In this document: piece by piece, positions 1 through 64,000 of the stretch | How the letters are laid out: the number at the start of each line of letters is the position of its first letter | Numbering within the stretch: position 1 is the first letter of the stretch | NCBI GenBank assembly: GCA_905178155.1 | Contig: CAJINV010000009.1 | Coordinates: 310,001-374,000, forward strand | Source of the DNA: Amoebophrya sp. A120 | Lineage: Eukaryota > Protista > Dinoflagellata | Direction of reading: 5' to 3' | Length of the DNA stretch: 64,000 bases | The notes under the pieces: generated by a model | Told to the model about the DNA's origin: nothing | Seen by the model: the letters and a program-made list of their open reading frames with translations, nothing else | Databases searched by the model: none | Program-made: the position numbers and the translations under genes

Positions 1-106
1 CGTAGTCCAGCCTAGCACTATGGAAAAAATATATGTCAGCGTAGACCTGTTTTGCAACAGATGATTATAGTGCACGCACATCCACGATACGTCGATCGAT
101 TTCAGA

Positions 107-143
107 GCCGTAGCCATTTTGGCTCAAGCCAATTTGGCTCAAG
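107..143 (+). other. Dinoflagellate spliced-leader (DinoSL) sequence plus a tandem 5'-truncated SL relic
   Basis: 107-128 GCCGTAGCCATTTTGGCTCAAG matches DCCGTAGCCATTTTGGCTCAAG exactly. 129-143 CCAATTTGGCTCAAG is a 15-nt relic with one mismatch. No GT donor follows. Confidence 0.93.
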
Positions 144-1830
144 GAGCCTAACTTAGTAGAAACCTGTCGAGAGCGGGGCCCTCTGCACGGGGCCCCTGGA
201 GAGTATGTGTAGGCAGCCGGGTGCAGCCGGCTGCGCCCTAGATTCATTTATGCTACTAGTGAAAGTCACCGCCGCCGCCACCCAAGATGGTTCCATCCGG
301 CACCACCGTGCAGCTCTGTGACCCGAGGGAGATAGTCACCAACGCCAAACTCCAACCTTCCTCCGGCAGCGTCTAGCGCGAGGCCGTGCAGCAACAAGGG
401 CAAGCACGACGCGACCGGTGGGGGTTTCTCCCTCCACCGCCAGAGGCAGTGTGGCGCGTGCCGACCTTACCAAGGCCTCCGCGCACCGCCGGAGGATCTT
501 CGACGACGGACCGTGCCCGAAGCAAGCCGACCGCAGATGGACTAGCTCGTCGTGGTATTTTTTCAGCGAGCGGTGGAGCGTGTACTCGTGGCAAGGAGTC
601 TCTGCTCGAAGAGCTTCCGCAGGCCGTGATCGTGCGCACTGACTCTGGGCAACTTGTGGCGCCAAAGATTTGTCGTCGGGGGTTTGTATGTGCGTGTGGT
701 TAAAGTGGAGTATGGATAAATTTAAATTTTCTTTAACTATTGTTTTGTGTTATGCATGGCCTTCTTCTTCGTCTTCATCTCCAACTACGCATATTTTCAT
801 TTTGAAGTGTTTGTCTAGTTTGCGGATAATTTCGTTGTCGATCCCCGTGAAGCTGTCCTGTCATCGTTCAACAAACTCTCTAATATCAGGTATACGGCGC
901 GACTGTGCTGGGACGGGGCAAGCGATGGAGCGGCGACGGATAGTTAGAAGTAGAAGTAAAATCACCAAAAGCGCACAGCATAAGTAGTCTTAGTCGTAAA
1001 CTTGCAGTGTTAGCAATTAGCTTTTTGTAGCGCCACCCGTTGCGCCGGGCGAGTAGTTAGCTCCGTAAACGCACTGCGAAGAAGGTAAAGGGATGCTTTT
1101 CTCTATGCCAAAAAAGGCTTAAAATAGTCCATCCCTCACGCTGCCGTTGTGCCGGTGGTCGTGGCGTCGGGCGGAGGTTCGCGGGTGTGCCGGTCGTGCA
1201 CTAGAAACAAAAGTGTGTATAATAGTGCCGTGGCCCTCCTTATATAGTGCCCGTTCGTGTAGTTAGCATTCCGCGTATCGCCCTCCCATAGTTTAGGTTT
1301 TGCATTTGTAGAGACGCCTGCGCGGATCAGGTGCAGTAACCAAGCTCGGCAAGTAGCGCTCCGCGGGGAGGTAGTTTCGTGTAGTATACTATATTGTAAG
1401 GAAAAAAGGTGCGTAGTTCAGTGACCCTTGTTTTTTTGTTTTCAAAAACTACAGTAGAAAGTAAAAGCAAAAAGCACGAAGTTAAGAAGAAGAAGTTCAA
1501 AGCACGGAAAAAAAGAAGCTCACTATGAACTTGGGCAAAAAAGTAGCTTATGCAGCAGGAGTTTGTATGCGCTGCACCCAGCCCCGCCGAGCTACATACG
1601 CGCCCCAGTGGGTTAGAGGAAAAGTCTAGCAGGTCCCTAGGGTAGGAGTTTGATAACTTAGTTTTGTATGCTGGGCAGTTGCTGCTGTCCGGAGGCGTCC
1701 ACACTGCCTGATAGTAGTCGTGTGCCCGTGGCGCATAGCATTGCGTTGTTCCCTGCCCCTGTCTATCGAGCTTTGAGGTAAGAGGCCACCGCCACCGCGC
1801 CCGTAACTAACTACTTAACTAATAATGCGT

Positions 1831-1853
1831 CGAACTGAACTGAACTGAACTGA
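1831..1853. repeat. (GAACT)n pentanucleotide microsatellite
   Basis: cgaactgaactgaactgaactga. Confidence 0.8.
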
Positions 1854-3262
1854 CGAGGCGACGAGTTTAAATGTTTTAAAGCAACATTGGTATGGTCAGG
1901 AGGCGAATGCGATACTCTAGATCATACCGAATGCCAAGTCTACCTTGTCGCAGCTGCTATGGTCATGCCTTTTCGGGTCATAAAGTACTGGAAGAGAGTC
2001 AAGATTCCGGCGAAGACTCTCGGGAAGCAGCGCGGTGTCGACTACGTCCCGAAGACGAGGCGGAGCGACTTCGGCCTCTGTTTTTCTTGCGAGAAGAATC
2101 AGTCGCATGAGGAGAAGAAAAGAGTCGCGCGAGGAGCCGAGGCCCGCCCCTGCGATCGAAGTGCCGCGCGCGCAGGAATGCGCCCCATCCCCAGGCGCCC
2201 GCGTGCGGCGCCCTAGCGCGCGCGCGGGCTTGCCGTTTTCGTCGTCCTGCGCTTTGTTTCCGGCCGTCGTGGTGGGGGCCCCCGCCGTTCGGCCCCGGCA
2301 GGATCTGGGTGGCGGCTGCCGCGCGGGCCCAGTGTCGGCCCATCGCCTAGCGCCCCAGGCCGGCCGGCGCTTGCGAACAATGGCGCTGCGCGCTGCCGTA
2401 GGGTGGGGCCGGGGCGCGCCACCAGACAGCCTCGTGGCGCGGCGCGGGGGTGTCCGGCCCTGCCGCCAGCAGCATCGTGCGAGCAAGAGCGCCACGCAGC
2501 GCAGCTTGGCCGACAACTTCTAGCATTGTTGCTCGTGCTTGTATGGAATGAAAACAAAGAGACGAAAGACGTTTTGGACCTCCGCCTGGAATTGCCATAC
2601 AATGATATGCCATATCTTGTTCGAGGTGTTTCGTTCGTGTCATGATGCAGTGTGGAGCTCTGACGCATGCGCATCCGCAGAAACGTATCGGTGTCGGTCG
2701 TGAGAGAATCATGTAATTGCTGCGTGACTAAGTCTATGCTCCTCGGGGTCCTACATGCAAAGCGAGCTCATGTACTCACCAGAGATCGCTTCTGCCATTG
2801 ATTATTACGACCATGTAAAAGTTAAAGTGTAAGTCAGAGTAGTCTGGTTGCAGGAAAAGGATCTACCTTGCAAGTGCACGCTAGCAAGAATTCCACTTCT
2901 TCTACACCAACTTGATAAACAATAAGAATTATGAGGAAAGAAAAAGTAAAAGATCAAGCCGATGTCGATTGAGGTAGAGTGTATCTTCAGTACGCCCCAT
3001 GTACTTAACTGCTACTCCAAGATCCAAACAACGATCACACGAGTCCGCTACAGTTCCAGAAAACTTCCCCCAAAACTTTTAAGCGAAGCACCTCTCAACG
3101 ATCCTCAACGACTTTCTTTTAGAAACTAAAGAGCAAATACTTCACTCGCATCCTCACTGAATCTACTGAACAGTCCTGCCCTCCTACGTATATTTACCGC
3201 CAATACTCTTCTCCTTTTTTTACGATTTAGTTTTTTCCCGCACATTCCCCACCTCTAACAAA

Positions 3263-4321
3263 ATGCCGGAAGCCGTCCAGACTTTGCTGACCGAGCAGCC
3301 GGATGTGGCCGCCGTCAAGGAAGAGGTCGCCACCCAAGACGACGTCATCGTCGAGGGTCCGGCTCCTACCAAGGAATTCAACGAAAAGAAGTTGAAAGTG
3401 GTATTCGAGTTATACGTTTTTTTGTGCGCGGCTCTTGCAGCTGCAGCTAGAGCAGCAGCTTTAATAGCGGATGAGTTGTTGCATTTGCACAGACAATCCC
3501 GGCACTTCTTTCTTGCCTTGATACTGTCTGGAAAAATTTAGATTCTCCAAACAACAATCCAAAACAGATCGTCAAGGAAGGTGGTAAGCGCGGTGTCGAG
3601 ATCGAGGGCGCAGCTGATATGGGTGGTCTCCAGTTTTTTTGCACGATGATCGAAAAGCCGGAGGGCGACCTGGACCTCCTGATCGAGTCGATGAAGGCCA
3701 TGAACGCCAAATCCAACCCGTCTGAGGAGGAGCGCAAAGGTAGCTAATATGTCTTTTTCGTGAAATTTCCCGCCGAGAGGTCCGTCTGTCTGTGCGCAAA
3801 TGTCTAGAACCACATAGAAGCTCGAGCTCCTACTCGTAATCCAAGCGTTCCCTTGATGCTGATCTCCGAAGTTTTTCATTCATTTTTGCTTCATTTTGCA
3901 TCGATCCTCTTCCGTGACGTCATCTTCAACCACGACGGTTTTCCTATAAAATCTTTCAGGTGGCGCCGGCAAGATCGGAAAGATCATTTTCTCCTGCACG
4001 GAGAAGGCTTTCTCCGCCGTGGCCTACGTTCCGAAGAACAAGGCCGACGAGTGCAGCGCCTTCGAGTGGCTGTCCGAAGTGGTGAACAACGTGGCTGGCG
4101 CGAAGGGCGTCAAGCTGGTGAAGACTTTCGACAACATCGAGTCCAAGTACTGGGCCGCGGTCTGCGTTCCGTTCTCCCACGAGGAGGAGCTCTACCCGAT
4201 CAAGATGCGCGACCCGGCGATCTCCCACGCGTACACATATTTGAAGAAGAAGGGCCTGTTCCCGGAGGACGACTCCGATGACGAAGACGACTACGTCTTC
4301 GGTGACGACGACTTCCCGTAA
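3263..4321 (+). CDS. Conserved hypothetical protein, 3 exons (3263-3400, 3568-3739, 3960-4321)
   Basis: GT-AG introns 3401-3567 and 3740-3959 join in frame: ...KKLKV|IVKEGGKRGVEIEGAADMGGLQFFCT...EEERKG|GAGKIGKIIFS... The protein ends in an acidic tail (DDSDDEDDYVFGDDDFP) and has strong C/G-ending codon bias. Confidence 0.85.
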
Positions 4322-5616
4322 ACTCTTTCCATCTACTCCAAGGGATGGAGCGACTGCATACATTACTTGCGGTCCACCTCGTCGTGAAAAAATGAGCAGC
4401 TACACTAGTTGATGTTCTGCGCACTTTTCACTAGTTGATGTTCTGTTCTTCACGATTGAAATATGTGGAGGAAAAACTCGTCTTTAGCTATTCTGCAATA
4501 ATCCACATTTTTCATTTTTCTGTTAGCATAATTCTATACGCGACACTGCGGCGTCATAATCCATGACGACGGGAGGTGCAATTGCTGTTATTTTAGATTC
4601 TTTGAGACCATTGCTTTTCGTACGGGAGGATAGCGAACGCGCGACTATCTTCACGACGAAACATGCACGATTGAAAGCTGGTTGTGGCAAAACCTCCTAG
4701 ACGGCATGAAAAAGTTCTACGATACTTATTCATACTGCGATGTATTGCCATGGCGGATGTGTCTGTGAAAAAATTGTGATAGTGTGGCGACATCTGTTGA
4801 AAGAAGGTATTTAGTACATATGCGCACGACGACTACGACTACCAGCGTTTTTTTCCTAGAAAAATGACAATGGCATACGTAACATACGTGCATTAGCATT
4901 CAACTATGACCTGCCTGCTACGATAATCCAAGATTTTGCAGTAATGTCCGAAAAGACCTTTTGCGCACATGAAAATTAAGAACGAAAAAAAGTTGAGGTT
5001 GCGACGCATTCCTGAGACTCAGAAGGGCGATTCTAACGCCGAGGATCAATGTGAAAGCCTCTCGTTAGACTTTGCGAAGGTCAAGATGGCGAAGCAGTCG
5101 GAAGCAGCTTTTCCAAAATCGCGTTCTCATTCTAGCTGGATCTCGATTGTATTTCCGCGCCATTTTTTTTTTGGATCCGGATCGTGCCATTTTGTTGGAT
5201 CTAGCTGCAGCGCCGTAGGATCATGTTTTTGCTTTCCTCTTCGTGTTTCTCTCTAGGCACACCAGCGCCCGCCGCTCTAACAGGTGCGGGCGCAGATCAT
5301 CTTCTTTTTCCTCTTCGGTCTAATCGTAAAGATCGTTGTCACGCGGCGGCCTGCCTTGGTTGTGGACATGTGTCCGCACCTTGTGACGCGTCCCTTTTCA
5401 TTTCGTCAATCTCGGTCGGTGCGTCATGGCTTTACATTTCCGGTACTGAAAAAATTCGTATTTGTCTTTTCTGGTGGCGATAGTGATTCGCACCAACCAT
5501 TTCTTAAAGAGTGTTTTACCGAGGACTCTTTAATTTTGAGACGCAGTTTGGGAAACTTCTAAGTCCACGAAAAAATAAACCTTGTTTCAAGTCCTTCTCT
5601 AGCAAGACAAAAACCG

Positions 5617-8600
5617 ATGTCGTCTTCGTTTACCCCTCAGCACAGCCGGGGGCATCCGGGGCAGCATCATGTTCACCCGGGCGAGCAACAGGTCATGGAC
5701 GCCTACGTCCTCCCGACCATGCAACCACCGACGATAAACCTGACAACGGACGCGACGACCCGTGGCAATGGGGTAGACACCTCCATGTCCTCTGAGCAGC
5801 AAGCGCAGGCTGCGAAAGACCAACTGCGGAATCACGAGTGCACGATGTCGAAGTTGACGAACTACGGGTCCACCGTTCCCGGGGATTTTGAAATCGAGAA
5901 CTGCAGTCTGATTGAGAAGCCGGAGCAGACAAACGGGGACTTGAAGCACACACTCCTGGATTGCATCGGGTACTGCACGCGTCTTCCGCTCCGCGCGCCG
6001 AACTGCGACCACGAGAAACCAGAGACCATCGCAGAGAAGGCGAACGAAATTTCCGGAAACCAAATCGCCTTCGCGTGCCGTTGCTGCGGATCGCTCGTGC
6101 CGCCGAATTGCATTGGGATCTACGTGCACAACGGCATGGTGAAAGTGGTGTCGCCCGGGCGGTGGTTGTTGCGCCCCAGCCGGTCGCACTGGCAGACGCT
6201 AGACGAAAATTTGGATAAAAATGTCATCAAGTCGGGGACACTGTTGGTCGTGCGTGTTCCAATCGGGCAGATTGGGTTGTGCTTGGACAACGGAAATCCG
6301 CTGTTGCTCGGTCCCGGGTCGCACTGCTGCAACACAGGACTGGTAAAAAATATTTTGAGGACAATCTCGTAGCGAATCTAACGTTTGCGCTGCTAGTGTA
6401 AAAGAAAGAAATGGAAGTGTGACGGCTGTATGATGACAGGCTGCTTTTGAGTTTTCAAACAGAAAATCTAAAGAAGTAGTTTCCGTCGCACTCTTATCTT
6501 GTGTATTGTGGTTTTCTTTTTGGTGCAGTTGTGGTGTTCTTTTTTGAAAAATTCATTTAGGTCAGTATCTATCATCTTATTTGAAGGCCGCGTGGGGCCT
6601 ACCTTTTGTAGCCTTCACGCAAAGTAGGATGTTTTGATTGAAGGCGGTCAAAAACTTCAGCATAATCTCGTGCAAGCAAAACTTTCTAGGTACAATTCCA
6701 ACGTCTCGTCGATCAGTCTGCGGAGTATATCAGCCATGGACCGTTTCACTTGCTCCGCGTACCCCGGGGTAAATACGGAAAGTGTTGGGTGCCGCAGAAA
6801 GACACCGGCACCATTTCCCCGCGTTTGTTGGAAGAGGGATTTCACATCATCAACAACGTACTTTTCAGATTCGACGGTATGGTGGATGTGCGCAGTCCGC
6901 ACATCGAACACGGGTCAGTGCATGTGCTGCAAGTCGAGAAGGGGAAAGTCGCGAAGGTAGAACTTTTTGAACCAGGAGCTTGTGCTCGGTTTTTTACAAG
7001 AAAAAAGGTTTTGATGATTCATTTTCGTGTAAGTACTAGGGTATCTCTGCCTTTCTGCGAAGAAAAGCGAACAAAAAAAGGTATTCCTGGACAACATTCC
7101 GCGGCTCCTTGGGCCGGGTCGTCATGCGCTCGAGTCGGTGAATTTCCAGTACTGCGGAGTGGCGGACATGACGGACCAGGTCATCCGCCACGGCACGATC
7201 ACCATCCTCCGCATCCCGCTGGGGGAGATCGGGTTGGCCTGGCAGCTGAACGAGCCCTTTTTCATCGAGAGCAGCGGTCTGTACGCGTACAACTCGCCGG
7301 ACTTCACGTTCGTCGACCACGTGCCAGCGAACGAGAAGATCATCGAATTGGGCGCGAAAAAAATCTTGAGCGTGTGGACAGGCGAAGTCGGGATCACGTA
7401 CCGCAACGGCGAGCTGGATGTGCTGGACCACGGGCGGCACGTCATCGACGCGGCCACGCACGTTTTCGAGTGTTTCTTGTCCACCCAGCAGAAATCACTG
7501 CGACTGGTGTCAATGACGCAGGATCAGAAAAAGAAACGGTATGTTTTTATGTAGGTGACTTGCAGCTTGTGCTTGAGACCAGTGAGTTGTTTTGTTTCGC
7601 TAGAAGCAAAAGAGTAAGTACAAGTCGACCGCGATTATGTTGCAGATGAGTGCATGAAATAGTGAAAATCTACTGTCGTAGGTCTAGGTTTGAAGGTTTT
7701 GTGAGGAACTACTTCCACATCAAAATTTTGTGTCCTTCTTCACAGCGCGCAGACCCGGCAGGCCGCCCGCGAGCAGTACGAGCAGAAAGCAGCTGCTGCT
7801 GCCTGCACGGCAAAGAAACCGCCGGGCAACGTTCCCCACTTTACCAGCGGCAATTCGGATGCGCTCGTGGACACCGCGACGGGCGTTGTCTTTGGCGGCG
7901 AGAGCATCTTTTCCGGTGCGTTTAACAACAATAACGGCGGAAATGATAAAAAGGACAGCGCTGGAAATGCGTCGGCGAATAAGGACCCGGCCAAATCCGA
8001 AAACCGCAAGATCGAGAACAACGACCGCGCGGACATGCTGGCGTGTGAGACCAAGGATCTGGTGAAGGTGGGAATCCGCGCGGATGTCTTCTACAGTATC
8101 TGCGACCCGATCAAGTGCTGCCAAAAAATCTCCTATGACGAGATCGAAGACCTGGTGCGCGAGACCGCGATCGCCACGTTGACCAACATCGTGCGGTCTA
8201 CCGCTCTGAACGAGATTGCGCAATCGAAGTTACCAAGTGCCGTGTCGTCCGATCTGGCGGGGAGTAAGAACCAAGAGCTACAAGAGCAGATTCAAGCCTT
8301 CCGGGAGCAACACTACGCGAGCGCCAGCGCACCGCTGTTTTTTGACAAGGCGCACGACGACTTCCTATCCAAGTTGCACGACGACTTTTATTCGAGGTAG
8401 GAGACGTATGAGGGCATTATTTCATTGCTCATGTGTTTTGATGAACTCATCGGGGTCGTGTTTGTTTTCCGTTCGCAACAATTTTGATAGATCCTCCTCC
8501 TGCTCATGCTCATCTTCAGGATGAAACAGCGCTCTGCAAATGATTCAGGTATGGAATCGACATCGCTAACATTCGCATCGAGTCCTTCCAGATTTTCGAC

Positions 8601-9525
8601 GAAGAACTTGCGGAATCCATTTCACGGCAAGCTTTGGTAACCGCACAAACCGAGAATCAGCTCGCAAACTTGGCCGGGCAAACGGAAATTGCCATTGCGG
8701 AACAAAAGCGTATCGCTGAGGTACAAAATATTTCTGCGGAGGCCGAGGCACAATCTTTGCGGACCAGAGCCAATGCAGAGAACGAGCGCCGCATCCAAGA
8801 AGCACGTTCACAGGCGGAGGCAAAAAAGATTGCGATCCAGCAAGAGGCGCAGGCTTTTGTACTCTAGTTTTTTACTTTTTTTGGTGTGCAGATGGAGATG
8901 TAGAAGGCGTTTTCTTGTTACTGAGCATGCGTGCATGGAGTTGATTTTCTTGTATGATTGCGCTTGCGGTGGTGCCTCCGCAGGGGTCGATTGTGAACAC
9001 AAGAAGGTGTATATCTACATCCCAAAAATTTCTCAGGCGGAAGCGAAGATTACCAAGGCGCGCGCCGAGGCTGAGGCCGTGCAGACGGTCGCCGTGGCGG
9101 AGGCGAAACGCGCGGAATTGCTGAATGCGACGCCGTTGGGTTCGAAGATGACGCTGCTCAACATTCACTCGGAGATGGTAAAGGAGTGTAACCGGGGCGT
9201 GGAGAAGATCATTTACTGCGACCCGACGCTGCAGGGCACCGGGTCCGCCTTCGCGTTGCAAACGTTGCAGAGTTTGAACATGGACTTGAACGGGTTATCG
9301 CTCGTGGGGGAACACGGTGGCGCCGGGAAGGGAAACATTTCCCCGAAGTCCTCCAGCACCACGGCGAGCAGCACGCAGGGCAGCCCCATCCTCGACACGG
9401 CCTCGAGCTCGACCCGGGCAAGTGGCGGCAGCCTCTTGTTGAGCCAAGTGAATCAGTCGCTCGCGAGTAAGGGTGCTGGGGGCGGAAACAAAAAAATCAG
9501 TACGACCAGCACGATCGCCGAATGA
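5617..9525 (+). CDS. SPFH/Band-7 (vacuolin/flotillin-like) protein, 6 exons (about 5617-6342, 6690-6956, 7081-7538, 7746-8396, 8549-8852, 9037-9525)
   Basis: Repeated N-terminal units (RVPxGxIGL...LLGPGxH), an SPFH core (ETKDLVKVGIRADVFYSI.DP...LVRETAIATLTNIVRS...YGIDIANIRIESFQI) and an AEAEA-type coiled-coil tail. Splice sites join in frame; the fifth donor is either GC at 8853 or GT at 8859. Confidence 0.85.
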
Positions 9526-10647
9526 ATGACGGAAGGCTACGCCTGAGTGATGCTTGACATTCAAAAATCACATACGAAAAGGATTTACTTATACTTGAAT
9601 GCCCTGTAATCCCTATCCCCCGCATGCTGACGCAGTTTTGTACTTCTCTGAACCTACTAGATCAAGCCGCTTTTGCTTTTGAAGCCTTTTCAGAACTGAA
9701 AGTATCCGTATCGACGCAAAAATAAAGACTTGTTGATTTTTTATTGACGCATATAGTGATCGACATTTTCCCCGTGGACAATTGAAATGTACACAATCGT
9801 CGTAGTTTTGCCCTGTACGAGTTTTGTATCGTGATCTCTTTCACAGAACAAGTGAATTTCTAAATGTACACTTAACGAGAGCGAGTCAAACATCATGCGA
9901 TATATTGCTTACCTATTTTCGCTTTCCGGAGCACCAGCGCATATAGCTATCTAAAGCAAAGAATTGATGATCGAGAAGGTAAAAAACAAATCCCCGTGGA
10001 AAATGATTTTTTCGGAACTTCCATTCGACTTATTTTCATTTGGTAAGTTGTATTTTGGCCGTGACTTACGTTTGCTGCTGAGCGATGACCTTTGAAGAGC
10101 AGCTGTTTTTTAATAGGTTGGTCGGTGACGGAGACGCTCGGTTCCTGTTCCCGATCATTTTGCTTTTCATTGTCAAATGTACATGTCGTGCAATCGGTAC
10201 TCGCTCCCATCATCGGTTCTGAATTGCGAATGCAAGTATCGTCATGGCTCATGCTTTGGCTGTCGGTGTCCTCCGGGCAGGTAAGGTGCCCGTCGATTTC
10301 GATAAGCGAGGCCGCAGTTCGGCCGCCTGCCTCAGCGCAAGAATACCGTGCTTGTCTTAACAACATCAACATCTCGACGTCGGTCGAAAGTCTGGCTACG
10401 CAAAGATCCTTAGCATAAACGGACACTTTTTTCTGTCGTCACAGAGCACTTTTCTGATTTTCCCGGATATATCATTTTCGCCTCGGTTGCTGGTGAGGCC
10501 GCGCACGTGTATTTCGTGGCACTTTTTGCCCCGAGAGTTTAAATCCGTTTTTTTTTTACTTGCCATGTTGTGACTTGGTCGATTGATTGCGCATTTATTC
10601 TTTCCTTCACCTTATGTAAAAAAATCGCTATTCTACCATTGGACTAC

Positions 10648-13600
10648 ATGGAACAGTACCAACTTTTTCCCAAGGGAGCCAGCAAAGCGAAAAGTACGGC
10701 TTCCTCGAGCAAGAAGACCGTAGCCCCGGACGGGGGGCCCGCGAAGGCTGCGCCAGGCTTGCCGGCCATGTTCGACAAACTGGGGCGTACTCCTGACCGG
10801 GGCCAGCAGGCCGCAGCAAGCCAGCAAGACAGTGACGCGGAAACCTTTAACCCGACAGTCCAAAACGCGGATCATCTGAACCAAGAGTCCGTTTGGCTCG
10901 ATCTGGATGTCAACGCCGACAACAAGCTCGACCGGGAGGAGCTGCAGCCGGGCGTTGAGACCAACGACCTGTGCCTCTCGCGGGAGATGCTGGTGGAACG
11001 GCTGCAGCTGGAGAACGACCTGTTTGTGACGTTGGTCAAAATGCTGAACTTTTTCATCTACTTTCTCTTCTTCCTGGTTGCCATCTACATCTTCTACCCC
11101 GGTGCGCATGTCGCCAAAGTGCACGAGTTTCTCTTGGACCACTTCGACATCGGGCAGGAGTCGCTCCGTGAAAACGTCGTATCAATCGCGGACCTGTACG
11201 GCTTCATGTCTGACTTCGACAAGCAGAATCGGGCGCTGCGGCCGACCGACAAAACGTACTTGTGCGACCCCCGGTTCCTCAACCTTCCCCTGGGGTTGAC
11301 CCAGTCGGGCAAGCGACACGCGGAACACTTGGCGGAGCTCGAGGCGCACCTGCGGAGACTGAAGCAGGTAGAACGTGAATTGGACCAGTATAGCAAGGCG
11401 AGAAACCTTGTTCGAGATGATATTGACGAAGCAGCTGCGGGCAAAAGTGCTGACAATTATGCAGAAAATGGTGTAAATTGAGCGGATTATGATTACGAAG
11501 CGAAGAAGCAGGAGCACAGTCGTATTCTGCAGCTGTCCGAGGACTTTATCGAGGAGTACTTTGGCGACTCGCCCTGGGTGACGAACGTGGACAAAATGAA
11601 CAGTCTGACCAACGTGTATTCCCGCCCAAACACGCTGGGCAAGGACCTGCATGGGCACGATTGGAAGCTGTACGACTGCGCGATTCCGACCTTTCCGGAG
11701 ATCAGGGATTTTGTGGGCACCCTGCACAAGCGCATGAAGGCCGCGGGCGTGGACGCGAACGTGCGGTCGAGCTACACACCGTTACCAGAGAACAGCTACG
11801 AGCGGAATGGTCCGTCAGGCGGCGCTCATCGCCGGAATTTGAACGCCATTGACCCGCAGACGGGGGAACTCCTGCGCACGGAAGCGCAACTCACGGAAAA
11901 GGAGAAGTCGGCGAGCAGCTACCAACTGCGGAAGCTGTTGCGCAAAAACGGCTTGAATGTGAAGAAAAGTCTCAGAATTTTGAGCGGAAATCAAGAGGGC
12001 GACGCCAGTAACTCTCTGACGCTCGACGAGATCGCGCGCATGCCTGAGGCGCAGTTACGCAAACGGATCCTCGAAACCGGCGAAGAGGTCAGGGACAAGA
12101 GCAGCAGAAGTGCAGCAGGACCCACGATTAGTGCAAACGAAGAGGGCCGCGAGGACTACCTTGACGACAGAACCCCAGACAGACGGACAAAAACCGGATT
12201 GCTAGCGAACATGCACGAATTCGTGTTCGGTTCGTCCTCATCGAGGACGTCGAAACGCAGAACACAGCAAAGCACGTCCGCAACATCTGCGTCAAAGCAT
12301 TTCCGTCGCGACCTGTTCGAGGCTGTGACAAACAGTCCGGAAATGAAGAGAAAGAAACTAGAGCTCGTTTCTGAACATGATTCTCTGTGGCCAACAAAAC
12401 ACTCAGCAGCAGGAGCATCCATTGCTTCTTACTTCCAGGCACTGATGCCGTTCAAGAATCAGGAAGATGAAAATCTTTCCTGGGTCGATTCTACCGCACT
12501 GTATGAGGAAGAGCACAACTTGTTTTCTGATGACGAGGGTGACAAGGCGCTCCGGAAACTGTTGAATCAGCCGAAGAACAAGAACCCAGCGGAATCGCGT
12601 GCAGAAGAGATCAAGCGCTTGGTGGCGGAGAATGACAGATTGTACGACGAGAAACGAACACAAGCTAAGCAACACGCTTCAACATCATCACGACCTTCTA
12701 CGCATGCGGAAAACTCCGTCGGGGGCCGACAATTAAGCAACTCCGACCGCGCGTGGTGGCACTACGACGAGACCGGTGCGAAGAAGGCGACGTCGACTTT
12801 ATCTGCAGTCGAGTCTCGTCGCCACCAAAAAGCCGCCCGCCTGTCAGAAGAACGCGGAAAGCGCGACGAAAAACTACAGTACTTGAACAGCATGAAAACA
12901 AAGAAGGAAGAGAAGAAAAACGGGGAAAAATCTTCTGCGAAACGGGAACTGGCGCCGAAATCCGAAGACGGCAGCTACAACATTCCCTCGCTAGCGTATC
13001 GGAACCCTGGCTCTTACGCGTTTGGCACGATTAAGAAGAAAAGCTGCAGCCGGGCACTGCGCGTCAGGAGGCGGTCATTGGAAGAGATGGAGCGATTCGA
13101 AGCGGATGAAAGTAAGTAGTACTTTCGGAACTTTTCAGGTAGCGGACGATGAAAAGCAAAATCCCTTCGCGGACACTGCAGGCTCCGCTTCCGAGGGCGA
13201 AGCAATCGCCTTGCAGCGACGAAAAGCCAACGGCTTGCTGGACGAGGAGAGCGACCCATTCAGTGACGAGAACGAAGATGCCCTCGTCCGTCAGCTCGCG
13301 ACGGAGACGTGCTGCGTCTGCACGACGGTGCACCGGGAACTGTTGGAAGACGGAACTGCGCCCGGACGGCAGCTCGCCGCGTCTTCCACCACCGCCACAT
13401 GTGCCTCGGACCCGCCAGCGACGGTGCGGCTGCGGTTGCGGAAACTGGCCGTCGCAGCCTCGACCACGACCAACACCACGGTCACGACGGCAGAGCCACT
13501 CACCATCGAGGAAATCGAACATTTGGTCTTTCCGAAGTACAGCCAGTGTCCGATGGGCACGGGCAACAGCACGTCCTCGCGGATGCTGCAGGAGGTCGAG

Positions 13601-16600
13601 GGGAACGGGATGAAGCAGGCGGATTTGGAGTTTCAACGGGCGGTTTTCTTGAATCTCATCGACCTGGATGTTGTGAGTGCGGACGAAGATCATGACCAGG
13701 GTACTAAAAATGAAGACTCAAAAAATGCCGAGCACAGGATTTTGTTCCCGGAACACCAGGCAATTGTCTCTGCTGCTGCTGCTGCTGGCGGCGGTTCTGT
13801 TGTGGAAGAGAGTACAACTCCTTCGACTGGTCCCTCCGGGGAATTACTACTTGCAAGCAGAAGTCTTGCAGTTGCTGCATCGTCCAGCGCGACTGCCACC
13901 ACCACGGCGCCGCCCGACCGTTGCTGCTGCTGCCCAGGTTTTACTCCGATGACGGGAGGGCCGAGTGGTGGTGGTGGTGCCGCGCACCGTCGAACTGCGG
14001 TGAATACCGATGATGAAGATCCTGCAGCAGATGAAAGATCTCCTGGCGAGCTGATCCACTTCGGAACCGAGGGGAAGTACAGGGTTGAAACGCGGTTTCT
14101 CGCCGCTACGGCGGATGCGAAAACCAATCGCTGCGAGTGCGGGTCCGAACTGAAACGGCACATCGCCTGGACCGCGCCCTTGCACGAGTACCGAGTCTAC
14201 TTGAATGATACGTTCAACGACCCGATGATGCCGCACATGGGGTACTACCAGCCCAAACACAAGTTTCCCTACATGCAATCCGCGATTTTGGACACCCTGA
14301 TTTACCAAACGCGGTACCAGCTCATGCTGTTTCCGCCCGCGGTATCAAATGTAAAAATGTCTGGGTCTGGAAGAGTCCGAGACTTGTCATGCTGTTTTTG
14401 CATGACACAGAATGTCTGTCATGGAAGCCCTAGCATCACAGATTTTTAGAGGCCTTCCTGATGCCTATTCCGCATGACAAATGCCCTCCCCGCGTAGCAC
14501 AAACTGGGCTCCTCTTGCTGGTCATGCAATACAGACTTTTTTAGAGTCCAAAGTTAGCATCACAAGTTCCAACCTTCCAGACCCAGACATATTTGCAATG
14601 CATACGCGGCCTACAGCAGCAAGATTTCCGACCCGATGGCCTACAACCTGGACATGGACTTTATGGCGTTCTCAAATGTTACATTCTCAACTGTTACATA
14701 AATTTGCAATGCAAGAACGGCAAAAGTGAAAGGAGGAAGACTGCGCCTTTTGCATTACAGATCTGGCACAGATTTAGATGCTGTTGTGTTTAGCCCTTCG
14801 GATATTTGTCATGCGAAGCAGCTTAATCGTGGCGATCTTGGTGGCAAATTTCAGTTGAGAATGTAACAATTGAGAACGCCATGGACTTCACGCACGGCGG
14901 GTTCGGCCAGGACGCCCCGAAGGTCGTCGATTTGTACGACTGCGTGGACCGCGACCACCACGAAAGCTCCAGCTACGACGAACGGATCGATACGGAGGGC
15001 TACGACTTCCACGGGGAGAAGGTGTACGCGCGGTTTGCCAACACCGGCGGAACGCATTCCGGCCGCAACATCGAGGCCGACTGGTGGCGGATCGGGTGGG
15101 TGGATTTGCAGACGCACAAGGTAACGGTGTCCACCATGGTGTACACCCAGATGGCGGAGATCTTCACGAGTGTCGCCGTGGAATTTGAAATAGACGAAGC
15201 GGGGAACGTGATTGGGCTGACGCGGTTGATGTCCTACGTCGACTTGGACGACTACGGGACCAAGGGGTGGTTCATCTTCAGCAACGTCATGGTGATTGTT
15301 TTCGTCTCCATGGGCGTGGTGCACAGCGTGTATCTGATCACGTGCGGCACAAAGATGACGGTGTCGCTTTGGTACGAGCTGGCCAGTCGGGCGTTCATGT
15401 TGTTCTTCAACCTGTGGCTGCTCATCGGATTTCTGGGTATGTAAGAAATCAGAGATTTTTGTGTGGCTCTTCAAAGGTTCTTAGTACTTGATACTTTCAC
15501 CATTTTGCTGCACTTTGATCTGCTTGTAGAAAAACTAACATTAGGACAGCGATGCAAAATATGCAAAGTTGTCCTTGTTGGCCCGAAAAAAGCAAAATAA
15601 AAATTTGAAAAATCAGGTCTGAAGCCGATGAAGGAGGAATACAACGATTTGATGACGACTTTTTTCACCCTCCACGACTTTTCCTACAAGGGTTTGATTG
15701 GTTCGATCCAGCACTTTTTGGTCGTGAAGGACCACGTGTACGAGGAAAACGACTTGATTTTTCTGTATCGCAAAGTTGCGTTTGCGGTCACGTTGGTCTC
15801 TTTCCTGCAGATGATCCAGTACCTCAACGTCCACCCCCGCGTGGCGACCTTGACGTCCACCATTTTGAAGTCCATCGACGAGATGGCGCATTTTTTCATC
15901 GTGTTCGCGATCCTGTTATAGCGGCGGCAAAAGCTTATTTTTGCGAAAATTAAAAAAAATATTGGGTGGCTTTATCGTGGGCCTCGCAGCCCAGCCGAAT
16001 CATCACGCTTCTGGACTCAGGACGGCGTAAGACCCACGCCAGCGCAGCGCTTACCAAGTTTGCCCTGCCGTGCTGCCGCAAAGTCAAACACATCACACCA
16101 CCGCAGAACCCCTTTCAGAAGGCGCGAGAGGTCGCGTCAGCTTCAACGCTCGCGCACGCCAGGGCGGGCATCGTGGGCAGGGAGCCGGGTCCGTCGTTGA
16201 CCCCTAGACGGGCCAATCCTGCCAGGTCTGCGCCGCTCCAAATTTGGGCGGGGCAGGCGGCGGCCCGGCAGGCGCGGCCGAATCTGGCCAAGCCAAAGGC
16301 ACGGCGTGATATGGAATGGGCGAGCGCCTTGCGCCTCACCAGATGCCCCGGGGCCATGCTCCTGCGCCCCGGTTAGGCGGCATCATCGGGCGCAATGCCC
16401 ATCCCTGATTGCCCGGCGAGGTGCCGCAAAACCCCTCGGCTGCCGCCCACGACCCCTGCTCGGGCGACCGCAATTCCCCAATTGCGCGACGCCCACCCTG
16501 TTCAAGCAGCCCCATTTCTGCAAAGCGGGCAAAAGCGTGGCTCCATCCCAGCCAAGGCGCCTGCGGTTTGGTTACACCTTCCAAGCCACCCCCTAGCGCG

Positions 16601-19600
16601 CCTCCGCCAATTCGCGGGATTCCTTGCAAGAACTACCCGGCGGCATTTCGGATATCAATTTCGCGGAAAACAACCGCCCGGCGACACTGCCAGCACGCTT
16701 GGAGGCTAGAGCACAAGCGCCGCAGCCCTTGGCAGCACGGCGGGGCAACCGGGCCCCCCTTTTTGCAGGTGGGGAACTGATCAGGCGGCCCGCGCAAGGG
16801 GGGCCCGACCGCGGCGCGCCGTGCTCTAGCGGCCCCAACACGGGCGGACGGCAACCCGAAAAGCCCTCTCCGCTGACCGCCGTGCCTTGAGCCGATTTCC
16901 TGAAAAACAAACGGCGGAAAGCATTGGGCCTGGCGCCGCCGCCCCACTGTTTTCCCGGCCCGAGCCGAAGGCCACAGCGCTTGCGCAGTAGGTAAGGCGC
17001 AGAGGCGCGCGGCGCCCGGGCCCCTTTTAGAGGATGCCGAAAACACCAGGACCGCCACGGCCGCCTTACCCTTTCGGCGCGCCGCGCTGCCAACATAGCG
17101 AAGCCGGCCAGCCGGCAATGCAGGGCGGGCGCGGATCAATTTCCCGGGGAAAACACTGCCGGCATGCTGTGGGCCGTGCTTTTTGTCGCTGCTTTTCTTC
17201 GGCCAGACCGCGGGGCGCATGGCGCCAAAACCAGAAGCCAGCGCGCGTGGGGCGCCCGGATCGCCGGCGCTCTTGTTTGCCGGGGCAATCGGGGCCACGC
17301 TTCCGGGCAGCTGCGGAACCCCGCGGCCGTTGCGGAGTGCACGTGGGGCGCGTGCTGCGTGGCCGCCCTTGCCGCCGCTGCTTTCCCACTCTGGGGTCTC
17401 CTCGGCCCCCCCGGACGGGGGGGCCCGGATAGGGTCCTCAAAAGTGGCCCTAAGCAAGAGCGATCCCGCATGCTATGGACCCACTTTGGGGGGGTGCCTC
17501 TTTAGCCTCTCCCGGAAGGTGTTTCCAGTTGCCCGGCCCGCATTCCCGTTGGGAAGCCTCCCAGCCGAAGCTCCGTCGTAGCGACAGGCTTGCCACTTGG
17601 GTTCGGGCTGTTCGGCGCGCGCCGTTCCACGAAAACCTTGTCCATTTAAGGCGGCCAGCTTCCGGACTGTCGGAAGAGAGGGCCCAACAAGTTCGGCTCA
17701 GGTTGCTCCCCCTCCTATTGCTGCCGGCGCATGCTCGGGTGGGGGAGGGGTTTTCCCCCGTTTGGCGCGACCGGGCCCCCGGCGCTTCCCTGGGTTTCCG
17801 CGGGCGGGCGGGCTAGGGACACGACTCGGAGATAACACGCAGAAGGGGTGGGCGGCCGTTTCTTCGCGAGCAGGCGCCGCCTTCCTTGGCCGTGGGTGCG
17901 CATCTGCGTCGCCCTATCCTTGGCCCTCTTTGAAGGTGCCCGACTGGGCGCAGTCGGTCGGACTGGTCGAGCGGGTAGTGTTCGGCCACGTGCTTTGTCC
18001 CGATCCGAGTACGGCGCGGCAAAAAGGAAAGGGACAGGGCTGGCGGCGCTTTTGGCGGTCAATGAGGCCCTCCTGGCCTGGCTTACTCTGCGAACGCCCA
18101 CTGCCCTTGCGAGGCATAACGCACGCAGGAGAGGCAGCCCGCTTGGTGCCGTTTCATGCCCCCCAAAAAAAGGCAAAGGCCCCGCGCTTTGGGGGTGCGC
18201 CGGGCGGCGGGCATTCGGTCGGGCCAATCGCTCGCCACGCCCCCTCCAGGTGCCGGGGCGGGAGTGAAACCTGCGCAGCGACCAAGAGTTTCCGCCCCTC
18301 CAGCCCGGAGTTTGGTTGCGGTACTCCGGGAGCAGGCGCTCTGCCTCCCAGGTTTCAAAACGGGCGCGGCTTTTGGCCGCCGCGCGTTTCCGGGGCTTTT
18401 TTCATGTTCTCCAGCAAGTGCGGTGACCCTTTCGCGGCCCCTCTGAAACCCCGGCGCGCCAGGGATCGCCCCTCCAAGGGCCAGCCGCCAGAGCCGGTAG
18501 AAAAGCTGTAAGAGCCGCCGGGCGACGCTTCAGAAAGGCCTGCGGGAGGCGGAAAGCGCAAAACCCTAGCAGCCCGGGGCGCGTTCTTATTTTCTCGTGG
18601 CCATTGCTCGAGGCCTTTTCACAAGCCTGGCAAGGGAATGTTTCTCCTCGCCACATCTCCCCCGCCCATCCTGCTGCCCGGCGCGCTGCCAAAACACATA
18701 TGCGAGGCCACTGGCAAGCATGCCACCAGGGCCCGCGTGCCGGCGGCTCCACTACTATCGGCGCAGGTCTCGGCGGGGCATCGAGCCAGAGCCCGGGCCC
18801 GCGAGTGCAGTGCACTTCGTAAGGCCCAACCCCCCGGCCCTATCATTTCTGTCAACCAGGCGCCTGACCATCTTTTTCTCCGATCAATTCCAACCGCGGC
18901 TGCACAGGCGTCGCAGCCGAGCATGCTCGACACACGTTGCGATGGTAGTGCTCTTCGCGGCCAGTATCTATGACACCCAATGTTTTTTTTAATTTTCCAA
19001 AAAATAAGCTTTTGCCGCCACTATACCTGTTATGGATTGCAAAAATGTCTGGGTCTGGAAACTTGTAATGCTGCGTTGGGAATAATGAATGCTCTGTAAT
19101 GCATAGCCAAGCATGAGAAATATCTGTGCTGCTTTGTGTTGCATTTTTCGCATGACAGCCTGGGTTTTTGCATGACAGGCAAAAGTGCTTCTTCTTGGAC
19201 ACGCATCACAAACTTTTTGGTCATGCCAGGCAAGCACGACAAATCTCGCAATCTTCCAGACCCAGACACTTTTGCAATTCATACCTGTTCGTGGTGATGG
19301 CGTTCATCGGGCATTGGCAGTTCGCATCGATGCTGCCCGCGGACTTTGGGACCTTCGGCCGCGCCGTGGAGTGGCAGTTTCGGATGATCATCGGCGACTT
19401 CCCCTTCGACGGGTGGATCGAGTTGGACACCACGCAGCAGTTGATGTACTGGCTGTACCTGATATCCACAGTAAATTTCCCGTACACGACGTACAAATGC
19501 AGTCTCTGCACGACAAAACTTGCCTTCAATCCTAGTCTAGCATGACGAATTGGACACTGCAAGTTAGCGAAATTTGTCATGCATTTTGTACATGTACGAG

Positions 19601-20688
19601 AAATTTACATTGCATACCTGATTCTGTTCGCGCTCATCATGTTCCTGACCATGATGAACTTCTTCCTTGCGATCATCGTGGACGCTTTTGTGGAGGTGAA
19701 GCAGGACATCCACGACCAGAAGACGGAAAACTCCTTTCCCTTCGACTGCATGGACATGTTCAAGGACTGCTCCAAGTACTACACCACCCGGGGGTACCCG
19801 AACAGCCGCGAGGTGCTCGACGCCCTGAGCGAGGCGGACGAGCAGGACGAGATCGCGCGGCGCATTTACACGAAGGAGAAGAAAAAACACGATCCGGATT
19901 TTCACTACCCGGTCACCGCAAAGGACTTGGCTTCGTACAACCTGCGATCCATCGAAACGGAGGCGCAAGCGGTGGAGTTTCTAGTGCGGTACGGAATAAA
20001 AACGCCGGAAATCGTGTTTAGAACGAAGGTAGTATTTGAGTGGGAGCTTTTTTTTTTCAGGTTGTGAGATCGATAGATACTTATTGCTTCTTTGCACTTG
20101 TTTCACTTTTCAAGTATGGGAATTTGCAGCGGGACGTAGAACTAGAACCATTTTATCTTGCTCGCTATACAATTACAAAATATCTAGCGTGCGTTTTGAA
20201 CAAAACAAAATCAGGGTCTCATGGTATTCAAGAAGCTCTCTGAAATGGCGAAGCGCGACGCAGGAACGCTCTCCCCAGAGGCCCTTCAGGCCATCTACGA
20301 CGCCACGGACCAACGCGGGCAGCGCAAGCAGACCGGTGGCCGCCAGGTTTCTTCCAACTGGCGAAAAGTCATGGACCGTGTGGGCGGTGCGGACTTGCGA
20401 AGCTTGGCAGCAGCTGTATGAGATTGCACAACTCCCCCTCCCCCTCAATTGTATGGTATGAGCAGCAATTCAGACACCAGCTCAAATGGAGCCTGCGCAT
20501 GACAAACCTGCACACGGATTGTAGTTCTGTTTGTGGCTCCAAGATTTGTCATGCTAACTGTGCTTACAGACAAGATGTGGATTTGGGTTTTTGCATCACA
20601 AATGAGGGGGAGGGGGAGTTGTGCACTGTCATAAGCTGCAGCGGCCGGGGGCTCCTCCTCGCGAGCATATGAATACCAGGACGCCTAG
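10648..20688 (+). CDS. Polycystin-2/TRPP-like cation channel with a very large extracellular loop, interrupted by canonical introns and six TAT..ATA elements
   Basis: S1 is LNFFIYFLFFLVAIYIFY. Removing the elements gives a contiguous S4-S6 region: LQMIQYLNVHPRVATLTSTILKSIDEMAHFFIVFAIL|FVVMAFIGHWQF...FGTFGRAVEWQFRMIIGDFPFD...WLYL|ILFALIMFLTMMNFFLAIIVDAF. Putative GT-AG introns are 11368-11511, 13112-13181 (or -13142), 15437-15616 and 20029-20214. Stop is TAG at 20686-20688. Confidence 0.82.
14343..14604. mobile_element. Introner E1 (262 bp), 5-bp TSD CGCGG
   Basis: Ends are TATCAAATGTAAAAATGTCTGGGTCTGGAAG and CTTCCAGACCCAGACATATTTGCAATGCATA (TIR). CGCGG occurs at 14338-14342 and 14605-14609. 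Removal restores FPPA|AYSSK. Confidence 0.92.
14662..14883. mobile_element. Introner E2 (222 bp), 5-bp TSD GACTT
   Basis: TIR TATGGCGTTCTCAAATGTTACATTCTCAACTG / CAGTTGAGAATGTAACAATTGAGAACGCCATG. GACTT occurs at 14657-14661 and 14884-14888. Removal restores LDMDF|THGG. Confidence 0.9.
15917..19025. mobile_element. 3.1-kb TIR DNA transposon (TAT..ATA ends, 5-bp TSD CCTGT) inserted in a coding exon
   Basis: 52-bp TIRs at 15917-15968 and 18974-19025 (48/52 identical by eye). CCTGT occurs at 15912-15916 and 19026-19030. The interior is GC-rich and decayed. Confidence 0.92.
16150..17860 (-). pseudogene. Decayed hAT-superfamily transposase remnant (boundaries approximate)
   Basis: Minus-strand motifs occur in hAT order across frameshifts and a stop: PFCVL/SES (about 17830, DES-like); MDKVFVE...GKPVA/YDGAS (DGAS at 17566-17577); FRERLKRHPPKVGP*HAGSLLLRATFEDPI (CxxH-like region, about 17470); PRALASGFGAMRPAVWP (TRWxS-like, about 17240); SISRRAFGL...ADLAGLARLGVNDGP (ERxFS...LMRIxxNGP dimerisation-like, about 16190-16310). 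Confidence 0.6.
19031..19283. mobile_element. Introner E3 (253 bp), same family as E1 but in inverted orientation, TSD CCTGT
   Basis: TIR TATGGATTGCAAAAATGTCTGGGTCTGGAA / TTCCAGACCCAGACACTTTTGCAATTCATA. CCTGT occurs at 19026-19030 and 19284-19288. Confidence 0.92.
19463..19616. mobile_element. Introner E4 (154 bp), TSD CCTGA
   Basis: TIR TATCCACAGTAAATTTCCCGTACA / TGTACGAGAAATTTACATTGCATA. CCTGA occurs at 19458-19462 and 19617-19621. Removal restores WLYL|ILFAL (channel S6). Confidence 0.9.
20417..20633. mobile_element. Introner E5 (217 bp), TSD AGCTG
   Basis: TIR TATGAGATTGCACAACTCCCCCTCCCCCTCA / TGAGGGGGAGGGGGAGTTGTGCACTGTCATA. AGCTG occurs at 20412-20416 and 20634-20638. Confidence 0.92.
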
Positions 20689-21727
20689 GGCGGCGAGATG
20701 ACATCTGGCATTGCCCGCATGAGAAAACCAAAGAAGCAAAGTACCGTGATTGACGTGAACAGCGGTGCTGGAGGTGGCGACGAGTTACAGCGTTCGGCCA
20801 CTTTTGTTGAGTTGTAAGACTAAGAGTTGAATTTTTCATCCTAAGTAAATAGAAGTAAGAACACGTTCAGTTTTACTCGTCTTCAGTGCATAGAGAAGGT
20901 TTATTTCCTGCTTTTTTCGAAGGTCTCAGCTGCCTTGTAGGATGTTTGCACACAACAAGAAGGGCTCGCACGATTGGTATTCGTTGCCAGCTTTAATGCA
21001 GGCGATAGAGTAAAGATCTAACAAACAGTTACGTACGTCAATGTTATCAAGTCGTGCATAGGTCCTCGACTTCATCTTTTCTTAGCCTGTACATAACTAG
21101 GTGAAAGTTCTTCAAGTATCTATGCCTATCTACATCTCTTTATCTTTACGCGTATATGCATCCCATACTTGATCAATCCTACTAACTTTCGAGCTTTTTT
21201 CCCTTTCAATTTTGCATGCGGTTTTTGGTCTAGTGTCATTCCCATTCCTATGGCGTAAAAATACAGAGGCCGCTAGTTTCAGAAATTGTTTTTGTGTTAC
21301 ATCAACGGAACCTGCACAGATCTACGCGTACGAAAGGAATTTTCCAGCAAGCGTGTCATTACATGCAATTCTGTCGTTGAAGCAAGCAGTTGTTTTGCAA
21401 AGACAGACCCTGGTGTTAGTTCTGAATTTGAATACGTATGTCGGAAGATGTAAATAACAGATGATCCACATCCATAGTCTTCTTTCGCTCTCGGTAGTAG
21501 TTGGATCAAAGTCAAAAGAATGGTTGTAATCTCATCCGCTTGAAGGCCATGCATGTTCGTACCAGGACCCCACTTACCTTCATCCAGCCACCAAGTACGG
21601 CTCTTCCTAACTGACAAACTTCTTGCCTCGTGGCCGATTCCGATCCTGACTTAATGACCACTTTGACAAGCTAGTGATGTATGGGTTGCCGCAGCCGCTA
21701 TCCGCAAAATAGTTTTCATTCCTCATC

Positions 21728-24307
21728 ATGCCGCCTGGTCGTGGTCTTCGTTGGAGGAAGAAAGACGACACCTCCAGCAGCGCACAAACGGGCAAAAACG
21801 ACGAGACAAATTTCACACAAAGAAATGCGGCGCAGCCTTCCTCAGCTGGAAGTCGTTCCTCTTTTCAGCCCCCCGACAGAGCTGAGTCCGCCGCGATTGG
21901 GGTATCGATTCCTACGGAAGGAGGTGGAGAAAAGAATGTCGCTATTGTTTGGCACAAGTGGAGCGATTTGCGACTGCAGGACCACGAGCCGGCGTGGCAT
22001 GCACATCGGGCGTCACCTAGAATGGGTAATATGGAAGACAGAAACAATAAAGCATCAACTTTCGATGCTGTTTTACATGTCCACCTGATTGAGCACGACT
22101 TGCTCTATGGGCGGAGCGAGCAAGCAAATCTTCCCCGCTGTTCTCCGCTTCGGGCTCGTTTCTGGCTGGAAAGCGTTTTGGATCTGGACGCGAGCCTGCG
22201 GAAGGCAAAAGTTGTAGACGGGGGTGCGAACACGTGTCCGCAATTTCTCCATGTCGAAGTTGTCGGTGGTGACGAGGATGATGGTGATGCAGAAGTTAGT
22301 GGATCGCTTCTGGTCACTGCAAGCGCTGCCGTTCTTTCATCGTCCTCCACGGAGCAGCCGCCTCTACGCAAGCAGATGACACCAATGGCAAGAGAAGACG
22401 AGGAGGATATAATTGGGGTGAAGAATGCAGACCGCCAGATTTTACCGGGGCAGAGAAGATGGCGCAAAGAGAAATCGGAAGCCGTGGCAAATTGGTTCGG
22501 TGAGTTTTTTCTCAAGCAGAGAAAGAACGTGGCCCCGCCGTCCACCGCTTTCCACCTAGTGACCCATCAAGAATTGTGTACAGAAGAGGTGAAAACTGAG
22601 CAGGCCGTGCGCGCTTCCTTGAACGCCCTTAATAACGCAGGCACTGTTGCAGCAGCTCCAGCAGGTACGATTCGGATCCCTTTCACGTGGCGAACTTACT
22701 GGGGCGGTCAGACAGTGCACCACATCCAGGACCTCGGTTTCAACCCGGAAACCGAGTCTGACATGATGCCCCTGTTCAAGGGCGAGTTTAACAAAATGGC
22801 CAAGAAACGGCCGATACGGGAAGTGCTGCTGTTTTCGAAAGACTCGGAGTTCCGCCCATCGCTCAAACAGTTTTACGTCGACAGGAGCGCTTTCGAAGAC
22901 AGAGTGCATAGGATTTTCAAAAAGGCCCTCGCACCAGATCGACAGGTATATTTGCAGAGGCTTTTACGTGGACGAGCAGGAGGGAACAACAAAGCAGAAA
23001 CTGACGGCGCGACCGCCCCTACTTCGGTGATCGGCCCAGCTGCTCCCTACACCCTGCAGAATTCCTTCGAGCACCGTTGGCGCGGCGGCGAAAGTATGGC
23101 CCAGCAGTATTTGGAAGACTTTTTCAAAACCGGTGACAATTTGTGGAATTACTGCGGTGCGACGGAATCGTTCGCCCACGGGGCTGACCACAATCCCATC
23201 TTCTCTGGCACGCGCTTCAGTCCCTGGCTGGCGTTCGGCAATGTGTCCGCCCGGATGATTGTGAAGAAAGCGTACGACTGCGAGAAAAGATTCGGCGGCT
23301 TTTACCGGCCGACGAAAGGAGGTGGAAAGAAAGGCAAAGGAAATAGTACAGGCAAAGGGTCTGCTGGAAAAACATCAGGGTCAACTGCGCAGCGGCTGCA
23401 CACGGAGCTCCTCTTTCGCGACTTTCTCCGGTTTTCCGCGTACTTTTTGTGGAAAAAGAAACTTTTCTGCCTCGAGGGGCCGATGGGGTTGGAGAAGGCC
23501 GACATTTTCTGGCGGGCGAGAGCAAAACCCGAGACGCAGGAACTGTTTCGCAAGTGGCAAGTAGGCGAAACTGGCTTTCCCTTCGTGGATGCGGGGATGC
23601 GCGAATTACTCAAAACCGGGTACCTGTCGCACCTGCACCGGCAGTGCTGCGCTTCGTTTTTGGTGCGCGATCTGGAGATCGACTGGCGATTCGGGGCGGA
23701 GCACTTCGAGGCCACTTTAATCGATTACACGCCGGACGCGAACTGGGGGAACTGGGCGTACCGAATCTTGCCCCGTCCGTGTCTCGCTGCGACGCGTAGA
23801 AAATTCAAGGAGCAAAGTAAAAAGAGGGAGGCAAGAAGTAGAAGCAGTTCAAGTTCTGCAGATGATCAGAATTTCGTGCCACATTTGAGCACCTTGGAGT
23901 GTGTCGTTTGGCCCATTGTGCACGATCCCGAACTGGAGCATACACTGTTTTGGGTGCCGGAATTGAAAAGGATTCTTGAGAAGTTCGGGCCCGACTGCGC
24001 CAGAGAGCCCTGGACGATTGGAGCGAAAGGTGGAGAGACAATTGTGCAGATCCGGCCGTATCGAGACTCGCCGCTCTGGTTCTGTGCAGCGAACCGAAGC
24101 AATTGGGATTACGAATACTTCTGGCTGCGGAACGCTGTTGGGACCGTTGATTACAGTGGTAAGCAAGGCGGGAACAAAAAGCTAAATAGCAGCACGAGTA
24201 GGAACGATGAAGAAATCTATCACCTCCCCCTGATTCCGCCTGTCAGCGTGACCGTCGATCTGAGAAAATTACCAGTGCAAAGGTTTGTTTGGGAAAGGAC
24301 AGTCTGA
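21728..24307 (+). CDS. Cryptochrome/photolyase family protein, CRY-DASH-like (859 aa, intronless)
   Basis: Motifs VWHKWSDLRLQDH, GGES, TRFSPWLAFGNVSAR, ELLFRDF and WQVGETGFPFVDAGMRELLKTGYLS...RQ..ASFLVRDLEIDWRFGAEHFEATLIDY...NWGNW. Confidence 0.9.
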   Translation: MPPGRGLRWRKKDDTSSSAQTGKNDETNFTQRNAAQPSSAGSRSSFQPPDRAESAAIGVSIPTEGGGEKNVAIVWHKWSDLRLQDHEPAWHAHRASPRMGNMEDRNNKASTFDAVLHVHLIEHDLLYGRSEQANLPRCSPLRARFWLESVLDLDASLRKAKVVDGGANTCPQFLHVEVVGGDEDDGDAEVSGSLLVTASAAVLSSSSTEQPPLRKQMTPMAREDEEDIIGVKNADRQILPGQRRWRKEKSEAVANWFGEFFLKQRKNVAPPSTAFHLVTHQELCTEEVKTEQAVRASLNALNNAGTVAAAPAGTIRIPFTWRTYWGGQTVHHIQDLGFNPETESDMMPLFKGEFNKMAKKRPIREVLLFSKDSEFRPSLKQFYVDRSAFEDRVHRIFKKALAPDRQVYLQRLLRGRAGGNNKAETDGATAPTSVIGPAAPYTLQNSFEHRWRGGESMAQQYLEDFFKTGDNLWNYCGATESFAHGADHNPIFSGTRFSPWLAFGNVSARMIVKKAYDCEKRFGGFYRPTKGGGKKGKGNSTGKGSAGKTSGSTAQRLHTELLFRDFLRFSAYFLWKKKLFCLEGPMGLEKADIFWRARAKPETQELFRKWQVGETGFPFVDAGMRELLKTGYLSHLHRQCCASFLVRDLEIDWRFGAEHFEATLIDYTPDANWGNWAYRILPRPCLAATRRKFKEQSKKREARSRSSSSSADDQNFVPHLSTLECVVWPIVHDPELEHTLFWVPELKRILEKFGPDCAREPWTIGAKGGETIVQIRPYRDSPLWFCAANRSNWDYEYFWLRNAVGTVDYSGKQGGNKKLNSSTSRNDEEIYHLPLIPPVSVTVDLRKLPVQRFVWERTV

Positions 24308-25145
24308 GTCTGGTGTGCGCAAGGATAAACAAAGACAAGCCGCAACGTTTTCTGGTATGAAAACAGTCGAGCACTCCGACGAAGTAGTTTCGTTTCCGCG
24401 TAGCCCAATTTTCGCTGCGTGTTCAGCTTGAGCTGCTCGTACTGGTTCCGAATATGATCATTGGGTTCGAGGGATTCCTTCGCTGTGTGTCAGGGGACAT
24501 GGTGGTTCGTGCATCGCCGCGTTCCTTTGCGTACAAAAACAAAATGAAGAAAGTCCAGGGTTTACCGCATCCAGATTCATGTTCATCTGCCATCGTGTTT
24601 AGTTCTGTCGTCATAAAGAAAGTTACAAGAGTGTCAATGTGATGCCTTGAAATTTTTTTCAATTTTCTCTATTCCTCTTTCTCGATGAGTTGACGGATAT
24701 CGGCGACGGCGTTTCGGCTTTCGTATGGTGCTGAGTGTCTCAATCGTATTCAGTGCTGTCGTGTACGTGTGAATAAGTAGCAGCAGACCTAAGTAATGGT
24801 AATAAATTGCGAAGACGATCATGACATTGTCGTAAACAAATGCAAGGCGAGAGGATGAAAGTGTCGGGGTGCAAACTTTTCAGTCTTCGTAAAAAAGGGA
24901 AAAGCAAGAGGGCTTTGATGCGGCATCGCCTGTATCGTCTTATTATTATGCTGTCCTGGTGATTGCGATTGGTGTTGATGCGTATTTAGGAGCGACTCCA
25001 ATTTCATCCATAGGTCACGTAAATTCAACAGAGAAACCTCCGTACTCGTGTATGTGAGTGTATCTTCGTTGTTCTCTGTTTGCGCGATTTCCGCGAAGAT
25101 AGAAGCGAGACATCGTAATAGAGGTAGAGAGTTACTGCATCAAAA

Positions 25146-27497
25146 ATGGCAGGGGGCGCGACGAGGTTTGCTATTCTTCTTTTGCTGGCACTCTACTGCT
25201 CCTCCACAATCGCGGCAATCGACGTCGTGGAGGAGATACAGGAAGCGGTAGAAGCGGCGATGGAGCAGTCGGGCCATGCCGTGTCGGATGCGATGGAGAC
25301 GGGCGGTGTTCTTGACGCTAAAGAGCTGGAAAGTCTGAATGTCGAAGAGAATCCGGCCTGGAATGATTTCCTCACCAACACCCTTCCTGATCCGTTGGCC
25401 GATGGACAGGTGAGTACGGAGGAACTGCACGACTACCAAACTAATGTGGCTTCGAGCTACGAGCCCAGCGAAGCCGCTGCAATCGTGGAGCAAGTCAACA
25501 GCCCGTCAAGAGCGATCGACGAAGCCGGCGTGGGGGCGGAGGCTGCCGGGGCGGGAGATGGCGGGAAAAATCTGATTGAAGATGCGGGCGTGACCGAGAA
25601 GCAAGCCGCACTGGCGCACTTTGTTATCGCGGACCAGAACGCTGCGCGAGAAGTGGAGCACTACAACGAGCTGCCGCTGGAGGAGAAAAGCAAAATCATC
25701 CGGACCCTTGACACGAACCACGACATGGAGTTCGTTGGCGCGGAGAAGGATCGCGCGGCCGCGGCAAGCAGTGCAGCGATTGCTAGGGATGAGAATCACG
25801 TCAGCCTCGAGCAGCAGATCCAGCAAGCCTATCCCGTGAAGCACCTCTCTCTCCGGGCTTCCGCTGCAAAGGTCCCGTCCGTGAACGCGGCCGACGGCTT
25901 GGACCAGTGGGAGCTGGACAAACTGCAGCGTGAGTCGGAGGACAGCGGCATGTGGCGGGATCTCGAGGACAAAGCAGAGTGGCACAACATGCTAGCTTCC
26001 GAAACCAGGAGGCGCAGGATGTTCACCAACCACCATAACATACATCATCTGGAGCACCTGGCCCTAGACGCTTTACCGCGGGACCAGACACTTTCCCCGG
26101 AAGACCTGCGACGCTTGGAAGTCGAAGAGAATGAGGATCGCATGGACCACCAGCTGGATGCGATCCGCAACCTGGACCCGGGCGAGAAAGAGTACTTCAA
26201 CAGCCTACGCGATGAGAAGGGGGAGTTGTCGCGCGCCGATTTGCAGCTCGTGCATGAGTACGCCTTGGGGGGTACAGAGGGCGTGAGTCCCAGCGGCGGG
26301 GGAAGTGGCAAGGACGCAGCGAAGGCGCTCGCCAGTCCAAATTGGAGTTTCCTTTCTACCAACGCTTGGGACAAAATGTCTGCGGCGGAAAGGGTCAAGC
26401 TGATGCTGGCGGACAAGGATCACGACGGCCAGCTTTCCACCGCGGAAGTTGAGGCAACCGATTGGTATCATGAGTACGCGAAGGAGCACGGGGGTGCAGC
26501 GGCACAGCAGACGCTGATGGAGTCGGGTGGGAGGTCAAAGATTCTGGAAGAAGTGATCCGGGATCGACACCCGGGTGGGTGGTACGAATTCGACGCCGTG
26601 AACCAGATCGGCAAACCCGTCGCCGGGGTCGCGGTGGTTGGCGGTGTCGCCGCTGCTAGTGCACCGCTGGTGTCCCGCGTGGTGTCCACGGTGCGGGAGA
26701 AGAAGAGCAAAAAGGACAAAGAGGCCTATCAGGCGGAACGGGCAAAGCGCGAGGAGAAAAGGAAGCAGCAGGATCTTGAGGAACGCAAGGAAGAAGAGGA
26801 AGTGGAGCAGAAGTGGGGCGAAAAAGAAACCAAACAGACAGAAGCGTCTCCTGTGGCTGTGCCCAGTGACATCAGCACCACCACCGCTTCTACTACCGAC
26901 ACTTCGTCTGCATTGCTCGCGTCCATTCCCAGCCGGCGACGTGGCGGATACCCGGCCGGGACTTTCGACTCAGATGAAGAGGATACTAAGTGGTCAGCTC
27001 TATTGCAAGCGCGGATACTAGAGGATGAACAAGTGGGCGGGGATGAAGAAATGACTAACAGCATGAACACGAACTGGAAAAAATCCACCGACACGTCGAA
27101 ACATGAGCAAAGTCGTGGGGAGCATGAGAACACCAGCACCGCGACTGCAAAAGAGCACCAGCACCGCTACGTGGACAAGGTTCTGGACCACAGGGCACTG
27201 CAAGATGAAAGTTCTGTAGCGGCAGCATCAGTTGCCTCCGCGCTCCAAACGCAGCCCGCAAGGGGAGAGAGTCGGAAATTGCAGACAGAGGAGGTGGTCG
27301 TGTGGTCTGACGACGAGCAGTTCTTGGGGGCGGAAAGTGTAAAAGCAAGTGCGGAAGATACAAACGGGGCTGACGTTTCGGCCTCCACCAAGCAGCAGCA
27401 GGAGACGAGTGGCGGAGCCGAAGCTGGAGCAGAACAAGAAACAAAGATGATGAAGAAGATCACCGATCGAGGCGGACGCAATCTGCGTGGTCGGTGA
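25146..27497 (+). CDS. Putative secreted or membrane acidic protein with EF-hand-like loops (783 aa)
   Basis: Signal-peptide-like N-terminus (RFAILLLLALYCSSTIAA), EF-hand-like DKDHDGQLSTAE, and a hydrophobic VAGVAVVGGVAAASAPLV segment followed by a basic stretch. Confidence 0.75.
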   Translation: MAGGATRFAILLLLALYCSSTIAAIDVVEEIQEAVEAAMEQSGHAVSDAMETGGVLDAKELESLNVEENPAWNDFLTNTLPDPLADGQVSTEELHDYQTNVASSYEPSEAAAIVEQVNSPSRAIDEAGVGAEAAGAGDGGKNLIEDAGVTEKQAALAHFVIADQNAAREVEHYNELPLEEKSKIIRTLDTNHDMEFVGAEKDRAAAASSAAIARDENHVSLEQQIQQAYPVKHLSLRASAAKVPSVNAADGLDQWELDKLQRESEDSGMWRDLEDKAEWHNMLASETRRRRMFTNHHNIHHLEHLALDALPRDQTLSPEDLRRLEVEENEDRMDHQLDAIRNLDPGEKEYFNSLRDEKGELSRADLQLVHEYALGGTEGVSPSGGGSGKDAAKALASPNWSFLSTNAWDKMSAAERVKLMLADKDHDGQLSTAEVEATDWYHEYAKEHGGAAAQQTLMESGGRSKILEEVIRDRHPGGWYEFDAVNQIGKPVAGVAVVGGVAAASAPLVSRVVSTVREKKSKKDKEAYQAERAKREEKRKQQDLEERKEEEEVEQKWGEKETKQTEASPVAVPSDISTTTASTTDTSSALLASIPSRRRGGYPAGTFDSDEEDTKWSALLQARILEDEQVGGDEEMTNSMNTNWKKSTDTSKHEQSRGEHENTSTATAKEHQHRYVDKVLDHRALQDESSVAAASVASALQTQPARGESRKLQTEEVVVWSDDEQFLGAESVKASAEDTNGADVSASTKQQQETSGGAEAGAEQETKMMKKITDRGGRNLRGR

Positions 27498-28188
27498 CCT
27501 GATCATGAAACATCCGCTCTGTTAAAGATAAAACGAAGCAAATCCACATGCTCACTTGGCCGCATCCATCGTAAGGATCGTTTCGTTTGTTGCGACGCAA
27601 GAACGACAACGGATATCGCGGACCTGCCATGATACCGAGCAGCTGCAACGCTTGTCCGTGTGTCGTTGAGCAGAACGCGGTGCTACTACTTCGCGTTCGT
27701 GTTCGTTATAGAGATCCAGAGCCTCCTCGCTTCGTTATTGTCATGTGCATCTTGTGTGTCGTTTCTATCTCATGATTGTCTTCATCGTTATCCTCCCAGT
27801 CAAGTGTAAGCTAAAATCGATGATCAGCCTCCTCGTTCGATCGTCTGTGTCGTAGAGTCTCTGTCGTCACCTAACATGCGAAACAAAATTTTATTTTTTG
27901 CATTTGTCGATCTCGATATCCATATCGTGTTCGTCGCCTGTTCGCCGTCACATCGTAAACCCGCTGAACCACTGTCGCTGAAAGGCTATCGTTTGTCGAT
28001 TTGAAGAAGTCGTCTACGACCATGTTGTCATTGTAGTATCTTCATTTTGATTTCTCCGAGCGATTGCAGCCTAAGTATTGCAGACTCCTCTAGTACTCTT
28101 CTTCCTTATCCTTTCAACTTGGTCCTAAGCTGCCTCCTTTTGGAAAGCTCAGGTGATTTGCGTGGGAACAGTGCGAACGACTAAAACA

Positions 28189-30654
28189 ATGGCTGATGCA
28201 GCCGAAACTGGTGTTCGCGACAGCGCACTTGAGGAGGCATTCCGCAAAGACGCAGAGACGTTCGAGGACCACGTCGTCATTCCGGTTCGGAACGACGAGG
28301 AAAGATCTGCAACAGGGTCCCGGCAGCGCAGCCAGCCGAAGCAGCGCATCCGCAAGAAACCGTTTGGTGCGAAAAAAACACCCGCCGCCGCCCGAAACCA
28401 AGGCCGGGCTGCGAAGGTCGGTGTCGAAGACGAGGACGAAGATGATGAGGACGATGGCACGCCTGCCGTTGTTGGAGTTGGCGGGAATGATGATGAGTCG
28501 ATGCACCTGATACCAAAAGAAGCAGAGGACATTGATACCGACGTTGTCCAGCAGGAGGAACAAGCCCATGACGCAGCTTTGCAGGCACGGCGCGAGCGCG
28601 CAAACAGGCGAAAGCAGCATTTGCGACAGGAGATGGAAGAGAGAAAGCGTGGCGCCGGTGGTGGCGCTCCCAGCATTGTCCGAGATGGAACTCCTGCTAA
28701 TGCTCTAGCAAATAAAGGTATTAGTGCCAGTGGACGAACAACTCTGGACGATGAAAGGGAGCCAGATATCGCTGACTTTATCAACGTGGCGGAAGAGGAC
28801 GAGGACGCGGGTTTTCCCATCACAGGAACTTCAAACACCACCCCGACGCAGGTTCAGCAAGGAGCGCTTTCCACTTCCAGCAAACGCCGCACGAGCCGAA
28901 GGCCCGCGGAGGGGGAAACGCCCGCCGAGCTGCTTGCCGCCGGCAGCCGCAAAAAGCAGCACATGCAGGGTCACGGGATGAATATGAAAGGGTCCTCGTC
29001 GTCGAAGCACCACGGATCAAAGGGTGGAAAGGGGTCGAAATACGGGCAGTTTGTTGACCAAGCACCGGAAAGAAATGAGTTCATGCAGCTGTTTGACCAG
29101 GCGGCAACACAGGGGTACCAGCCTCCAGAAAAGGAGAATGACATGCGGTTGTTGCAGCTCCCGGCGGGCACGAAAGAGAAGCGGCTGTCGATGATACGCA
29201 CCGGACAGCACCCGGATCTCTTCTCCAGCGGCGGGGGACCGTTTTCCATGGAGCTAGGGCACGATCAAGACGATTACGGCGGGGCTGCTGGCGTTGGAGG
29301 TGTGCAGGGCGGCGGCCTGGAGTCCAACTTGATGTCCGCCGGACCGGGGGGCGCCGGGCAGCTCGGCGTGAACAAGTTGCAGGCCGTCGAAGATAAGGCG
29401 GATGAGGCGGAGCGCAACGCGCCGTCGGTCGTGGAGAAGGTGGGGGCCTGGTTCGGGAACCTGTTTGGGGGTGGGGGCGGGGAGGAGGAGAAGAAGGAAG
29501 AGAAGAAACCGCTTGTCCCCGGGGCGAAGAAGAAGCCGGAGAAGCCCGGGCGCGGTCACCGGAAGGAGCAGCAGATCCACTCCGTCCACGCCAGCGTGCA
29601 CCTGGAGGGGGAGCTGAAAATGAAAAAAACGTTTTTCGACCACGAAATGGCGATCCCCGCGAACGATTCCTACATTCTGCGGGTGTCCAGCCGGTTCACG
29701 CCGAACGGGACGGATGTCGCGTTTTACGCGGATCAGTACACGCGCAGTCTGCTGCATTTCGAGCTCTCGAACCGCGGGGCGGAGCTGCGGCTGGGCCCCG
29801 GCCAGGGGGTGTTGTCCATGTTCAAAGAGGGGGAAAGCTCGCTCCTCACGACGCCGGCGGACTCCGCTGTATCATCCGCGCGGTCCACACAGTCCATTTC
29901 CGGTGTTCGCGGCACCCAGGGAGGAAGTATACGTTCACATCAATCCACCATGATGAACCGGTCATCGATGCGGAGAAGTGCGGTCGCTGGGCCGCCGATA
30001 AGCTTCGAGACGCCCGAAGCAGTGGCGTTACTCGATTTCGTCTCCTCCAGCTACTCGGAGCGGGCCACCACGCCGAAGGCCCCGCCGAACGTGGTGAACA
30101 ACCGCTACCTCGCCCGGTGGAACCACGAGAACGTGGCGTACTTTCTCCCGAACCAGCCGCTGGTGAACCTGGCGTGCTTCGATTTCGGCACCAACAAGCC
30201 GTATTTCCGACTGCAGAACGTGCAGTTCAACCCGAAACTCGCGAATTACCAGATTCTCGAGCCGGGCTGCTGCGCGTGCGGGAGCGGGCCGTCTTTTGAG
30301 GAGATCGAGGACGAGCGGCACAGTCGAACCTGGCTCTTCCACTGCGCCATTGTGGACTGCGGCTCGCAGTACTTCGATTTCGACGACCAGTACGGGCAGC
30401 GGCAGCAGTTTCCGGTCATCGGCCAACTGGTGTGTTGCAACGACGTGGAAACGAGGGTGGACGATCCGCTGTTGAACGAGGACTACCTGCGAACCCTGAT
30501 GTCCGTGGAGGCGAAGCGACTGCAAAAGATGCACTGCATGCGCAAGACTGGGTACGAAATGCACGTCGCGCTGGAGGACCCCACCGACGGAAACTGCGCC
30601 GCAGCCTGCACGTTCTTCGCCCTCTACCTGCTCCTCAGGTGTCAACAGTGGTAA
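28189..30654 (+). CDS. Hypothetical protein (about 820 aa): disordered N-terminus, globular Cys-containing C-terminal domain
   Basis: Long ORF with coding-type codon bias; ATG at 28189 follows AAAACA. No family recognised. Confidence 0.75.
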   Translation: MADAAETGVRDSALEEAFRKDAETFEDHVVIPVRNDEERSATGSRQRSQPKQRIRKKPFGAKKTPAAARNQGRAAKVGVEDEDEDDEDDGTPAVVGVGGNDDESMHLIPKEAEDIDTDVVQQEEQAHDAALQARRERANRRKQHLRQEMEERKRGAGGGAPSIVRDGTPANALANKGISASGRTTLDDEREPDIADFINVAEEDEDAGFPITGTSNTTPTQVQQGALSTSSKRRTSRRPAEGETPAELLAAGSRKKQHMQGHGMNMKGSSSSKHHGSKGGKGSKYGQFVDQAPERNEFMQLFDQAATQGYQPPEKENDMRLLQLPAGTKEKRLSMIRTGQHPDLFSSGGGPFSMELGHDQDDYGGAAGVGGVQGGGLESNLMSAGPGGAGQLGVNKLQAVEDKADEAERNAPSVVEKVGAWFGNLFGGGGGEEEKKEEKKPLVPGAKKKPEKPGRGHRKEQQIHSVHASVHLEGELKMKKTFFDHEMAIPANDSYILRVSSRFTPNGTDVAFYADQYTRSLLHFELSNRGAELRLGPGQGVLSMFKEGESSLLTTPADSAVSSARSTQSISGVRGTQGGSIRSHQSTMMNRSSMRRSAVAGPPISFETPEAVALLDFVSSSYSERATTPKAPPNVVNNRYLARWNHENVAYFLPNQPLVNLACFDFGTNKPYFRLQNVQFNPKLANYQILEPGCCACGSGPSFEEIEDERHSRTWLFHCAIVDCGSQYFDFDDQYGQRQQFPVIGQLVCCNDVETRVDDPLLNEDYLRTLMSVEAKRLQKMHCMRKTGYEMHVALEDPTDGNCAAACTFFALYLLLRCQQW

Positions 30655-31331
30655 GTAGAAGGTGGTGAGCAGACACTTGTCGCGCTCCTGGATACGACTC
30701 GTGTTTGGAACATGTATTCCGTAACTCTTGCTCAAGCTCCTCAAGGTCAAGAGTACGTACTACTGAAATCCCGACTACTTCGAACGCCGTGCAAAATTTT
30801 TGTGCCGGTGTGCCTGGCCTCGGCTTGTTTGTAACAATTGTACGTGTACTTTGAATTTGAATGATTTGTAGCAAGGAACGAAATAAATTTATGTATTTTT
30901 CACGAAGAAACGATTTTGTACTTGTAGCCAAAGGGGAACGAACATTGTTCCGGATTAAAAAAGGAGAGTTTGGCTGCTGTTCCGTCGGTAGCTCTGTGTG
31001 AGCGTAAGTACCGAACATGTAGCACTTATTCCAAATCCAGTTCCAAAACTAAATCTGCTTCGTCGTCGTTGGGTCCAGCTTGCTTCAGAGTGCTGGTTCG
31101 GTGTACTCTTTCTCCCGCTCCTCAGGCTAAATCAAAAACGAATCGGGTCCTGGGTTGTGTGAAGAATATCAATGAACAGTAGGCCGAAGATCCGGGGGGC
31201 GAGAACGATGTGCATCAAAAAGGGGTTTCAAAGAGAGGTGATCACATCAAAACCAAAAGCGTTAACCTTCTGAAGAAATAAACATTCGATCTTCCGAGAT
31301 TAGTATACGCTAACGAAAAAGATACCCGATC

Positions 31332-32672
31332 ATGCCAGCTTCAGGTTCCTCAAGTTTTTTTTGCTGTGGTGGGGGAGCATCGAGCTCCAAACGCCACGGT
31401 GCGAGCGATTCAGCGGCAGACTCAGGTCAAAAGCGCCAGCGACAGTCTGGCTCCCAGTCGAACCCAGAAGACGGAGAAGGAGAAGGCCAGGACGAGGCGG
31501 AACAGATGACGTACCAGTGCCGCCCCGCCGCGTCCTGCCATCTGCATTACGCATTTGGACCGATGCCGGAGCTGCTTTCAGGAGGAGCAAATACGACCGA
31601 CGTCGCGGTTGAGGTAGGAGCAGGAGAGCAAGACGAGGAAAGCAAGGCCGGTAACAGCACGAGTACGGCTCCAGTGGTTCTAGACACGAAGCCGAAAAAC
31701 CTGGAGATGGCCCTGTTGCAGTCCGTCACCGTCGAGCATTCCGCTCGTTGCACCTACTTCTGTGTGGTGCAGTTCCCACCTGCCGGCTACTGTGGGATCC
31801 AAGAGCGCGAGAACGGTGAGAAGATTGCCATTTTCTCGGTCTGGGACCAGCGGGAGGGGGACGTGGCAGTGGTGAACGCGGGCCCGTCGGTGTATTCCGA
31901 GCCCTTCGGTGGCGAGGGTACCGGCCAGAAGTTGTGGCGGCATTTCGGATGGCAGATTGGCGAGGTTGTGACCTTCTGCGTCCGCGTCATGACCGAAGAA
32001 GACGACCTGAGCATGTGGCGATTCTCGTGCGACGTGCTCACGGTCGTCGTCGAGAGAGATATGGCGTCGATCGAAGCGACACAAAGAGAAACAGAACCAA
32101 GCCCAAGTGCGAACGCAACGAGTCGGTTGGTAGACGAAGCGGGCAACGCCGTTCCGGAGGACCAATTAGCGAAGGAGGCGCTGGACGATTTCGAGAGGAG
32201 CACCGCAAGTGGCGAGACGTCCGGAAGGAACAAGGACCCGGGCGGAAATAAAACGAAGTACAAGATCCACCCCATGGGGACGTTACGTGTCAAGTGCACC
32301 GCTGCGGCGGTCAATGGCTTTTCCTCCTTTGTTGAGGACTACGACCGAGTGCCGAACGCAAGTGGCCTGTTCTGTTCGCGCAAAGCCCATTTCGGCGGCG
32401 AACCGAAGTGGTGGGTAAGGACGAAGAAGAGTGTCGCGGGTGCTGAGGGTGCTGGTATTGATGCTGTTACTGGGCCCTTTTTTCAGCAACGAAAACTGAA
32501 AAAAGTCTCGTTTACGAAATGCAGCCAGGCTGCGGAGGCGGAGGGGGCGACGACGAGATGTTGTGGGGTAGCGAATGGCGGTCTAAGCTACTGCTTGGAG
32601 ACCGGAGGAAGTGAAGCCTTTTCGCAAGTCACAGAAACTGAAAAAACGTTGTTTCAGAGGACGCCTCCGTGA
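31332..32672 (+). CDS. DUF3472/DUF5077-like domain protein (446 aa)
   Basis: Motif series TYFCVVQF..GYCGIQE....KIAIFSVWD...FGGEGTG.K....FGWQIGE...F.V...FSSFVEDY. Confidence 0.7.
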   Translation: MPASGSSSFFCCGGGASSSKRHGASDSAADSGQKRQRQSGSQSNPEDGEGEGQDEAEQMTYQCRPAASCHLHYAFGPMPELLSGGANTTDVAVEVGAGEQDEESKAGNSTSTAPVVLDTKPKNLEMALLQSVTVEHSARCTYFCVVQFPPAGYCGIQERENGEKIAIFSVWDQREGDVAVVNAGPSVYSEPFGGEGTGQKLWRHFGWQIGEVVTFCVRVMTEEDDLSMWRFSCDVLTVVVERDMASIEATQRETEPSPSANATSRLVDEAGNAVPEDQLAKEALDDFERSTASGETSGRNKDPGGNKTKYKIHPMGTLRVKCTAAAVNGFSSFVEDYDRVPNASGLFCSRKAHFGGEPKWWVRTKKSVAGAEGAGIDAVTGPFFQQRKLKKVSFTKCSQAAEAEGATTRCCGVANGGLSYCLETGGSEAFSQVTETEKTLFQRTPP

Positions 32673-33075
32673 ACTTGAATCCGAGAAACAAAAGGAAACG
32701 CCTTGTTGAGGATTCCGCAATCTTCAACAAATCACATTTTTTCTCGGAGTTGGACCACCTAGATTCATTTTGTTGATGGTTGGCTGCAACCGCGTTTGTG
32801 TTTGTAACACGAACGATATTCGAGGAATTGTGTGATAGATATTGATTGCTAGTTGTCGTGCCGCTTGGCTCCGGGTTCAATTGCAATTTGTACGAACAAG
32901 AAAGATGTGATTGTGATGAGAGGGGTGGAATCCTATTTCGCTAAAAGAACTACATCGACATGGCGCTGCCAGGACAACCACAAAAGCAAAGCGATTTTTG
33001 AGTTGTCGAGGGATAACTAAAGAGTGTTGCACTTGTTTGCGTTGTGTGAACTCTATTAGAACTTCTATCAGAAGG

Positions 33076-34659
33076 ATGTTGTATGTGCCTATGATTGGGA
33101 CTGGCACCGCCCCTCTGTTCGCGCGTCGTTCCGCAGCGGGAACGAGAGCAGTGCCTTGTCCTCGTCTTTTTGCTTCGGTCGTGGAAATCAAGCAGAAGCG
33201 TTTCCCGGCAACGACGAATGAGGAGTATGACAAGAGGCGACAAGTATTCTTCTCTCGAGCAGAGGGGCTCCACTATTTCTGTCGCGAGATAACCGCTGTC
33301 GCGCCCGAGCTTCGTTTCCGTGGGTTGCCCGGCCACTTCGGCCAGCATGCTCTTTTTCGTGTTGCGACATCAAATTCCACCGACGAAATTTCACCTGCTG
33401 ACAACGGGAATACTAGTAGCGAACCCCTCTGGCGGGTGGTGTCTCTGCGGACGTCAGACCGCGAGGGTGAAGTTCGTCGGGGTCGGACCAGACTAAGGTT
33501 TTCCTACTGCAGGAATGTTCACGGCGTACCTCAAGTTTACGTACATACGGGCTTCGCGAAGCTTTTCACATCTGAAAATGTGCCGATCAATACGAAGCCA
33601 CGCGATCTTGCGTTCAGCGTTCACGATGACGGGCAAAGCGCTGAGTCAATCGCTGATATGCTTCGGCAGGACTGGTTGACACAACCCCAGTTTTCTCCTC
33701 GTGATTGGTTCATACGAATTGCGAGCAGACAGCGTAACATCTCGAGTCTCCGCATTTACAATCAGATGCTTCTGGAGGCTGAAGAAAAATTGTACACGCC
33801 CGCTGGTCTGGAGTTAACCTTCCCGCTCGGCCACAGAGATGTCCGTCACAATAGTTTGATTGGTGGACTCCGTGTGCTACACCGCACTGCCGAATTTCGT
33901 ACGGGGATTCGAACTCGCAGAATTCGCTTTGCTTCGTGTCAGGGAAGCGCACGTGAACGTCCTCTGACTCTCCCCGAACTACAAACCATTGACTTCGTGT
34001 GCGCGTTCCATGGCGATGAACTCACGGGGCAACTTCGTGGAATGTACATTTTTCCAAAAGATGTCATCGCGCACGAGCTGGGCATTCATGCCACAAATAC
34101 CGTTACTGGAAACGAGGATAGCCGCTTAGTATCTGCATGTGAAGACCGCGAGAAAATTCAAAGTGATTCAGATCGTGGTGAGATGCGTCAGCAGTTATCG
34201 TTATCGAAAAGGTTCTTGATTGTGGAACCTCCAACACGCACTGACCTTTCGAATGAATTTCAATCCACGACGACTGATACGCCAGCTCCCAGAAGCAGTG
34301 TGAAAGGCTGGCAAATGGATTACTACGTAAATGTTGAGGACGAGTTCCAGCGTAGAACCAACATTGAAAAAGCACGCCGCCTTTTTCGAAGTCCCTCATT
34401 TGATGGTTGTACGACGATGCAACGTAGCAGAATCGGGCCCTTCTCACAATCTCGATGTGTCGAAATAAAACGGTACGGCAATGAATTGTTCTGCGAGAGA
34501 GTGTTCTGTTTTGCTGGCCTCCGCCTTTGTGGAGACGCGATCACGGTTTTCAATTTGTTCTTGTCGTCGGACCTTGAGATACATGTAAAGAGGCACGGGA
34601 CCTCAAATAGAAAGGGAAAGGCACAGAAATGCGATCGCGCAGACGGATCGGTGATCTAG
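33076..34659 (+). CDS. Hypothetical protein, possibly organelle-targeted
   Basis: ORF of more than 500 codons with an Arg-rich, acid-poor N-terminus. No family recognised. Confidence 0.55.
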   Translation: MLYVPMIGTGTAPLFARRSAAGTRAVPCPRLFASVVEIKQKRFPATTNEEYDKRRQVFFSRAEGLHYFCREITAVAPELRFRGLPGHFGQHALFRVATSNSTDEISPADNGNTSSEPLWRVVSLRTSDREGEVRRGRTRLRFSYCRNVHGVPQVYVHTGFAKLFTSENVPINTKPRDLAFSVHDDGQSAESIADMLRQDWLTQPQFSPRDWFIRIASRQRNISSLRIYNQMLLEAEEKLYTPAGLELTFPLGHRDVRHNSLIGGLRVLHRTAEFRTGIRTRRIRFASCQGSARERPLTLPELQTIDFVCAFHGDELTGQLRGMYIFPKDVIAHELGIHATNTVTGNEDSRLVSACEDREKIQSDSDRGEMRQQLSLSKRFLIVEPPTRTDLSNEFQSTTTDTPAPRSSVKGWQMDYYVNVEDEFQRRTNIEKARRLFRSPSFDGCTTMQRSRIGPFSQSRCVEIKRYGNELFCERVFCFAGLRLCGDAITVFNLFLSSDLEIHVKRHGTSNRKGKAQKCDRADGSVI

Positions 34660-34709
34660 ATCGCAGTGTGGGTCAGACTCAGAATCTAGTTTTGTTGTGA
34701 GGAAAAAAG

Positions 34710-37130
34710 ATGTTCATGTTAATTGATTTGCTGCCACTTCTAGTGGGTCTGGGCTCTCTTTTACTGAATGCGTGTGGAAGCGCAGCCTCCATCAGCAAAG
34801 TTGGTCGGGAACAAGAGGAATCGTCTCGCCACGACAGCATCGCTCCTTCACATACCTGTACCTGGTGCCCCTCCATCATCGGTCTCGGGAACCAAAAAAC
34901 CGGCACCACCGCTGTCGCGCACGCGGTGAATTTTCTCTTGCAGGAGGTGGGAAAATGGAAGAGCGAGGACATTTCGCTTCTCGTGGACCCACCAGAGATC
35001 GACTTCATCCGGCAACATCGGGGGAGGACAAATTTTTCGCACCCGTTGAGCGACTGGGAGATCTGTGCGAGGTTGCGCCAGGCGAGAAGGCGCGACGACC
35101 GGCGGCTTGGGAGGGAGGATAGCCTCGCGGAACTGGATGCTACTCGTCGGGATAAAGCAAAGGAAAGCCTGGTGCTCGTGAAAAGAACAGAAGAAACTGA
35201 ACGAACAAAAGCTCCTTCAACGCCAGCCCAAGACGAAAATGTTGAGCAACATCTAACAATTTTGAAGGTCCCCTCCATTCTCCCGCACCTTCCCCGGTTC
35301 CAGCAGGTCTGTCCCTCAAGCAAATTCTACCACGTGATCCGCTCGCCCTTGCAGAACACGCGCTCCCTGCTCGACCGCCTGGCTCACCTTGGCGGGGACG
35401 CGCAGAAACAGACCATGGCGGGCACACTGATGACGCTGCTGTTACATGACAAGCGACCGGATTTGTGGCAGCAGTACATTGCGAAGACGAACCTGAACGA
35501 CCAAACGGCCGTGATGGAAGAGGCCTGGGAAGAGGTGATGAACGAGCCACTGGAGCCGCAGCTTTTGATATCCGTCGGCATTGACCCGGAGCGCCTTAGA
35601 CGGGTGCGCATGGAGCAGCAGAGACGCGACGAAGAGGAAGAGAAAAGCGTCGGAGGTGGTGGAAGTAGTGCCCCTGCAGCTCGAGAGGGGACGTCGTCGC
35701 AACAAGTGGAGCTGCATGACGGGCAAGGTGTGAAACTTGTGGGAAAAACCACCGCAACGTCAGAGGTAGAGTCCGAAGACTACCTGCAAGATCACAAGAC
35801 CGAGCGGAAGCGGCACCAAGTCGACATTATGACGCAGTACGATCTACGGGACGTGCAGCTGCGGTTTGACCTGGAACACCAGGGCCGGATGCGGTGGGAA
35901 AGCTTTGTGAAGAAATTTGCGGAGCGGCACCTCGGGAAATCGAAGTCCGGGGCGGAGAACTGCCGCTTGTACCACGATTTGTTACTCAACATTGAACACG
36001 AAACCTGGCACGCCATCGTCAACGAAACGAGGCAACAGATTTCGCTCCTGGCGAGTGGAGATAGGTGGCGTGGTGTTGTTTCTCCAGGGCTTGATGTTGT
36101 TGATACAGATGGTGCAGGAGGACGAGTTGCTGTTACCGATCTTCACCTAGGTAGGTCACCGGAAGGGGAGCGAGAAGGCACTGTCGTGGCGCTAAAACAA
36201 AAGAATGTGCCCCAGAACTCCTGCGTCGCCGGGTTCGTATCAAGATGGATTGATTTTGCGCTTCCGCTCGTGGAGGCAGCTTCCGGAGAATTGACTCCAA
36301 CGTCAGCGGCCTCTGCTGCCCCTGCCTCTGCATCCGTGTACGCGCAACTGCAAACACGTCGGAAGTCAGGACCAGGATCACAGGCAAATCAAGCCCACGA
36401 TGACGAAAAGGGAGATGAGACGACACAGAGAGAGGCCCTGGGACTCCGACTCCGGCCGGAAGTAAGGGTGCTGCAGCCGCTTCTCGAATCGCCACCTGAA
36501 GCTGCTGGAGGAGAAGGAGAGTCTTCAGCTTTTAGAGGAGCAAGCTCTACTATTCCGGTCCTCCGCTACGAAGACTTTCGAAAGTTTCCAGGCGAGAGTA
36601 TCGTTGCGCTGGTTAATGCTTTAGGGATCAAGACAAGGCCCGAGAACAACTACATGGACCATACTAGCGACCACCCCAAAGATTTTAAAAATCGGACCTT
36701 TTCGATCCAAGCCGCGCGCGAGTCCGACTCGTTCCAACACGCTGCGCGAATTCAACTGCAGCCGCGGGGCTGGGGACACGGAAAGTCCTTGTCGCAGATT
36801 TTTTCGCGATCGGACTGCCGAAACTTCTTCGGGCAGGAAGGTAGAATAATACGAAACCAAAAAGGCGTAGATATTGAACGTTTACCCGTAAAAATACAGC
36901 CTCTCACAAGTAGTGGTAGATCAAACACACTACAGCATAGCAGGAAAAGGAGCTACGATTTTGGCACTATTGGTGAACTGTTGCAATCGATTGCGCCACT
37001 CTTTGGATACTTTCCTGGTATTGACGACAACGGTTTTTGTGTGGAAAAAGTAGTCGAATATTCTTCTAGAGCTAATCTGGTGCTGCACGCAACCACGACG
37101 CCTACAAGCGTGTTCGTGGATGTGCTTTAA
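34710..37130 (+). CDS. Sulfotransferase-like protein with signal peptide/anchor (806 aa)
   Basis: Hydrophobic N-terminus, 5'-PSB-like IIGLGNQKTGTTAV, 3'-PB-like FYHVIRSPLQNTRS, and VLRYEDF. Confidence 0.72.
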   Translation: MFMLIDLLPLLVGLGSLLLNACGSAASISKVGREQEESSRHDSIAPSHTCTWCPSIIGLGNQKTGTTAVAHAVNFLLQEVGKWKSEDISLLVDPPEIDFIRQHRGRTNFSHPLSDWEICARLRQARRRDDRRLGREDSLAELDATRRDKAKESLVLVKRTEETERTKAPSTPAQDENVEQHLTILKVPSILPHLPRFQQVCPSSKFYHVIRSPLQNTRSLLDRLAHLGGDAQKQTMAGTLMTLLLHDKRPDLWQQYIAKTNLNDQTAVMEEAWEEVMNEPLEPQLLISVGIDPERLRRVRMEQQRRDEEEEKSVGGGGSSAPAAREGTSSQQVELHDGQGVKLVGKTTATSEVESEDYLQDHKTERKRHQVDIMTQYDLRDVQLRFDLEHQGRMRWESFVKKFAERHLGKSKSGAENCRLYHDLLLNIEHETWHAIVNETRQQISLLASGDRWRGVVSPGLDVVDTDGAGGRVAVTDLHLGRSPEGEREGTVVALKQKNVPQNSCVAGFVSRWIDFALPLVEAASGELTPTSAASAAPASASVYAQLQTRRKSGPGSQANQAHDDEKGDETTQREALGLRLRPEVRVLQPLLESPPEAAGGEGESSAFRGASSTIPVLRYEDFRKFPGESIVALVNALGIKTRPENNYMDHTSDHPKDFKNRTFSIQAARESDSFQHAARIQLQPRGWGHGKSLSQIFSRSDCRNFFGQEGRIIRNQKGVDIERLPVKIQPLTSSGRSNTLQHSRKRSYDFGTIGELLQSIAPLFGYFPGIDDNGFCVEKVVEYSSRANLVLHATTTPTSVFVDVL

Positions 37131-37417
37131 AAGTATTTATCTAGAACGTGCGGGCACGGTGTTGCAAAAGTACTTAGTTGCGAAGCGGGAAGATACATCA
37201 TAGAGCTGGAGTTGTGGGAGAGCTGATTTTGTTGCTCATCATCTTGGCTTTGAGTGTGATCGCTTTGTTTCTTGTTGTGCGATTTGTTTGAGGAGCAGGG
37301 TGAGATTGGAATTGTTGGTTAATGAATGCATGGAGCGGGTGGACGAGATTTGTCATTGTCGCCACTGCAGAACTAGGACTAGCTCCGTCTGGTATTGCGC
37401 GCCATCCGAGCAAAGGC

Positions 37418-38400
37418 ATGTCGTCTAGTGCCATTGCACCTAACTCCACTTCTGCTGAGACAACTGACGTTAGCATGTCGTCCCGGCCTCAAGTCGAAAG
37501 CGGAGCAGGACAAGAGCAGCTCCCCGTGCCCTCCGGATCGATGGCAGTCGAAGCGGAGGAAGGTGGCGCGTCGGCCTCCGGAGTAGTGGTGGACTCCTCT
37601 ACTACTGCTGCGAACGATCCGGCACCGGCAACGGATGGACAAGCCTGCAACGTGGGGGAGAAGAAACTATCTTCACAGCAGGCAACCGGTGCAGGTCCTG
37701 GCGCAAAAACTTCTTCTAAGACCGGGTCGACAAAATCGCCAACGCCTAGTAGTGGTTCCTCCTCCAGTAGTTCCTCCACCGGAGCAGCAGGGGGCGCAAC
37801 CAGCCACCCGGAGGTTCAGGAAGAAGACCGCATGGTGGTAGAGCAGGACCCGGGGAGAATAGAAGATCCGGCAGCTGGTGGTGGCGCGGCAGCGACCACA
37901 ACTTCCGCGAACCAGATCAAGACTCCTGCTCAGTCCTCAAGCCAGCCGCCCGCGTCAGCGGAACCGGTCGCACACATCAAAACCTTTGTGCACACCGGGC
38001 CCAGCAGTGTGGGCATGTCGAACGACAACAGGCCAGTGCTGAATTTGGGTCTGTCATTCAAGCTGCCGATTAACGAGCTCTTCGACGCGATCTGCAGGTG
38101 ATGGATTTTTCGGATCTTTGTTTTTCAACCTGGAGTATGAGTGGGAAGGAAATGGCATTCATATGGATGCAAAGAAAATGTATTTCGTTGAGAACGCAAA
38201 TGCAAACGCGAACGCGCAAAATCTATGATCAACTGAAATCGAAACTTAGGTACCAAGATCGACTTGATGCAGAGGAGCAAGAGCTGCGATCGGCGCACAG
38301 CATCACCGCACCTCCGTCCTCCACGGTTGGGGCCGATGCAGCTGCGGCAACCAGCTTGGCAAGTGAAAACGGGGCTGTTGGGCCAGACGTGCTGAGCTAG
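37418..38400 (+). CDS. Low-complexity hypothetical protein, 2 exons (37418-38097, 38250-38400)
   Basis: GT-AG intron 38098-38249 joins DAICR|YQDRLDAEEQE in frame. Confidence 0.6.
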
Positions 38401-39997
38401 CACGAGCACGAGCAGCTGCATGATCGCTGACAGGTTCGGCGCATTTAGGCCCTCGAGGTGGTGGGTCAAAAAATATGGATATGCGCCGAGAAATATAGAG
38501 AAAATTATTTTTTAGCTATCGTGGTGCGAACGATGTACCTGCCACTACATCATGTTTTGATATGTCGGAAGTGAGTTCGATTCTAATGGTCGAGAGCTAG
38601 AGCACGTTTTTCTTTCTCAGACACCAGTAAAATTTTTACCGTTTTTTTGAGTTTTGCGCAACTTCTATGGCGGTTCGTTTTCATTTTTTTAAGCACTAGC
38701 ACGATGATGCACAGTCATTGCTAATGGGTCACCCGCTACCGGTCTGCGAAGGTGTACGGCATGCTGTAGGTTCGGGTAAAAGTTTGTACGATGTCAAAAG
38801 TTCGTATATGGTTTTTCATTTCAAGGTTTATTTATTTTGGATTGCAAAGGCTCAAGCTGGCACTTATGCATTTGGCGTTTTCTTGATGCAGCACTTCGCA
38901 ATCGGGCAGTTTTGTTTTGTATCGTGTGCGAATGCGAAGCTTGTGCAAATGCGATCACCCGCGTCTCCTTTCCCTGTGGTGATTTTGTCACAAAGAGCGA
39001 GATGCAGTAGAGGCTTCGATTCAAGGCCCATATGTGTCTTGTTGTGCTTGATGTCGTTTTCTTTTTGTCTGGCCATCGCCATCAGTGTATGTTTCGGGCC
39101 TCAGTGGTCGACAGACAGTTGACGATTTAAAATTATGTTGAACTGTTACCCCGACACTCATTTCTCCGAGTTCATGTTTTGGAATTGGATCGCAACGGAA
39201 ACGTCGCAATCGAGCGAGGTTCTCCTTGTCTTGGGATCTGATGGACTCGAATGGCAAAGAAACGAGTATGAGATAACGACAACAGCACTGTAGCATTTAT
39301 CGTGATAATCCTGAACCTCGACCTGTTAAAGGCCCCTACTTTACAACTCAAGAAGTAGTACATCTTCTAGGCGGCACGCGCCGACATTGATGATTGCGGC
39401 TAAAGCTCAATCGCGCGAAGATGCAACGCGGGCACGGCAGTTGCAGTGGACGACACACATAAAAGAAAGAAGTACGTCGCTGCAAAGAAAACACAAAGAA
39501 GAAAATGTTTCGTGATTATTAGCCATGGATTTCCGGTAAAACTAAAACTTAAAGCAGAACCAGAAGACGAGAATTAAATTCTTACGATAACATTATTTGT
39601 GGTTGATTGTTGGAGTTTTTTGCAGTTGTTCATCCAGACCATCACCATGTTCTTGTTCCAAAAGTAAAAGAAAAATCCACCGGGCGGTAGTTCACAGATT
39701 CAATGAAAGGAGCGGTCACATCAAATTTACCATGAAAAAGCACGAAAATCTAGTACTTCCTCTTGTGATCTCGCTGCATGTTTTCAGGAATCAGTCAACG
39801 GATCAGTGGTATACAGAAATTTTGAAACTACAACTAGAACTGAATTGGAAATACTTATAATCTTTCGCAGCGCTACTTCGGATTCTACTAAATGTGTCGT
39901 CCTGCTATTTTTCCAGAAGACGCATAAGCGCAAAATTCGAAGGTGTTAATTTTCAGACAATCGACTTTGTTCGGAAGACAGAAACGACAGAAAAAAG

Positions 39998-40999
39998 ATG
40001 AATCGAAATGCTCACCGTGACCGGCCAGCAGCCCGGGAGCGTAGCCGTAGCGTGCAGAAGCGACGGCCGTCTGCGGGTGGTCCGCAACAGGACATGTTTA
40101 AGAACGGCGACCGCACACTGCGCATCCGCAATCTGTCCCGCAACGTGGAGGAGCCGCACTTGCGCGAAATTTTCAAAGCCTACGGAACCGTAAAAAGGGC
40201 ACTGATCGGGCGCGACCAGAAATGCAACGTCAATCTCGGGTACGGTCTCGTCGAGATGTATGGAAGCGTCAGGTTTGAAATCGACAAAGTTGAAATGATT
40301 TATCATGCATAAAATGGATGCCAGTTGCAACCCAGGTTGCAAGTGGCGCATGACAAATTTGGTTGGAGCCGAAATCCAGTTTGTCATGCTGCTTCGGCAC
40401 AGAAGATAGCTTTTGTCATGCTACTTTAGCAGCTCTGTCCCAAACCCTAAACAGGCTCACAATCGGCCTCACTTGCCATCCCTGCAACACAGGCACTTCA
40501 TGCTTTGCATTTTATGCATGACAAACCATTTCAACTTTGACGATTTCAATCCTGACACATCCATAAGATGGCAACCTTCAAGGAGGCGGAGCAGGCGGCG
40601 GATTGTTTTCACGGCGGCTGGATCGATGGTAAGGAGGTGGCCGTCACCATTGCAGATCCGGACGCCGGGCGTGCCGGGACCGACAGCGACAAAAATCAGG
40701 TAGCGTCGAAAAAGGACGTCACCAACAAGCCAGGGCGCGCCGCAGGGGCCTCGACAAGAGGTGGGGGCACGACTTCTACGGCGAAAAATACTAAAGCCGC
40801 CGCCAAGCAAGCAGCAGCCCGGGGCAAGAAGGTGCAGCGGAAGCAAGTCGTGGAGTCTTCCTCAAGTAGCGAGTCAGACAGCGGCAACAGTTCCTCGTCC
40901 AGCGGAGAAGCAAATTCCTCCTCCTCAGAAGAGGAGGAGGAAAACTCATCGTCCTCGGAGTCAGAAGAGTCAGTGCGACCCAGAAAGAAAAGGGCTTGA
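39998..40999 (+). CDS. RNPS1/SR45-like RRM protein, interrupted by introner E6
   Basis: Reconstructed RRM: LRIRNLSRNVEEPHLREIFKAYGTVK...LGYGLVEM|ATFKEAEQAADCFHGGWIDGKEVAVTIA, which resembles the RNPS1 RNVTKDHIMEIF...GGQIDGQEI pattern. Ser-rich tail. Confidence 0.8.
40259..40565. mobile_element. Introner E6 (307 bp), TSD AGATG
   Basis: TIR of about 58 bp: TATGGAAGCGTCAGGTTTGAAATCGACAAAGTTGAAATG... / ...CATTTCAACTTTGACGATTTCAATCCTGACACATCCATA. AGATG occurs at 40254-40258 and 40566-40570. Confidence 0.93.
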
Positions 41000-42312
41000 T
41001 GAAGACATGTCGATGGTGTAGACGTAGCCTCTGCATTTGTCTTCCATGTGATTTTTTTAGCAGATCGGATTACTACAATCGCCACTGGGTTTATCGTGGG
41101 GGTGCAACTGCTTTCTCCATCTCCGGTAGCGTAAGTCGTGCCGGACTAAAGTAGTCGTGTCATTCAAAGGTCGTGAAAACAAGGACAGGAGATGATATTC
41201 GAGGGGAGCCTCACTCTTTGTGGAGGCAAGAGCGCCTTCTTCAATAGGGTGAACTTTACAAAAGCGACAAACCATCAATGAAACACCGCACAAGCATAAG
41301 AGTTATCTTGAAAGGTGAACTGGAAAACTTCGCTTTTCGCGTACATCCTTCTTTTCGTGACGGGAAAAGCAAGATGAAAGGGTACCGGAGAGAATAGAGT
41401 CACCTGAGTTCTTGCAGCTGCACATGATCCCAGACCTTGTCGCGATAAAAAAAACAAAAATGAGAGGCTCGTTGAGAAGCTCCGAAAATGTAAGCAGGTA
41501 GACAAATCGATCCACCACTTCGATCCTCTCTGAAGATCTGTGGGTAATTAGGATACACGACAAGATCTCCTCCGAAGAATTCTGCTGTGCTAGATCTTCA
41601 CGAAATGTTGAAAATACGCGATCAAGCACGATGGCACAACGCAGCCTTTCTTGAGATCATTGCTGCTTCTCGGTAAAAAAAATCGATCACCAAAAAGAAC
41701 ACGTTCTGATGTCGTGGGCTCATTGTCCGGGCCCCTTCGCTCGCAATAAATCGTCGTTCGTCACTTGTTAGGCTCGTTTGTATTTGTAGCAACAGTTCAA
41801 TAGGAGCTGTAGCGATTTTTCGTTCTTCTTTCGCATCACTCACAGCAGAGCAATCAGAATCATTCAACTGAAGTTGCAAACTTTTCGTGGTAAAGCTAGC
41901 CTTAACGCTTATCTTTTGACGACCCCATTGCTAGCATCGAGCGTTTAATTATTGTATAAGCTTCTTCGTTAACCCTTTGCCCCCTTCAACTTCTTTATCC
42001 CCGCATGCTGGCAGAAGCGGAATAGGCGTTGTGATGACCACTTCAAGAGCGGATTCCTTTGTAGACGAAGACAAGGTTTTTACGTATTCCACCACCCTCG
42101 CTGCGTTGTTCATCGTGCTTTCTATTCTCTGTATTTCGACGCTGTCCCCCTCGCTAGAAGACGAATTTCTCCACTTTACCGACCTCGTCATTGCCACTCT
42201 TATCAACAAGGAGCTCAACTAAACGCAAAGAAACTAACATTCTGAATTGCTATATTTGCCTACTTTATATCGCATTTCCGTCCCCGAGCTTTATTGTCTT
42301 GGCAAAAAAATC

Positions 42313-43293
42313 ATGTTCAGCCCAGCTAGTACAAGCAGTCGAGCAAGCGCCATTGGTGTGGCTGCGTCGAAGAGCTTTCCGCGGCCGATGGGGGGCAGCG
42401 CACCTTCGAAGCGTGTTACTCTGGCGTTTATTTCGCCAAACAGTCAGATCCGCACTGCGGCCACGTCGCAGCTGTTTCGGCGGAAGCACGCCAGCCTAAC
42501 GGTGAATCCCACGTGGTCCAACAAAAGTACTACTTTGTCGACGGCCACGCGGGCAATCCAATGCGAAAACTTGAAGAGCAGCATGGCAAAACTGGAGAAA
42601 TTGGGGATCAACGACTACTGCAACAAGGAAGTTGTAACCACGACTGTGAGCACTGGGAATGGGAATACTACAAGCAAAGTGGCTGTAAAGGGAGCAAAGA
42701 ATACCGACTTTTCGAATGTCTGCTGCTCCTCTGATCCGTCCATGCACCAGTATGACCCGAAGATGATGGATCTTGACGCTCTGGTCCGTATCACGACCCC
42801 CGAGGTCTGCCAGATGGAGCTAGAGCGACGCGGGCGGGTGCTGTTTCCTGATCTGTTGACAGGAGGAGCGAGTTCCTCTTTTTCACCGGAGCAGACGGAT
42901 GGTACACATCAAGGCGGAACGAGTCAAGACCACAATAAGAATGCAAAAGAAGTTCTTATTTCTGATGTCGCCCGCACGAAGTCGGAGGCACTCGAGGTTT
43001 CGCAGCTGCGAATGTACATGAGGAGCGAGTACGACCGGCACGTGTCTGAAGTGGTGGAAAAATTGGTGAAGCCCCGGGACGCCGCGTTTCGGCGCAACAC
43101 GTTTTGGCGGGATTTCTCCCCGGCGTTGCCCGTGCTTGGGGCGGTTGCCGCGGTGGGTTACGTGTGTAGTACCGCGTGCAGGCTGTGCTCCAAGGCCTTC
43201 TGGCAAGGGGAAAAGAGCGGCGCAAAAAAAACGGGCGAATCGCGCTGGTGCCAGGCGACAGGAGACTATCCCTTAGCAGTCGCGACCTTGTGA
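42313..43293 (+). CDS. Hypothetical protein with transit-peptide-like N-terminus and C-terminal hydrophobic helix
   Basis: Ser/Arg/Ala-rich, acid-free N-terminus; LPVLGAVAAVGYVC near the C-terminus. Confidence 0.6.
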   Translation: MFSPASTSSRASAIGVAASKSFPRPMGGSAPSKRVTLAFISPNSQIRTAATSQLFRRKHASLTVNPTWSNKSTTLSTATRAIQCENLKSSMAKLEKLGINDYCNKEVVTTTVSTGNGNTTSKVAVKGAKNTDFSNVCCSSDPSMHQYDPKMMDLDALVRITTPEVCQMELERRGRVLFPDLLTGGASSSFSPEQTDGTHQGGTSQDHNKNAKEVLISDVARTKSEALEVSQLRMYMRSEYDRHVSEVVEKLVKPRDAAFRRNTFWRDFSPALPVLGAVAAVGYVCSTACRLCSKAFWQGEKSGAKKTGESRWCQATGDYPLAVATL

Positions 43294-44899
43294 AGGAGAA
43301 AAGAGCAGCTCATGCTTCCACGTGTATAAATGAAAACTCATGACTCTTCACGGCGCGCATCCATGGCCGATGATGAAAACACAATACATCAGTGATGTTT
43401 ATTTGCACTGACAATGACATCGAAAACACGAGGTAAACATACACAGCATCGTGTGTGAATTAATACTCCGAGAAGTTTCGAGTAACAGCCACACAGTAAA
43501 GTATTAAGTATGTATTGACGAACTCGAAGTAAAATTGTACTTACTGAATAGTGCTTAGTCGTACATGATGTTGACTAGTAGTCAATCTGGGAGGACACAA
43601 GTGCAGGAGTCCCTCCGGCAAGCATAGTAGAGTGACATCATAAGGGAATTTTATGGCCGAATGCGAATGCTATACTTTTTGTCTTCAAGACTAAGACACC
43701 GACAAAGTGAAAGGCATGGGAAACGACACTAACATCAACATACACGAACGCGACCATGCAAGAATCAGCATAGAATTATCATCCAACAACACGAAGAGCA
43801 GCACAAGAAAACATTTTATTTTATTCGACGAAGGCTGGTGCAGCGAGCAGCAGCTGGACTGGTCTTGTCTATTAAATACAGGAAGGAACGCTGCAACAAG
43901 ATCTTCATGTCGTGTTCGACTGCAACAATAGAATGCGATCGAGACCACATGAGATGGACATTGAGAGACGTCGAATCGTACCATGACTGGGAATTGGAAT
44001 CGAACGAGTCGCCCTCCGAGACCGTGGCTTCTTATCATGGTCTTGCGCGCCAACCTGTACCTGCCATAGATGGCTTCAGAATTGCATTCACATGGTAAGC
44101 GCTGAAGTACTTAAGTTTAGTAGAAGAATATTTTCTCGTCGTCATTTTATTAGCGTGATTGTTGCTTCTCTCGAAGTTTCTCGTTTGTACTCAGAGCTCT
44201 GACGACGTAGCACTGGTGGAGCTGATTCAGTTTGTAGGTCCTCGAAGAATCTATGCTACACAGATCATACAGACAAATCACGCGGCTAGCTTTTGCAACA
44301 CCGCTATTGAAACTGCTGGCGTTCCTGCCGTTTCTTTGCTGAGAAACAGAAATCATGAAGAATCAGAGAAATTTAGAAATCAGAATCACAGACGAGTGAA
44401 GTTTTTTACGCAGAACTGAGTAAGAGCTCGAACATAATTACCCACTCATTCTGTTTGCGTTTCAAAAAGTGATTGTAGCTTTGTCGTACCCAGTGCATTC
44501 CTTCAGCAGCAACCAAGCACCGCTTTTTGTCTCTTCCTTCCCTTCTATCGCGCACCTTTTTTATTGCCAACGCTGATTGTTTAAGAAACGCCAGCACGTG
44601 CCGGCTCAACTTATTTTCAGACAACAAGTATGTGTTATTTTCAGACACCGGAGTGATACTACAGCTATTTGAATTTTTAATACGGCTTCACCACTGCGCC
44701 ACTATTTAATTGATTGTGCTTAGGCACTTGGGACGATTATAGCAGGGTGAAGATATTATCCAAGCAACATGTTGTCGCGCTTATAAAACAGCTAAAGTAG
44801 CAGGCCACGAGGAGGCGGATGAAAAAATAGACGCAAGCGAGCGCTTTACGTTCTATGCAACCCAGATAACGAACGTACGAAAGAGAAATTAAGACCAAA

Positions 44900-46438
44900 A
44901 TGCCGCCGTCTGCGAAATGCCTGAAGCGAATCCAGAAGGACATGATGAATGTCCAGGCTCTCAGCCTAGAGACGAATGGCTGTTGGGTGGATCCGCAGAC
45001 GTTCGACAAGCCAGAGTGGCACGTCTACATCCAAGGTACAACATTTTCTGCTTCATAAAAGAGCCTACGTTGTAAAACTAGAAAGAATTACGCTGGTGGC
45101 ACCATGGAAGTTAATTTGTACTGGTAGGTCGGAAACAGAGTGGTCAACGTTGAACATTCGTTTCTCTTCCTCGCATGAAAGAAGATAAACTCCGTACTAA
45201 AAAAATCCCCAAATCAGGTCCAGTGAAGACGGTATGGGAGAAGGGAGTGTTCAAGCTAAAAATGTCATTCCCCGATAACTACCCTTTCGACCCAATAAAA
45301 ATCAACTTCGACAAGGGCATATACCACCCAAACGTCGGCACCGGGGGAACCATCTGTCTCGACGTATTTGCTTTTTGTTTTGATCGTTTTCCGTTCTATT
45401 TTCATCAATCTTTGCACTGTACGTTGTCATATCATGCAAATGCTTGTTGACGTCCTACAATGAAGAGTACTTGAACAACAAACAGATCATCAAGAAAGAC
45501 GCCTGGTCACCCTCTTACACTCTGCAATCGGTGTTCACCAGCATTCGCTCTCTTCTTTGCGACCCGAATCCCGACTCCCCCATGAATGGCGACTCTGCAC
45601 GAGCATACACTAAGGACAAAAAGGTACTACATTCTCGCTTGCTGACTGTGTTGTTCGATTCAAATTTATTTGCATCTGTTCTGCTCCTGTGCGTATCACC
45701 GTGCAGCATTGTTATGTATGTTGCAGCGTGCGCCTGCAAAAGCAAATACGCTAGTGGCCACTACAGCAGCCAATCGTAAATGTTTCCTTCCCTATCCCCA
45801 TTTCTCAGGCTTACGAGCGCAAAGTCCACGAGACGATCGAGAAGCATGGGAAGTGCCTCCCTACCCACAAGCGGCAGACGCAGCACAGCGAAAAACCGGA
45901 TTCGAAGACGCTGGATCGCCTCAAGCAGCAGGAATGTAGCGGAGCGGGCGGCGCGGCCGCGAGCTCGTCGTCTGCGGCCTCTGCCGCCAACAACAAAACA
46001 ACGACGGCGAACCAGTCTTCGGGCCCCGGTGCAGCGACAACAAAAGGGGCGTCCGCATCGTCCACGTCGTTCTTCTCAGCGCTGAGCGCATCCGCATCTG
46101 GCCTTTTCGGCTCCGCCTTGGGAAGGACAGGCACGAATCCGAATGCCACCACAACAGCAAGTGCGCCGGCTGCGTCGACGATCAACAACAAGCGCACCAC
46201 CTCAAAAGATCAGACAAGCGGGGGCGCGAAGCAGCCCGCAGCAAAAAAAAGAAAAAGGAGCGGAAGTGCGGGTAGCCCCAAGAGAACTTCAAGCAAGCAG
46301 GGTGGTTCAGCGGGAAACAGTAGCGCAGCAGGAGCGTCTTCATCCGCCGCTGCGGTGCCGCCGCCCGCCCCGAATGCGGCGAATCGCGCTCCTCCAGCTG
46401 GGGGCAACGATGTCATCATCTTGTCTGATAGCGATTGA
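44900..46438 (+). CDS. Ubiquitin-conjugating enzyme E2 with long disordered C-terminal tail, 4 exons (44900-45035, 45218-45363, 45486-45623, 45809-46438)
   Basis: KRIQKD...WHVYIQ|GPVKTVWEKGVFKLKMSFPDNYPFDP...IYHPNVGTGGTICLD|IIKKDAWSPSYTLQSVFTSIRSLLCDPNPDSPMN. HPN motif and catalytic Cys are intact; introns are GT-AG. Confidence 0.92.
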
Positions 46439-47526
46439 GGTGCTGGAGCAAAGGACGAAAAACGTAAGTGCTGGAATACGGACTACAACTACTTCGACTC
46501 CTTTTGTTTCCCTTATATATCCACCCATGGCGCCCCCTGCGACTCTTGAAACGTCTCTTTCTACTCCTACGTTTACTTGTCTGCAGTTTGTCGAAGCGAT
46601 CGGGCAAGGTAGTTATAGCAAAATTGAATCTGTACACCACCACAACGTCTGATTTCTCACTCAAGCTTCAAAGCGACAATAGCGAAGCCCCTGTATAAGT
46701 CGAGCGGGATGTTTTCAAGGGTACCCTTGGAGTACGCACCGCAGGGCCCGGCTTCGACGATTTTTGAAATAGAGTTCCACGCACTTTCAGTAGGCTTGAC
46801 TTGTTGCGTTTTTGTGAAAAATATAAATACATCAAAGTTGTCGTCAAGGTCGGGTTTTCTTTCGTAATCGTGTCTTCGAATTTGAAACAGGATTAGAATT
46901 TTTGTCATGTAATATATGAAAAGAGATAGTATGTACCCTTCGCTGTGTTTTTCCTCGTGAATGCCAAATATTGAGTTAAGTTCTGCATTCTCTCGTCATC
47001 TTGAATAAAAACAAAGAAGCTTGCCTTTTCTAGTTTGCTAGTTTGATGTATCTTCCCTTTGCGACGAGATGGACCACCGCGCTCTGCAATCGGACACAAA
47101 AACAAATGAAACGGTAGTGATAAAAGATGAAGATTCCAAAAAGGATTCACCTCGAGTCTGACTTTGCGTTTTGGCTTGAATAGGACGAATCTTCGTTTCT
47201 TTCCGCGTGTTGTCGTCACGAGGGATTCGTCCTTTGCGATCAGGCGCATAGGGGCCAGCTGCAGCACTGCCATGTGAATCGCTTAGAACGCTTCAGAATT
47301 CGTTTTGACATCGATCGTTGAGTAAGAGGCAGCGTCGCCACCACTCCTAGTCCAGTACAGTCCAGTAAGATTTCATGTTTCAAGCATTGGCGGGTTGCAA
47401 AAGAAAAAGAGAAACAACGATCTGTAGATTTACTGCACAAGAATTAAAAGCCACAGCGCCAGGAGCCGTGTCCGTCACGCCGTCCCCAAGAATGAAGTCA
47501 TCAAAATCCTATCAAAAGCAGACGCG

Positions 47527-50500
47527 ATGGACTACTACACAGCTGATGCACAAGAATTTGGGAACAAAACTATAAAAGAAGAAAATATCGTTATTGAAAT
47601 TGATGATATCAGAGAGAAGAAACCGAGGCGCATCTTCCGGGTCCTGCAGTTCCTTTTGGTTACGTATACTAGTATTCGTGTACGACCTAGTTTGCTCGTT
47701 GTCTGCTGCGGCTGCGTCGCATTTTTTGGTGCTTTCTTGCCTGCGGCGTCTGCGGCCGGTGGGGAGGAAGTACGAGAATCCTTCGCGAAGGATGAAGGTC
47801 TTGTCGAGCGCAACCAGGTGGCGGTCGAGGACGAAAACGCGGAAAAATCCTTCGGAGATGAGGCCAACAGCGCCGGTCAGCATTTTCGTCCTCTTGAGAG
47901 AGCAAGCGCTCGTCCGAAAGACGAGAGTGAAAGACGAGCGAGCAAAACGCACCTCCTTACATTCGCCTCGCATGGAGTGTATAGGCAGGTTCAAGACATC
48001 GCGGAAAGAGAGGCAACCGCTGCCGGTTTCGCTTCCCACGTTCGCTGGAAAGCCTCTATGACTTGCTCAACCGTTACAATCTCCAACGTTACAATAAAAT
48101 CTGGAAGTTGTGTTGCAGGATGAGCACGACAGACTCGCACAGCGTTCTACCTTTTGCAATACAAATTTCGCCAGATTGTAGTGGGGTTTGGGTCTCCGGA
48201 ACTTGTCATGCGCAATCCTATGAGAGTTGGCTAGATCATGCACTCTTGCATCACAGATTTCCATATTCTATTGCAACGCTTTAGATTGTAACACCTGAGC
48301 GGGTTATAGCCTCGCAGTTGGCGTTCTGGAATGATCGGGAAAGAGCGGCGCGCCTCTTGTACGTGTACGCCCAGCATGATGTTGAGCCAGATGCAGATCG
48401 TGATCAACTAGACGAGAATAAACATCAGCCAGATGATCGCCACGGAAACCTTCATAATACGACCCAGGAGCAGGAGGATGCCCCTCACAAGAACCGAAAC
48501 ATCGAGCCTGTCACTGTTGGGGCTTTCGCAGAAACAAACAGCCTTGGGAGCCCAGAGGGGACTCCTGCATCCACGACTACGTCCACCTCGGAATTGGAAT
48601 TGCTCAGCGCACCTGGTACTAAGGCTGCGAGTCGTTGGTGGGCCCAGACGAGGGGGCCTCTTTTTCAGAAAATTTTCGAGGCTTTCGGCACAACCTACCC
48701 CTATTTGAATCCAGCCTATTTCGCAAAGGCCGTCACTCTGATTGAGACCCTCTTCGATGTCTCTGAACAGCGGTCACCGACGTCCTGTGCCAGAAGTGAG
48801 GGGAACCAACTGGACTCGTCTACCAAGACGACGGAAAAAGCCAAAGCATTGGCAACCAGCATCCCTAGTGCTACAACCGATGGAGATATGAATGGGCGTA
48901 CTGATGAAGAGACGCAGCCTACAACGCCGGCGACTATTGTTCAGCCGGAAACTACTACACCAGGGCCAGAGTTGAGGACGTCGATTGCAGCTGCGCAAGA
49001 GTGCGAATCGCCGCCGAGGATTGGCTGGGGTGACTACGTTCTCGTGACAGACCCAACGAAGCATTTGGTGGATGAGACTGAGTCTGGAAATCTGGTCGAG
49101 GCTGTGGTCGAGGAAGAGGTATCTGCGACATATCCTCCTAGCAGCAAGACTGTGATTGAGGCGCCATCTAGCAATCCTACAGATACAGGGCAGCATGAAC
49201 CTCCGAGACGAGAAGGAGGCAATCAGGGAGATCTGTTGCTCACAGACTGGCGTCTGTTGAACACCGCCGGGGTCTCGTTTTTGCGCGATTTGAATGCAAC
49301 AGATCTTGAGACGCTGCAAACCCTGGCGGCGCAAAATGAGCGGCTTCCTCTCATTCCCGGGGTGCGGTTGCCGCCCAGTGTACGGTGGGAGTATTCCACG
49401 GAGCGGTTCCGCACACCATGCACCGACTGGCTCCTAAAGAGCCCCCACGTCGCGTACGTCTTTCGCCGTTACCTGGTCTTGCTCCTGCGCCGAGCGTGGC
49501 GTAGCGGCCCGGCACCGCTCTGGCTGGAGCGCTCCAAGATCATGGAAGGCCATCAAGCAAGTGCGGTGGAGAATAGCGGGGAGCTCAGGCAGTTGCCCCG
49601 TGCTGCAGCCGCGCCCCCTGCGAATTCTGAGAAAAGCAACGGCAGCAGTGCTGCTGCATTTTCCACCGAAAGCGAAGACAGCACAGACGCACCGCCCGCG
49701 GCTGGAGATGCATCTTCAACATGGTGGACGTCAACCTCAGAGGCCCCGCGTTCCGACAGTAAACGCGTGCACGGGGACGAACAAGAAGATATGAACAAAC
49801 GCGATGTGTACCGGGTGAAACACTTCCCGGACTCGGCCTACAGTGATTTTCTGTCGTTCGTTGACTTGCCTGCTTTGTGGCACAACGTAACTGGAGGACA
49901 GCGACAAGCTGCCGGATCCGGATCAGCATCGGAGGCTAACGAGATATCACAGCCGAAAAATGAAGACCGGTGGTGCTTTGCTCACACACGACTGGTTTTG
50001 GTTCACAAAGCGCTGCGTTTGTTCTTTTCGGCGCGCCGCGGTCAAAATGTAGGTGAGCCTAAAGAAACTCGGAACCGAGTAGAGCCGCAGTCGCTCCCCC
50101 ACGAAATCACGCCACTGATTTCTCCGATTGACGCTTTCACGACGGGGTGCGTTGAGGTGGAGCTTCTCGTCAAACAAGAAGCTAGGTACATTGGGCCGGC
50201 TATATGCGGCCTTTTTGCAGCAGGATCTGATGCAGCCTGCACGCCGGCCGGACATGTGAATGAACAAGGGAGCGACTCGCAAGAACTCCGGGCGCAACAG
50301 TTTCACGACCGATGCTTCTGGCACTGGCAGACCTATTCCCCCATGCACCAAAACACATGGCTGTTTCTGCGGAAAACGGTAGGTAATTTCCACTTTCTCC
50401 GGCTGTGGTTGCGGCTGCTGCACGACACGCGGCTTCTATCCAGTTTTCCCTTTGTGGACCAGAGTCCTCTGGGCCACCTGATTCGGGCTCTGAACCTCCG

Positions 50501-51889
50501 CACTTTTGCCGTCCCGTCGTTGTACTACCCACGGCTAGGCACGTGTCCTGTCTACGACCTGACGGAAAACTATCCAGAAAAAACGACCCATGCCCACCTA
50601 ATTTGTCATGTGAACCATGCACCAGAGTGAGTCCTGTCCAAAGGCTGTCGCTTGTCATACAAAAAATAGACCACTGGGAGCGAGTGGGATAGGGTCTGTT
50701 TCTTTGAATAAACACGAGAAGACGGCAATGCTCCGCGAACGCTTTCTTGAATTCGACAGCAAAACTCTCGGGAACGAAGACGGGCAGCAGATCGAGCCAC
50801 TGCACACTGACACTGCACAAACGCACACATCACGAGGAACCGCTGCAGATAAGGGCACGGCAACACATGACGCTGATCATGCGCTTGATGAAACAAGCCA
50901 CCCTGTTGAACAAGACACGCGACGGCCACAGGAGTCGGCGGAGGTCCTGAAGCACGGGAGGTCGTATGCGGTACTAGATCAGGTGATGCCAGTATCGCCC
51001 TACGGCGTTCCAGATTTTTTCCCCGTGAACAAACGGTACAAAACGCCGTTCTGTGCTCCCAATTCCAACCGTATCGTGCAGCAGATGCACGGCCTGGGAA
51101 ATATCCTGTACAAAAGTATCGCACTACGTACTCGTACTATTTGCAGTCATGTGCTACAGATCTACCTTTCTATCTGATCTAGCATATAAGTACAAATAGA
51201 TTGCATTTTTGTCTTTATTGTGGTGCTTCATCGTAAAATTTGTCATCGTCATTGTGATTTCTACTAGAGCGAGGTAACAAATGACCCGTTAACTCGCGCC
51301 CGCGAGTTAGCCGTCCGCCCGGCCGGCCGGACGGTTAACTCGCGGTTAGAAATGTAGACAAATCGAAAGGTAGCACAAATTTGAATCGAAGTGCTCGCCA
51401 ATCCTTGGCGAGCCCTTCGGGGTAGATTTGCACCACAATTCGATTTGTCTACACTTCTAACCGCGAGTTAACCGTCCGGCCGGCCGGGCGGCCGGCTAAC
51501 TCGCGGGTGCGAGTTAACGGGTCATTTGTTACCTCGCTCCTAGTAGTACGATACTTTTGCAATGCATAGATGATGCGGTGAAGCAACTCGGGAAGCTCAC
51601 AGCGCAGTTGCGGCTTTCACGTTTGCGTTTGCTCCGGGAGAAAGCCGAACAGGTCGAAGCAGAGACTGACCACCAGCACCTTCCCGCCGATGTTGTTCGG
51701 CCGGTAGAAAAGAAGGACACAGGTGTAGGTGAGTCTCCTTCGCCGGGGGACTTCGGTAGCAGATCGGAGGAGGAAGAAAAGGCTGTTGGGGCTTGGATGC
51801 TTCTGCCGTCAGAGTCGTCCCTGCAAGACTTCACGCCCTTGACTATCGGGACCTTTCTGCATGATCTGTTTCTCGAGACCGCGTTCTAA
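47527..51889 (+). CDS. Large type-II-membrane-like hypothetical protein (exons about 47527-48056, 48314-50626, 50670-51115, 51570-51889)
   Basis: N-terminal hydrophobic segment. Removing introner E7 joins RWKAS|QLAFWND. Putative GT-AG introns 50627-50669 and 51116-51569 join in frame. Confidence 0.65.
48057..48308. mobile_element. Introner E7 (252 bp), TSD GCCTC
   Basis: Imperfect TIR TATGACTTGCTCAACCGTTACAATCT / AGATTGTAACACCTGAGCGGGTTATA. GCCTC occurs at 48052-48056 and 48309-48313. Frame is restored on removal. Confidence 0.9.
51102..51568. mobile_element. Aged introner-like element E8 (TSD not conserved) containing a MITE
   Basis: Left end TATcctgtaCAAAAGTATCGcACTAC compares with the reverse complement of the right end TATgcattgCAAAAGTATCGtACTAC. 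Flanks GGAAA and GATGA do not match, but removing element plus 5 nt stays in frame. Confidence 0.6.
51267..51539. mobile_element. Fold-back MITE (273 bp), 3-bp TSD CTA
   Basis: Near-perfect hairpin: GAGCGAGGTAACAAATGACCCGTTAACTCGC... / ...GCGAGTTAACGGGTCATTTGTTACCTCGCTC, with arms of about 100 bp or more. CTA occurs at 51264-51266 and 51540-51542. Confidence 0.88.
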
Positions 51890-52595
51890 TTTCGTGACAG
51901 AACAACAAAAATTGAAATCGTCTCCAGCAGGAGCTCGGCCAGGAGCAGGTCGTGTTCTTTCACTCATCTCATTTTATTTGAGTGTAGAGGTGTGCTGGGG
52001 TTGGAGATAGAGATCATCTGATGAGTCCTATTCGAAGCTCCTAGTCGTAGTGATAGTGAGTGTCATCTGATAGATTTGCTGCAGCCGTCTGATCGTGACG
52101 AAAATGAAATTTGAGTTTTTGTGCTCGCCAAGATCTGAAGAAGGAAGATCAGATATGCAAGAAAAATCCTGTGATGCGATCACGTTCAAGATGCTGCCTA
52201 ATCAACATACTAGGTCTCACCAAGATCCGTTGTGATGTATCATTGAAGGATCAAATTTTGATGCTCATGGGTGAAAGACATTCCCATTGTAAAATAAAAA
52301 CGTGAAGGAGACCAACTCCGATCAAAGTGATTTCCGCTTCGATTGCAGGCAGTATAACTGAGGTTATTTACTTCTGCTGCGTTACTTAGACGTATTGCAT
52401 GCTGTTTCGAATGCTTATGCTGAGAATGAAAAGAAGATAAAAATAAAATTAAAAACAGGTCTACGTACGATTTTTGTTGTAGTTGACATCCCGTTAGACT
52501 TAGACTACGACTACTGCGATCGCTCTTTACTTTTCTACATACGGAGTCAACCCCTGCTTTTTCGTTTTTTTCATTCCTTCACAACAAAAATCAAA

Positions 52596-55025
52596 ATGAA
52601 GTGCCGTGGGAAGAAGAACACTTCAAAGCGCAAGTCGCTCAGTTTGCAGCACAAAATCACCAAAAAGGCCACCGAGAAGAAGCGAAAATTGCGAAAAGAA
52701 GCACGTAAGGCGGTCAAGAATGGCGTGCAGGTACTGTTTTATGCTGTTTGGTTGCCGAAGAAAAGGAACGAAATTGGTCGTATCAACGCGATTGATACTT
52801 GGTTTATTGCGTTGCATTTTTCACATGATAAATCTGTAAAAATGGATTTGTAAAAAGGGCAACTGCTCCTGTCCTCTTCGCTTCTCCGACCAGGTTATCA
52901 GGAAACTCTAAGAAAAATATTGCGCTACAACAGATCAAGCGCAAGAAGCAGAAGATGACGGTCCCAGCGCTGTGGCCGTTCAAGCAGGAGGAGCTGGCTT
53001 TCTTAAAGCAGCGACAAGAGCGTCGGGAGGCGGAGCAGCAGAAGCAAAAGGAGCTCAACCAGAAAAAGAAAAAGGTACAACTTATTACTGTGAATATGAT
53101 TTTGATCTCAACAGACCACGGAAACTTTGAACTGTTGCACTACATAAAATATGAAATATGTTCTCATGATGGTTCTCGTTCTCATCCCCTTCCCGTTTCT
53201 TGTACGTGCGTCCTGAAGATGAAGATCTTTTTCGTGTATCTGTCAATCCTCATCACCGCAGGAACTCCAAAAGAAGAAACGGAAGGAGGCTTTGAAGGCT
53301 CCCGCCCGGCCCGTCAACACCCTGGAAAACGTCCTGGACACCGCAGATTTGGTGATCGAAGTCGTGGACGCCCGCGACCCGTTTGCGACGCGGTGCTTGT
53401 CCATTGAAAAGGACGAGTCGAAGAAGAACAAGATTATCGTCCTGACCAAGGGCGACTTGGTGCCGATGGAAAACCTGCAGCAGTGGTTGCACTACCTGCG
53501 ACGAACGACGCCCGACAACATCCCGGTGCTGAGCCTGATGAAGCGCGCCAGCAACGAGGAGGCGTCCAAGCTGATCCGCGATTTGTCCTCTGGTGAACAA
53601 CAGCAGCCCGGTTCCAGTACCAGCTCAAGAAGTACGAGAAACAAGTTTCTCCGCCCGGTCGGGTTCAAGCAACTGATCGCACTGCTCTCAAAGGGGTACT
53701 CCGCGTCAAAAAACATCGCGGTGGTTGGCTACCCGGGCGTAGGAAAACACACCGTGGTGTCTTACTTGAAGTCGCCCCAGATGAACCTATCGAAAAAGGT
53801 GAAAATTCAAACGGCAAACATCATCGACTTCAAAACCGAGGACGAAGTTGTGGACGGCAACCAGAACATCGTGGACCTGCTCTTCACCCAGAAACCACAA
53901 GCGTCGAAACAGCCCCTCACGGTGCTGAAGCGACTACTGGAGAGAACACTTTCAAAAGAAGATCTGCAGATCAAACTCGCACTGCCACAGTTCGAGGTAC
54001 AAATGGAAATGCTTTTGTTTTTTTATTGCCACAGAGATTGGCCATGCCCATGGCCACTGCATCTCGTGCATGAGTTGATATTTCAGAAGACATGTCATGA
54101 AGTATAAAACACAATATTCATATTGCATTTAGCTCCTTGTTTCAGAGTTTCTGTTTCCGTCAATTTCTCCGCGGAAGCACGCACCATGTAGAAAAAAAAA
54201 TGAATTCCAGGACGCCAAGACGCTGATGACAAAGATGCAGCGCGACCATAACCTTCCGGGAATTATCGACGCCGGGCGGTTTATCCTGAAGCGAATGAAT
54301 GCAATGTTTTACTTCACCAGCTCCCCGAAACTGGGTGGAGCAAGCGAGCAAGCTATCCAAACCCCGAAAAATGTGGTCAAACAGGACCTTGAGGCAATAT
54401 ACGCAGAACAGGAGAAGGAAATTCAGGCTTGCGCGGGTCTCTGGGGCCGAACCACACCCACGACAGGGCTTGTGTCGGAAGCAAGCCAGGCTGTGCAGAC
54501 TGCAAGCGACTTGAGCGGCACCGGACAATCCAGCGTCGATTTGCACAAGGTGCCTAGCTTCTTCATTTTGCTCTCAATCAAGCGTCTTTTTTTTTGCAAA
54601 ATCAAAAGACATATTCTAAAACTAAATCAAACTGAGATTGTTCTTAATCGCACTTTTGATTGGCACACATGCTGCACGATCTCATCCATCTGTGATCGAC
54701 GTGCTTACAACCGCTAATTGTACTTACATGAAAAAAACACCTCCAGGCGCTGCACCACAGCAAGGGCAAGAACCTGGGAAAGACGGAATACTTCGAGCTG
54801 AAATGTCCGGTCTCCATTTGCCCGAAGACCGGCGAAGAGAGCTTGATGATCGGCGGTCCGGAGCCATTCTCGGCGCTCGAGTTTGGTACGCCCGCCGCGA
54901 AGGAGGAAGACGAGGAGAGCATTCAGGAGGCCTCCATGGAGGCTGTTTCTGACGAGGAAGGTTGGTCAGAAGTCGAGGAGGAGGAAGAAGAAGAACTCGA
55001 TACCGATGAGGAGATGGAGGACTAA
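52596..55025 (+). CDS. GNL3/nucleostemin/Nug1-like circularly permuted GTPase (multi-exon; one acceptor ambiguous)
   Basis: Basic N-terminus SKRKSLSLQHKITKKATEKKRKLRKEARK, then VPALWPFKQE, ADLVIEVVDARDP, IIVLTKGDLVP.ENL..WL.YLRR and VVGYPGVGK, with an acidic tail. Confidence 0.85.
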
Positions 55026-55793
55026 ATGCGATCAATGGCATCATTGATACTACCCCTCGCAGTCACTTGATATCTGGGTGACTTTTTTTTCGAAGTAAAG
55101 AGAAGCACGTGCAATAGAAGCGCAACAAATTATTGTCAAACAAACAGACAGTGTTTTGTTTGGGGTATTTTCTTGATTTTTCAGTTGTTCTTCACGATGC
55201 GAAATTCGTTTGTTCGTGCTCGATCATCAACAAGCATCGGGTAGAACAAGGAAACATAATCTGCTCACGTAACCTGCTTACGGGCTTCTAACACTTTTCG
55301 TCTGATTGCTTTTTTCCTTCAAAAGGAGGAGATCGTCTCGTCAATGTCAAAGTTTCTCTGCTTCGCTGTCTTCAGGCGATCCGTCGGTTTTTTTCTTCCC
55401 ATACCTATTGGCAAAGTCGTTGCGCGTGTTTTACGTTTTTCTTTCGGCGATTCATTCTGATGTGTTTCGGTGTTTTCTGTTGTTCGTGCAGCCGATTGCG
55501 AATTCGAATTCCCGACTTTCTGATTTTTTCGCCGATAAAATTGGTTCAGTATCGGTCGTTGCTGTCTTTGTTCAGTGCTGTAAGGGGTTGTCGTGCCAGA
55601 TTCCTGGCCAGTAGTCTACTCAAAAACTACTAGTACAGTTGCATGAAATTGAAAGTTGTAAGAAAGAAGTTAGACAGGTGGCGAGTACCTTGTCCAGAGC
55701 GTGCAATCGTCTCTTTTCTCACAGACCATCTTGATTCCCAATATCTTTTGATCGCGGTTGCAAAAATTTGTACACGAAGTATTTTGAGAAAGA

Positions 55794-57349
55794 TGGTAGG
55801 GCCCGGAAGATTTGTGGATACCGATACAGACGATGCATATCAAGCATATCTGGCCGATAAATCAAGTATCGAGTCTTCGCATCTACTCGCCGACCATGTG
55901 GTGGACGAAGCTATTTTGTTTTTTCTGAACAGTCAGGCCGGAGATGTCGCTTCCGATGTTGACATCATTCGCAAACCTCTTGCATTTATTGACCCCACCG
56001 CAGCCGCACCGTTGGACCGCGAAGAAGACGAAGTAGCACCGCCCGAAGAGGACTTATCATCGGCGCGCAACAACGGGTTAGTTTCTCGACACCCGCCTTC
56101 GCGAAACGAGCAAAGCCCCGCCGCGGTCCTCGAAGATGGTTTGGGCCAGAACGAGAGCCTGCAATCATGCTGCCTTTATTCGATCGGTCAGAATACCCTG
56201 CCCACATCAGCATCAAGTAGTGCCGCAGCTCCAAGTAGTAGTCCAAGCAGACCAAGCAGGCTTCTGGCAATGAACTACGCGAAACCTACATCCAGTTCGA
56301 CGCGGCGCTCGATTTGTACCGCGGCTGCAAGTGCCCCGTTTTTATTGAACGTGTGTGCCTCCAACACGAGCTATCCTAGTCTGCCTGCTCCGGGGGACCT
56401 TCAGCAATCACCTTCTACTGCGGCCTTGACGCGGATGAGCGTTAGCGTAGGAGCTGTTGGCGTAGTACCAGCACATCTTGCCTCTACTTCTCCGTCAAGT
56501 TCCAAACCTCTCGACGTCTCTCCATCTTCTGCGTTCCGAAAGAACGCAACTCTGCTGGCGGAAGAGACCAATGAAGACCGACACTGCCGAAAGCGTTCCT
56601 TTCTGGGGAACGTGAATAAAAAGGCTGCCCCTGCTGGAGCTTCAATGATGGATAATAGGCGGACGAGTAGCGCAGCTGCGTTTGGATCTTGCTTTTCCGC
56701 CTGCAAGCAGCCGCCACGGCGTGCAAGCGCGTCGCCCGAACGAACGAAACTGTTCGCAATACGACGAGGAACTACCACGACGACAAAAAGCGGCATCAGA
56801 CTGCCACCAATACAAGGTCCGCTGGATCGTCCTCTCGGCAAGCAAACTGCGGAAAACGCAACGAACCCGTCCTCGGAACAGGTGACAATAGATACTGTAG
56901 CAGATGAAGGACGAAGGGAACCTGATCTAGGTGGCGGACCAAAAAATAAAGGCGCTAATGGCAATCATGGACACAATAATCAGAATCAAACAACTGCCAC
57001 TGATGCTGCTCCTTTGATGTCCACTTTTAAGGCCGCCCTCGACTTCTCACAAATTCTTCCGGGAACCAAGTTTTCCGCCTCGCCTCAAGAGAACTGGTCG
57101 AAACAGCAGGGGAAAGATGGTAGAAGCAACATGACCCCCTTGACGCCCGGGACCACCAGGCCAGTGAAGGTTACGGAATTGTTTCGAAAAACCGCGATTG
57201 AGTTTTCAACCACCTGGCTGAAAGACCGGAAGAGGCAGGAAGTGGATGAAGCCGAGCCGACGTACTTCAGGAGAAAGAGGTTGTTTTTTGCCGCCGTGAA
57301 GAGTGTGAAGTCGGGTAGAACTGGTGGAGGTAGCATGGATACGTCATGA
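55794..57349 (+). CDS. Low-complexity Ser/Pro-rich hypothetical protein (start and 3' structure uncertain)
   Basis: ORF of more than 500 codons (55643-57349). No family recognised. Confidence 0.5.
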
Positions 57350-58391
57350 AGAATTTTATGACGATCATCAAGATAGAGGTAAGAACGTTGGCGAAGTATG
57401 TTCTCGCTTCCTCTCGCGGATGCGGAAGCTCTGGAACGCTCGAAAGTTGTCTAACGTGCGTCGTAAAGAAATGTCGTGTGTGTCTGCAATCGCCGCGTCG
57501 GCTTCCGACAGACTATTTTTTTCGACCCACAAAAAAGCTGACAGTGATATTCTGATGCGTCGCGTTCTTTCAGGTTCAATAAACATATGGGGCTTCTATC
57601 TGCTGATAGATGGACGGCCCGAGTATTCCTTCGCGGTACAGGATCATGCGGCACAGGTGGTGCACAAGCTGGAAAGGGATCTATCGAGCAGATCATCATC
57701 ATTGAAACTGATCGTGATCATACTGGTAGTAATACATAGACCTCGCAGGAGAAGCAGAAGAATGCAGCAAGTCCAAGTCCGTCCCTATGGATCAACTTTT
57801 ACACTAGCACTAATCGCCCCTGGAAGACGATCAATCTACAATCGAAGACTTGGCCTGGCGAGGTGTCCACTAGGTCTAGGAGTTCTACTTGATCTTATCG
57901 TAATCGTGATATTAGAGCGCGTTATTTCCGTTGTTCTTCTGGTTGCATCTCCATGTGCAACATACGCTTCAACTGTAAGACTGACTCTTTGTGGAGGTCT
58001 TTCGATTCAGGTTCTTTTCAACACCTGGCTAGTATTTAGACGATTCATGAACTGATTCAAATGCCGTGCTTTTTCTTTGTAGTCATAGTGACCGCTGAAC
58101 ATATAATTGACAAAGTAGTATATTAAGGCATAGTTGTGTGCTGCAACCTAGGATGATGATGTTCGAAACGAGCCCCGTTTTGATTCCCGGCCTGCCCCAG
58201 CCCACTACCTCGCACAGGAGACGACAACTACAGAGGACCACGAAACAAGGAACAGATCCGTGAACAAGGTGGGGCAAGGCCTATACGTCGCCAGAGCGCG
58301 CCAAGGTAAGGTTCGAGAACGGGATAGATGTGTTATTTCTTACGTTGTCTCTACTAGCCGAGTCAGTGGTTGGGCTTCCTGAAAGAGATTG

Positions 58392-61300
58392 ATGATGCTG
58401 TCACGCGACGAAAGTGGTAAAAGCGGCGTAGGCACCGCTGGCGAAAGCACCCGAAGCTCATGTGGCGATTCTTACGGAGGACGAGGAGCGGAGATGAAAA
58501 CTGCGACGAAGAGCGGTGCTCTTACTTCCACCTTTGCGGCGGGGTCCGGGACGAAGGCGAAAAAACGACTCAAGAAAAAAATACAGGACTTGGTGACCGG
58601 CGACGATGTCTTTTGTACTTTTTGCGAAGACGCCGGGACGTATGGGATCACTACCTGGCCAATGAATCGTATATACTGATGCTGTTCTTCCCAAGGATTA
58701 GTTGCCCGATCTAAAAGACGATGAACTTTCCGTCACCGTCAAGATAAACTCACTACGCAGTTGTTCGCATTATGTGACGTAAAGCAGTAAATCAAGATAT
58801 CGCATTGGGTCACTTTTTCCAGAACAGGCCGGGCATCACAAGTACTTTGAATGATGTATCAATAACAGGGCTTCTAATCTGCGGTCAATGCTGGGGCACG
58901 CACGACGAATGGAAGCAGCGCGTCGTTACGTGCGCAAAGTGCGGGTACAAATTCCAAAAATGCGCTGGCGGGTGGAAATACCAAGGGTTCTGGCTCTGCT
59001 ATGCGCGCGGGTGCTACGAAGCCAGGAAGGCGTTTGTGCGGGATGAGGATCTCCGGTCTCCCTACAGCTGGGGAGATCACGATCAATGGAGCACCAAGTA
59101 CGACCGCGGACGAGGTGGAGGAGCCTACCAGAGTGATTGGAAAAACCAGAACCACGACGAGAAAGACCAAACACGCGGCGCGTATCACACATTATACCGA
59201 GGTGGATCTGGACTGTCCCATGCAAGGAGCTCCGACGGTTCCGACCGCGGGCCACCAGTTGGGTGCATGTCCTCAACAGCCGAAACCACGTCGACTTGTG
59301 ACACAACAAGGGTCTCGCCCGGCATAGATACACCAGCGGACGAGCAGAATGTTGGCTCGCGGAAGATGCAGGTGCAAAAAGGCCCCAGCTCTTCTAGCAG
59401 TGGTTCGTCGTCGAGGCGAGCAACTCCTGAGGCATGTAAGAGCCAAGCACCACGACGAAAAAGTCCCAAAGAGTTATTTTCGTCGTCGTGTGACGAGCGC
59501 GTCGACGACCAGCGCTATGATCTTGGAAGCAGATACAGTGCACATGCTACGTCTTCTTCCCCGGGATCTAGCACTAGCTCTGTCGATACTTGGCAATCAA
59601 ACTGGAACGATGCCTCCTGGAGCAGCAGTTACGGGTACTATTCTGATCATTTTTACAACTGCTACAACTACACTGAGTATAGCTCTCCTGCCTCCTCCTA
59701 TGCTGGGAAAAGCAATCCTCACACGGACGCTGTGCCTGAGCGCGACGATCGAAGCAGCTATAAATCGAAAGCTTCATCGTACCCGGCCGACGACGGGGAA
59801 GATCGCTACAAGAAATTCCATTACGGAACAAGATACAACCAGCAAAGAGGTGAACAACTACAACAGGCAGGTAGTACGAGTTCCTCATCCTCTGCAAACC
59901 GTCGCGCAGACCATTCGCATTCCCCCAGGGAACAAGAAGACCTCGAAACGCACACAGAACTCTGCGCGAAGTTTGACCGCCGCACGTATTTGTTTCCTGC
60001 TGGCGCGATGGAGAGCGTCGCTATGCCCCGCGACCACAACCTAACCAAAGACATCCTAGCGCGGGACTTTTCCTCCACGGCCCCGATGAAGTACGACAAG
60101 ATTTACACCCAGCCCTTCTACAGCCCCGGCTCGCGGCCGCGCCTGTTCGTGGGCGGCGAGAACTGGAGTAGCCTAGAAGACCTGCGCAAGATGATCGAGC
60201 CGGAGCTGACAAAGACCCACGAGATGCTGTCGCACCAAGCTCTGTACTACACGCTTTTGGAAGATTTGGTGCCGACGGACTTTGTGCAGTACTACCTCTC
60301 GGGCGACACCTGGCACAAAACCCGCAAGCACATGCACAATACCAGCTTCGACTTCGAAAAGTGTGCCGCAGTGGAGTGTTTCGACCGGCTCCTGTGGAAG
60401 TGGTCCGTGCGGTTGGCGAACTTATTGAAGCAGGAACGCGTAGAGGAGAACGGGAAGAGCCACTGCCTGCATTACCTGCAGTTCGACGAGGACGCGTACC
60501 GCAAGAAAAGAGAACAGGAGTTGCGCGACCAGCTGAAAAGCGAACGCAAAGAGCGTGCTGGCGCTGGTGTGCAACACGACGGAACAAAATTCGTAGTTGC
60601 GGACGACGAGGAGGACATTGACAAAATGACGCTTCGCCTGTGCTTCTGGGACCGCGAGACGCGCTCCTACGAGTGGGAAAAAACGTTGCCTTGTATGAAG
60701 TACGGCGGCCCTTGCGAGCACATTCACTGCCCGGAGGAGCGGCGGCGGCAGGAGTGGCGGACGGAGCTATGCACCTGGGGATCGGACTTGTGCCAGTACG
60801 GTGGGGAGCACTGCAAGTACGCACACGACATCCTCGAATTGCGGCCCAAGCCGCAGGTCTCGTTTCGCGGCTCGCGCGACCGCTTCATCAATTATTACTA
60901 CGGTCTGGAGCTTTTCCGCTTGGAGCTTCGCGAAATCGTGCGCCGCAGTTTGCTGGACACGAACCTGCGCGCCAGCGTGGGCACAGTGTTTGACAGTCTG
61001 GCCGGCCTAAACATCGAGGGTGTGATGCCGACACGATATTTGTTTGCGAACGGTCGGAGGGGAGCAGCTCATCCGGATCCGCCTACGCCCGCCGTTCCAG
61101 CGTTGCAAGACCTCGTCGAGCGTCAAGACGGTGTTCTTGGTAGTCGAGACGAGAGAAACAGGGACGATGAAATGAGGAATCTTGTCTGTGGTCGAGAGGT
61201 CGTTGACAATGAAGATCAGCCATCACCGCATTATGGCAAAGCCGAGGCAGTAGTTGACTCGAAGGAAAGTGAAGTTGTTGCGCAGGATGACACGATTATT

Positions 61301-64000
61301 ATGGGGGAGTGCTACATAGACCATAACGCAGTGACGAAGGGCAACGACCAGGAAGACGAAGACAGTTCTTCATCCGAAAAACGCACTTCGACCAGCCAGG
61401 ACCCGGCGATTGATGTTCTTGTCCAGGCAGAAGAAAATGAATCACAGGCTTCACCATTTCCACCCGCATCAACTTTTTCGCGGGCCGTGGACAGTACTGA
61501 CGCTACCTCTATTTCCCCTGTGGTTGCAAAAGAAAAAGAGAAACCCGAAGATCCGGTGACAGAGAAGATGCTGGAGAAGTTGCAGAAAAGCGTAAAGTTC
61601 CAACTGCAGAAAGCCAACACGGTGTTTACCAGGACGGCGTTTCTGAACGCTCGCGACGAGTACGAGTGCGTCGAGGTGGAGGAGATTGACAACCAGGAAG
61701 CCCGGCGGGCGGACGAGGCGGAGCAGGGACAAGTGCACGATGGTCACGACAACCCCGCGACTCACAATTTCGGGTTTTGGTTCTTGCAGGACGGCAAGCC
61801 GTGCTTCTGCTGTCCCCCGGAATACGAGCAGTTCGGAAAGATGCTGCTGAACAAACCGAATCACACCACCACGACCTACACCGTCGCGGAGGCGACGCTG
61901 TTTGAGGACCAGCAGCCTATCAACGTGCCCTTTTTCGACGAGTACTACATCTCGAACCCTCGCGTGGGCCGCCGGCAGTGTTTGAATAAGGAGGGGGAGG
62001 TTCTAAATTTCTTGCGAAAAGCGTTGCAAAAAGCAGTTTGTGTTGATGATTTTGAGGCACGAGAAGTAGAAGGAGGAACTGCCAGTGCAAGAAAAGCTAC
62101 ACTACCAGTTGTACCAGGACAAGATGTAACGCAGCTTACCGACGAGCAAGAAGAGATGCTCAGTATGAAGTTATCGGCTATCCGGAACCTGCGACTCACG
62201 CAGCAGGCGGTGCAGGTGTTGAAAACCGTGACGGCAAATCGGTACTGGTACGAGTACAAGGAACACGAGCTATTGCAGCCGCAATTCGAATTTGTCTTCG
62301 TGCCAGAAAATGACAATGTTGATGAGGAAGGACAGGATCTTCAGGAAGACAACCCAGAGTCTGATGAAGCGGCACGACAGCCCACCGGAACCACAGAGTT
62401 GGGCTCGTCTAGTTTCTCGCTGAATCACAAAAAGGACCTAGCGCGGAGTCTGCAGCCTTTGAGCAGCATCACAGTTGACCTTTCCTTGGATGGCGGATCC
62501 ACGTCGTGGTCGCTTTCTCAGGATAGTTCCGATGGGGACGCGGCAGCAAAAACGAAGCAAAAGGACGCGGAAAGCGCATGTCCGGCTAGAAACGCGACAG
62601 AGACGGAGACCCTGGTATCCGAACGGACTGGCAACTACAAAGAGAGTGCCAACACAAACTGCACAAGCACACCGATGCTGCTTACGGAAATTGTAGACCG
62701 AGAACCTCAAGTCGCTAAGGTGTCGCGGAAAGAGAAACTGACCACAGAGGATGAGCAATCCGCAGAGATACTCAATTCTGCTGAGCCCGAATTGGCCCAA
62801 GTCCAAGATGATCAGGATCAGGACGGATCCATTACGGGTATGCCCTTCCCGACGATGAACAAGAGCGATGAGCTTCCCTACTTCGACGACGGACGCTCCA
62901 CACGGCGCTTGCGCGACACCCTGGACATGATTTTCCGGGACTTTTACGACAAACCGGTGGTCTATTTCAACGAACCGGTAACCGACCCGGAGGACGAGAT
63001 TGCGAAGCAGGTACTGGAGGCGTCGGAGAGCCAGGTGGTCCGGCTCTTTCCGCTGGAGCGGCAGTTTTTGCCGCCCTCGAAAAATTTTCTGGCGCAAAAA
63101 CGCGACTTGCACTTCAAAAAGTGGCCCTTATTGCACCGACTGGTCTGCAAGATCTATTTGAGGAAGCCGAAGAAGAAGGCGAGTAGGACTAAAATCAGTG
63201 GCAGGCCCTGGTGTGGTAATGGTCGGACTGACGGCGAAGAAATGTTGACTGAGCATGACAATGGGAATGAGAATGATGTCTCAGAGTCAGAGAAGAATGA
63301 CTCCTTTCCCATTTTGGATGTCCACTTTGAGAAGTACCACAACGACAAATTTACCCTGCTCGATGCGCATTGCCACTTGGAGATTATCTGGCGCAAGTTG
63401 CCTTTCCGCGTGTGCGAGCAGATGACGGACCGCGTGCTGATGACCTTTCACCCAGAGTCGCCCTACAGCCTCCCCAATGCGTGGCAATTGAAGACGATCA
63501 CGTCCGTATGTGACGGCCACAGCTTGGACTTCTGGGAAAAGTACTGCGAAGAGGTCTACTTCTCGAAAATCAGCACGCTCATGGATAGAAAAATGACTGG
63601 AGATGGAGGTGCAGAAATTAGTTCAAGTGCCGGGCAAGAAGCTGACACTGTCGCTTCCGAACAACAACGACTCGTGTTCGACGATCATCTGTACTTTTCC
63701 ATCGGCGTGCACCCGAAATCCATGGTGGAATACCTGAATAACGAGCGCAACATGCAGGAGCGAATGCTGCTCCTCGCGGACAAGCTGCAGGCCATCAACC
63801 GTTTGGTCGCCTGGGGGGAGTGTGGACTGGACTATGACGCGGACCTGGAGGTTCCGGACGACCTGCCGGAGTACGACCGGCCTGACGACATTTTCATCGA
63901 GAAATACGAGCGGGACGGCGATAAAAATTTCGCGGAGTTTTTCAAGTTGAAAGACAAAACCGACCCAGACAAATTTCGATTTTGGACGAAAGCGAAGAAA
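58392..64000 (+). CDS. Large protein with CCCH zinc finger and C-terminal TatD-like metallo-nuclease domain (runs off window; 5' end uncertain)
   Basis: One frame appears open from 58869 to the window end; it is absent from the ORF track because it has no stop. GT-AG intron 58669-58868. CCCH motif WRTELCTWGSDLCQYGGEHCKYAHDILELR (about 60755-60845). TatD motifs LLDAHCHLE (about 63360), YFSIGVHPK (about 63700) and VAWGECGLDY (about 63810). Confidence 0.8.

Follow-up and report, generated by a model that had tools for sequence, protein, structure and literature searches.

A 3.1-kb TAT..ATA element in a likely compound non-canonical intron of an Amoebophrya sp. A120 channel gene

Two inverted-repeat elements in tandem within a host gene

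We analyzed a 64,000-nucleotide stretch of Amoebophrya sp. A120 DNA (the window; contig CAJINV010000009.1, positions 310,001 to 374,000). On its forward strand, an exon of a polycystin/PKD2-like channel gene (15616..15911; weak PF08016 match, E = 0.0011, under the curated cut-off) is followed by CCTGT, a 3,109-bp element, CCTGT, a 253-bp introner, and CCTGT. The first CCTGT copy (15912..15916) is exon sequence, the second (19026..19030) is common to the long and the short element, and the exon resumes at the third (19284..19288). The downstream host exon (19284..19455, forward strand) is in frame once the intervening sequence is removed. The host proteins have their nearest relatives in dinoflagellates.

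The long element (15917..19025) begins with TATAG, ends with CTATA, and contains no long open reading frame (ORF). Most of its interior has a GC content of 64-70%. The left terminal inverted repeat (TIR; 15917..15968, forward strand) is 52 nt long and 92% complementary to the right arm of equal length (18974..19025, reverse strand), and the longest exact duplication flanking the element is 5 bp. An earlier note on this DNA had described TAT..ATA ends, a TIR, an exact 5-bp CCTGT target-site duplication (TSD), and an exonic insertion site, and all of these were confirmed. The note had ascribed the same hallmarks to the short introners, and seven short elements in the window indeed have a TAT start, a TIR, and an exact 5-bp TSD. 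It did not include the adjoining 253-bp TAT..ATA introner (19031..19283), which has a TSD copy in common with the long element. This introner has a 35-nt TIR and seven GCATGACA-type motifs and belongs to a very high-copy family. The TIR of the long element reads TAT + 9 nt + AAAA and departs by two bases from the inverted-repeat consensus published for A120, TAT + 7 nt + AAA (Farhat et al. 2021, PMC7789003), from which several short elements likewise deviate. A search of Rfam returned no matches.

Absence of both elements from RNA-type contigs

The two elements and two CCTGT copies make up a compound non-canonical intron of 3,372 nt (3,109 + 5 + 253 + 5; 15912..19283, forward strand), with no GT-AG reading and a cut that may slide by 6 nt inside the repeat. 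The joint 15911->19284 was found in contigs of all three RNA-type runs (X3, X4, and X5), and none was listed in either of the DNA runs X1 and X2. The joined contigs lack the entire 3,372 nt, have no differing letters, and also skip the GT-AG intron 15435->15616 in all three runs; the X4 contig additionally skips the GT-AG intron 20026->20213. Every other introner is missing from them too. Removal restores the frame, and the spliced host model is open over 857 codons with no stop. The 3,109-bp element thus likely behaves as an intron that is removed, together with its short neighbor, from what is likely mRNA.

X3 to X5 represent one sample from one study, their RNA label is the prediction of a tool, no run is on record as RNA, and the contigs give neither strand nor splicing intermediates. 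The joint rests on contigs, and the host gene lies outside the coverage of the raw-read RNA runs X8 to X10. It is very improbable that the source of the joined contigs is an allele or strain free of both insertions, with the long element left unspliced: the RNA-type and DNA runs are from different samples and contigs cannot prove splicing, but the same contigs lack the other introners and GT-AG introns without a single differing letter, the DNA runs list no empty-site joint, and low-depth X3 contigs are identical to the element interior at 17597-17779 and 18288-18456, so the X3 sample carries the insertion.

Removal of the long element was seen together with that of the 253-bp introner. The duplex formed by the outer ends of the compound intron has an energy of -12.7 kcal/mol, compared with -67.0 kcal/mol for the own ends of the 3,109-bp element and -49.4 kcal/mol for the other pair of own ends. 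Because the outer ends pair poorly, removal guided by the TIR hairpins would occur in two steps or across two adjacent hairpins. Since the long element has no internal short-introner motif, its splicing may depend solely on the neighbor. Built from two hairpin elements and with hardly any pairing between its outer ends, the 3,372-nt intron offers a direct test of one-step versus two-step splicing.

Copies, coding state, and hAT-like words of the long element

The 3,109-bp element is a member of a small, low-copy family of roughly four to eight copies that are about 90-95% identical. Interior depth, a summed contig depth and not a copy number, was 148-335 in X1 compared with 41 for single-copy sequence, and 46-210 in X2 compared with 25. 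The one further copy that was read, at L001 and from a single end, shows the right end and 538 bp inward ungapped at 94.6% identity with a new flank, nested inside a different short introner. Both sites read for the family are at introners: it landed once exactly in register with a TSD, where either of the two tandem elements may have come first, and once inside an introner.

Stops interrupt all three minus-strand frames of the element, leaving no open frame, and coding is also broken in the L001 part of the family. Differences between copies fall 10/10/9 and 15/11/12 by position modulo 3, with no codon periodicity, and there is no coding constraint between the copies. The interior presumably no longer codes, and the family would have spread in that non-coding state.

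The earlier note had also read five minus-strand motifs as a decayed hAT transposase. Their letters and hAT order are present, but they lie in three frames, include a stop, and lack a CxxH. A candidate first catalytic-Asp region, FCVLS / VISES (17822..17844; VISES at 17836, frame 1), spans a frame change and is not significant. YDGAS (17566..17580) is the strongest single hAT-like word; in the earlier reading, KPVA (17591, frame 0) was stitched to DGAS (17577, frame 2). The candidate CxxH region, LKRHP..HAGSLLL (17452..17505, frame 2), is the one that contains the stop. In the candidate RW region (17233..17249), HARWL (frame 0) is a nearer RW reading than RALAS (17247, frame 2). The candidate C-terminal dimerization region, RRAFGL..LARLGVNDGP (16187..16306, frame 1), has no PF05699 match. 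In addition, KGLEQWPREN (18589..18618, minus strand) is similar to the EKWxxEN block at the N-terminus of C17orf113-like hATs, a likeness that is not significant (tblastn E = 0.24). Of the hAT triad and motifs, DGAS and an RW are therefore present, CxxH is absent, and the first D and the E are not intact.

As a set, these words were not shown to exceed chance. Chains of motif blocks were matched by 25, 7, 31, and 10 of 60 Markov nulls, and in a second series by 13, 11, 53, and 36 of 100 nulls (P = 0.11-0.53), so that even the best chain was reached by 11-13 of 100. Single words were mildly rare in 1,000 nulls (YDGA in 0.9%, DGAS in 6.9%), and a pattern fitted post hoc to the C-terminal motif occurred in 1.1% of nulls. 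We also used a ZNF862/C17orf113-like profile set comprising the L109 ORF and 55 relatives, many of which carry PF25431. Its best chain falls on the DES-like, DGAS, and C-terminal sites in both settings (P ~ 0.12), and in one setting on four of the sites in the earlier note, with the N-terminal block as a new addition.

Profile searches of this copy returned no significant hAT match, the single-copy half of the outcome that the earlier note had named as refuting its claim. Pfam gave no matches, including to DUF4371 and PF05699, in six whole frames and 13 pieces of the element, and hmmsearch and tblastn with 22, 20, 99, and 55 hAT-type proteins found nothing in it. Frameshift-aware local alignment to hAT profiles scored 16-21, within the nulls; a score of 32 on reversed sequence was discarded as a composition artifact (Markov null 33.5). 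Forward scores that allow for frameshifts and GC drift gave z = -0.44, +1.09, and -0.45 for profiles of 22, 99, and 55 proteins, whereas mutated in-clade controls reached z = 22-205 and cross-clade controls exceeded z = 4 in three of eight cases. The first profile comprised 22 ORFs kept from 57 genome-contig motif matches after removal of near-duplicates, ORFs that were short or broken, and chance matches from bacteria, and all eight ORFs checked carry DUF4371; for the second and third, a length filter retained 99 proteins out of 150 and 55 out of 120, respectively. A homologue search with the YDGAS region yielded none among 2,068 candidates at E <= 10, a PDB search yielded one unrelated match (E = 1.5), and viral-contig scans (four with hAT motifs, one with the TIR) yielded no matches.

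The mobilizing enzyme and comparison with known systems

We conclude that the element is probably a cut-and-paste transposon of the non-autonomous kind, one that persists within an exon because it is spliced out, and as such a long introner of the A120 type. A DDE transposase acting in trans would bind the TAT..ATA ends and insert with a 5-nt stagger. The earlier description of a transposon of the short-introner type holds in that the element is mobile, carries TIRs, matches the short introners in TSD length and terminal trinucleotide, and behaves as an intron; it is not supported as to hAT. The interior most likely derives from a hAT transposase gene of the ZNF862/C17orf113-like type, now a fossil with heavy GC drift; this is a tentative lead and not a result.

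The long element and the short introners have only the TAT..ATA ends and the 5-bp TSD in common. The GCATGACA motif, a candidate binding site, occurs in 10 of 10 short introners and is absent from the 3,109-bp element, the TIRs of the short elements diverge from its TIR after TAT, and it has no internal homology to the 10 short elements (blastn best E = 0.28). We rejected the short introners as internal-deletion derivatives of the long element.

An integrase-like transposase of the IS3EU/GingerRoot/Ginger2 type may have moved both long and short elements, the hAT-like words then being chance, although we lean against this. The available text of PMC10045372 gives TA..TA termini, like those of the element, for IS3EU and GingerRoot and 4-5-bp TSDs for Ginger2, but the TSDs of IS3EU and GingerRoot are usually 6 bp and that of the element is 5 bp. 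The A120 family fam38, known by description only, is classed as Ginger with integrase-like homology and TA/TA termini; it resembles the element in its 5-bp TSD and TIR (49-53, against 52 nt) but measures ~808 bp rather than 3,109 bp. Pfam and plain tblastn with 12 rva_4-locus ORFs detected no integrase-like transposase in the element, and a decayed copy could escape them.

The size of the element and its 52-bp TIR are compatible with an autonomous element. It is nevertheless unlikely that this is a fossil hAT5-like transposon whose enzyme mobilized the short introners. The shared ends and TSD length, the introners at both sites read, the rarity of YDGA, the ZNF862/C17orf113-like chain, and the existence of a hAT5 lineage with 5-bp TSDs (Kapitonov and Jurka 2007, cited in PMC12730594) agree with such a role, but the profile searches were null, the chain P values were 0.11-0.13 at best with no CxxH, GCATGACA and the short TIRs do not match, and none of 58 A120 families is classed as hAT in the available part of Gozashti et al. 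2025 (PMC12130899). With no open frame, coding constraint, internal homology, or GCATGACA in the element, the proposed role of the 3.1-kb family as master of the short introners was not borne out, and we consider it improbable. Also doubtful is the further reading that a GC-eroded, hAT5-like fossil of ZNF862/C17orf113 type is the missing enzyme behind tens of thousands of A120 TAT..ATA introns, homing to introners, itself spliced, and invisible to profiles owing to a TE-directed AT-to-GC process that wiped out its coding sequence.

We likewise give little credence to a hAT fossil that moved only itself, or was cross-mobilized, with the short introners needing another enzyme that putatively binds GCATGACA. 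The weak motif trend, the mismatch in GCATGACA and TIR, and the 1,954 A120 inverted-repeat families, which suggest more than one mobilizer (PMC7789003, in its accessible text), are consistent with it; however, the underlying hAT signal lacks significance, and the equal TSD length and terminal trinucleotide would then reflect either chance or filtering through splicing.

Returning to the non-autonomous transposon that we favor, a kilobase-scale family with introner-type ends and TSD, few copies, and a public assembly gives a specific starting point in the search for the missing enzyme. In the available text, no transposase was detected in A120 by Farhat et al., who regarded general transposase-mediated mobilization as excluded on that ground (PMC7789003); the majority of A120 families are TIR DNA elements of unknown superfamily in the classification of Gozashti et al. 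(PMC12130899); and no mobilizing enzyme is named in the literature searched.

The element resembles hAT5, compared by description only, in its 5-bp TSD, kilobase-scale TIR structure, and faint words in hAT order, but differs in having no significant profile match, CxxH, or open frame; the 5-bp TSD fits hAT5 and is found in other superfamilies too. With ZNF862/C17orf113-like hATs it shares DGAS, C-terminal L..L.R..V.GP-like, and N-terminal E.W..EN-like words in the same order, but with spacing ~0-40% longer, in three frames, and with a chain P of ~0.12. Compared with A120 introners, which average 240 nt (40-1,000 bp analyzed; Farhat et al. 2021, PMC7789003) and are 37-47% GC, the element is longer and richer in GC, has the longer TAT-to-AAAA spacing, lacks GCATGACA, and is removed in tandem with a second, TSD-sharing element. 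Like them, it has TAT-started inverted repeats, a short direct repeat at its borders (3-5 nt in A120 introners), an exonic insertion site, non-GT-AG removal, no transposase ORF, and repetition in the genome. Should the hAT link fail, the element would be one long introner within a system already described.

A tandem pair of elements removed from one transcript

The long element at 15917-19025 (3,109 bp, TATAG...CTATA ends) is followed by a 253-bp element at 19031-19283 (TATGG...TCATA ends) in the order CCTGT, long element, CCTGT, 253-bp element, CCTGT. These repeats and its arms of 52 nt each (92% complementarity) bear out an earlier note's description of a TAT..ATA TIR element with a 5-bp TSD. 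Seven short elements, 154-307 bp long, occur in the window; each starts with TAT and has TIRs and an exact 5-bp TSD. We consider the long element to be, quite probably, real, mobile, spliced, and non-autonomous, a long form of the already known kind of introner.

A 6,325-nt contig from X4, an RNA-type run, matches the window with no other letters. It has GT-AG joints at 15435 to 15616 and 20026 to 20213, and further joints at 14337 to 14605, 14652 to 14880, 15911 to 19284, 19455 to 19615, and 20411 to 20634. Joint 15911 to 19284 is also present in RNA-type runs X3 and X5; none is listed in DNA runs X1 and X2, where an unspliced contig spans 15300-15960. The 3,372 nt skipped equal 3,109 + 5 + 253 + 5, the joint slides 6 nt within the repeat, no joint position gives a GT-AG reading, and the spliced model has 857 codons and no stop. 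X3-X5 are one sample, and its labeling as RNA is a guess; raw-read RNA runs X8-X10 gave no coverage of the host gene. Because X3 also has low-depth contigs identical to the interior of the window copy, the joint is unlikely to come from an empty allele. The own ends of each element pair well (-67.0 kcal/mol for the long element, -49.4 for the 253-bp element) and the outer ends of the compound pair poorly (-12.7 kcal/mol), which suggests that the compound intron is removed stepwise or over two adjacent hairpins.

The host gene is PKD2/polycystin-like (three weak Pfam matches, each under the curated cut-off). Nearby are a photolyase/cryptochrome ORF without introns (21713-24307; PF03441, E 2e-32), whose best relatives are dinoflagellate proteins (41-54%), and a DUF3472 ORF (31314-32672). 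The photolyase relatives and the TAT + 7 + AAA terminal pattern known from Amoebophrya A120 (PMC7789003) together make A120 the likely source of the window. Nearly all long Pfam-matching ORFs of the window share the plus strand, an arrangement also seen in the gene arrays of dinoflagellates.

Copies, coding state, and base composition

The long-element family is small and mobile. Summed depth over the interior was 148-335 versus 41 in X1 and 46-210 versus 25 in X2, and interior pieces of other copies are about 90-95% identical. X1 gives roughly 4-8 copies, a rough estimate since summed depth is not copy number; summed depth of the 253-bp neighbor approaches 4e5. When metagenome contigs were scanned with the TIR, a single match came back, L001 (538 bp, 94.6%, ungapped), with a novel flank and a contig end that cuts the copy. 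The insertion point of this copy lies inside a 40259-family short introner, around position 262 of 307, right at a GCATCAC motif. Both readable sites (2/2) are thus at introners, a location compatible with targeting and survivorship alike. A further copy in the X3, X4, and X5 contigs (about 95%, 15916-16837) diverges after 16837 into 45 foreign letters and is a truncated, deleted, or interrupted relative in that sample.

The interior has stops in every frame. Since differences between copies are even by position modulo 3 (10/10/9, p 0.97, in a first set; 15/11/12, p 0.71, in a second, 38 positions among the differences listed) and only three indels are listed for the element, the copies spread without coding constraint.

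Positions 15970-18970 are 64-70% GC for most of their length, with observed/expected ratios of 1.84 for AA/TT and 0.65 for AC/GT. L001 and the window show 23 AT-GC differences, most of them A/G when read on one strand; the G/C letter belongs to L001 in 17 and to the window in 6 (p 0.035), a sequence pattern that suggests a directional AT-to-GC process on this repeat. Any link to 5hmU would be speculation. Passages of PMC11572971 and PMC11071213 describe 5hmU enrichment at repeats in one dinoflagellate and a TA/TC preference reported in one species and not found in another, and those passages do not mention Amoebophrya.

The search for a hAT signal in the interior

Five hAT-like motifs had been noted on the minus strand; the words are present but are scattered over three frames. 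The window copy gave no significant hAT profile match. Pfam searches of the interior (six frames plus 13 pieces) found nothing, nor did hmmsearch and tblastn with natural hAT transposases drawn from protein searches and from MAG contigs of eukaryotic character, or with three profiles built from them (22, 99, and 55 sequences; the third ZNF862/C17orf113-like). In frameshift-aware, GC-drift-aware local alignment, the interior reached 16-21 where null means were 17-19, and mutated in-profile controls (64-68% GC, 15 frameshifts) scored 49-195. Under heavier decay, controls fell to 12-57; therefore, a real fossil would escape this alignment after deep decay. Whole-profile forward scores were z -0.44, +1.09, and -0.45 (controls: in-clade z 22-205; of 8 cross-clade pairs, 3 exceeded z 4).

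Motif chains of profiles 1 and 2 fell at positions other than those of the earlier note's motifs and were equaled by 7-31 of 60 nulls. The seven-block chain of profile 3 lands on VISES, YDGAS, LARLGVNDG near the C-terminus, and an N-terminal block, GLEQWPRENK; it was equaled in 13 and 11 of 100 nulls, and with shorter blocks in 53 and 36 of 100. YDGA alone occurred in 0.9% of 1,000 nulls. We treat a fossil hAT as a lead with somewhat less than an even chance.

Separately, hAT and rva_4 transposase genes are numerous in several bacterial/archaeal MAGs (L002-L149). PF05699 matched as many as 82 times in one genome and 0 times in 14 control genomes; these genes are likely eukaryotic host contamination.

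Short introners and candidate mobilizers

The long element and the short introners have TAT..ATA ends and a 5-bp TSD in common. Their TIRs differ beyond the first bases, blastn found no internal homology (best E 0.28), and GC is 64-70% versus 37-47%. Motif GCATGACA(A)/GCATCACA is present in 10/10 short introners of otherwise unlike families, for a total of 39 occurrences that include both orientations (window 14343-14604, 14662-14883, 19031-19283, 19463-19616, 20417-20633, 40259-40565, and 48057-48308; L001 2731-2881, 2985-3285, and 3426-3678), with 0 in the long element (about 1 expected) and 0 in two canonical introns. The word has no match in the PMC7789003 supplement. The motif is a candidate site for a transposase or splicing factor. 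Subterminal repeats are transposase binding sites in Ac and Hermes; if GCATGACA(A) is one, a master should have it. Should the motif instead be a splicing signal, the long element may depend on its neighbor for it.

Element length plus 5 is divisible by three in 9/11 TSD-flanked elements (window and L001, long element included), or in 6 of about 8 families. A 140-bp TAT..ATA candidate at 50571-50710 is likely an older introner; its TSD copies differ at one position (AAAAC/AACAC), and it has two GCATGACA(A)/GCATCACA matches. At 51102-51568, a TAT..ATA element without an exact TSD resembles the 151-bp L001 introner and contains a 286-bp fold-back palindrome (51261-51546; 88.5%, TA-flanked CTAG ends), a second nested insertion, perhaps of a Tc1/mariner-type MITE.

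Among the open-access papers that our searches returned, we found none naming the mobilizing enzyme of A120 introners. Passages of PMC7789003 give the A120 terminal pattern as TAT + 7 + AAA, cover IR/DR introns of 40-1,000 bp only, and report putative transposases for A25 (two) and not for A120. An integrase-like transposase is a possible but doubtful mobilizer; PMC12130899 classes A120 fam38 as Ginger ("5-bp TSD, TA/TA termini") and fam65 as Mutator. Its 58 A120 rows place 0/58 families in the hAT class, and fam135 matches a hAT5/hAT6 terminus yet is classed non-LTR; hAT5 makes 5-bp TSDs, according to a passage of PMC12730594. The proposal that a 5-bp-TSD hAT enzyme of the long-element family is master of the short introners is weakened by the lack of internal homology, the differing TIRs, and the absence of GCATGACA(A) from the long element, and we rate it improbable. 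We rate as equally improbable that the long element is a hAT fossil unconnected to the short introners, with which it shares ends and TSD length.

With this family and its tandem intron in hand, both the enzyme and the splicing route are cheaply testable. Among known systems, IS3EU/GingerRoot resembles the long element in its TA..TA ends but differs in its TSD, usually 6-bp (passages of PMC10045372) rather than 5-bp.

What the first reader, a model, noticed from the sequence alone, without database searches (positions are those of the whole stretch)
14338..48313. A system of TIR/5-bp-TSD introners removed without GT-AG signals
Seen: eight insertions (seven short at 154-307 bp, one 3.1 kb) lie in coding exons of three genes. 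They start TAT and end ATA (E2 ends ATG) and have exact 5-bp duplications (CGCGG, GACTT, CCTGT twice, CCTGA, AGCTG, AGATG, GCCTC). Deleting element plus one TSD copy restores the frame, including conserved channel S5/S6 and RRM sequence. No register across any TSD gives GT..AG. Seven different TIR sequences share the same terminal trinucleotide and TSD length. Inference: one machinery recognises the stem and termini and excises seamlessly, either by non-canonical RNA splicing or by DNA-level excision.
Basis: partly seen in the sequence, partly recalled or inferred. Interest (0 to 1): 0.9.

Follow-up and report, generated by a model that had tools for sequence, protein, structure and literature searches.

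The report
Known Amoebophrya hairpin transposon introns
These are real transposon-like inserts in genes of the parasitic dinoflagellate Amoebophrya A120 that are missing from RNA-type sequence despite lacking normal splice signals; they were described in 2021, and are likely cut out by an altered splicing machine that would measure from the insert's hairpin.

Summary
All eight elements, their TAT..ATA ends and exact 5-bp duplications are confirmed (8 found, 0 in each of 30 controls); two more were found (E9, E10). Three window proteins match Amoebophrya sp. A120 records at 100%, and those records already lack nine of the ten elements. An RNA-type contig lacks E1-E6, each with one duplication copy; E10 is skipped in two runs of one sample; DNA-like contigs keep the elements. 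So removal is at RNA level and DNA excision is unlikely. Farhat et al. 2021 describe these introners (TAT start, 3-5 nt direct repeats, 29,850 copies). Details I did not find in print: the duplication is 5 bp (89 of 113 copies exact, none at 4 or 6-9); both orientations occur about equally in predicted sense; a TGTCATGC motif is shared across families; a 3.1-kb member is removed; and two mismatched duplications confine the 5' cut to 0-1 nt before TAT, if one register holds. The catalyst is untested: altered spliceosome about 55%, non-spliceosomal about 35%.

The parts
13106..20688 (+). Host gene 1: polycystin/TRP-like cation channel, 989 aa in my spliced model; holds E1-E6 and two GT-AG introns (15437-15616, 20029-20214)
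   Evidence: Pfam Polycystin_dom, PKD_channel, Ion_trans on single exons, each below the curated cut-off; model identical to A120 record P0001 over its 948 aa, which ends before E6; RNA-type contig
14343..14604 (.). E1, 262 bp, TSD CGCGG, same family as E4
   Evidence: absent from X3 record 9
14662..14883 (.). E2, 222 bp, TSD GACTT, ends ATG; junction ambiguity extends to 9 nt
   Evidence: absent from X3 record 9
15917..19025 (.). E3, 3109 bp, 65% GC, 52-nt TIR, TSD CCTGT shared with E4; no recognisable protein
   Evidence: absent from X3 record 9; variant copies in X1 and X3; 23 ORFs without a meaningful Pfam hit; longest ORF hits one unrelated repeat protein only
19031..19283 (.). E4, 253 bp, TSD CCTGT, 5 nt downstream of E3
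   Evidence: absent from X3 record 9
19463..19616 (.). E5, 154 bp, TSD CCTGA
   Evidence: fold z -3.2; absent from X3 record 9
20417..20633 (.). E6, 217 bp, TSD AGCTG, near the stop codon
   Evidence: X3 record 9 joins 20411 to 20634, 222 nt = 217+5; not covered by the annotated protein
39998..40999 (+). Host gene 2: RRM protein, 229 aa, holds E7
   Evidence: RRM_1 profile positions 1-46 before E7; model identical to A120 record P0004; no RNA contig bridges it
40259..40565 (.). E7, 307 bp, TSD AGATG
   Evidence: removal supported by annotation only
47527..51889 (+). Host gene 3: 1162-aa protein of no known family, holds E8, E10, E9
   Evidence: model identical to A120 record P0002; A25 orthologue P0003 aligns across the E10 and E9 sites
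48057..48308 (.). E8, 252 bp, TSD GCCTC
   Evidence: removal supported by annotation only
50571..50710 (.).
   Evidence: joint 50568 to 50714, 145 nt skipped, in X3 and X4 at depth 4.7 and 2.9; fold z -0.04
51102..51568 (.).
   Evidence: removal of element+5 nt matches P0002; no RNA bridge
51267..51539 (.). 273-bp palindromic insert nested in E9, flanked by CTA on both sides; a different element type

Best explanation
These are the introner elements of Amoebophrya sp. A120: inserts with terminal inverted repeats and a 5-bp duplication that are present in DNA-like contigs and absent, with one duplication copy, from RNA-type contigs, and they are likely non-autonomous DNA transposons that a U1-less, altered spliceosome would remove by measuring from the base of the hairpin. 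Shown: structure, 5-bp duplication, many copies, removal of E1-E6 and E10. Inferred: an integrase-like DDE transposase encoded elsewhere makes a 5-bp staggered cut at arbitrary sites. In the pre-mRNA the TIRs pair in either orientation. The 5' cut falls 0-1 nt before TAT and the 3' cut 5-4 nt after ATA, so the upstream duplication copy stays in the exon. With the -1 register the intron starts N-TAT, like the window's canonical donors GTA(T/C/G) with a free first base. Odds: known element class with RNA-level removal about 0.92; given that, spliceosomal catalysis about 0.6.
For: Identity: P0001, P0002, P0004 are 100% identical and named Amoebophrya sp. A120; my models equal them. Removal: X3 record 9 (6306 nt, 0 differences in its listed pieces) fits exactly a transcript lacking E1-E6 plus one TSD each and two GT-AG introns; E1+E2 and E3+E4+E5 are checked as sums (48 and 172 nt between listed pieces), E6 alone. 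DNA: X1 contigs 12000-14367, 14853-15960, 19577-20444 and 20607-22000 run into the elements, and two of them keep the GT-AG introns. Mobility: 113 E1/E4-family copies with both ends from 133 loci of another assembly; 89 exact 5-bp TSD, 0 at 4 or 6-9 bp, arbitrary sequence. No polarity: of 74 family copies with a predicted sense strand, 30 have one end first, 27 the other, 17 unclear; GT..AG possible in 8 of 98 sense versus 4 of 98 antisense. Register: E10 allows -2..0; E9 allows -1..+1 (annotation GLGNAVK, A25 QGNLVK). Stems: 8 of 9 short elements fold at z -3.6 or lower. Paper: TAT start, 3-5 nt repeats, near-complete spliceosome, U1 not detected (PMC7789003).
Against: All removal evidence comes from cDNA or annotation built on it; X3 and X4 are only guessed to be RNA and are one sample. 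E7, E8 and E9 have no RNA bridge. The register rests on two junctions, one at depth under 5 and one from annotation, and assumes one fixed register. A codon test on 27 TSD mismatches was uninformative (15 of 27 favoured the upstream copy). The NT.. pattern in the paper's Table S4 is largely reproduced by a consensus-matching slide, so it is not independent support. E10 is skipped although its fold is no better than shuffles, and E3 lacks the internal motif. No transposase was found in E3, and the paper found none in A120. No branch point or 3' signal was identified, which sits awkwardly with a spliceosome.
Confidence: 0.8

Rival explanations
1. RNA-level removal by a non-spliceosomal endonuclease plus ligase that reads the hairpin base, as proposed for euglenid nonconventional introns, releasing circles or linear RNA.
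For: No conserved end dinucleotide in any register; both orientations used; same consensus at both ends; U1 not detected; euglenid introns with TIRs and TSD-like repeats leave as circles (review PMC11282704).
Against: 83 of 89 spliceosomal proteins and U2, U4, U5, U6 were found in A120; N-TAT resembles the five RNA-validated canonical donors; a tunicate spliceosome adapted to non-canonical ends (PMC13326754 abstract). The retained spliceosome is also needed for the 35% canonical introns, so this is weak.
Confidence: 0.33
2. Programmed DNA excision (like ciliate internal eliminated sequences) creates element-free gene copies that are then transcribed.
For: Transposon-like ends; seamless loss. 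E3 begins with a sequence fitting the Paramecium IES end consensus (recalled, no call).
Against: X1 contigs pass from unique flank into the element at every junction they reach, and none of the 15 listed joints is an empty site (99 more not shown; contigs drop rare variants). The contig lacking the elements also lacks GT-AG introns.
Confidence: 0.03
3. The apparent splicing is a reverse-transcriptase template switch across a hairpin flanked by direct repeats.
For: Strong stems with direct repeats; RT can make such joints (PMC2923612 abstract); all evidence here is cDNA-based.
Against: Retaining any element truncates the ORF, inside the channel or RRM domain for several; E10 is skipped with a weak stem and only 2 nt of repeat at the joint; the A25 orthologue aligns across the E9 and E10 sites; a 3.1-kb skip in the dominant contig.
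Confidence: 0.04

Closest known systems
Amoebophrya sp. A120 introner elements (Farhat et al. 2021, PMC7789003; 58 families in Gozashti et al. 2025, PMC12130899)
   Same: Same genome, TAT-starting inverted repeats, direct repeats at the exon borders (5 bp in the Fig. S19 legend), non-canonical borders, many families; nine of ten elements are already absent from the public protein records.
   Different: Not a different system. The 2021 paper gives 3-5 nt repeats and variable splice sites, and analysed introns of 40-1000 bp; here the repeat is 5 bp, the cut may be fixed, and a 3.1-kb member is removed. The 2025 dataset does list families of about 0.8-1.2 kb.
Euglenid nonconventional introns (review PMC11282704)
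   Same: TIR stem joining the ends, TSD-like repeats, no GT-AG, likely MITE origin, unknown catalyst.
   Different: Euglenid introns have a pyrimidine|purine junction and CAG/CTG near the ends; these have TAT/ATA and arbitrary junctions. Circular products are untested here.
IS3EU/GingerRoot and IS481EU DNA transposons (PMC10045372)
   Same: TA..TA or TNT..AYA termini, short TIRs; related integrase-type elements make 4-6 bp TSDs.
   Different: IS3EU/GingerRoot TSDs are usually 6 bp and IS481EU about 4, 15 or 25 bp; here 5 bp. No transposase found.
Fritillaria borealis non-canonical introns
   Same: Transposon-derived, TIR and TSD, removed by an adapted spliceosome (review; abstract).
   Different: Fritillaria has dominant AG-AC/AG-AT ends and keeps U1; A120 has no dominant ends and U1 was not detected.

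Membership tests
Amoebophrya A120 introner elements | Lies in the A120 genome | tested here: met
   Three of three window proteins searched match A120 records at 100%
Amoebophrya A120 introner elements | Terminal inverted repeat forming a hairpin | tested here: met
   TIRs in all ten; fold z -3.6 or lower in 8 of 9 short elements, E10 weak
Amoebophrya A120 introner elements | 3-5 nt direct repeat at the borders | tested here: met
   5 bp exact in 8 of 10, 4/5 in E10, 2/5 in E9
Amoebophrya A120 introner elements | IR starts TAT, seven variable bases, then three or more A | tested here: met
   TAT start in 10 of 10; exact TAT-N7-AAA at the 5' end of E1, E4, E5, E9, E10; shifted or partial in the others, absent in E7
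Amoebophrya A120 introner elements | Removed from transcripts at non-canonical borders | tested here: met
   E1-E6 and E10 by RNA-type contigs; E7-E9 by annotation only
Amoebophrya A120 introner elements | Repeated in the genome | tested here: met
   Summed contig depth up to 281,355 at E1 against about 30 in flanks (not a copy number); relatives of 8 of 10 elements among the loci, none of E3 or E6
U2 or U12 spliceosomal intron (canonical) | GT-AG, GC-AG or AT-AC in some equivalent register | tested here: not met
   0 of 10
U2 or U12 spliceosomal intron (canonical) | 2'-5' lariat intermediate | not testable with these tools
   Needs lariat sequencing
IS3EU/GingerRoot | TA..TA termini | tested here: met
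   9 of 10 in the window; 106 of 113 end ATA in the loci
IS3EU/GingerRoot | 6-bp TSD | tested here: not met
   0 of 113 at 6 bp, 89 of 113 at 5 bp
IS3EU/GingerRoot | Cognate DDE transposase | tested here: inconclusive
   None in E3; no whole genome was held to look elsewhere
Euglenid nonconventional introns | CAG/CTG near the ends and Y|R junctions | tested here: not met
   Ends are TAT(G/C) and junction bases are arbitrary
Euglenid nonconventional introns | Full-length circular excision product | not testable with these tools
   No raw RNA reads of this strain were served
Programmed DNA elimination (IES-like) | Element-free alleles in genomic DNA | tested here: inconclusive
   None among listed X1 pieces or joints, but contigs drop rare variants and the table was cut

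The most novel reading that the evidence does not exclude
A120 has a sequence-blind, ruler-type RNA splicing activity, possibly not the spliceosome, that recognises the base of a TAT/ATA-capped hairpin in either orientation, cuts 0-1 nt before and 4-5 nt after it over distances from 140 nt to 3.1 kb, and may be recruited by the shared TGTCATGC motif. Mismatched duplications would map its cut sites genome-wide from existing RNA-seq.
Probability: 0.3. Interest if true: 0.7.

Novelty: already known. Interest (0 to 1): 0.25.

Why it matters
The system is striking but published: about 30,000 such elements in A120. What remains open is how they are removed. This window offers a cheap handle. Elements whose two duplication copies differ reveal which letters stay in the mRNA, and the two here point to a fixed, asymmetric cut. 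The published picture of variable splice sites may partly reflect how aligners slide within the 5-bp repeat. If the fixed register holds genome-wide, annotation of tens of thousands of introns could be corrected and the spliceosome-versus-novel-enzyme question narrowed.

Tried and rejected
No whole genome was held and the loci's records could not be searched further, so no genome-wide scan or transposase hunt was possible. No listed holder is on record as RNA. Raw RNA runs X10 and X11 were no test: 89 reads touching only the E1 TIR, and 0 reads. E7, E8 and E9 were not bridged by contigs. E3 as an autonomous element: 23 ORFs gave only one hit at E 0.097; the 309-aa ORF hit one tandem-repeat protein; rejected for lack of evidence. 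E1 and E4 in opposite orientation: alignment scores 149 versus 153, undecided. Codon test of which TSD copy is exonic: 15 of 27, uninformative. Table S4 as support for the -1 register: rejected as independent evidence. Mismatches at TIR positions 4, 5 and 7 as a required loop: strong in the E1/E4 family but not in the pooled other families, so read as inherited left/right end difference. No Rfam match. No TIR matches in viral or prokaryote collections. No other tandem pair like E3/E4 by one regex in the 133 loci. Earlier scan findings: none. Candidate 27707-27924 has no clear TSD and a weak fold; not counted.
Full report
Observation. With the rule TAT..ATA/ATG, exact 5-bp repeat, at least 19 of 25 TIR matches and 100-3500 bp, the window gives 8 and each of 30 Markov control sequences gives 0 (thresholds chosen after seeing the elements). 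No equivalent register gives GT..AG, GC..AG or AT..AC for any element. Two further elements lie in the third gene: E10 (50571-50710, AAAAC/AACAC) and E9 (51102-51568, GGAAA/GATGA, with a 273-bp palindrome nested in it).

Host genes and organism. Removing each element plus 5 nt gives a 989-aa channel, a 229-aa RRM protein and a 1162-aa protein; keeping any one element truncates them. Single exons hit polycystin and ion-transport profiles below cut-off and the RRM profile above it. Three of three protein searches returned a 100% identical record named Amoebophrya sp. A120. My models equal these records residue for residue: 948 of 948 (the record stops before E6), 1162 of 1162, and 229 of 229. 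So nine of ten elements are already treated as introns in the public annotation.

RNA versus DNA. In run X3 (guessed RNA), record 9 (6306 nt, no differences in its listed pieces) maps in pieces whose coordinates fit exactly a transcript lacking E1-E6 with one duplication each and two GT-AG introns. The two small exons are not listed as pieces, so E1+E2 and E3+E4+E5 are verified as sums; E6 is verified alone. In X3 and X4 (one sample) a joint skips 145 nt at E10, at depth under 5. The same runs splice three GT-AG introns of a neighbouring gene and show little intergenic cover, as RNA should. E7, E8 and E9 are not bridged. In X1, contigs keep the GT-AG introns and run from unique flank into the elements; none of 15 listed joints is an empty site, 99 were not shown, and X1 may be the window's own source. 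DNA excision is therefore unlikely but not excluded at low frequency.

Family-level data. A TIR pattern found 133 loci; the 80 listed are all JACKZZ01 contigs. Of these, 113 distinct E1/E4-family elements had both ends (partner end chosen without using the duplication): 89 exact 5-bp, 15 with one mismatch, 5 with two, 4 with more; none exact at 4 or 6-9 bp. A general scan called 43 elements of other families: 29 exact and 9 with one mismatch; 3 of the 43 look like inner mis-calls. Relatives of eight window elements occur there, none of E3 or E6. Of 160 calls, 133 passed duplication and flank filters and 98 had a confident sense strand from a codon model; that model ranked the right strand first for 7 of 8 window elements. 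In predicted sense the duplication has no base preference, the two ends share one consensus, and the E1/E4 family lies 30 one way, 27 the other, 17 unclear. A GT..AG register exists for 8 of 98 in sense and 4 of 98 in antisense. The element therefore carries no evident donor-acceptor polarity.

Internal motif. TGTCATGC occurs 15 times in the window, 14 inside the nine short elements (2,274 bp, 3.6% of the window), in seven of them and on both strands; it is absent from E3. It is in 109 of 117 E1/E4-family and 26 of 43 other elements of the loci; 112 further hits lie outside called elements there, probably in truncated ones, which I did not check. Its strand symmetry (96 versus 91) fits a DNA-binding site or shared descent as well as an RNA signal. 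A search for Amoebophrya plus this motif found no paper, but motifs shown only in figures would be missed.

Cut register. Exact duplications hide the cut. At E10 the RNA joint keeps the upstream letter at position 3, allowing starts 2, 1 or 0 nt before TAT. At E9 the annotated protein reads GLGNAVK and the A25 orthologue QGNLVK, which requires the upstream letter at position 4 and allows -1, 0 or +1. If one register applies, it is -1 or 0. At -1 the intron starts N-TAT, resembling the five RNA-validated donors in the window, GTA(T/C/G). The paper's Table S4 lists nine top A120 sites all beginning NT, but a consensus-matching slide on 74 elements gives a similar list with about 70% T at position 2, so I do not count it. 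A codon test on 27 mismatches was uninformative.

E3. The 3.1-kb element is removed together with E4, with which it shares a duplication (three CCTGT copies in a row around two elements). Variant copies exist in X1 and X3. It encodes nothing recognisable. Whether E3 and E4 leave as one piece is unknown.

Mechanism. Insertion: inferred non-autonomous TIR transposons moved by an integrase-like DDE enzyme. The closest termini are IS3EU/GingerRoot (TA..TA, 6-bp TSD) and IS481EU (PMC10045372, passages); the 6-bp test fails, so I do not file them there. Gozashti et al. report an A120 TIR family with Copia/Gypsy-like ORFs, a candidate mobiliser I could not test. Removal: RNA-level, guided by the TIR stem. 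I favour an altered spliceosome (about 0.55 overall) over a separate endonuclease-ligase (0.33), DNA excision (0.03) and RT artefact (0.04). This ranking is inference; no call tests the catalyst.

Literature seen. PMC7789003: abstract, passages, sections 10, 11, 12, 16, 25, and parts 2-3 of 5 of the supplement text; Figs 3 and S19-S25 were not visible and may already show the 5-bp length, register or motif. PMC12130899: passages and 21 of 58 A120 rows of Dataset S2; files 13-14 not searched. PMC11282704: section 6 and passages. PMC12005148, PMC11453091, PMC9860276, PMC10045372: passages. PMC13326754 and PMC2923612: abstracts. Roy et al. 2023: not seen. Searches for later work on the A120 mechanism listed none; subscription journals are mostly missing from the library.

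Verdict. Real, well supported and already known. The residual value is the testable fixed-register hypothesis and the shared motif. Interest 0.25.

Noticed in passing
window 51267-51539: 273-bp near-perfect palindrome nested in E9, flanked by CTA on both sides; a second MITE-like type (a 3-bp duplication recalls PIF/Harbinger, from memory).
   Followed up: partly
window 15912-19288: E3 and E4 share one duplication (CCTGT three times), so one inserted exactly at the other's target site; no second case found by one regex in the 133 loci.
   Followed up: partly
window 14653-14661 and 14880-14888: E2's unusual ATG end makes a 9-nt direct repeat with the upstream exon.
   Followed up: no
window 10543-13142: Two long same-frame ORFs separated by one TGA (10543-11481, 11482-13119) precede the channel ORF, and the RNA-type contig runs without a break from 12000 into the channel. 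By eye, a 31-nt GT..AG intron at 13112-13142 would fuse the second ORF to the channel, but the contig does not skip it.
   Followed up: no
window 27707-27924: Degenerate TAT..ATA stretch between genes with a TTGTCAT motif, no clear duplication and a weak fold; possibly a decayed element.
   Followed up: partly
L001-L133 (JACKZZ01 contigs): An assembly filed among metagenome contigs is dense in the same introner families; best copy-to-copy identity median 85%, maximum 95%. The E1/E4 family has distinct left and right ends at TIR positions 4, 5 and 7.
   Followed up: partly
L021 (second element) and L070: Two elements have GAAAG/GAAGG duplications, where the difference creates a GT..AG pair at the -1 register; may be drift toward canonical sites or chance.
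   Followed up: partly
window 3264-64000: Every gene I examined lies on the + strand; Pfam hits include a photolyase/cryptochrome (21713-24307), DUF3472 (31314-32672) and a GTPase (53223-54107); a ubiquitin-conjugating-like gene at 44899-46438 was read by eye.
   Followed up: no

Follow-up and report, generated by a model that had tools for sequence, protein, structure and literature searches.

Two unrelated TAT-type introners stacked on one 5-bp target in a coding exon of Amoebophrya sp. A120

Amoebophrya is a parasite of algae whose genome carries tens of thousands of introns with non-GT-AG boundaries, and in the published description (portions of PMC7789003) the mechanism that removes them is open and apparently works without the U1 snRNA. 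In a 64,000-nt window of the A120 genome (contig CAJINV010000009.1, positions 310,001 to 374,000), two unrelated elements, which we term A and B, lie back to back on a single 5-base site inside a coding exon. How did two elements come to share one target, and how is the message of the host gene restored? We lean towards a reading in which two TAT-ended transposons share one 5-bp target, probably inserted one after the other and probably excised separately on their own hairpins, in either order.

Two introners and three copies of one target

A reading of the sequence alone had described a 3.1-kb element and a 253-bp introner separated by a triplicated CCTGT. A check of the sequence bore this out: all three copies lie where they had been placed, A is 3,109 nt long, and B is 253 nt long (Table 1). 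CCTGT is a common word (46 copies on the + strand of the window), and every copy in the stack directly adjoins the end of a terminal inverted repeat (TIR). The same is true of the target-site duplications (TSDs) of all eight TAT elements that a scan of the window found. As each of the eight has a 5-bp TSD, different families share one insertion geometry. The eight elements use only seven target sites, and six of them are unstacked. The insertion geometry of the stack is ordinary.

Table 1. Features of the stacked insertion site (positions in the window)
Feature	Position	Strand	Evidence
Upstream coding exon, polycystin-like cation-channel gene	15617..15911	+	X3 joint 15435>15616 GT..AG; PKD_channel; P0001
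TSD copy 1, CCTGT	15912..15916	+	sequence
Element A, TAT...ATA TIR element, low-copy family, non-coding	15917..19025	.	TIR, contigs, L001 copy
Left TIR arm of A, 52 nt	15917..15968	+	inverted repeat
Right TIR arm of A, 52 nt	18974..19025	-	inverted repeat; identical in L001 copy
TSD copy 2, CCTGT, common to A and B; net mRNA contribution zero	19026..19030	+	sequence; X6 contig 18881-19057
Element B, TAT...ATA introner, high-copy family, 253 nt	19031..19283	.	TIR, relatives, fold, depth
TIR arms of B, 35 nt each	19031-19065, 19249-19283		89% complementary
TSD copy 3, CCTGT	19284..19288	+	sequence
Downstream coding exon	19289..19457	+	X3 piece 19284-19455, joint 19455>19615

The stack interrupts an Amoebophrya gene for a polycystin-like channel, whose PKD_channel match (E = 4e-4) falls short of the curated cut-off. 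A GT-AG intron (15437-15616) precedes the upstream exon, and the downstream exon ends at the next TAT introner (19463-19616, TSD CCTGA). The upstream frame stays open across the site, through the peptide FAIL|FVVMAF, in only one of the five removal variants that we translated, the one that lacks both elements and two TSD copies, just as had been claimed. The same peptide is unbroken in the homologue from Amoebophrya AT5.2 (P0001).

Both A and B are TAT-type introners. As in the A120-type introners of Farhat et al. 2021 (PMC7789003) and Gozashti et al. 2025 (PMC12130899), their TIRs start with TAT and contain a run of A, and they have a short direct repeat at the boundaries, are repeated in the genome, and encode no transposase. 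The TIRs pair the ends of one intron (52 nt and 92% complementary in A, 35 nt and 89% in B), and each element is flanked on either side by CCTGT, whose 5 nt fall within the 3-5 nt expected of the direct repeat. The inverted repeat reported for A120 introners begins with TAT, seven variable nucleotides, and at least three A (from the text available in PMC7789003). B matches this pattern exactly; A has TAT, nine nucleotides, and AAAA, a match with a 2-nt offset. The A+B pair is also removed from mRNA without GT-AG boundaries (X3 joint 15911>19284). Unlike these introners, the stack puts two families on one target with a triple TSD, and it removes 3,372 nt, as compared to the 40-1000 nt that the PMC7789003 text gives as its analysed range. 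The searched text of PMC7789003 and PMC12130899 makes no mention of nested, twintron or tandem introners.

A (65% GC) belongs to a family of roughly 4-5 copies. Its interior is covered by contigs of the DNA-like runs with no differences at single-copy depth, alongside diverged copies. Diverged members of the family are present in runs X1, X2 and X3, and a second copy is present in L001. That copy, the only other one with a visible flank, is embedded in another introner's 3' TIR, about 43 nt inside its 3' end, which hints at a bias towards introner ends. The L001 copy has an identical right TIR, and we therefore rejected mismatches between the TIRs as an insertion clock. We also rejected A as an autonomous element, as neither domains, codon periodicity nor ORF length support it. 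None of the 17 ORFs that lie within A and B or overlap them had a Pfam match under E = 0.09, and none of the six read-through frames of A had one. The longest ORF of A (309 aa) was equalled or exceeded in 33-50% of 200 Markov simulations, and GC by codon position was flat. The Atlas comparison gave a best score of 0.78, and an integrase-like transposase was not found in A by any of these approaches (Pfam, frames, codon position, Atlas). Rfam had no match in 15500-19500. In scans for further flanks, viral sequences gave three chance matches and two blanks; in bacterial and archaeal sequences P0001 had no match, and the one match obtained was of 27 nt, in a bacterial contig. The TIR motifs of A and B were not found in 12 of the 14 supplementary files of PMC12130899, so the two elements are unmatched to named families.

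B has a 253-nt relative in L001, a further relative at 14343-14604 of the window, and a very high summed depth in the DNA-like runs. Its terminal stem is present in the minimum-free-energy fold. Joints 17059>19031 and 18887>19031, at single-copy depth, hint at putative B-like ends inside other A-like copies. Elsewhere in the window is a TAT introner (51102-51568) with a 273-nt hairpin element 29 nt from its 3' end.

Transcripts and DNA across the junctions

Absence of an mRNA that spans the site would have spoken against the stack, and an assembled transcript does span it. In run X3, a contig at depth 53.6, with no mismatches over its seven listed pieces, joins 15911 to 19284 and so skips exactly A, B and two TSDs. 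The same contig skips two GT-AG introns and four other TAT introners. None of the listed runs is on record as RNA; X3 was treated as cDNA because the two GT-AG introns are skipped exactly, and it comes from another sample and study than the DNA-like runs X1, X2, X6 and X7. No joint that removes only A or only B is among the 15 of 16 X3 joints listed, but contigs lose rare variants, so this is not evidence. In the raw RNA runs X8, X9 and X10, 138, 1 and 1 reads aligned, all of them partially and on B-like ends, so they are uninformative for the host gene.

The DNA-like support was drawn from 32 listed of 18,151 pieces, and we required 31 nt for bridging. The exon|A junction is fully bridged by at least three contigs (reaching 44 nt into A in X1 and X2 and 40 nt in X6). 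Among the pieces listed, the A|CCTGT|B junction is bridged marginally, by one low-depth X6 contig (18881-19057, one mismatch) that extends 32 nt past the end of A with only 27 nt in B. B|exon is crossed by one X6 contig with 29 aligned nucleotides in B, a marginal case that is 2 nt short of the rule.

It could be that the X3 transcript came from cells without A, or without either element, in which case A would be an insertion that goes unspliced, breaks the gene or is confined to a culture. The separate sample and study of X3 would allow this, as would the absence of an X3 contig across exon|A, and because the elements move by cut and paste, the 5% divergence of A from other copies does not date the insertion. 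We consider this improbable: the perfect match of the X3 pieces to the window is consistent with the same strain, the X1 and X2 contig across exon|A is unbranched and has the depth of the unique interior of A (41.3 vs 42-44), the 15 joints listed out of 21 include none from an empty site, and the reading frame around the stack is intact.

Origin of the stack

The simplest origin is a double insertion into a single site. As the sequence-only reading had held, the second insertion likely fell on the first one's TSD, and the geometry of three TSDs fits. The second element would have landed on a TSD copy left by the first, by chance and ordinary site preference. Both elements would be non-autonomous and mobilized in trans by one kind of transposase, with a 5-bp stagger, for which a Ginger/TDD-like enzyme is a lead. 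Ginger2/TDD are TIR elements of similar size with a TSD of 4 bp, or 5 bp in TDD-4/5, and TGTNR termini (PMC2836005); A and B share the 5-bp TSD, but they have TAT rather than TGTNR at all four ends. A supplement of PMC12130899 gives A120 family 38 the label "Ginger, 5-bp TSD, TA/TA termini."

Double insertions are known from tandem transposon dimers of the P element, jockey and R1, which McGurk and Barbash explain by site preference, since an insertion keeps and duplicates its own target (available text of 10.1101/158386). As in those dimers, the spacer at the junction has the length of a TSD and equals both outer flanks. The dimers described there are of a single family, whereas here two families share a coding exon and splicing removes both of them. 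For Micromonas, introners are described that have inserted into other introners or fused with them (Verhelst et al. 2013, in portions of PMC3879977), but those are spliceosomal-type introns, unlike A and B.

The earlier reading went further and proposed targeting to the ends of existing elements. One site is insufficient for this claim, double insertion by ordinary site preference has been documented already (10.1101/158386), and a model without targeting predicts several to tens of stacks. Specifically, we expect 8-41 exact stacks genome-wide for 29,850-44,000 elements (A120 figures from the text of PMC7789003), or 0.9-64 over all eight settings that we ran. (This null takes its A120 counts from the publication, treats insertion as uniform and scales as N^2/L.) For a gene with six insertions in 3,072 nt of coding sequence, the chance is about 1%. 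For the rare A family to land exactly on an existing TSD, the probability under the null is 0.3-1.2%, which counts against a chance origin.

This low probability is one reason to consider that a transposase, or the DNA structure of TIR ends, steers insertions to the TSDs or ends of resident introners as a safe haven. Also, both copies of A with a visible flank touch an introner end (at 0 nt here and about 43 nt in L001), and the 273-nt hairpin element lies close to one as well. We nevertheless consider steering unlikely. The coincidence is exact in only one of the three cases, all of which were picked post hoc; in hosts of 200-300 nt, chance alone often puts an insertion 43 nt or less from an end; six of the eight TAT elements in the window stand alone; and the two joints to 19031 hint at B-like ends within A-like interiors. 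A yet more doubtful proposal is that introners home to resident TSDs and so pile up stacks of several families, and that a non-spliceosomal machinery that reads hairpins resolves the stacks as order-free, zero-exon double excisions. If true, this would mean self-tolerating, safe-haven insertion in exons and a new form of recursive RNA processing that takes in a non-coding element of 3.1 kb.

Alternatively, an allele with A and an allele with B may have been joined by microhomology-mediated recombination via the 5-bp TSD, or A|B may be a join made by the assembly. Recombination would yield an identical triple TSD, and the A|B and B|exon junctions each rest on one low-depth contig that is marginal for bridging. 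However, 5 bp is very little homology, joining alleles still requires that one site was hit by two insertions, a join made in assembly is not expected to produce a third exact TSD, and the X6 contig crosses the A|B junction with a single mismatch. This is the explanation that we find least probable.

Removal from the message

Each element is probably excised on its own terminal hairpin, with the order free. In duplexes of each arm versus the exon-A-B-exon stretch, the cognate arm is the best partner for all four TIR arms (−37.8, −37.8, −46.1 and −46.5 kcal/mol). As the ends pair best with their own partners, two hairpin-guided cuts that remove A and B separately are the predicted and likely route. 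It had been suggested that the outer TIRs cannot pair beyond TAT/ATA. This is wrong: they share a GCAAAAG heptamer that pairs, weakly (−8.7 kcal/mol for the 5' end of A with the 3' end of B). Of 56 non-cognate pairs, 31 do as well or better at 30 nt and 13 at 20 nt. Two spliced introners of the same gene also have weak pairing of their 20-nt ends (−11.1 and −10.1), near the value for the outer ends, so strong terminal pairing may be dispensable.

It is possible, if rather unlikely, that removal takes one step: the inner hairpins would bring the outer ends close, and a single cut would skip the middle CCTGT like a 5-nt microexon. Such a cut yields exactly the observed mRNA at any of seven cut registers, the outer ends have TAT/ATA and the 7-bp helix in common, and weakly paired introners are spliced in this very gene. 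Against this, the helix between the outer ends does not line up in register with the termini, at 30 nt it does not surpass the median of the non-cognate pairs, and the cognate stems outcompete it by about 30 kcal/mol.

Removal by two cuts had been likened to recursive splicing or a twintron. The likeness holds in that no net exon is left between the steps; the ordered removal that it implies is overstated. In zero-nucleotide recursive splicing (10.1101/006163) and stwintrons (PMC8469720), a long intervening sequence is likewise removable stepwise, and the first cut regenerates a usable boundary. Here the elements lie side by side and either order leaves a normal substrate. Because the three TSDs are identical, removal of either element with one TSD should leave the substrate of a single introner, so no order would be imposed and the stack would be cheap for the host. 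Unlike recursive splicing, the stack has no AG|GT ratchet point, and a single cut at the outer ends would give the same mRNA. (None of the seven registers is GT..AG: register 3 starts with GT but ends with CT, and none ends in AG.) In a twintron or stwintron, an internal intron breaks up the external one or one of its splice signals; here A and B leave each other's signals uninterrupted, and all four TIR arms are intact.

Hairpins that join exon ends have been proposed for A120 introners (in the sections available of PMC7789003). The locus is a natural test of non-standard intron removal, in which a single molecule can tell two models apart. Cutting defined by hairpins predicts intermediates that lack only A or only B and separately excised A and B, while cutting defined by end motifs or exons predicts a single product of 3.37 kb. 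The locus also indicates that the removal system copes with an insert of 3.4 kb, past the 1-kb limit of the original survey, and so long and composite introners have probably been undercounted.

The stack and its host gene

A and B, two elements with terminal inverted repeats (TIRs) that run from TAT to ATA, lie side by side with three copies of the CCTGT target site duplication (TSD) around and between them, where the sequence-only reading had placed them. When we translated five removal variants, the frame was kept in just one, which lacks both elements and two TSDs; the earlier claim about the restored codons is correct. The host gene codes for a polycystin-like channel; one of its exons matches PKD_channel at E = 4e-4, which falls short of the curated cut-off. 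Its exons, fused at the observed joints, give 1,024 aa without a stop, and the top homologue, from Amoebophrya sp. AT5.2 (76% identity across half of the query), is uninterrupted at the insertion point. A scan of the 64-kb window found eight TAT-ended TIR elements, all with an exact 5-bp TSD. Six of them, spread over 14343-20633, are in this gene, a strong clustering of insertion or retention. The TIR motif agrees with that of strain A120 introners (TAT, seven nucleotides, and an A-run; PMC7789003). Two adjacent targets in the gene start with CCTG.

Coordinates of the stack and of related arrangements (L001, contig JACKZZ010011530.1)
Feature	Position	Description
TSD copy 1	15912-15916	CCTGT
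A	15917-19025	3,109 nt, 65% GC; TIR 52 nt, 92% complementary
TSD copy 2	19026-19030	CCTGT
B	19031-19283	253 nt, 43% GC; TIR 35 nt, 89%
TSD copy 3	19284-19288	CCTGT
Introner carrying a nested element	51102-51568	TAT...ATA; family also in L001 3238-3388
Near-perfect hairpin element	51267-51539	273 nt; 3-bp CTA duplication; 29 nt from host introner 3' end, inside TIR
A-family copy	L001:4246-5045	In 3' TIR of introner related to window 40259-40565; contig ends inside A

The stack is a real feature. The types of read sets X1 and X2 are not recorded, and we class them as DNA-like because they read through a GT-AG intron. In both, a 1,108-nt contig without differences runs from the upstream intron to 44 nt inside A, and its depth (41.3 in X1 and 25 in X2) matches A's unique interior (42-44 in X1). 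This exon/A junction is also crossed in X6. The other junctions each have a single X6 contig: one over 18881-19057 for A/CCTGT/B (depth 6, 1 mismatch, 4 gaps) and one over 19255-19480 for B/exon, with 29 aligned nt in B, slightly below the 31-nt bridging rule. No empty-site joint was among the 15 of 21 joints listed for the DNA-like runs (32 of 18,151 mapped pieces listed). As the four DNA-like runs (X1, X2, X6 and X7) come from a single sample, which may be the one that was assembled, they bear on misassembly and are not independent evidence.

Removal from mRNA

A 9,442-nt contig from run X3 (depth 53.6, no mismatches across 7 listed pieces) jumps from 15911 to 19284, which removes A, B, and two TSDs (3,372 nt). 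It also skips two GT-AG introns and four other TAT introners. That X3 is RNA is a guess, and its sample differs from that of the DNA-like runs, but this contig is cDNA because the GT-AG introns are exactly missing. Thus an mRNA without both elements does span the site, in one contig of one run; given the sequence identity with the window, A is presumably present in the X3 cells. The introner at 14662-14883 is skipped in the X3 contig although its terminal base is mismatched (TAT...ATG); removal therefore does not depend on a perfect ATA end. Another A copy appears in X3 as a 996-nt contig (depth 13.8, matching 15916-16837); this suggests either transcription or retention of some A copy, or carry-over of DNA.

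The sequence-only reading proposed ordered, back-to-back excisions akin to recursive splicing or a twintron. By sequence, loss of A together with one TSD would leave exon-CCTGT-B-CCTGT-exon, and the corresponding loss of B would leave an equivalent single-element substrate for A; as the TSDs are identical, either order works and none is imposed. GT..AG ends occur in none of 7 cut registers for A or A+B and none of 8 for B, which rules out both a ratchet point (compare 10.1101/006163) and a twintron (compare PMC8469720). Two excisions remain likely, as hairpin cuts. In duplex computations, the cognate arm was the best partner for all four TIR arms (-38 to -46 kcal/mol), and B's terminal stem is present in the local fold. 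The outer ends (A 5' and B 3') had been said to be unable to pair beyond TAT/ATA; they share a 7-bp helix, albeit a weak one (-8.7), which non-cognate pairs match or beat in 31/56 cases at 30 nt and 13/56 at 20 nt. Given this difference in pairing, the most likely path is that each element would be excised by its own hairpin-guided cut, in either order. A single outer cut removing A and B together is possible because weakly paired introners of the host gene are also spliced.

The nature of A and B

A has no detectable coding capacity: none of its 6 read-through frames matches Pfam, its ORF lengths are as in simulations, and its GC content is flat across codon positions (0.655/0.654/0.652, versus 0.868/0.522/0.368 in an exon). 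Differences between copies are also even over codon positions (13/14/10, with 37 of 47 listed; 8/12/9, 29 listed; and 10/10/9 for L001, 29/29). We class A as a long non-autonomous element. Summed depth, which is not a copy number, suggests about 4-5 copies of A and roughly a thousand B-like ends; for A, a TIR position that counts twice, once for each end, has 368.5 against 41.3. A-family copies show about 5% substitutions and almost no indels (over 922 nt in X3, 47 substitutions and no gaps; over 538 nt in L001, 29 substitutions and no gaps). The L001 copy is 94.6% identical over those 538 nt, and its far end lies beyond the contig. Such near indel-free copies of a GC-rich non-coding element, without codon periodicity, point to an unexplained length constraint or mutational mode.

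A published supplement lists low-copy A120 TIR introners of 0.6-1.6 kb (58/58 A120 rows) and labels family 38 "Ginger, 5-bp TSD, TA/TA termini" (PMC12130899). A relationship of A to Ginger2/TDD is a lead only, because those rows hold no sequences matchable to A or B. The 5-bp TSD fits TDD, but the TGT termini described there are not matched by the stacked elements (PMC2836005).

Chance, targeting, and significance

A spacer of TSD length that is identical to both flanks is a signature of double insertion in P elements and others, ascribed to site preference (10.1101/158386). The stack shares it, so known processes can explain its geometry. We modeled uniform insertion from the A120 values of PMC7789003: a genome of 115.5 Mb, and 66,565 introns at a density of 1.42 per kb, hence about 47 Mb of CDS. 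This null expects 8-41 exact stacks for 29,850-44,000 elements (0.9-64 across all 8 settings) and about 1% for the host gene, so a scan of many windows should meet some without targeting. The sequence-only reading instead proposed that new insertions target the TSDs or ends of resident introners. In its favor, the null probability for a 5-copy family such as A is 0.3-1.2%, the L001 copy interrupts another introner about 43 nt before its expected 3' end, and the hairpin element is 29 nt from the end of 51102-51568. However, these cases are few, inexact, and chosen post hoc, and we consider end-targeting unlikely.

The introner at 51102-51568, whose own 5-bp flanks are now mismatched, is a candidate for a true nested, twintron-like arrangement. 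Joints 17059>19031 and 18887>19031 (window positions), at single-copy depth in both X1 and X2, are a hint that other A-like sequences contain B-like ends, and in a further X1 contig only 37 nt separate two such ends.

Amoebophrya introners with inverted and direct repeats are known from a survey that kept introns of 40-1000 nt (PMC7789003), whereas the skip here is far longer. Nested or merged introners were noted in Micromonas (PMC3879977). In the literature searched, including the available text of PMC7789003, PMC12130899, PMC9860276, and PMC11282704, we found no report of a two-family, same-site, triple-TSD introner stack that is lost from mRNA. The value of the stack is as a ready-made test of whether splicing in this organism is defined by hairpins or by ends.

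Follow-up and report, generated by a model that had tools for sequence, protein, structure and literature searches.

Orientation, removal and possible recognition of inverted-repeat introners in a polycystin-like gene of Amoebophrya sp. A120

Described introner systems and the present locus

The introner elements of Amoebophrya have been described as non-canonical introns with TIRs, flanked by direct repeats of 3-5 nt and carrying no transposase (Farhat et al. 2021, PMC7789003). For the A120 families the text of that account gives a motif of TAT, seven looser bases and then at least three A, a mean length of ~240 nt and a predicted hairpin, and it leaves the removal of such introns, without U1 or GT-AG, as an open question. 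The introner-like elements of Polarella glacialis and Aureococcus are TIR/TSD transposons that form introns in either orientation (Roy et al. preprint, 10.1101/2020.10.14.339549). Their GT/GC/GA plus AG sites come from the element or from the TSD, the TSDs are constrained (GHNN, GHN6, AGGH, NAGGH), and a bias toward one orientation is noted in the classes concerned. Euglenid nonconventional introns lack GT-AG, have paired ends and TSD-like repeats, are of likely MITE origin, and have splice sites at a fixed number of bases from the paired motif, and they require CAG/CTG motifs as well as a purine at the start of the acceptor exon (PMC12501133, PMC11282704). The non-canonical introns of Fritillaria borealis are MITE-like, with TIRs and TSDs, and are likewise removed despite their non-canonical ends; these are mostly AG-AC or AG-AT, the preferred target is TAC, and removal is attributed to an adapted U2 spliceosome (PMC11282704).

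The two elements at the centre of this study, E1 and E3, resemble the Amoebophrya introners in being removed as introns, in their non-GT-AG ends, TIRs and direct repeats, and in belonging to a repeated family, and their left ends fit the A120 motif (PMC7789003). They differ in having TIRs of ~30 nt with imperfect arms beyond, against the 8-20 nt reported, and the text of that account describes neither a 3.1-kb tandem element nor the subfamily core inversion proposed below. The 5-nt TSD is also found in one Polarella/Aureococcus class, but the elements here differ from those systems in having a free TSD, GT-AG at chance level and no significant orientation bias. They share with euglenid introns the lack of GT-AG, paired ends, TSD-like repeats, a likely MITE origin and the likely placing of a junction at a fixed distance from paired ends, but have TAT/ATA termini and no flank preference. 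Introner orientation relative to the host is absent from the text of Farhat et al., where "strand" has no matches and "orientation" refers to gene blocks (PMC7789003). A search of article texts on Amoebophrya introners likewise recovered no orientation or TSD analysis. The introner class is already known, and the orientation and TSD analysis appears to be new within the literature searched.

Elements of the host gene and their removal from RNA

Within the window, by which we mean the whole 64-kb stretch of DNA analysed, 5-bp TSDs flank eight elements. A stretch of a polycystin-like cation channel gene occupies 12995..20028 on the + strand, and its transcript contig extends beyond both sides. 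It contains ~900 stop-free codons once the elements and one GT-AG intron are taken out, and single exons give weak Pfam matches (PF20519, E=0.0017; PF08016, E=0.0005), both below the curated cut-off. All the features that follow are given on the + strand. E1 is a 262-bp TAT…ATA introner of subfamily 3 (group I) at 14343..14604, with its core in sense and arm A at its 5' end; its TSD, CGCGG, lies at 14338..14342 with the right copy at 14605-14609, and its retention would bring in-frame stops. Eb, a 222-bp introner with a different TIR family and the TSD GACTT, lies at 14662..14883 and ends in ATG, not ATA. Downstream of a canonical GT-AG intron of 180 nt (15437..15616) is E2, a GC-rich TAT…ATA element of 3109 bp with a 52-bp TIR (15917..19025), in whose 29 frames no Pfam match better than E=0.097 and no transposase family was recovered, which gives no support for an autonomous element. 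It is followed by E3, a 253-bp TAT…ATA introner of subfamily 10 (group II) at 19031..19283, with its core in sense and arm A at its 3' end. The middle TSD, CCTGT, at 19026..19030 is common to E2 and E3, such that the two introns abut with zero exon between them, and the right copy of the E3 TSD lies at 19284-19288. Two further introners of different families are E4 (154 bp, TSD CCTGA, 19463..19616) and E5 (217 bp, TSD AGCTG, 20417..20633). The scores obtained when a common orientation frame was attempted for Eb, E4 and E5 were too weak to provide one.

The small TIR elements of the host gene are cut precisely from RNA. The transcript contig lacks E1 and E3, each gone exactly with one TSD, and the lengths missing from it, 494, 180, 3531 and 222 nt, are the same as those predicted. 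The first comprises 267 nt (E1 and TSD) and 227 nt (Eb and TSD), the third 3372 nt (E2 and E3 with their TSDs) and 159 nt (E4 and TSD), and the last corresponds to E5. The E1 and E3 junctions are inferred from contig offsets, and the removal of E3 in tandem with the adjoining 3.1-kb E2 confounds that of E3 itself. Skipping by reverse transcriptase classically occurs where a hairpin is combined with a direct repeat. That the elements have just this form, that a complete in-frame codon is present in every 5-nt repeat, and that the run was taken as RNA by guess could together suggest that the joined form arises from DNA excision, template switching by reverse transcriptase or ribosome hopping between repeated codons. 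We regard this as very improbable, given that DNA contigs hold the element junctions at depth 38-44 and the E2 interior is present in DNA at single-copy depth, whereas four bins of E2 are empty (depth 0) in the RNA run, whose exons stand at 53.6, and both GT-AG introns are likewise missing from the RNA contig. Further, 73 of the 76 coding copies of the E1/E3 family with a called orientation break the frame if retained, including copies in an RNA polymerase subunit and a chaperonin.

Orientation of E1, E3 and their family

The reading made from sequence alone took E1 and E3 to be one introner family in opposite orientations. The end matches that it quoted across opposite strands are present in the sequence: positions 1-81 of E1 match the reverse complement of the right end of E3 at 77.8% and 62.6 bits, the same-strand ends giving 38-46 bits, and the inverted pair I2 between the two elements spans 66 nt. 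However, the elements as wholes do not form a clean opposite-orientation pair, their arms being opposite and their cores parallel. The proposed alignment of E1 with reverse-complemented E3 bears out the relationship for the ends and not for the whole element, as the global scores tie (149 in the same orientation, 153 for the reverse complement); the interiors without the 31-nt TIRs score 53 either way, with both values at z ~8 over 1000 dinucleotide shuffles. The opposite orientation is favoured by E1 windows starting at ~31-70 and 201-211, and the same orientation by those starting at ~81-181 (30.6 against 13.2 for window 111). The consensus score reaches 206 when the arms are swapped around a fixed core, compared to 158 in the same and 174 in the reversed orientation. 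Likewise, a single family holds at the level of the TIRs but not of the subfamily, since E1 and E3 fall into subfamilies 3 and 10, of 39 and 6 members respectively, which tie 28/28 on orientation. From these alignments, the two elements most likely differ by an old inversion, between subfamilies, of a core of ~100-130 nt lying between long imperfect inverted arms. A family-wide spectral orientation had assigned E1 and E3 to one side (votes for E3, 93 versus 28), hiding the conflict between arm and core, and was replaced by the subfamily and segment analysis. The pair is hence a caution that ends alone cannot give the orientation of near-palindromic elements.

Inside subfamilies orientation is unambiguous, and it was tabulated against host transcription, as the earlier reading had proposed, over a sample of 136 further full copies in 183 loci rather than a whole genome. 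The repetition of the family is also seen in the 19,720 DNA records that match the stretch. A search of viral contigs for the TIR pattern gave no matching stretch. Among the 76 copies called in coding sequence, 32 are core-sense and 44 core-antisense, which is no significant bias (p=0.21; 95% CI 0.31-0.54), and the subfamily of E1 divides 9:12 in the same order. Since both orientations are found in coding sequence and retention of nearly any called copy would disrupt the reading frame, removal has to operate on either orientation. The claim of strand-independent removal is thus upheld by these other copies, and not by the E1/E3 pair on which it was founded. Conserved genes are interrupted by copies of either orientation. 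Two domains are divided by core-antisense copies that carry in-frame stops, Rpb1_5 at profile positions 1-24|26-66 and Cpn60_TCP1 at 249-341|344-437, in a scan of host-strand frames that gave Pfam matches for 11 of 100 flank segments. One locus, L118, has a single ORF carrying one subfamily in both orientations, and both opposite copies are skipped exactly in three RNA runs of one sample, although the strain that yielded this RNA differs by ~2.7% in exons and empty alleles could explain the skipping. The same-strain RNA evidence for the E1/E3 family concerns core-sense copies only. The raw RNA runs X9 and X10 yielded no reads on the exons of the host gene, nor did X9 yield any on those of L118.

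Recognition of the elements

The bases of the TSD are a stronger clue than orientation alone. They match background at four of five positions (position 3, p=0.015; top frequency 0.37; n=130), and no base preference was seen in the flanks around the elements. GT-AG can be read in 10 of 130 copies, which is chance level (6 on the antisense strand, 6.3 with shuffled TSDs), and GT/GC/GA-AG in 18, compared to 16.6 with shuffled TSDs and 8 on the antisense strand; E1 (CGCGG) and E3 (CCTGT) offer no 3' AG whatever the register. Since removal must take 5 nt along with the element, and the TSD bases are unconstrained, one junction or more lacks a fixed sequence from which it could be read, and together with the balance of orientations this indicates that recognition uses features common to both strands. 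The removed elements have only TAT/ATA and pairing in common, not TIR sequence.

We therefore lean, with moderate confidence, towards recognition of E1 and E3 by a terminal stem closed by TAT/ATA, at least one cut being placed by distance from the stem and not by splice-site sequence. A transposase acting on the TIRs would insert the elements, by cut-and-paste or copy-in, in random orientation, and pre-mRNA from either strand would fold into the same terminal stem. One or both junctions, lacking fixed bases, would be measured from the end of the element because the 5 nt that leave with it are arbitrary exon sequence. Pairing (p>0.5) is predicted for the stem positions 9-16 in 96% of the 76 copies and for the terminal triplets in only 75%; at the triplets it is weak for E4 (0.15). 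Folding energy does not differ between sense and antisense (-108.5 versus -108.2, p=0.67).

The catalyst would most likely be the organism's own modified spliceosome, which is reported to be without U1. A spliceosome-independent route, in which an endonuclease and an RNA ligase would cut at the hairpin base and release a linear or circular full-length RNA, has been proposed for euglenid nonconventional introns, whose ends are paired and which are released as circles (PMC11282704, PMC12501133). By this analogy such a route would accommodate the disuse of GT/AG, the reported lack of U1 (PMC7789003) and the handling of both a 3.1-kb element and abutting introns, but GT-AG introns are spliced in the same gene, most spliceosomal proteins and U2, U4 and U6 are reported present (PMC7789003), and the enzyme is purely hypothetical here; we consider it quite unlikely.

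A stronger form of the preferred stem-based recognition, which we put forward tentatively and hold to be doubtful, is a molecular ruler that dispenses with donor, branch and acceptor: a UAU/AUA-closed stem of any sequence would enclose 0.15 to 3.1 kb, exactly five arbitrary flanking bases would be removed with it, and abutting introns would be handled. If so, any such transposon would be a scarless intron, wherever and whichever way round it had inserted. The invasion would thereby be explained, and the splicing pathway would be distinct from both spliceosomes; introns that are scarless and independent of site would also be of use as tools.

The earlier reading had concluded from removal in both orientations that recognition does not depend on linear splice signals. 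This does not follow, since a TIR element presents on each of its strands a TAT start, an ATA end and a GCATGAC-type motif, and removal both ways is no argument against linear signals when Polarella introner classes form introns either way with ordinary splice-site use (10.1101/2020.10.14.339549). A modified spliceosome could hence read a 5' UAU, a 3' AUA and an internal GCAUGAC-type site, either a protein site or branch-like, on both strands, with the pairing a by-product of the TIRs; we judge this unlikely. Of 137 family elements 121 carry the motif on both strands, as do 70 of 93 other elements, at a density of 14-16 per kb compared to 0.8 per kb in coding sequence, but a subterminal transposase site explains it equally well, and E2 is removed without an internal copy, though it may ride on E3. 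Among the first 16 terminal pairs of the transcribed strand G·U does not outnumber A·C (70 versus 76, n=130), hence no sign of selection for RNA pairing, as expected if linear signals are read; however, the three bases per end common across families are too little alone to specify an intron, and one junction would still lie in arbitrary sequence. A single-end test of polarity within the family was not significant (1/71 versus 3/78). Across 128 copies the 5'-most T is invariant and the 3'-most A varies in seven (p=0.016, post hoc, at one of three positions), an asymmetry that may reflect a linear 5' signal and gives a weak hint of 5'/3' polarity, although the base is G in five of the seven, and G would also allow pairing with the 5' U.

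Elements of the polycystin-like gene and their removal from RNA

The plus-strand host gene, which gives weak polycystin-channel matches (PF20519, E=0.0017; PF08016, E=0.0005; both below the curated cut-off) in 2 of 5 exons, carries E1 (14343-14604), Eb (14662-14883), E2 (15917-19025), E3 (19031-19283), E4 (19463-19616) and E5 (20417-20633). All run from TAT to ATA, save that Eb ends in ATG, and all are flanked by 5-bp direct repeats. Once these elements, each with one target-site duplication (TSD), and one GT-AG intron are taken out, about 900 codons can be read without a stop. E1 and E3 have a terminal inverted repeat (TIR) of about 30 bp in common, and the TIRs of the remaining window elements are unrelated. 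The window elements agree in these features with the introner elements of Amoebophrya A120 (PMC7789003), and this agreement makes an Amoebophrya-type organism likely. Ten element candidates were considered in the window, two being excluded for only 12/20 paired bases; two further elements, at 40259-40565 and 48057-48308, also have TAT…ATA ends and 5-bp TSDs but belong to other families. A TAT…ATA element at 51102-51568 has non-matching flanking 5-mers and a nested 273-bp hairpin, whose arms (51267-51401 and 51405-51539) are 90% complementary. Throughout the window, every long frame whose base pattern resembles that of coding sequence lies on the plus strand, as expected of co-oriented gene blocks.

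A contig of run X3, presumed to be RNA (9442 nt, depth 53.6, zero mismatches), falls on the host exons in six pieces among the matches listed, separated by gaps of 494, 180, 3531, 186 and 222 nt relative to the DNA. The gaps predicted for E1+Eb (494), one GT-AG intron (180), E2+E3+E4 (3531) and E5 (222) all agree with these offsets, and the 186-nt gap is the second GT-AG intron. The junctions after E1 and after E3 rest on exact offset arithmetic, the short exon pieces there being absent from the matches listed. Raw RNA runs X9 and X10 leave the host exons uncovered. Run X1 behaves as DNA: among the matches listed its contigs span element-exon junctions, and its depth in the E2 interior (38-44) is that of the flanks. 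X3 depth is zero in four E2 bins, a value that alone is not proof of absence. The two GT-AG introns (15437-15616 and 20029-20214) have an A-rich 3' tract (…AAAATCAG) and no polypyrimidine tract. Separately, 138 raw X9 RNA reads match solely E1-type ends (14343-14374 and 14554-14594) and continue into another subfamily's interior; hence at least one family copy is retained in some transcript.

E2 and E3 share one TSD; either the pair leaves as a single 3.4-kb intron, or two introns abut with zero exon between them. The outer ends of the combined intron pair at only 11/30 positions, as against 27/30 for E2's own ends. Because it stands in tandem with E2, E3 says little about removal in its own orientation. 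E2 itself (3.1 kb, about 66% GC) lacks both recognisable coding content and the GCATGAC motif; to judge by its DNA depth, 135-285 vs 42, a few extra copies probably exist, and a 95%-identical copy occurs in the RNA run.

Arms and cores of the E1 and E3 subfamilies

The sequence-only reading took E1 and E3 as one family in opposite orientations. The end match on which it drew is real (E1 1-81 against the reversed right end of E3, 62.6 bits), but a clean opposite pair is not borne out: compared by segment within the family, the arms (the long imperfect inverted flanks) lie opposite and the cores parallel. Whole-element scores are 149 on the same strand and 153 reversed, and the interiors score 53 and 53. 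A TIR scan of one assembly (10/64 parts covered) recovered at least 183 loci; among those listed are at least 230 TIR elements, at least 137 of the E1/E3 family and at least 136 shorter than 330 nt. Among the matches listed, 136 copies form 13 clusters with orientation consistent throughout every one; E1 belongs to cluster 3 (at least 39 members) and E3 to cluster 10 (at least 6), and these two tie at 28/28. Segment scores between the two subfamilies favour opposite arms (39 vs 15) and same-strand cores (7 vs -12). In profile searches of the copies listed, the cluster-3 left arm lies on the reverse strand of clusters 9, 10 and 11 in 40/40, and the cluster-3 core on their forward strand in 38/40. 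Compared with cluster 3, the core of E3 itself gives a weak signal (6.2 vs 5.2), the link going via cluster 11 (E3 47.3 forward; E1 18.8 vs 11.5). Swapping the arms around a fixed core gives clusters 10, 11 and 9 scores of 206, 221 and 214 (best unswapped 174, 185 and 178), and does not raise the score in the cluster 7 controls. By sequence, then, E1 and E3 are opposite in their arms and parallel in their core; the simplest reading is that an old core inversion between imperfect inverted arms may separate the two subfamilies.

Orientation relative to host genes

Host strand was called by a codon model for which the window supplied the training data (leave-one-out with 200-nt flanks: 198/255 called, none wrong at the margin used). 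Both flanks have coding signal in 76 of the 136 copies listed, with 32 cores sense and 44 antisense to the host gene (p=0.21; CI 0.31-0.54); thus, in one assembly, orientation relative to host transcription shows no significant bias. A looser cut-off gives 40:55 (p=0.15) and a stricter one 14:26 (p=0.08), an antisense lean that is steady over cut-offs and non-significant; split by arm instead of core, the copies listed divide 38:34. Sense and antisense copies listed number 9:12 in cluster 3, 7:6 in cluster 6, 5:6 in cluster 11 and 1:4 in cluster 10, and two other TIR families also occur in both orientations (11:5 and 3:3 among the elements listed). Host-strand calls are concordant in 12 of the 13 listed contigs with at least two calls. 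Pfam matches were obtained in 11/100 flank segments, at 4 sense and 4 antisense copies among those listed; RNA polymerase large subunit and chaperonin domains are split in register, in each case by a copy that has its core antisense and carries in-frame stops. If retained, the 76 coding copies listed would bring in-frame stops in 70 cases, a frame shift in 3 and an open frame in 3. In 42/76 of these the first TSD base is a third codon position (17 and 17 at the other two), although removal is expected to be phase-neutral. Of at least 95 nearest-neighbour gaps between elements in the loci, none is below 34 nt and 32 lie within 34-74 nt, a floor possibly set by target exclusion or by a lower limit on exon size. 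E2 and E3, only 5 nt apart, are the exception.

At locus L118 a single ORF contains two cluster-11 copies in opposite orientations (score -18 as placed, 122 reversed), and in contigs of X3, X4 and X5, all from one sample, the two are missing, each as a 264-nt gap. Over about 805 exon bases these contigs and L118 disagree at 22; the RNA therefore comes from a related strain, possibly without the insertions. That 11/15 of the listed exon differences are synonymous, and that no pair among 138 copies listed is 97% identical, favours a live gene whose insertions would be old.

Ends, target-site duplications and removal

Removal in both orientations is well supported by other copies, although the E1/E3 example first offered for it is flawed. 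The further claim that linear splice signals are not involved overreaches: among the elements listed the host-strand base profile is equal at 5' and 3' ends, and a GCATGAC-type motif occurs on both strands in most, so that mirrored ends and motif read alike on either strand and linear signals are compatible with both-way removal. The intron class is already known, as are bidirectional introners elsewhere; in Polarella and Aureococcus, introners occur in either orientation with ordinary splice-site use (10.1101/2020.10.14.339549). We found no orientation analysis of Amoebophrya introners in the accessible text of the literature searched.

Over 130 elements listed, TSD bases track the flanking background except at position 3, where A is slightly in excess, and GT-AG readability shows no excess over chance. 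Since the element and five arbitrary bases leave exactly, at least one junction is without fixed sequence and positioned relative to the element's end. Both-way removal and a free TSD make the splicing mechanism of these introns easier to test. Both strands of the elements listed are predicted to form a terminal stem, and TAT/ATA and this predicted stem are the only features common to all removed elements, including the motif-less E2. Counting against a pairing requirement, G·U and A·C pairs number 70 and 76 in 130 elements listed, with no G·U preference. The first T is invariant and the last A varies in 7/128 elements listed (5 G, 2 C; p=0.016, post hoc), Eb being a removed example with an ATG end; wobble pairing and a linear 5' signal are each compatible with this asymmetry. 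L118 also has a fourth TAT…ATA element (552-668), whose TSDs differ by one base, a type of copy that could in principle map the cut site.
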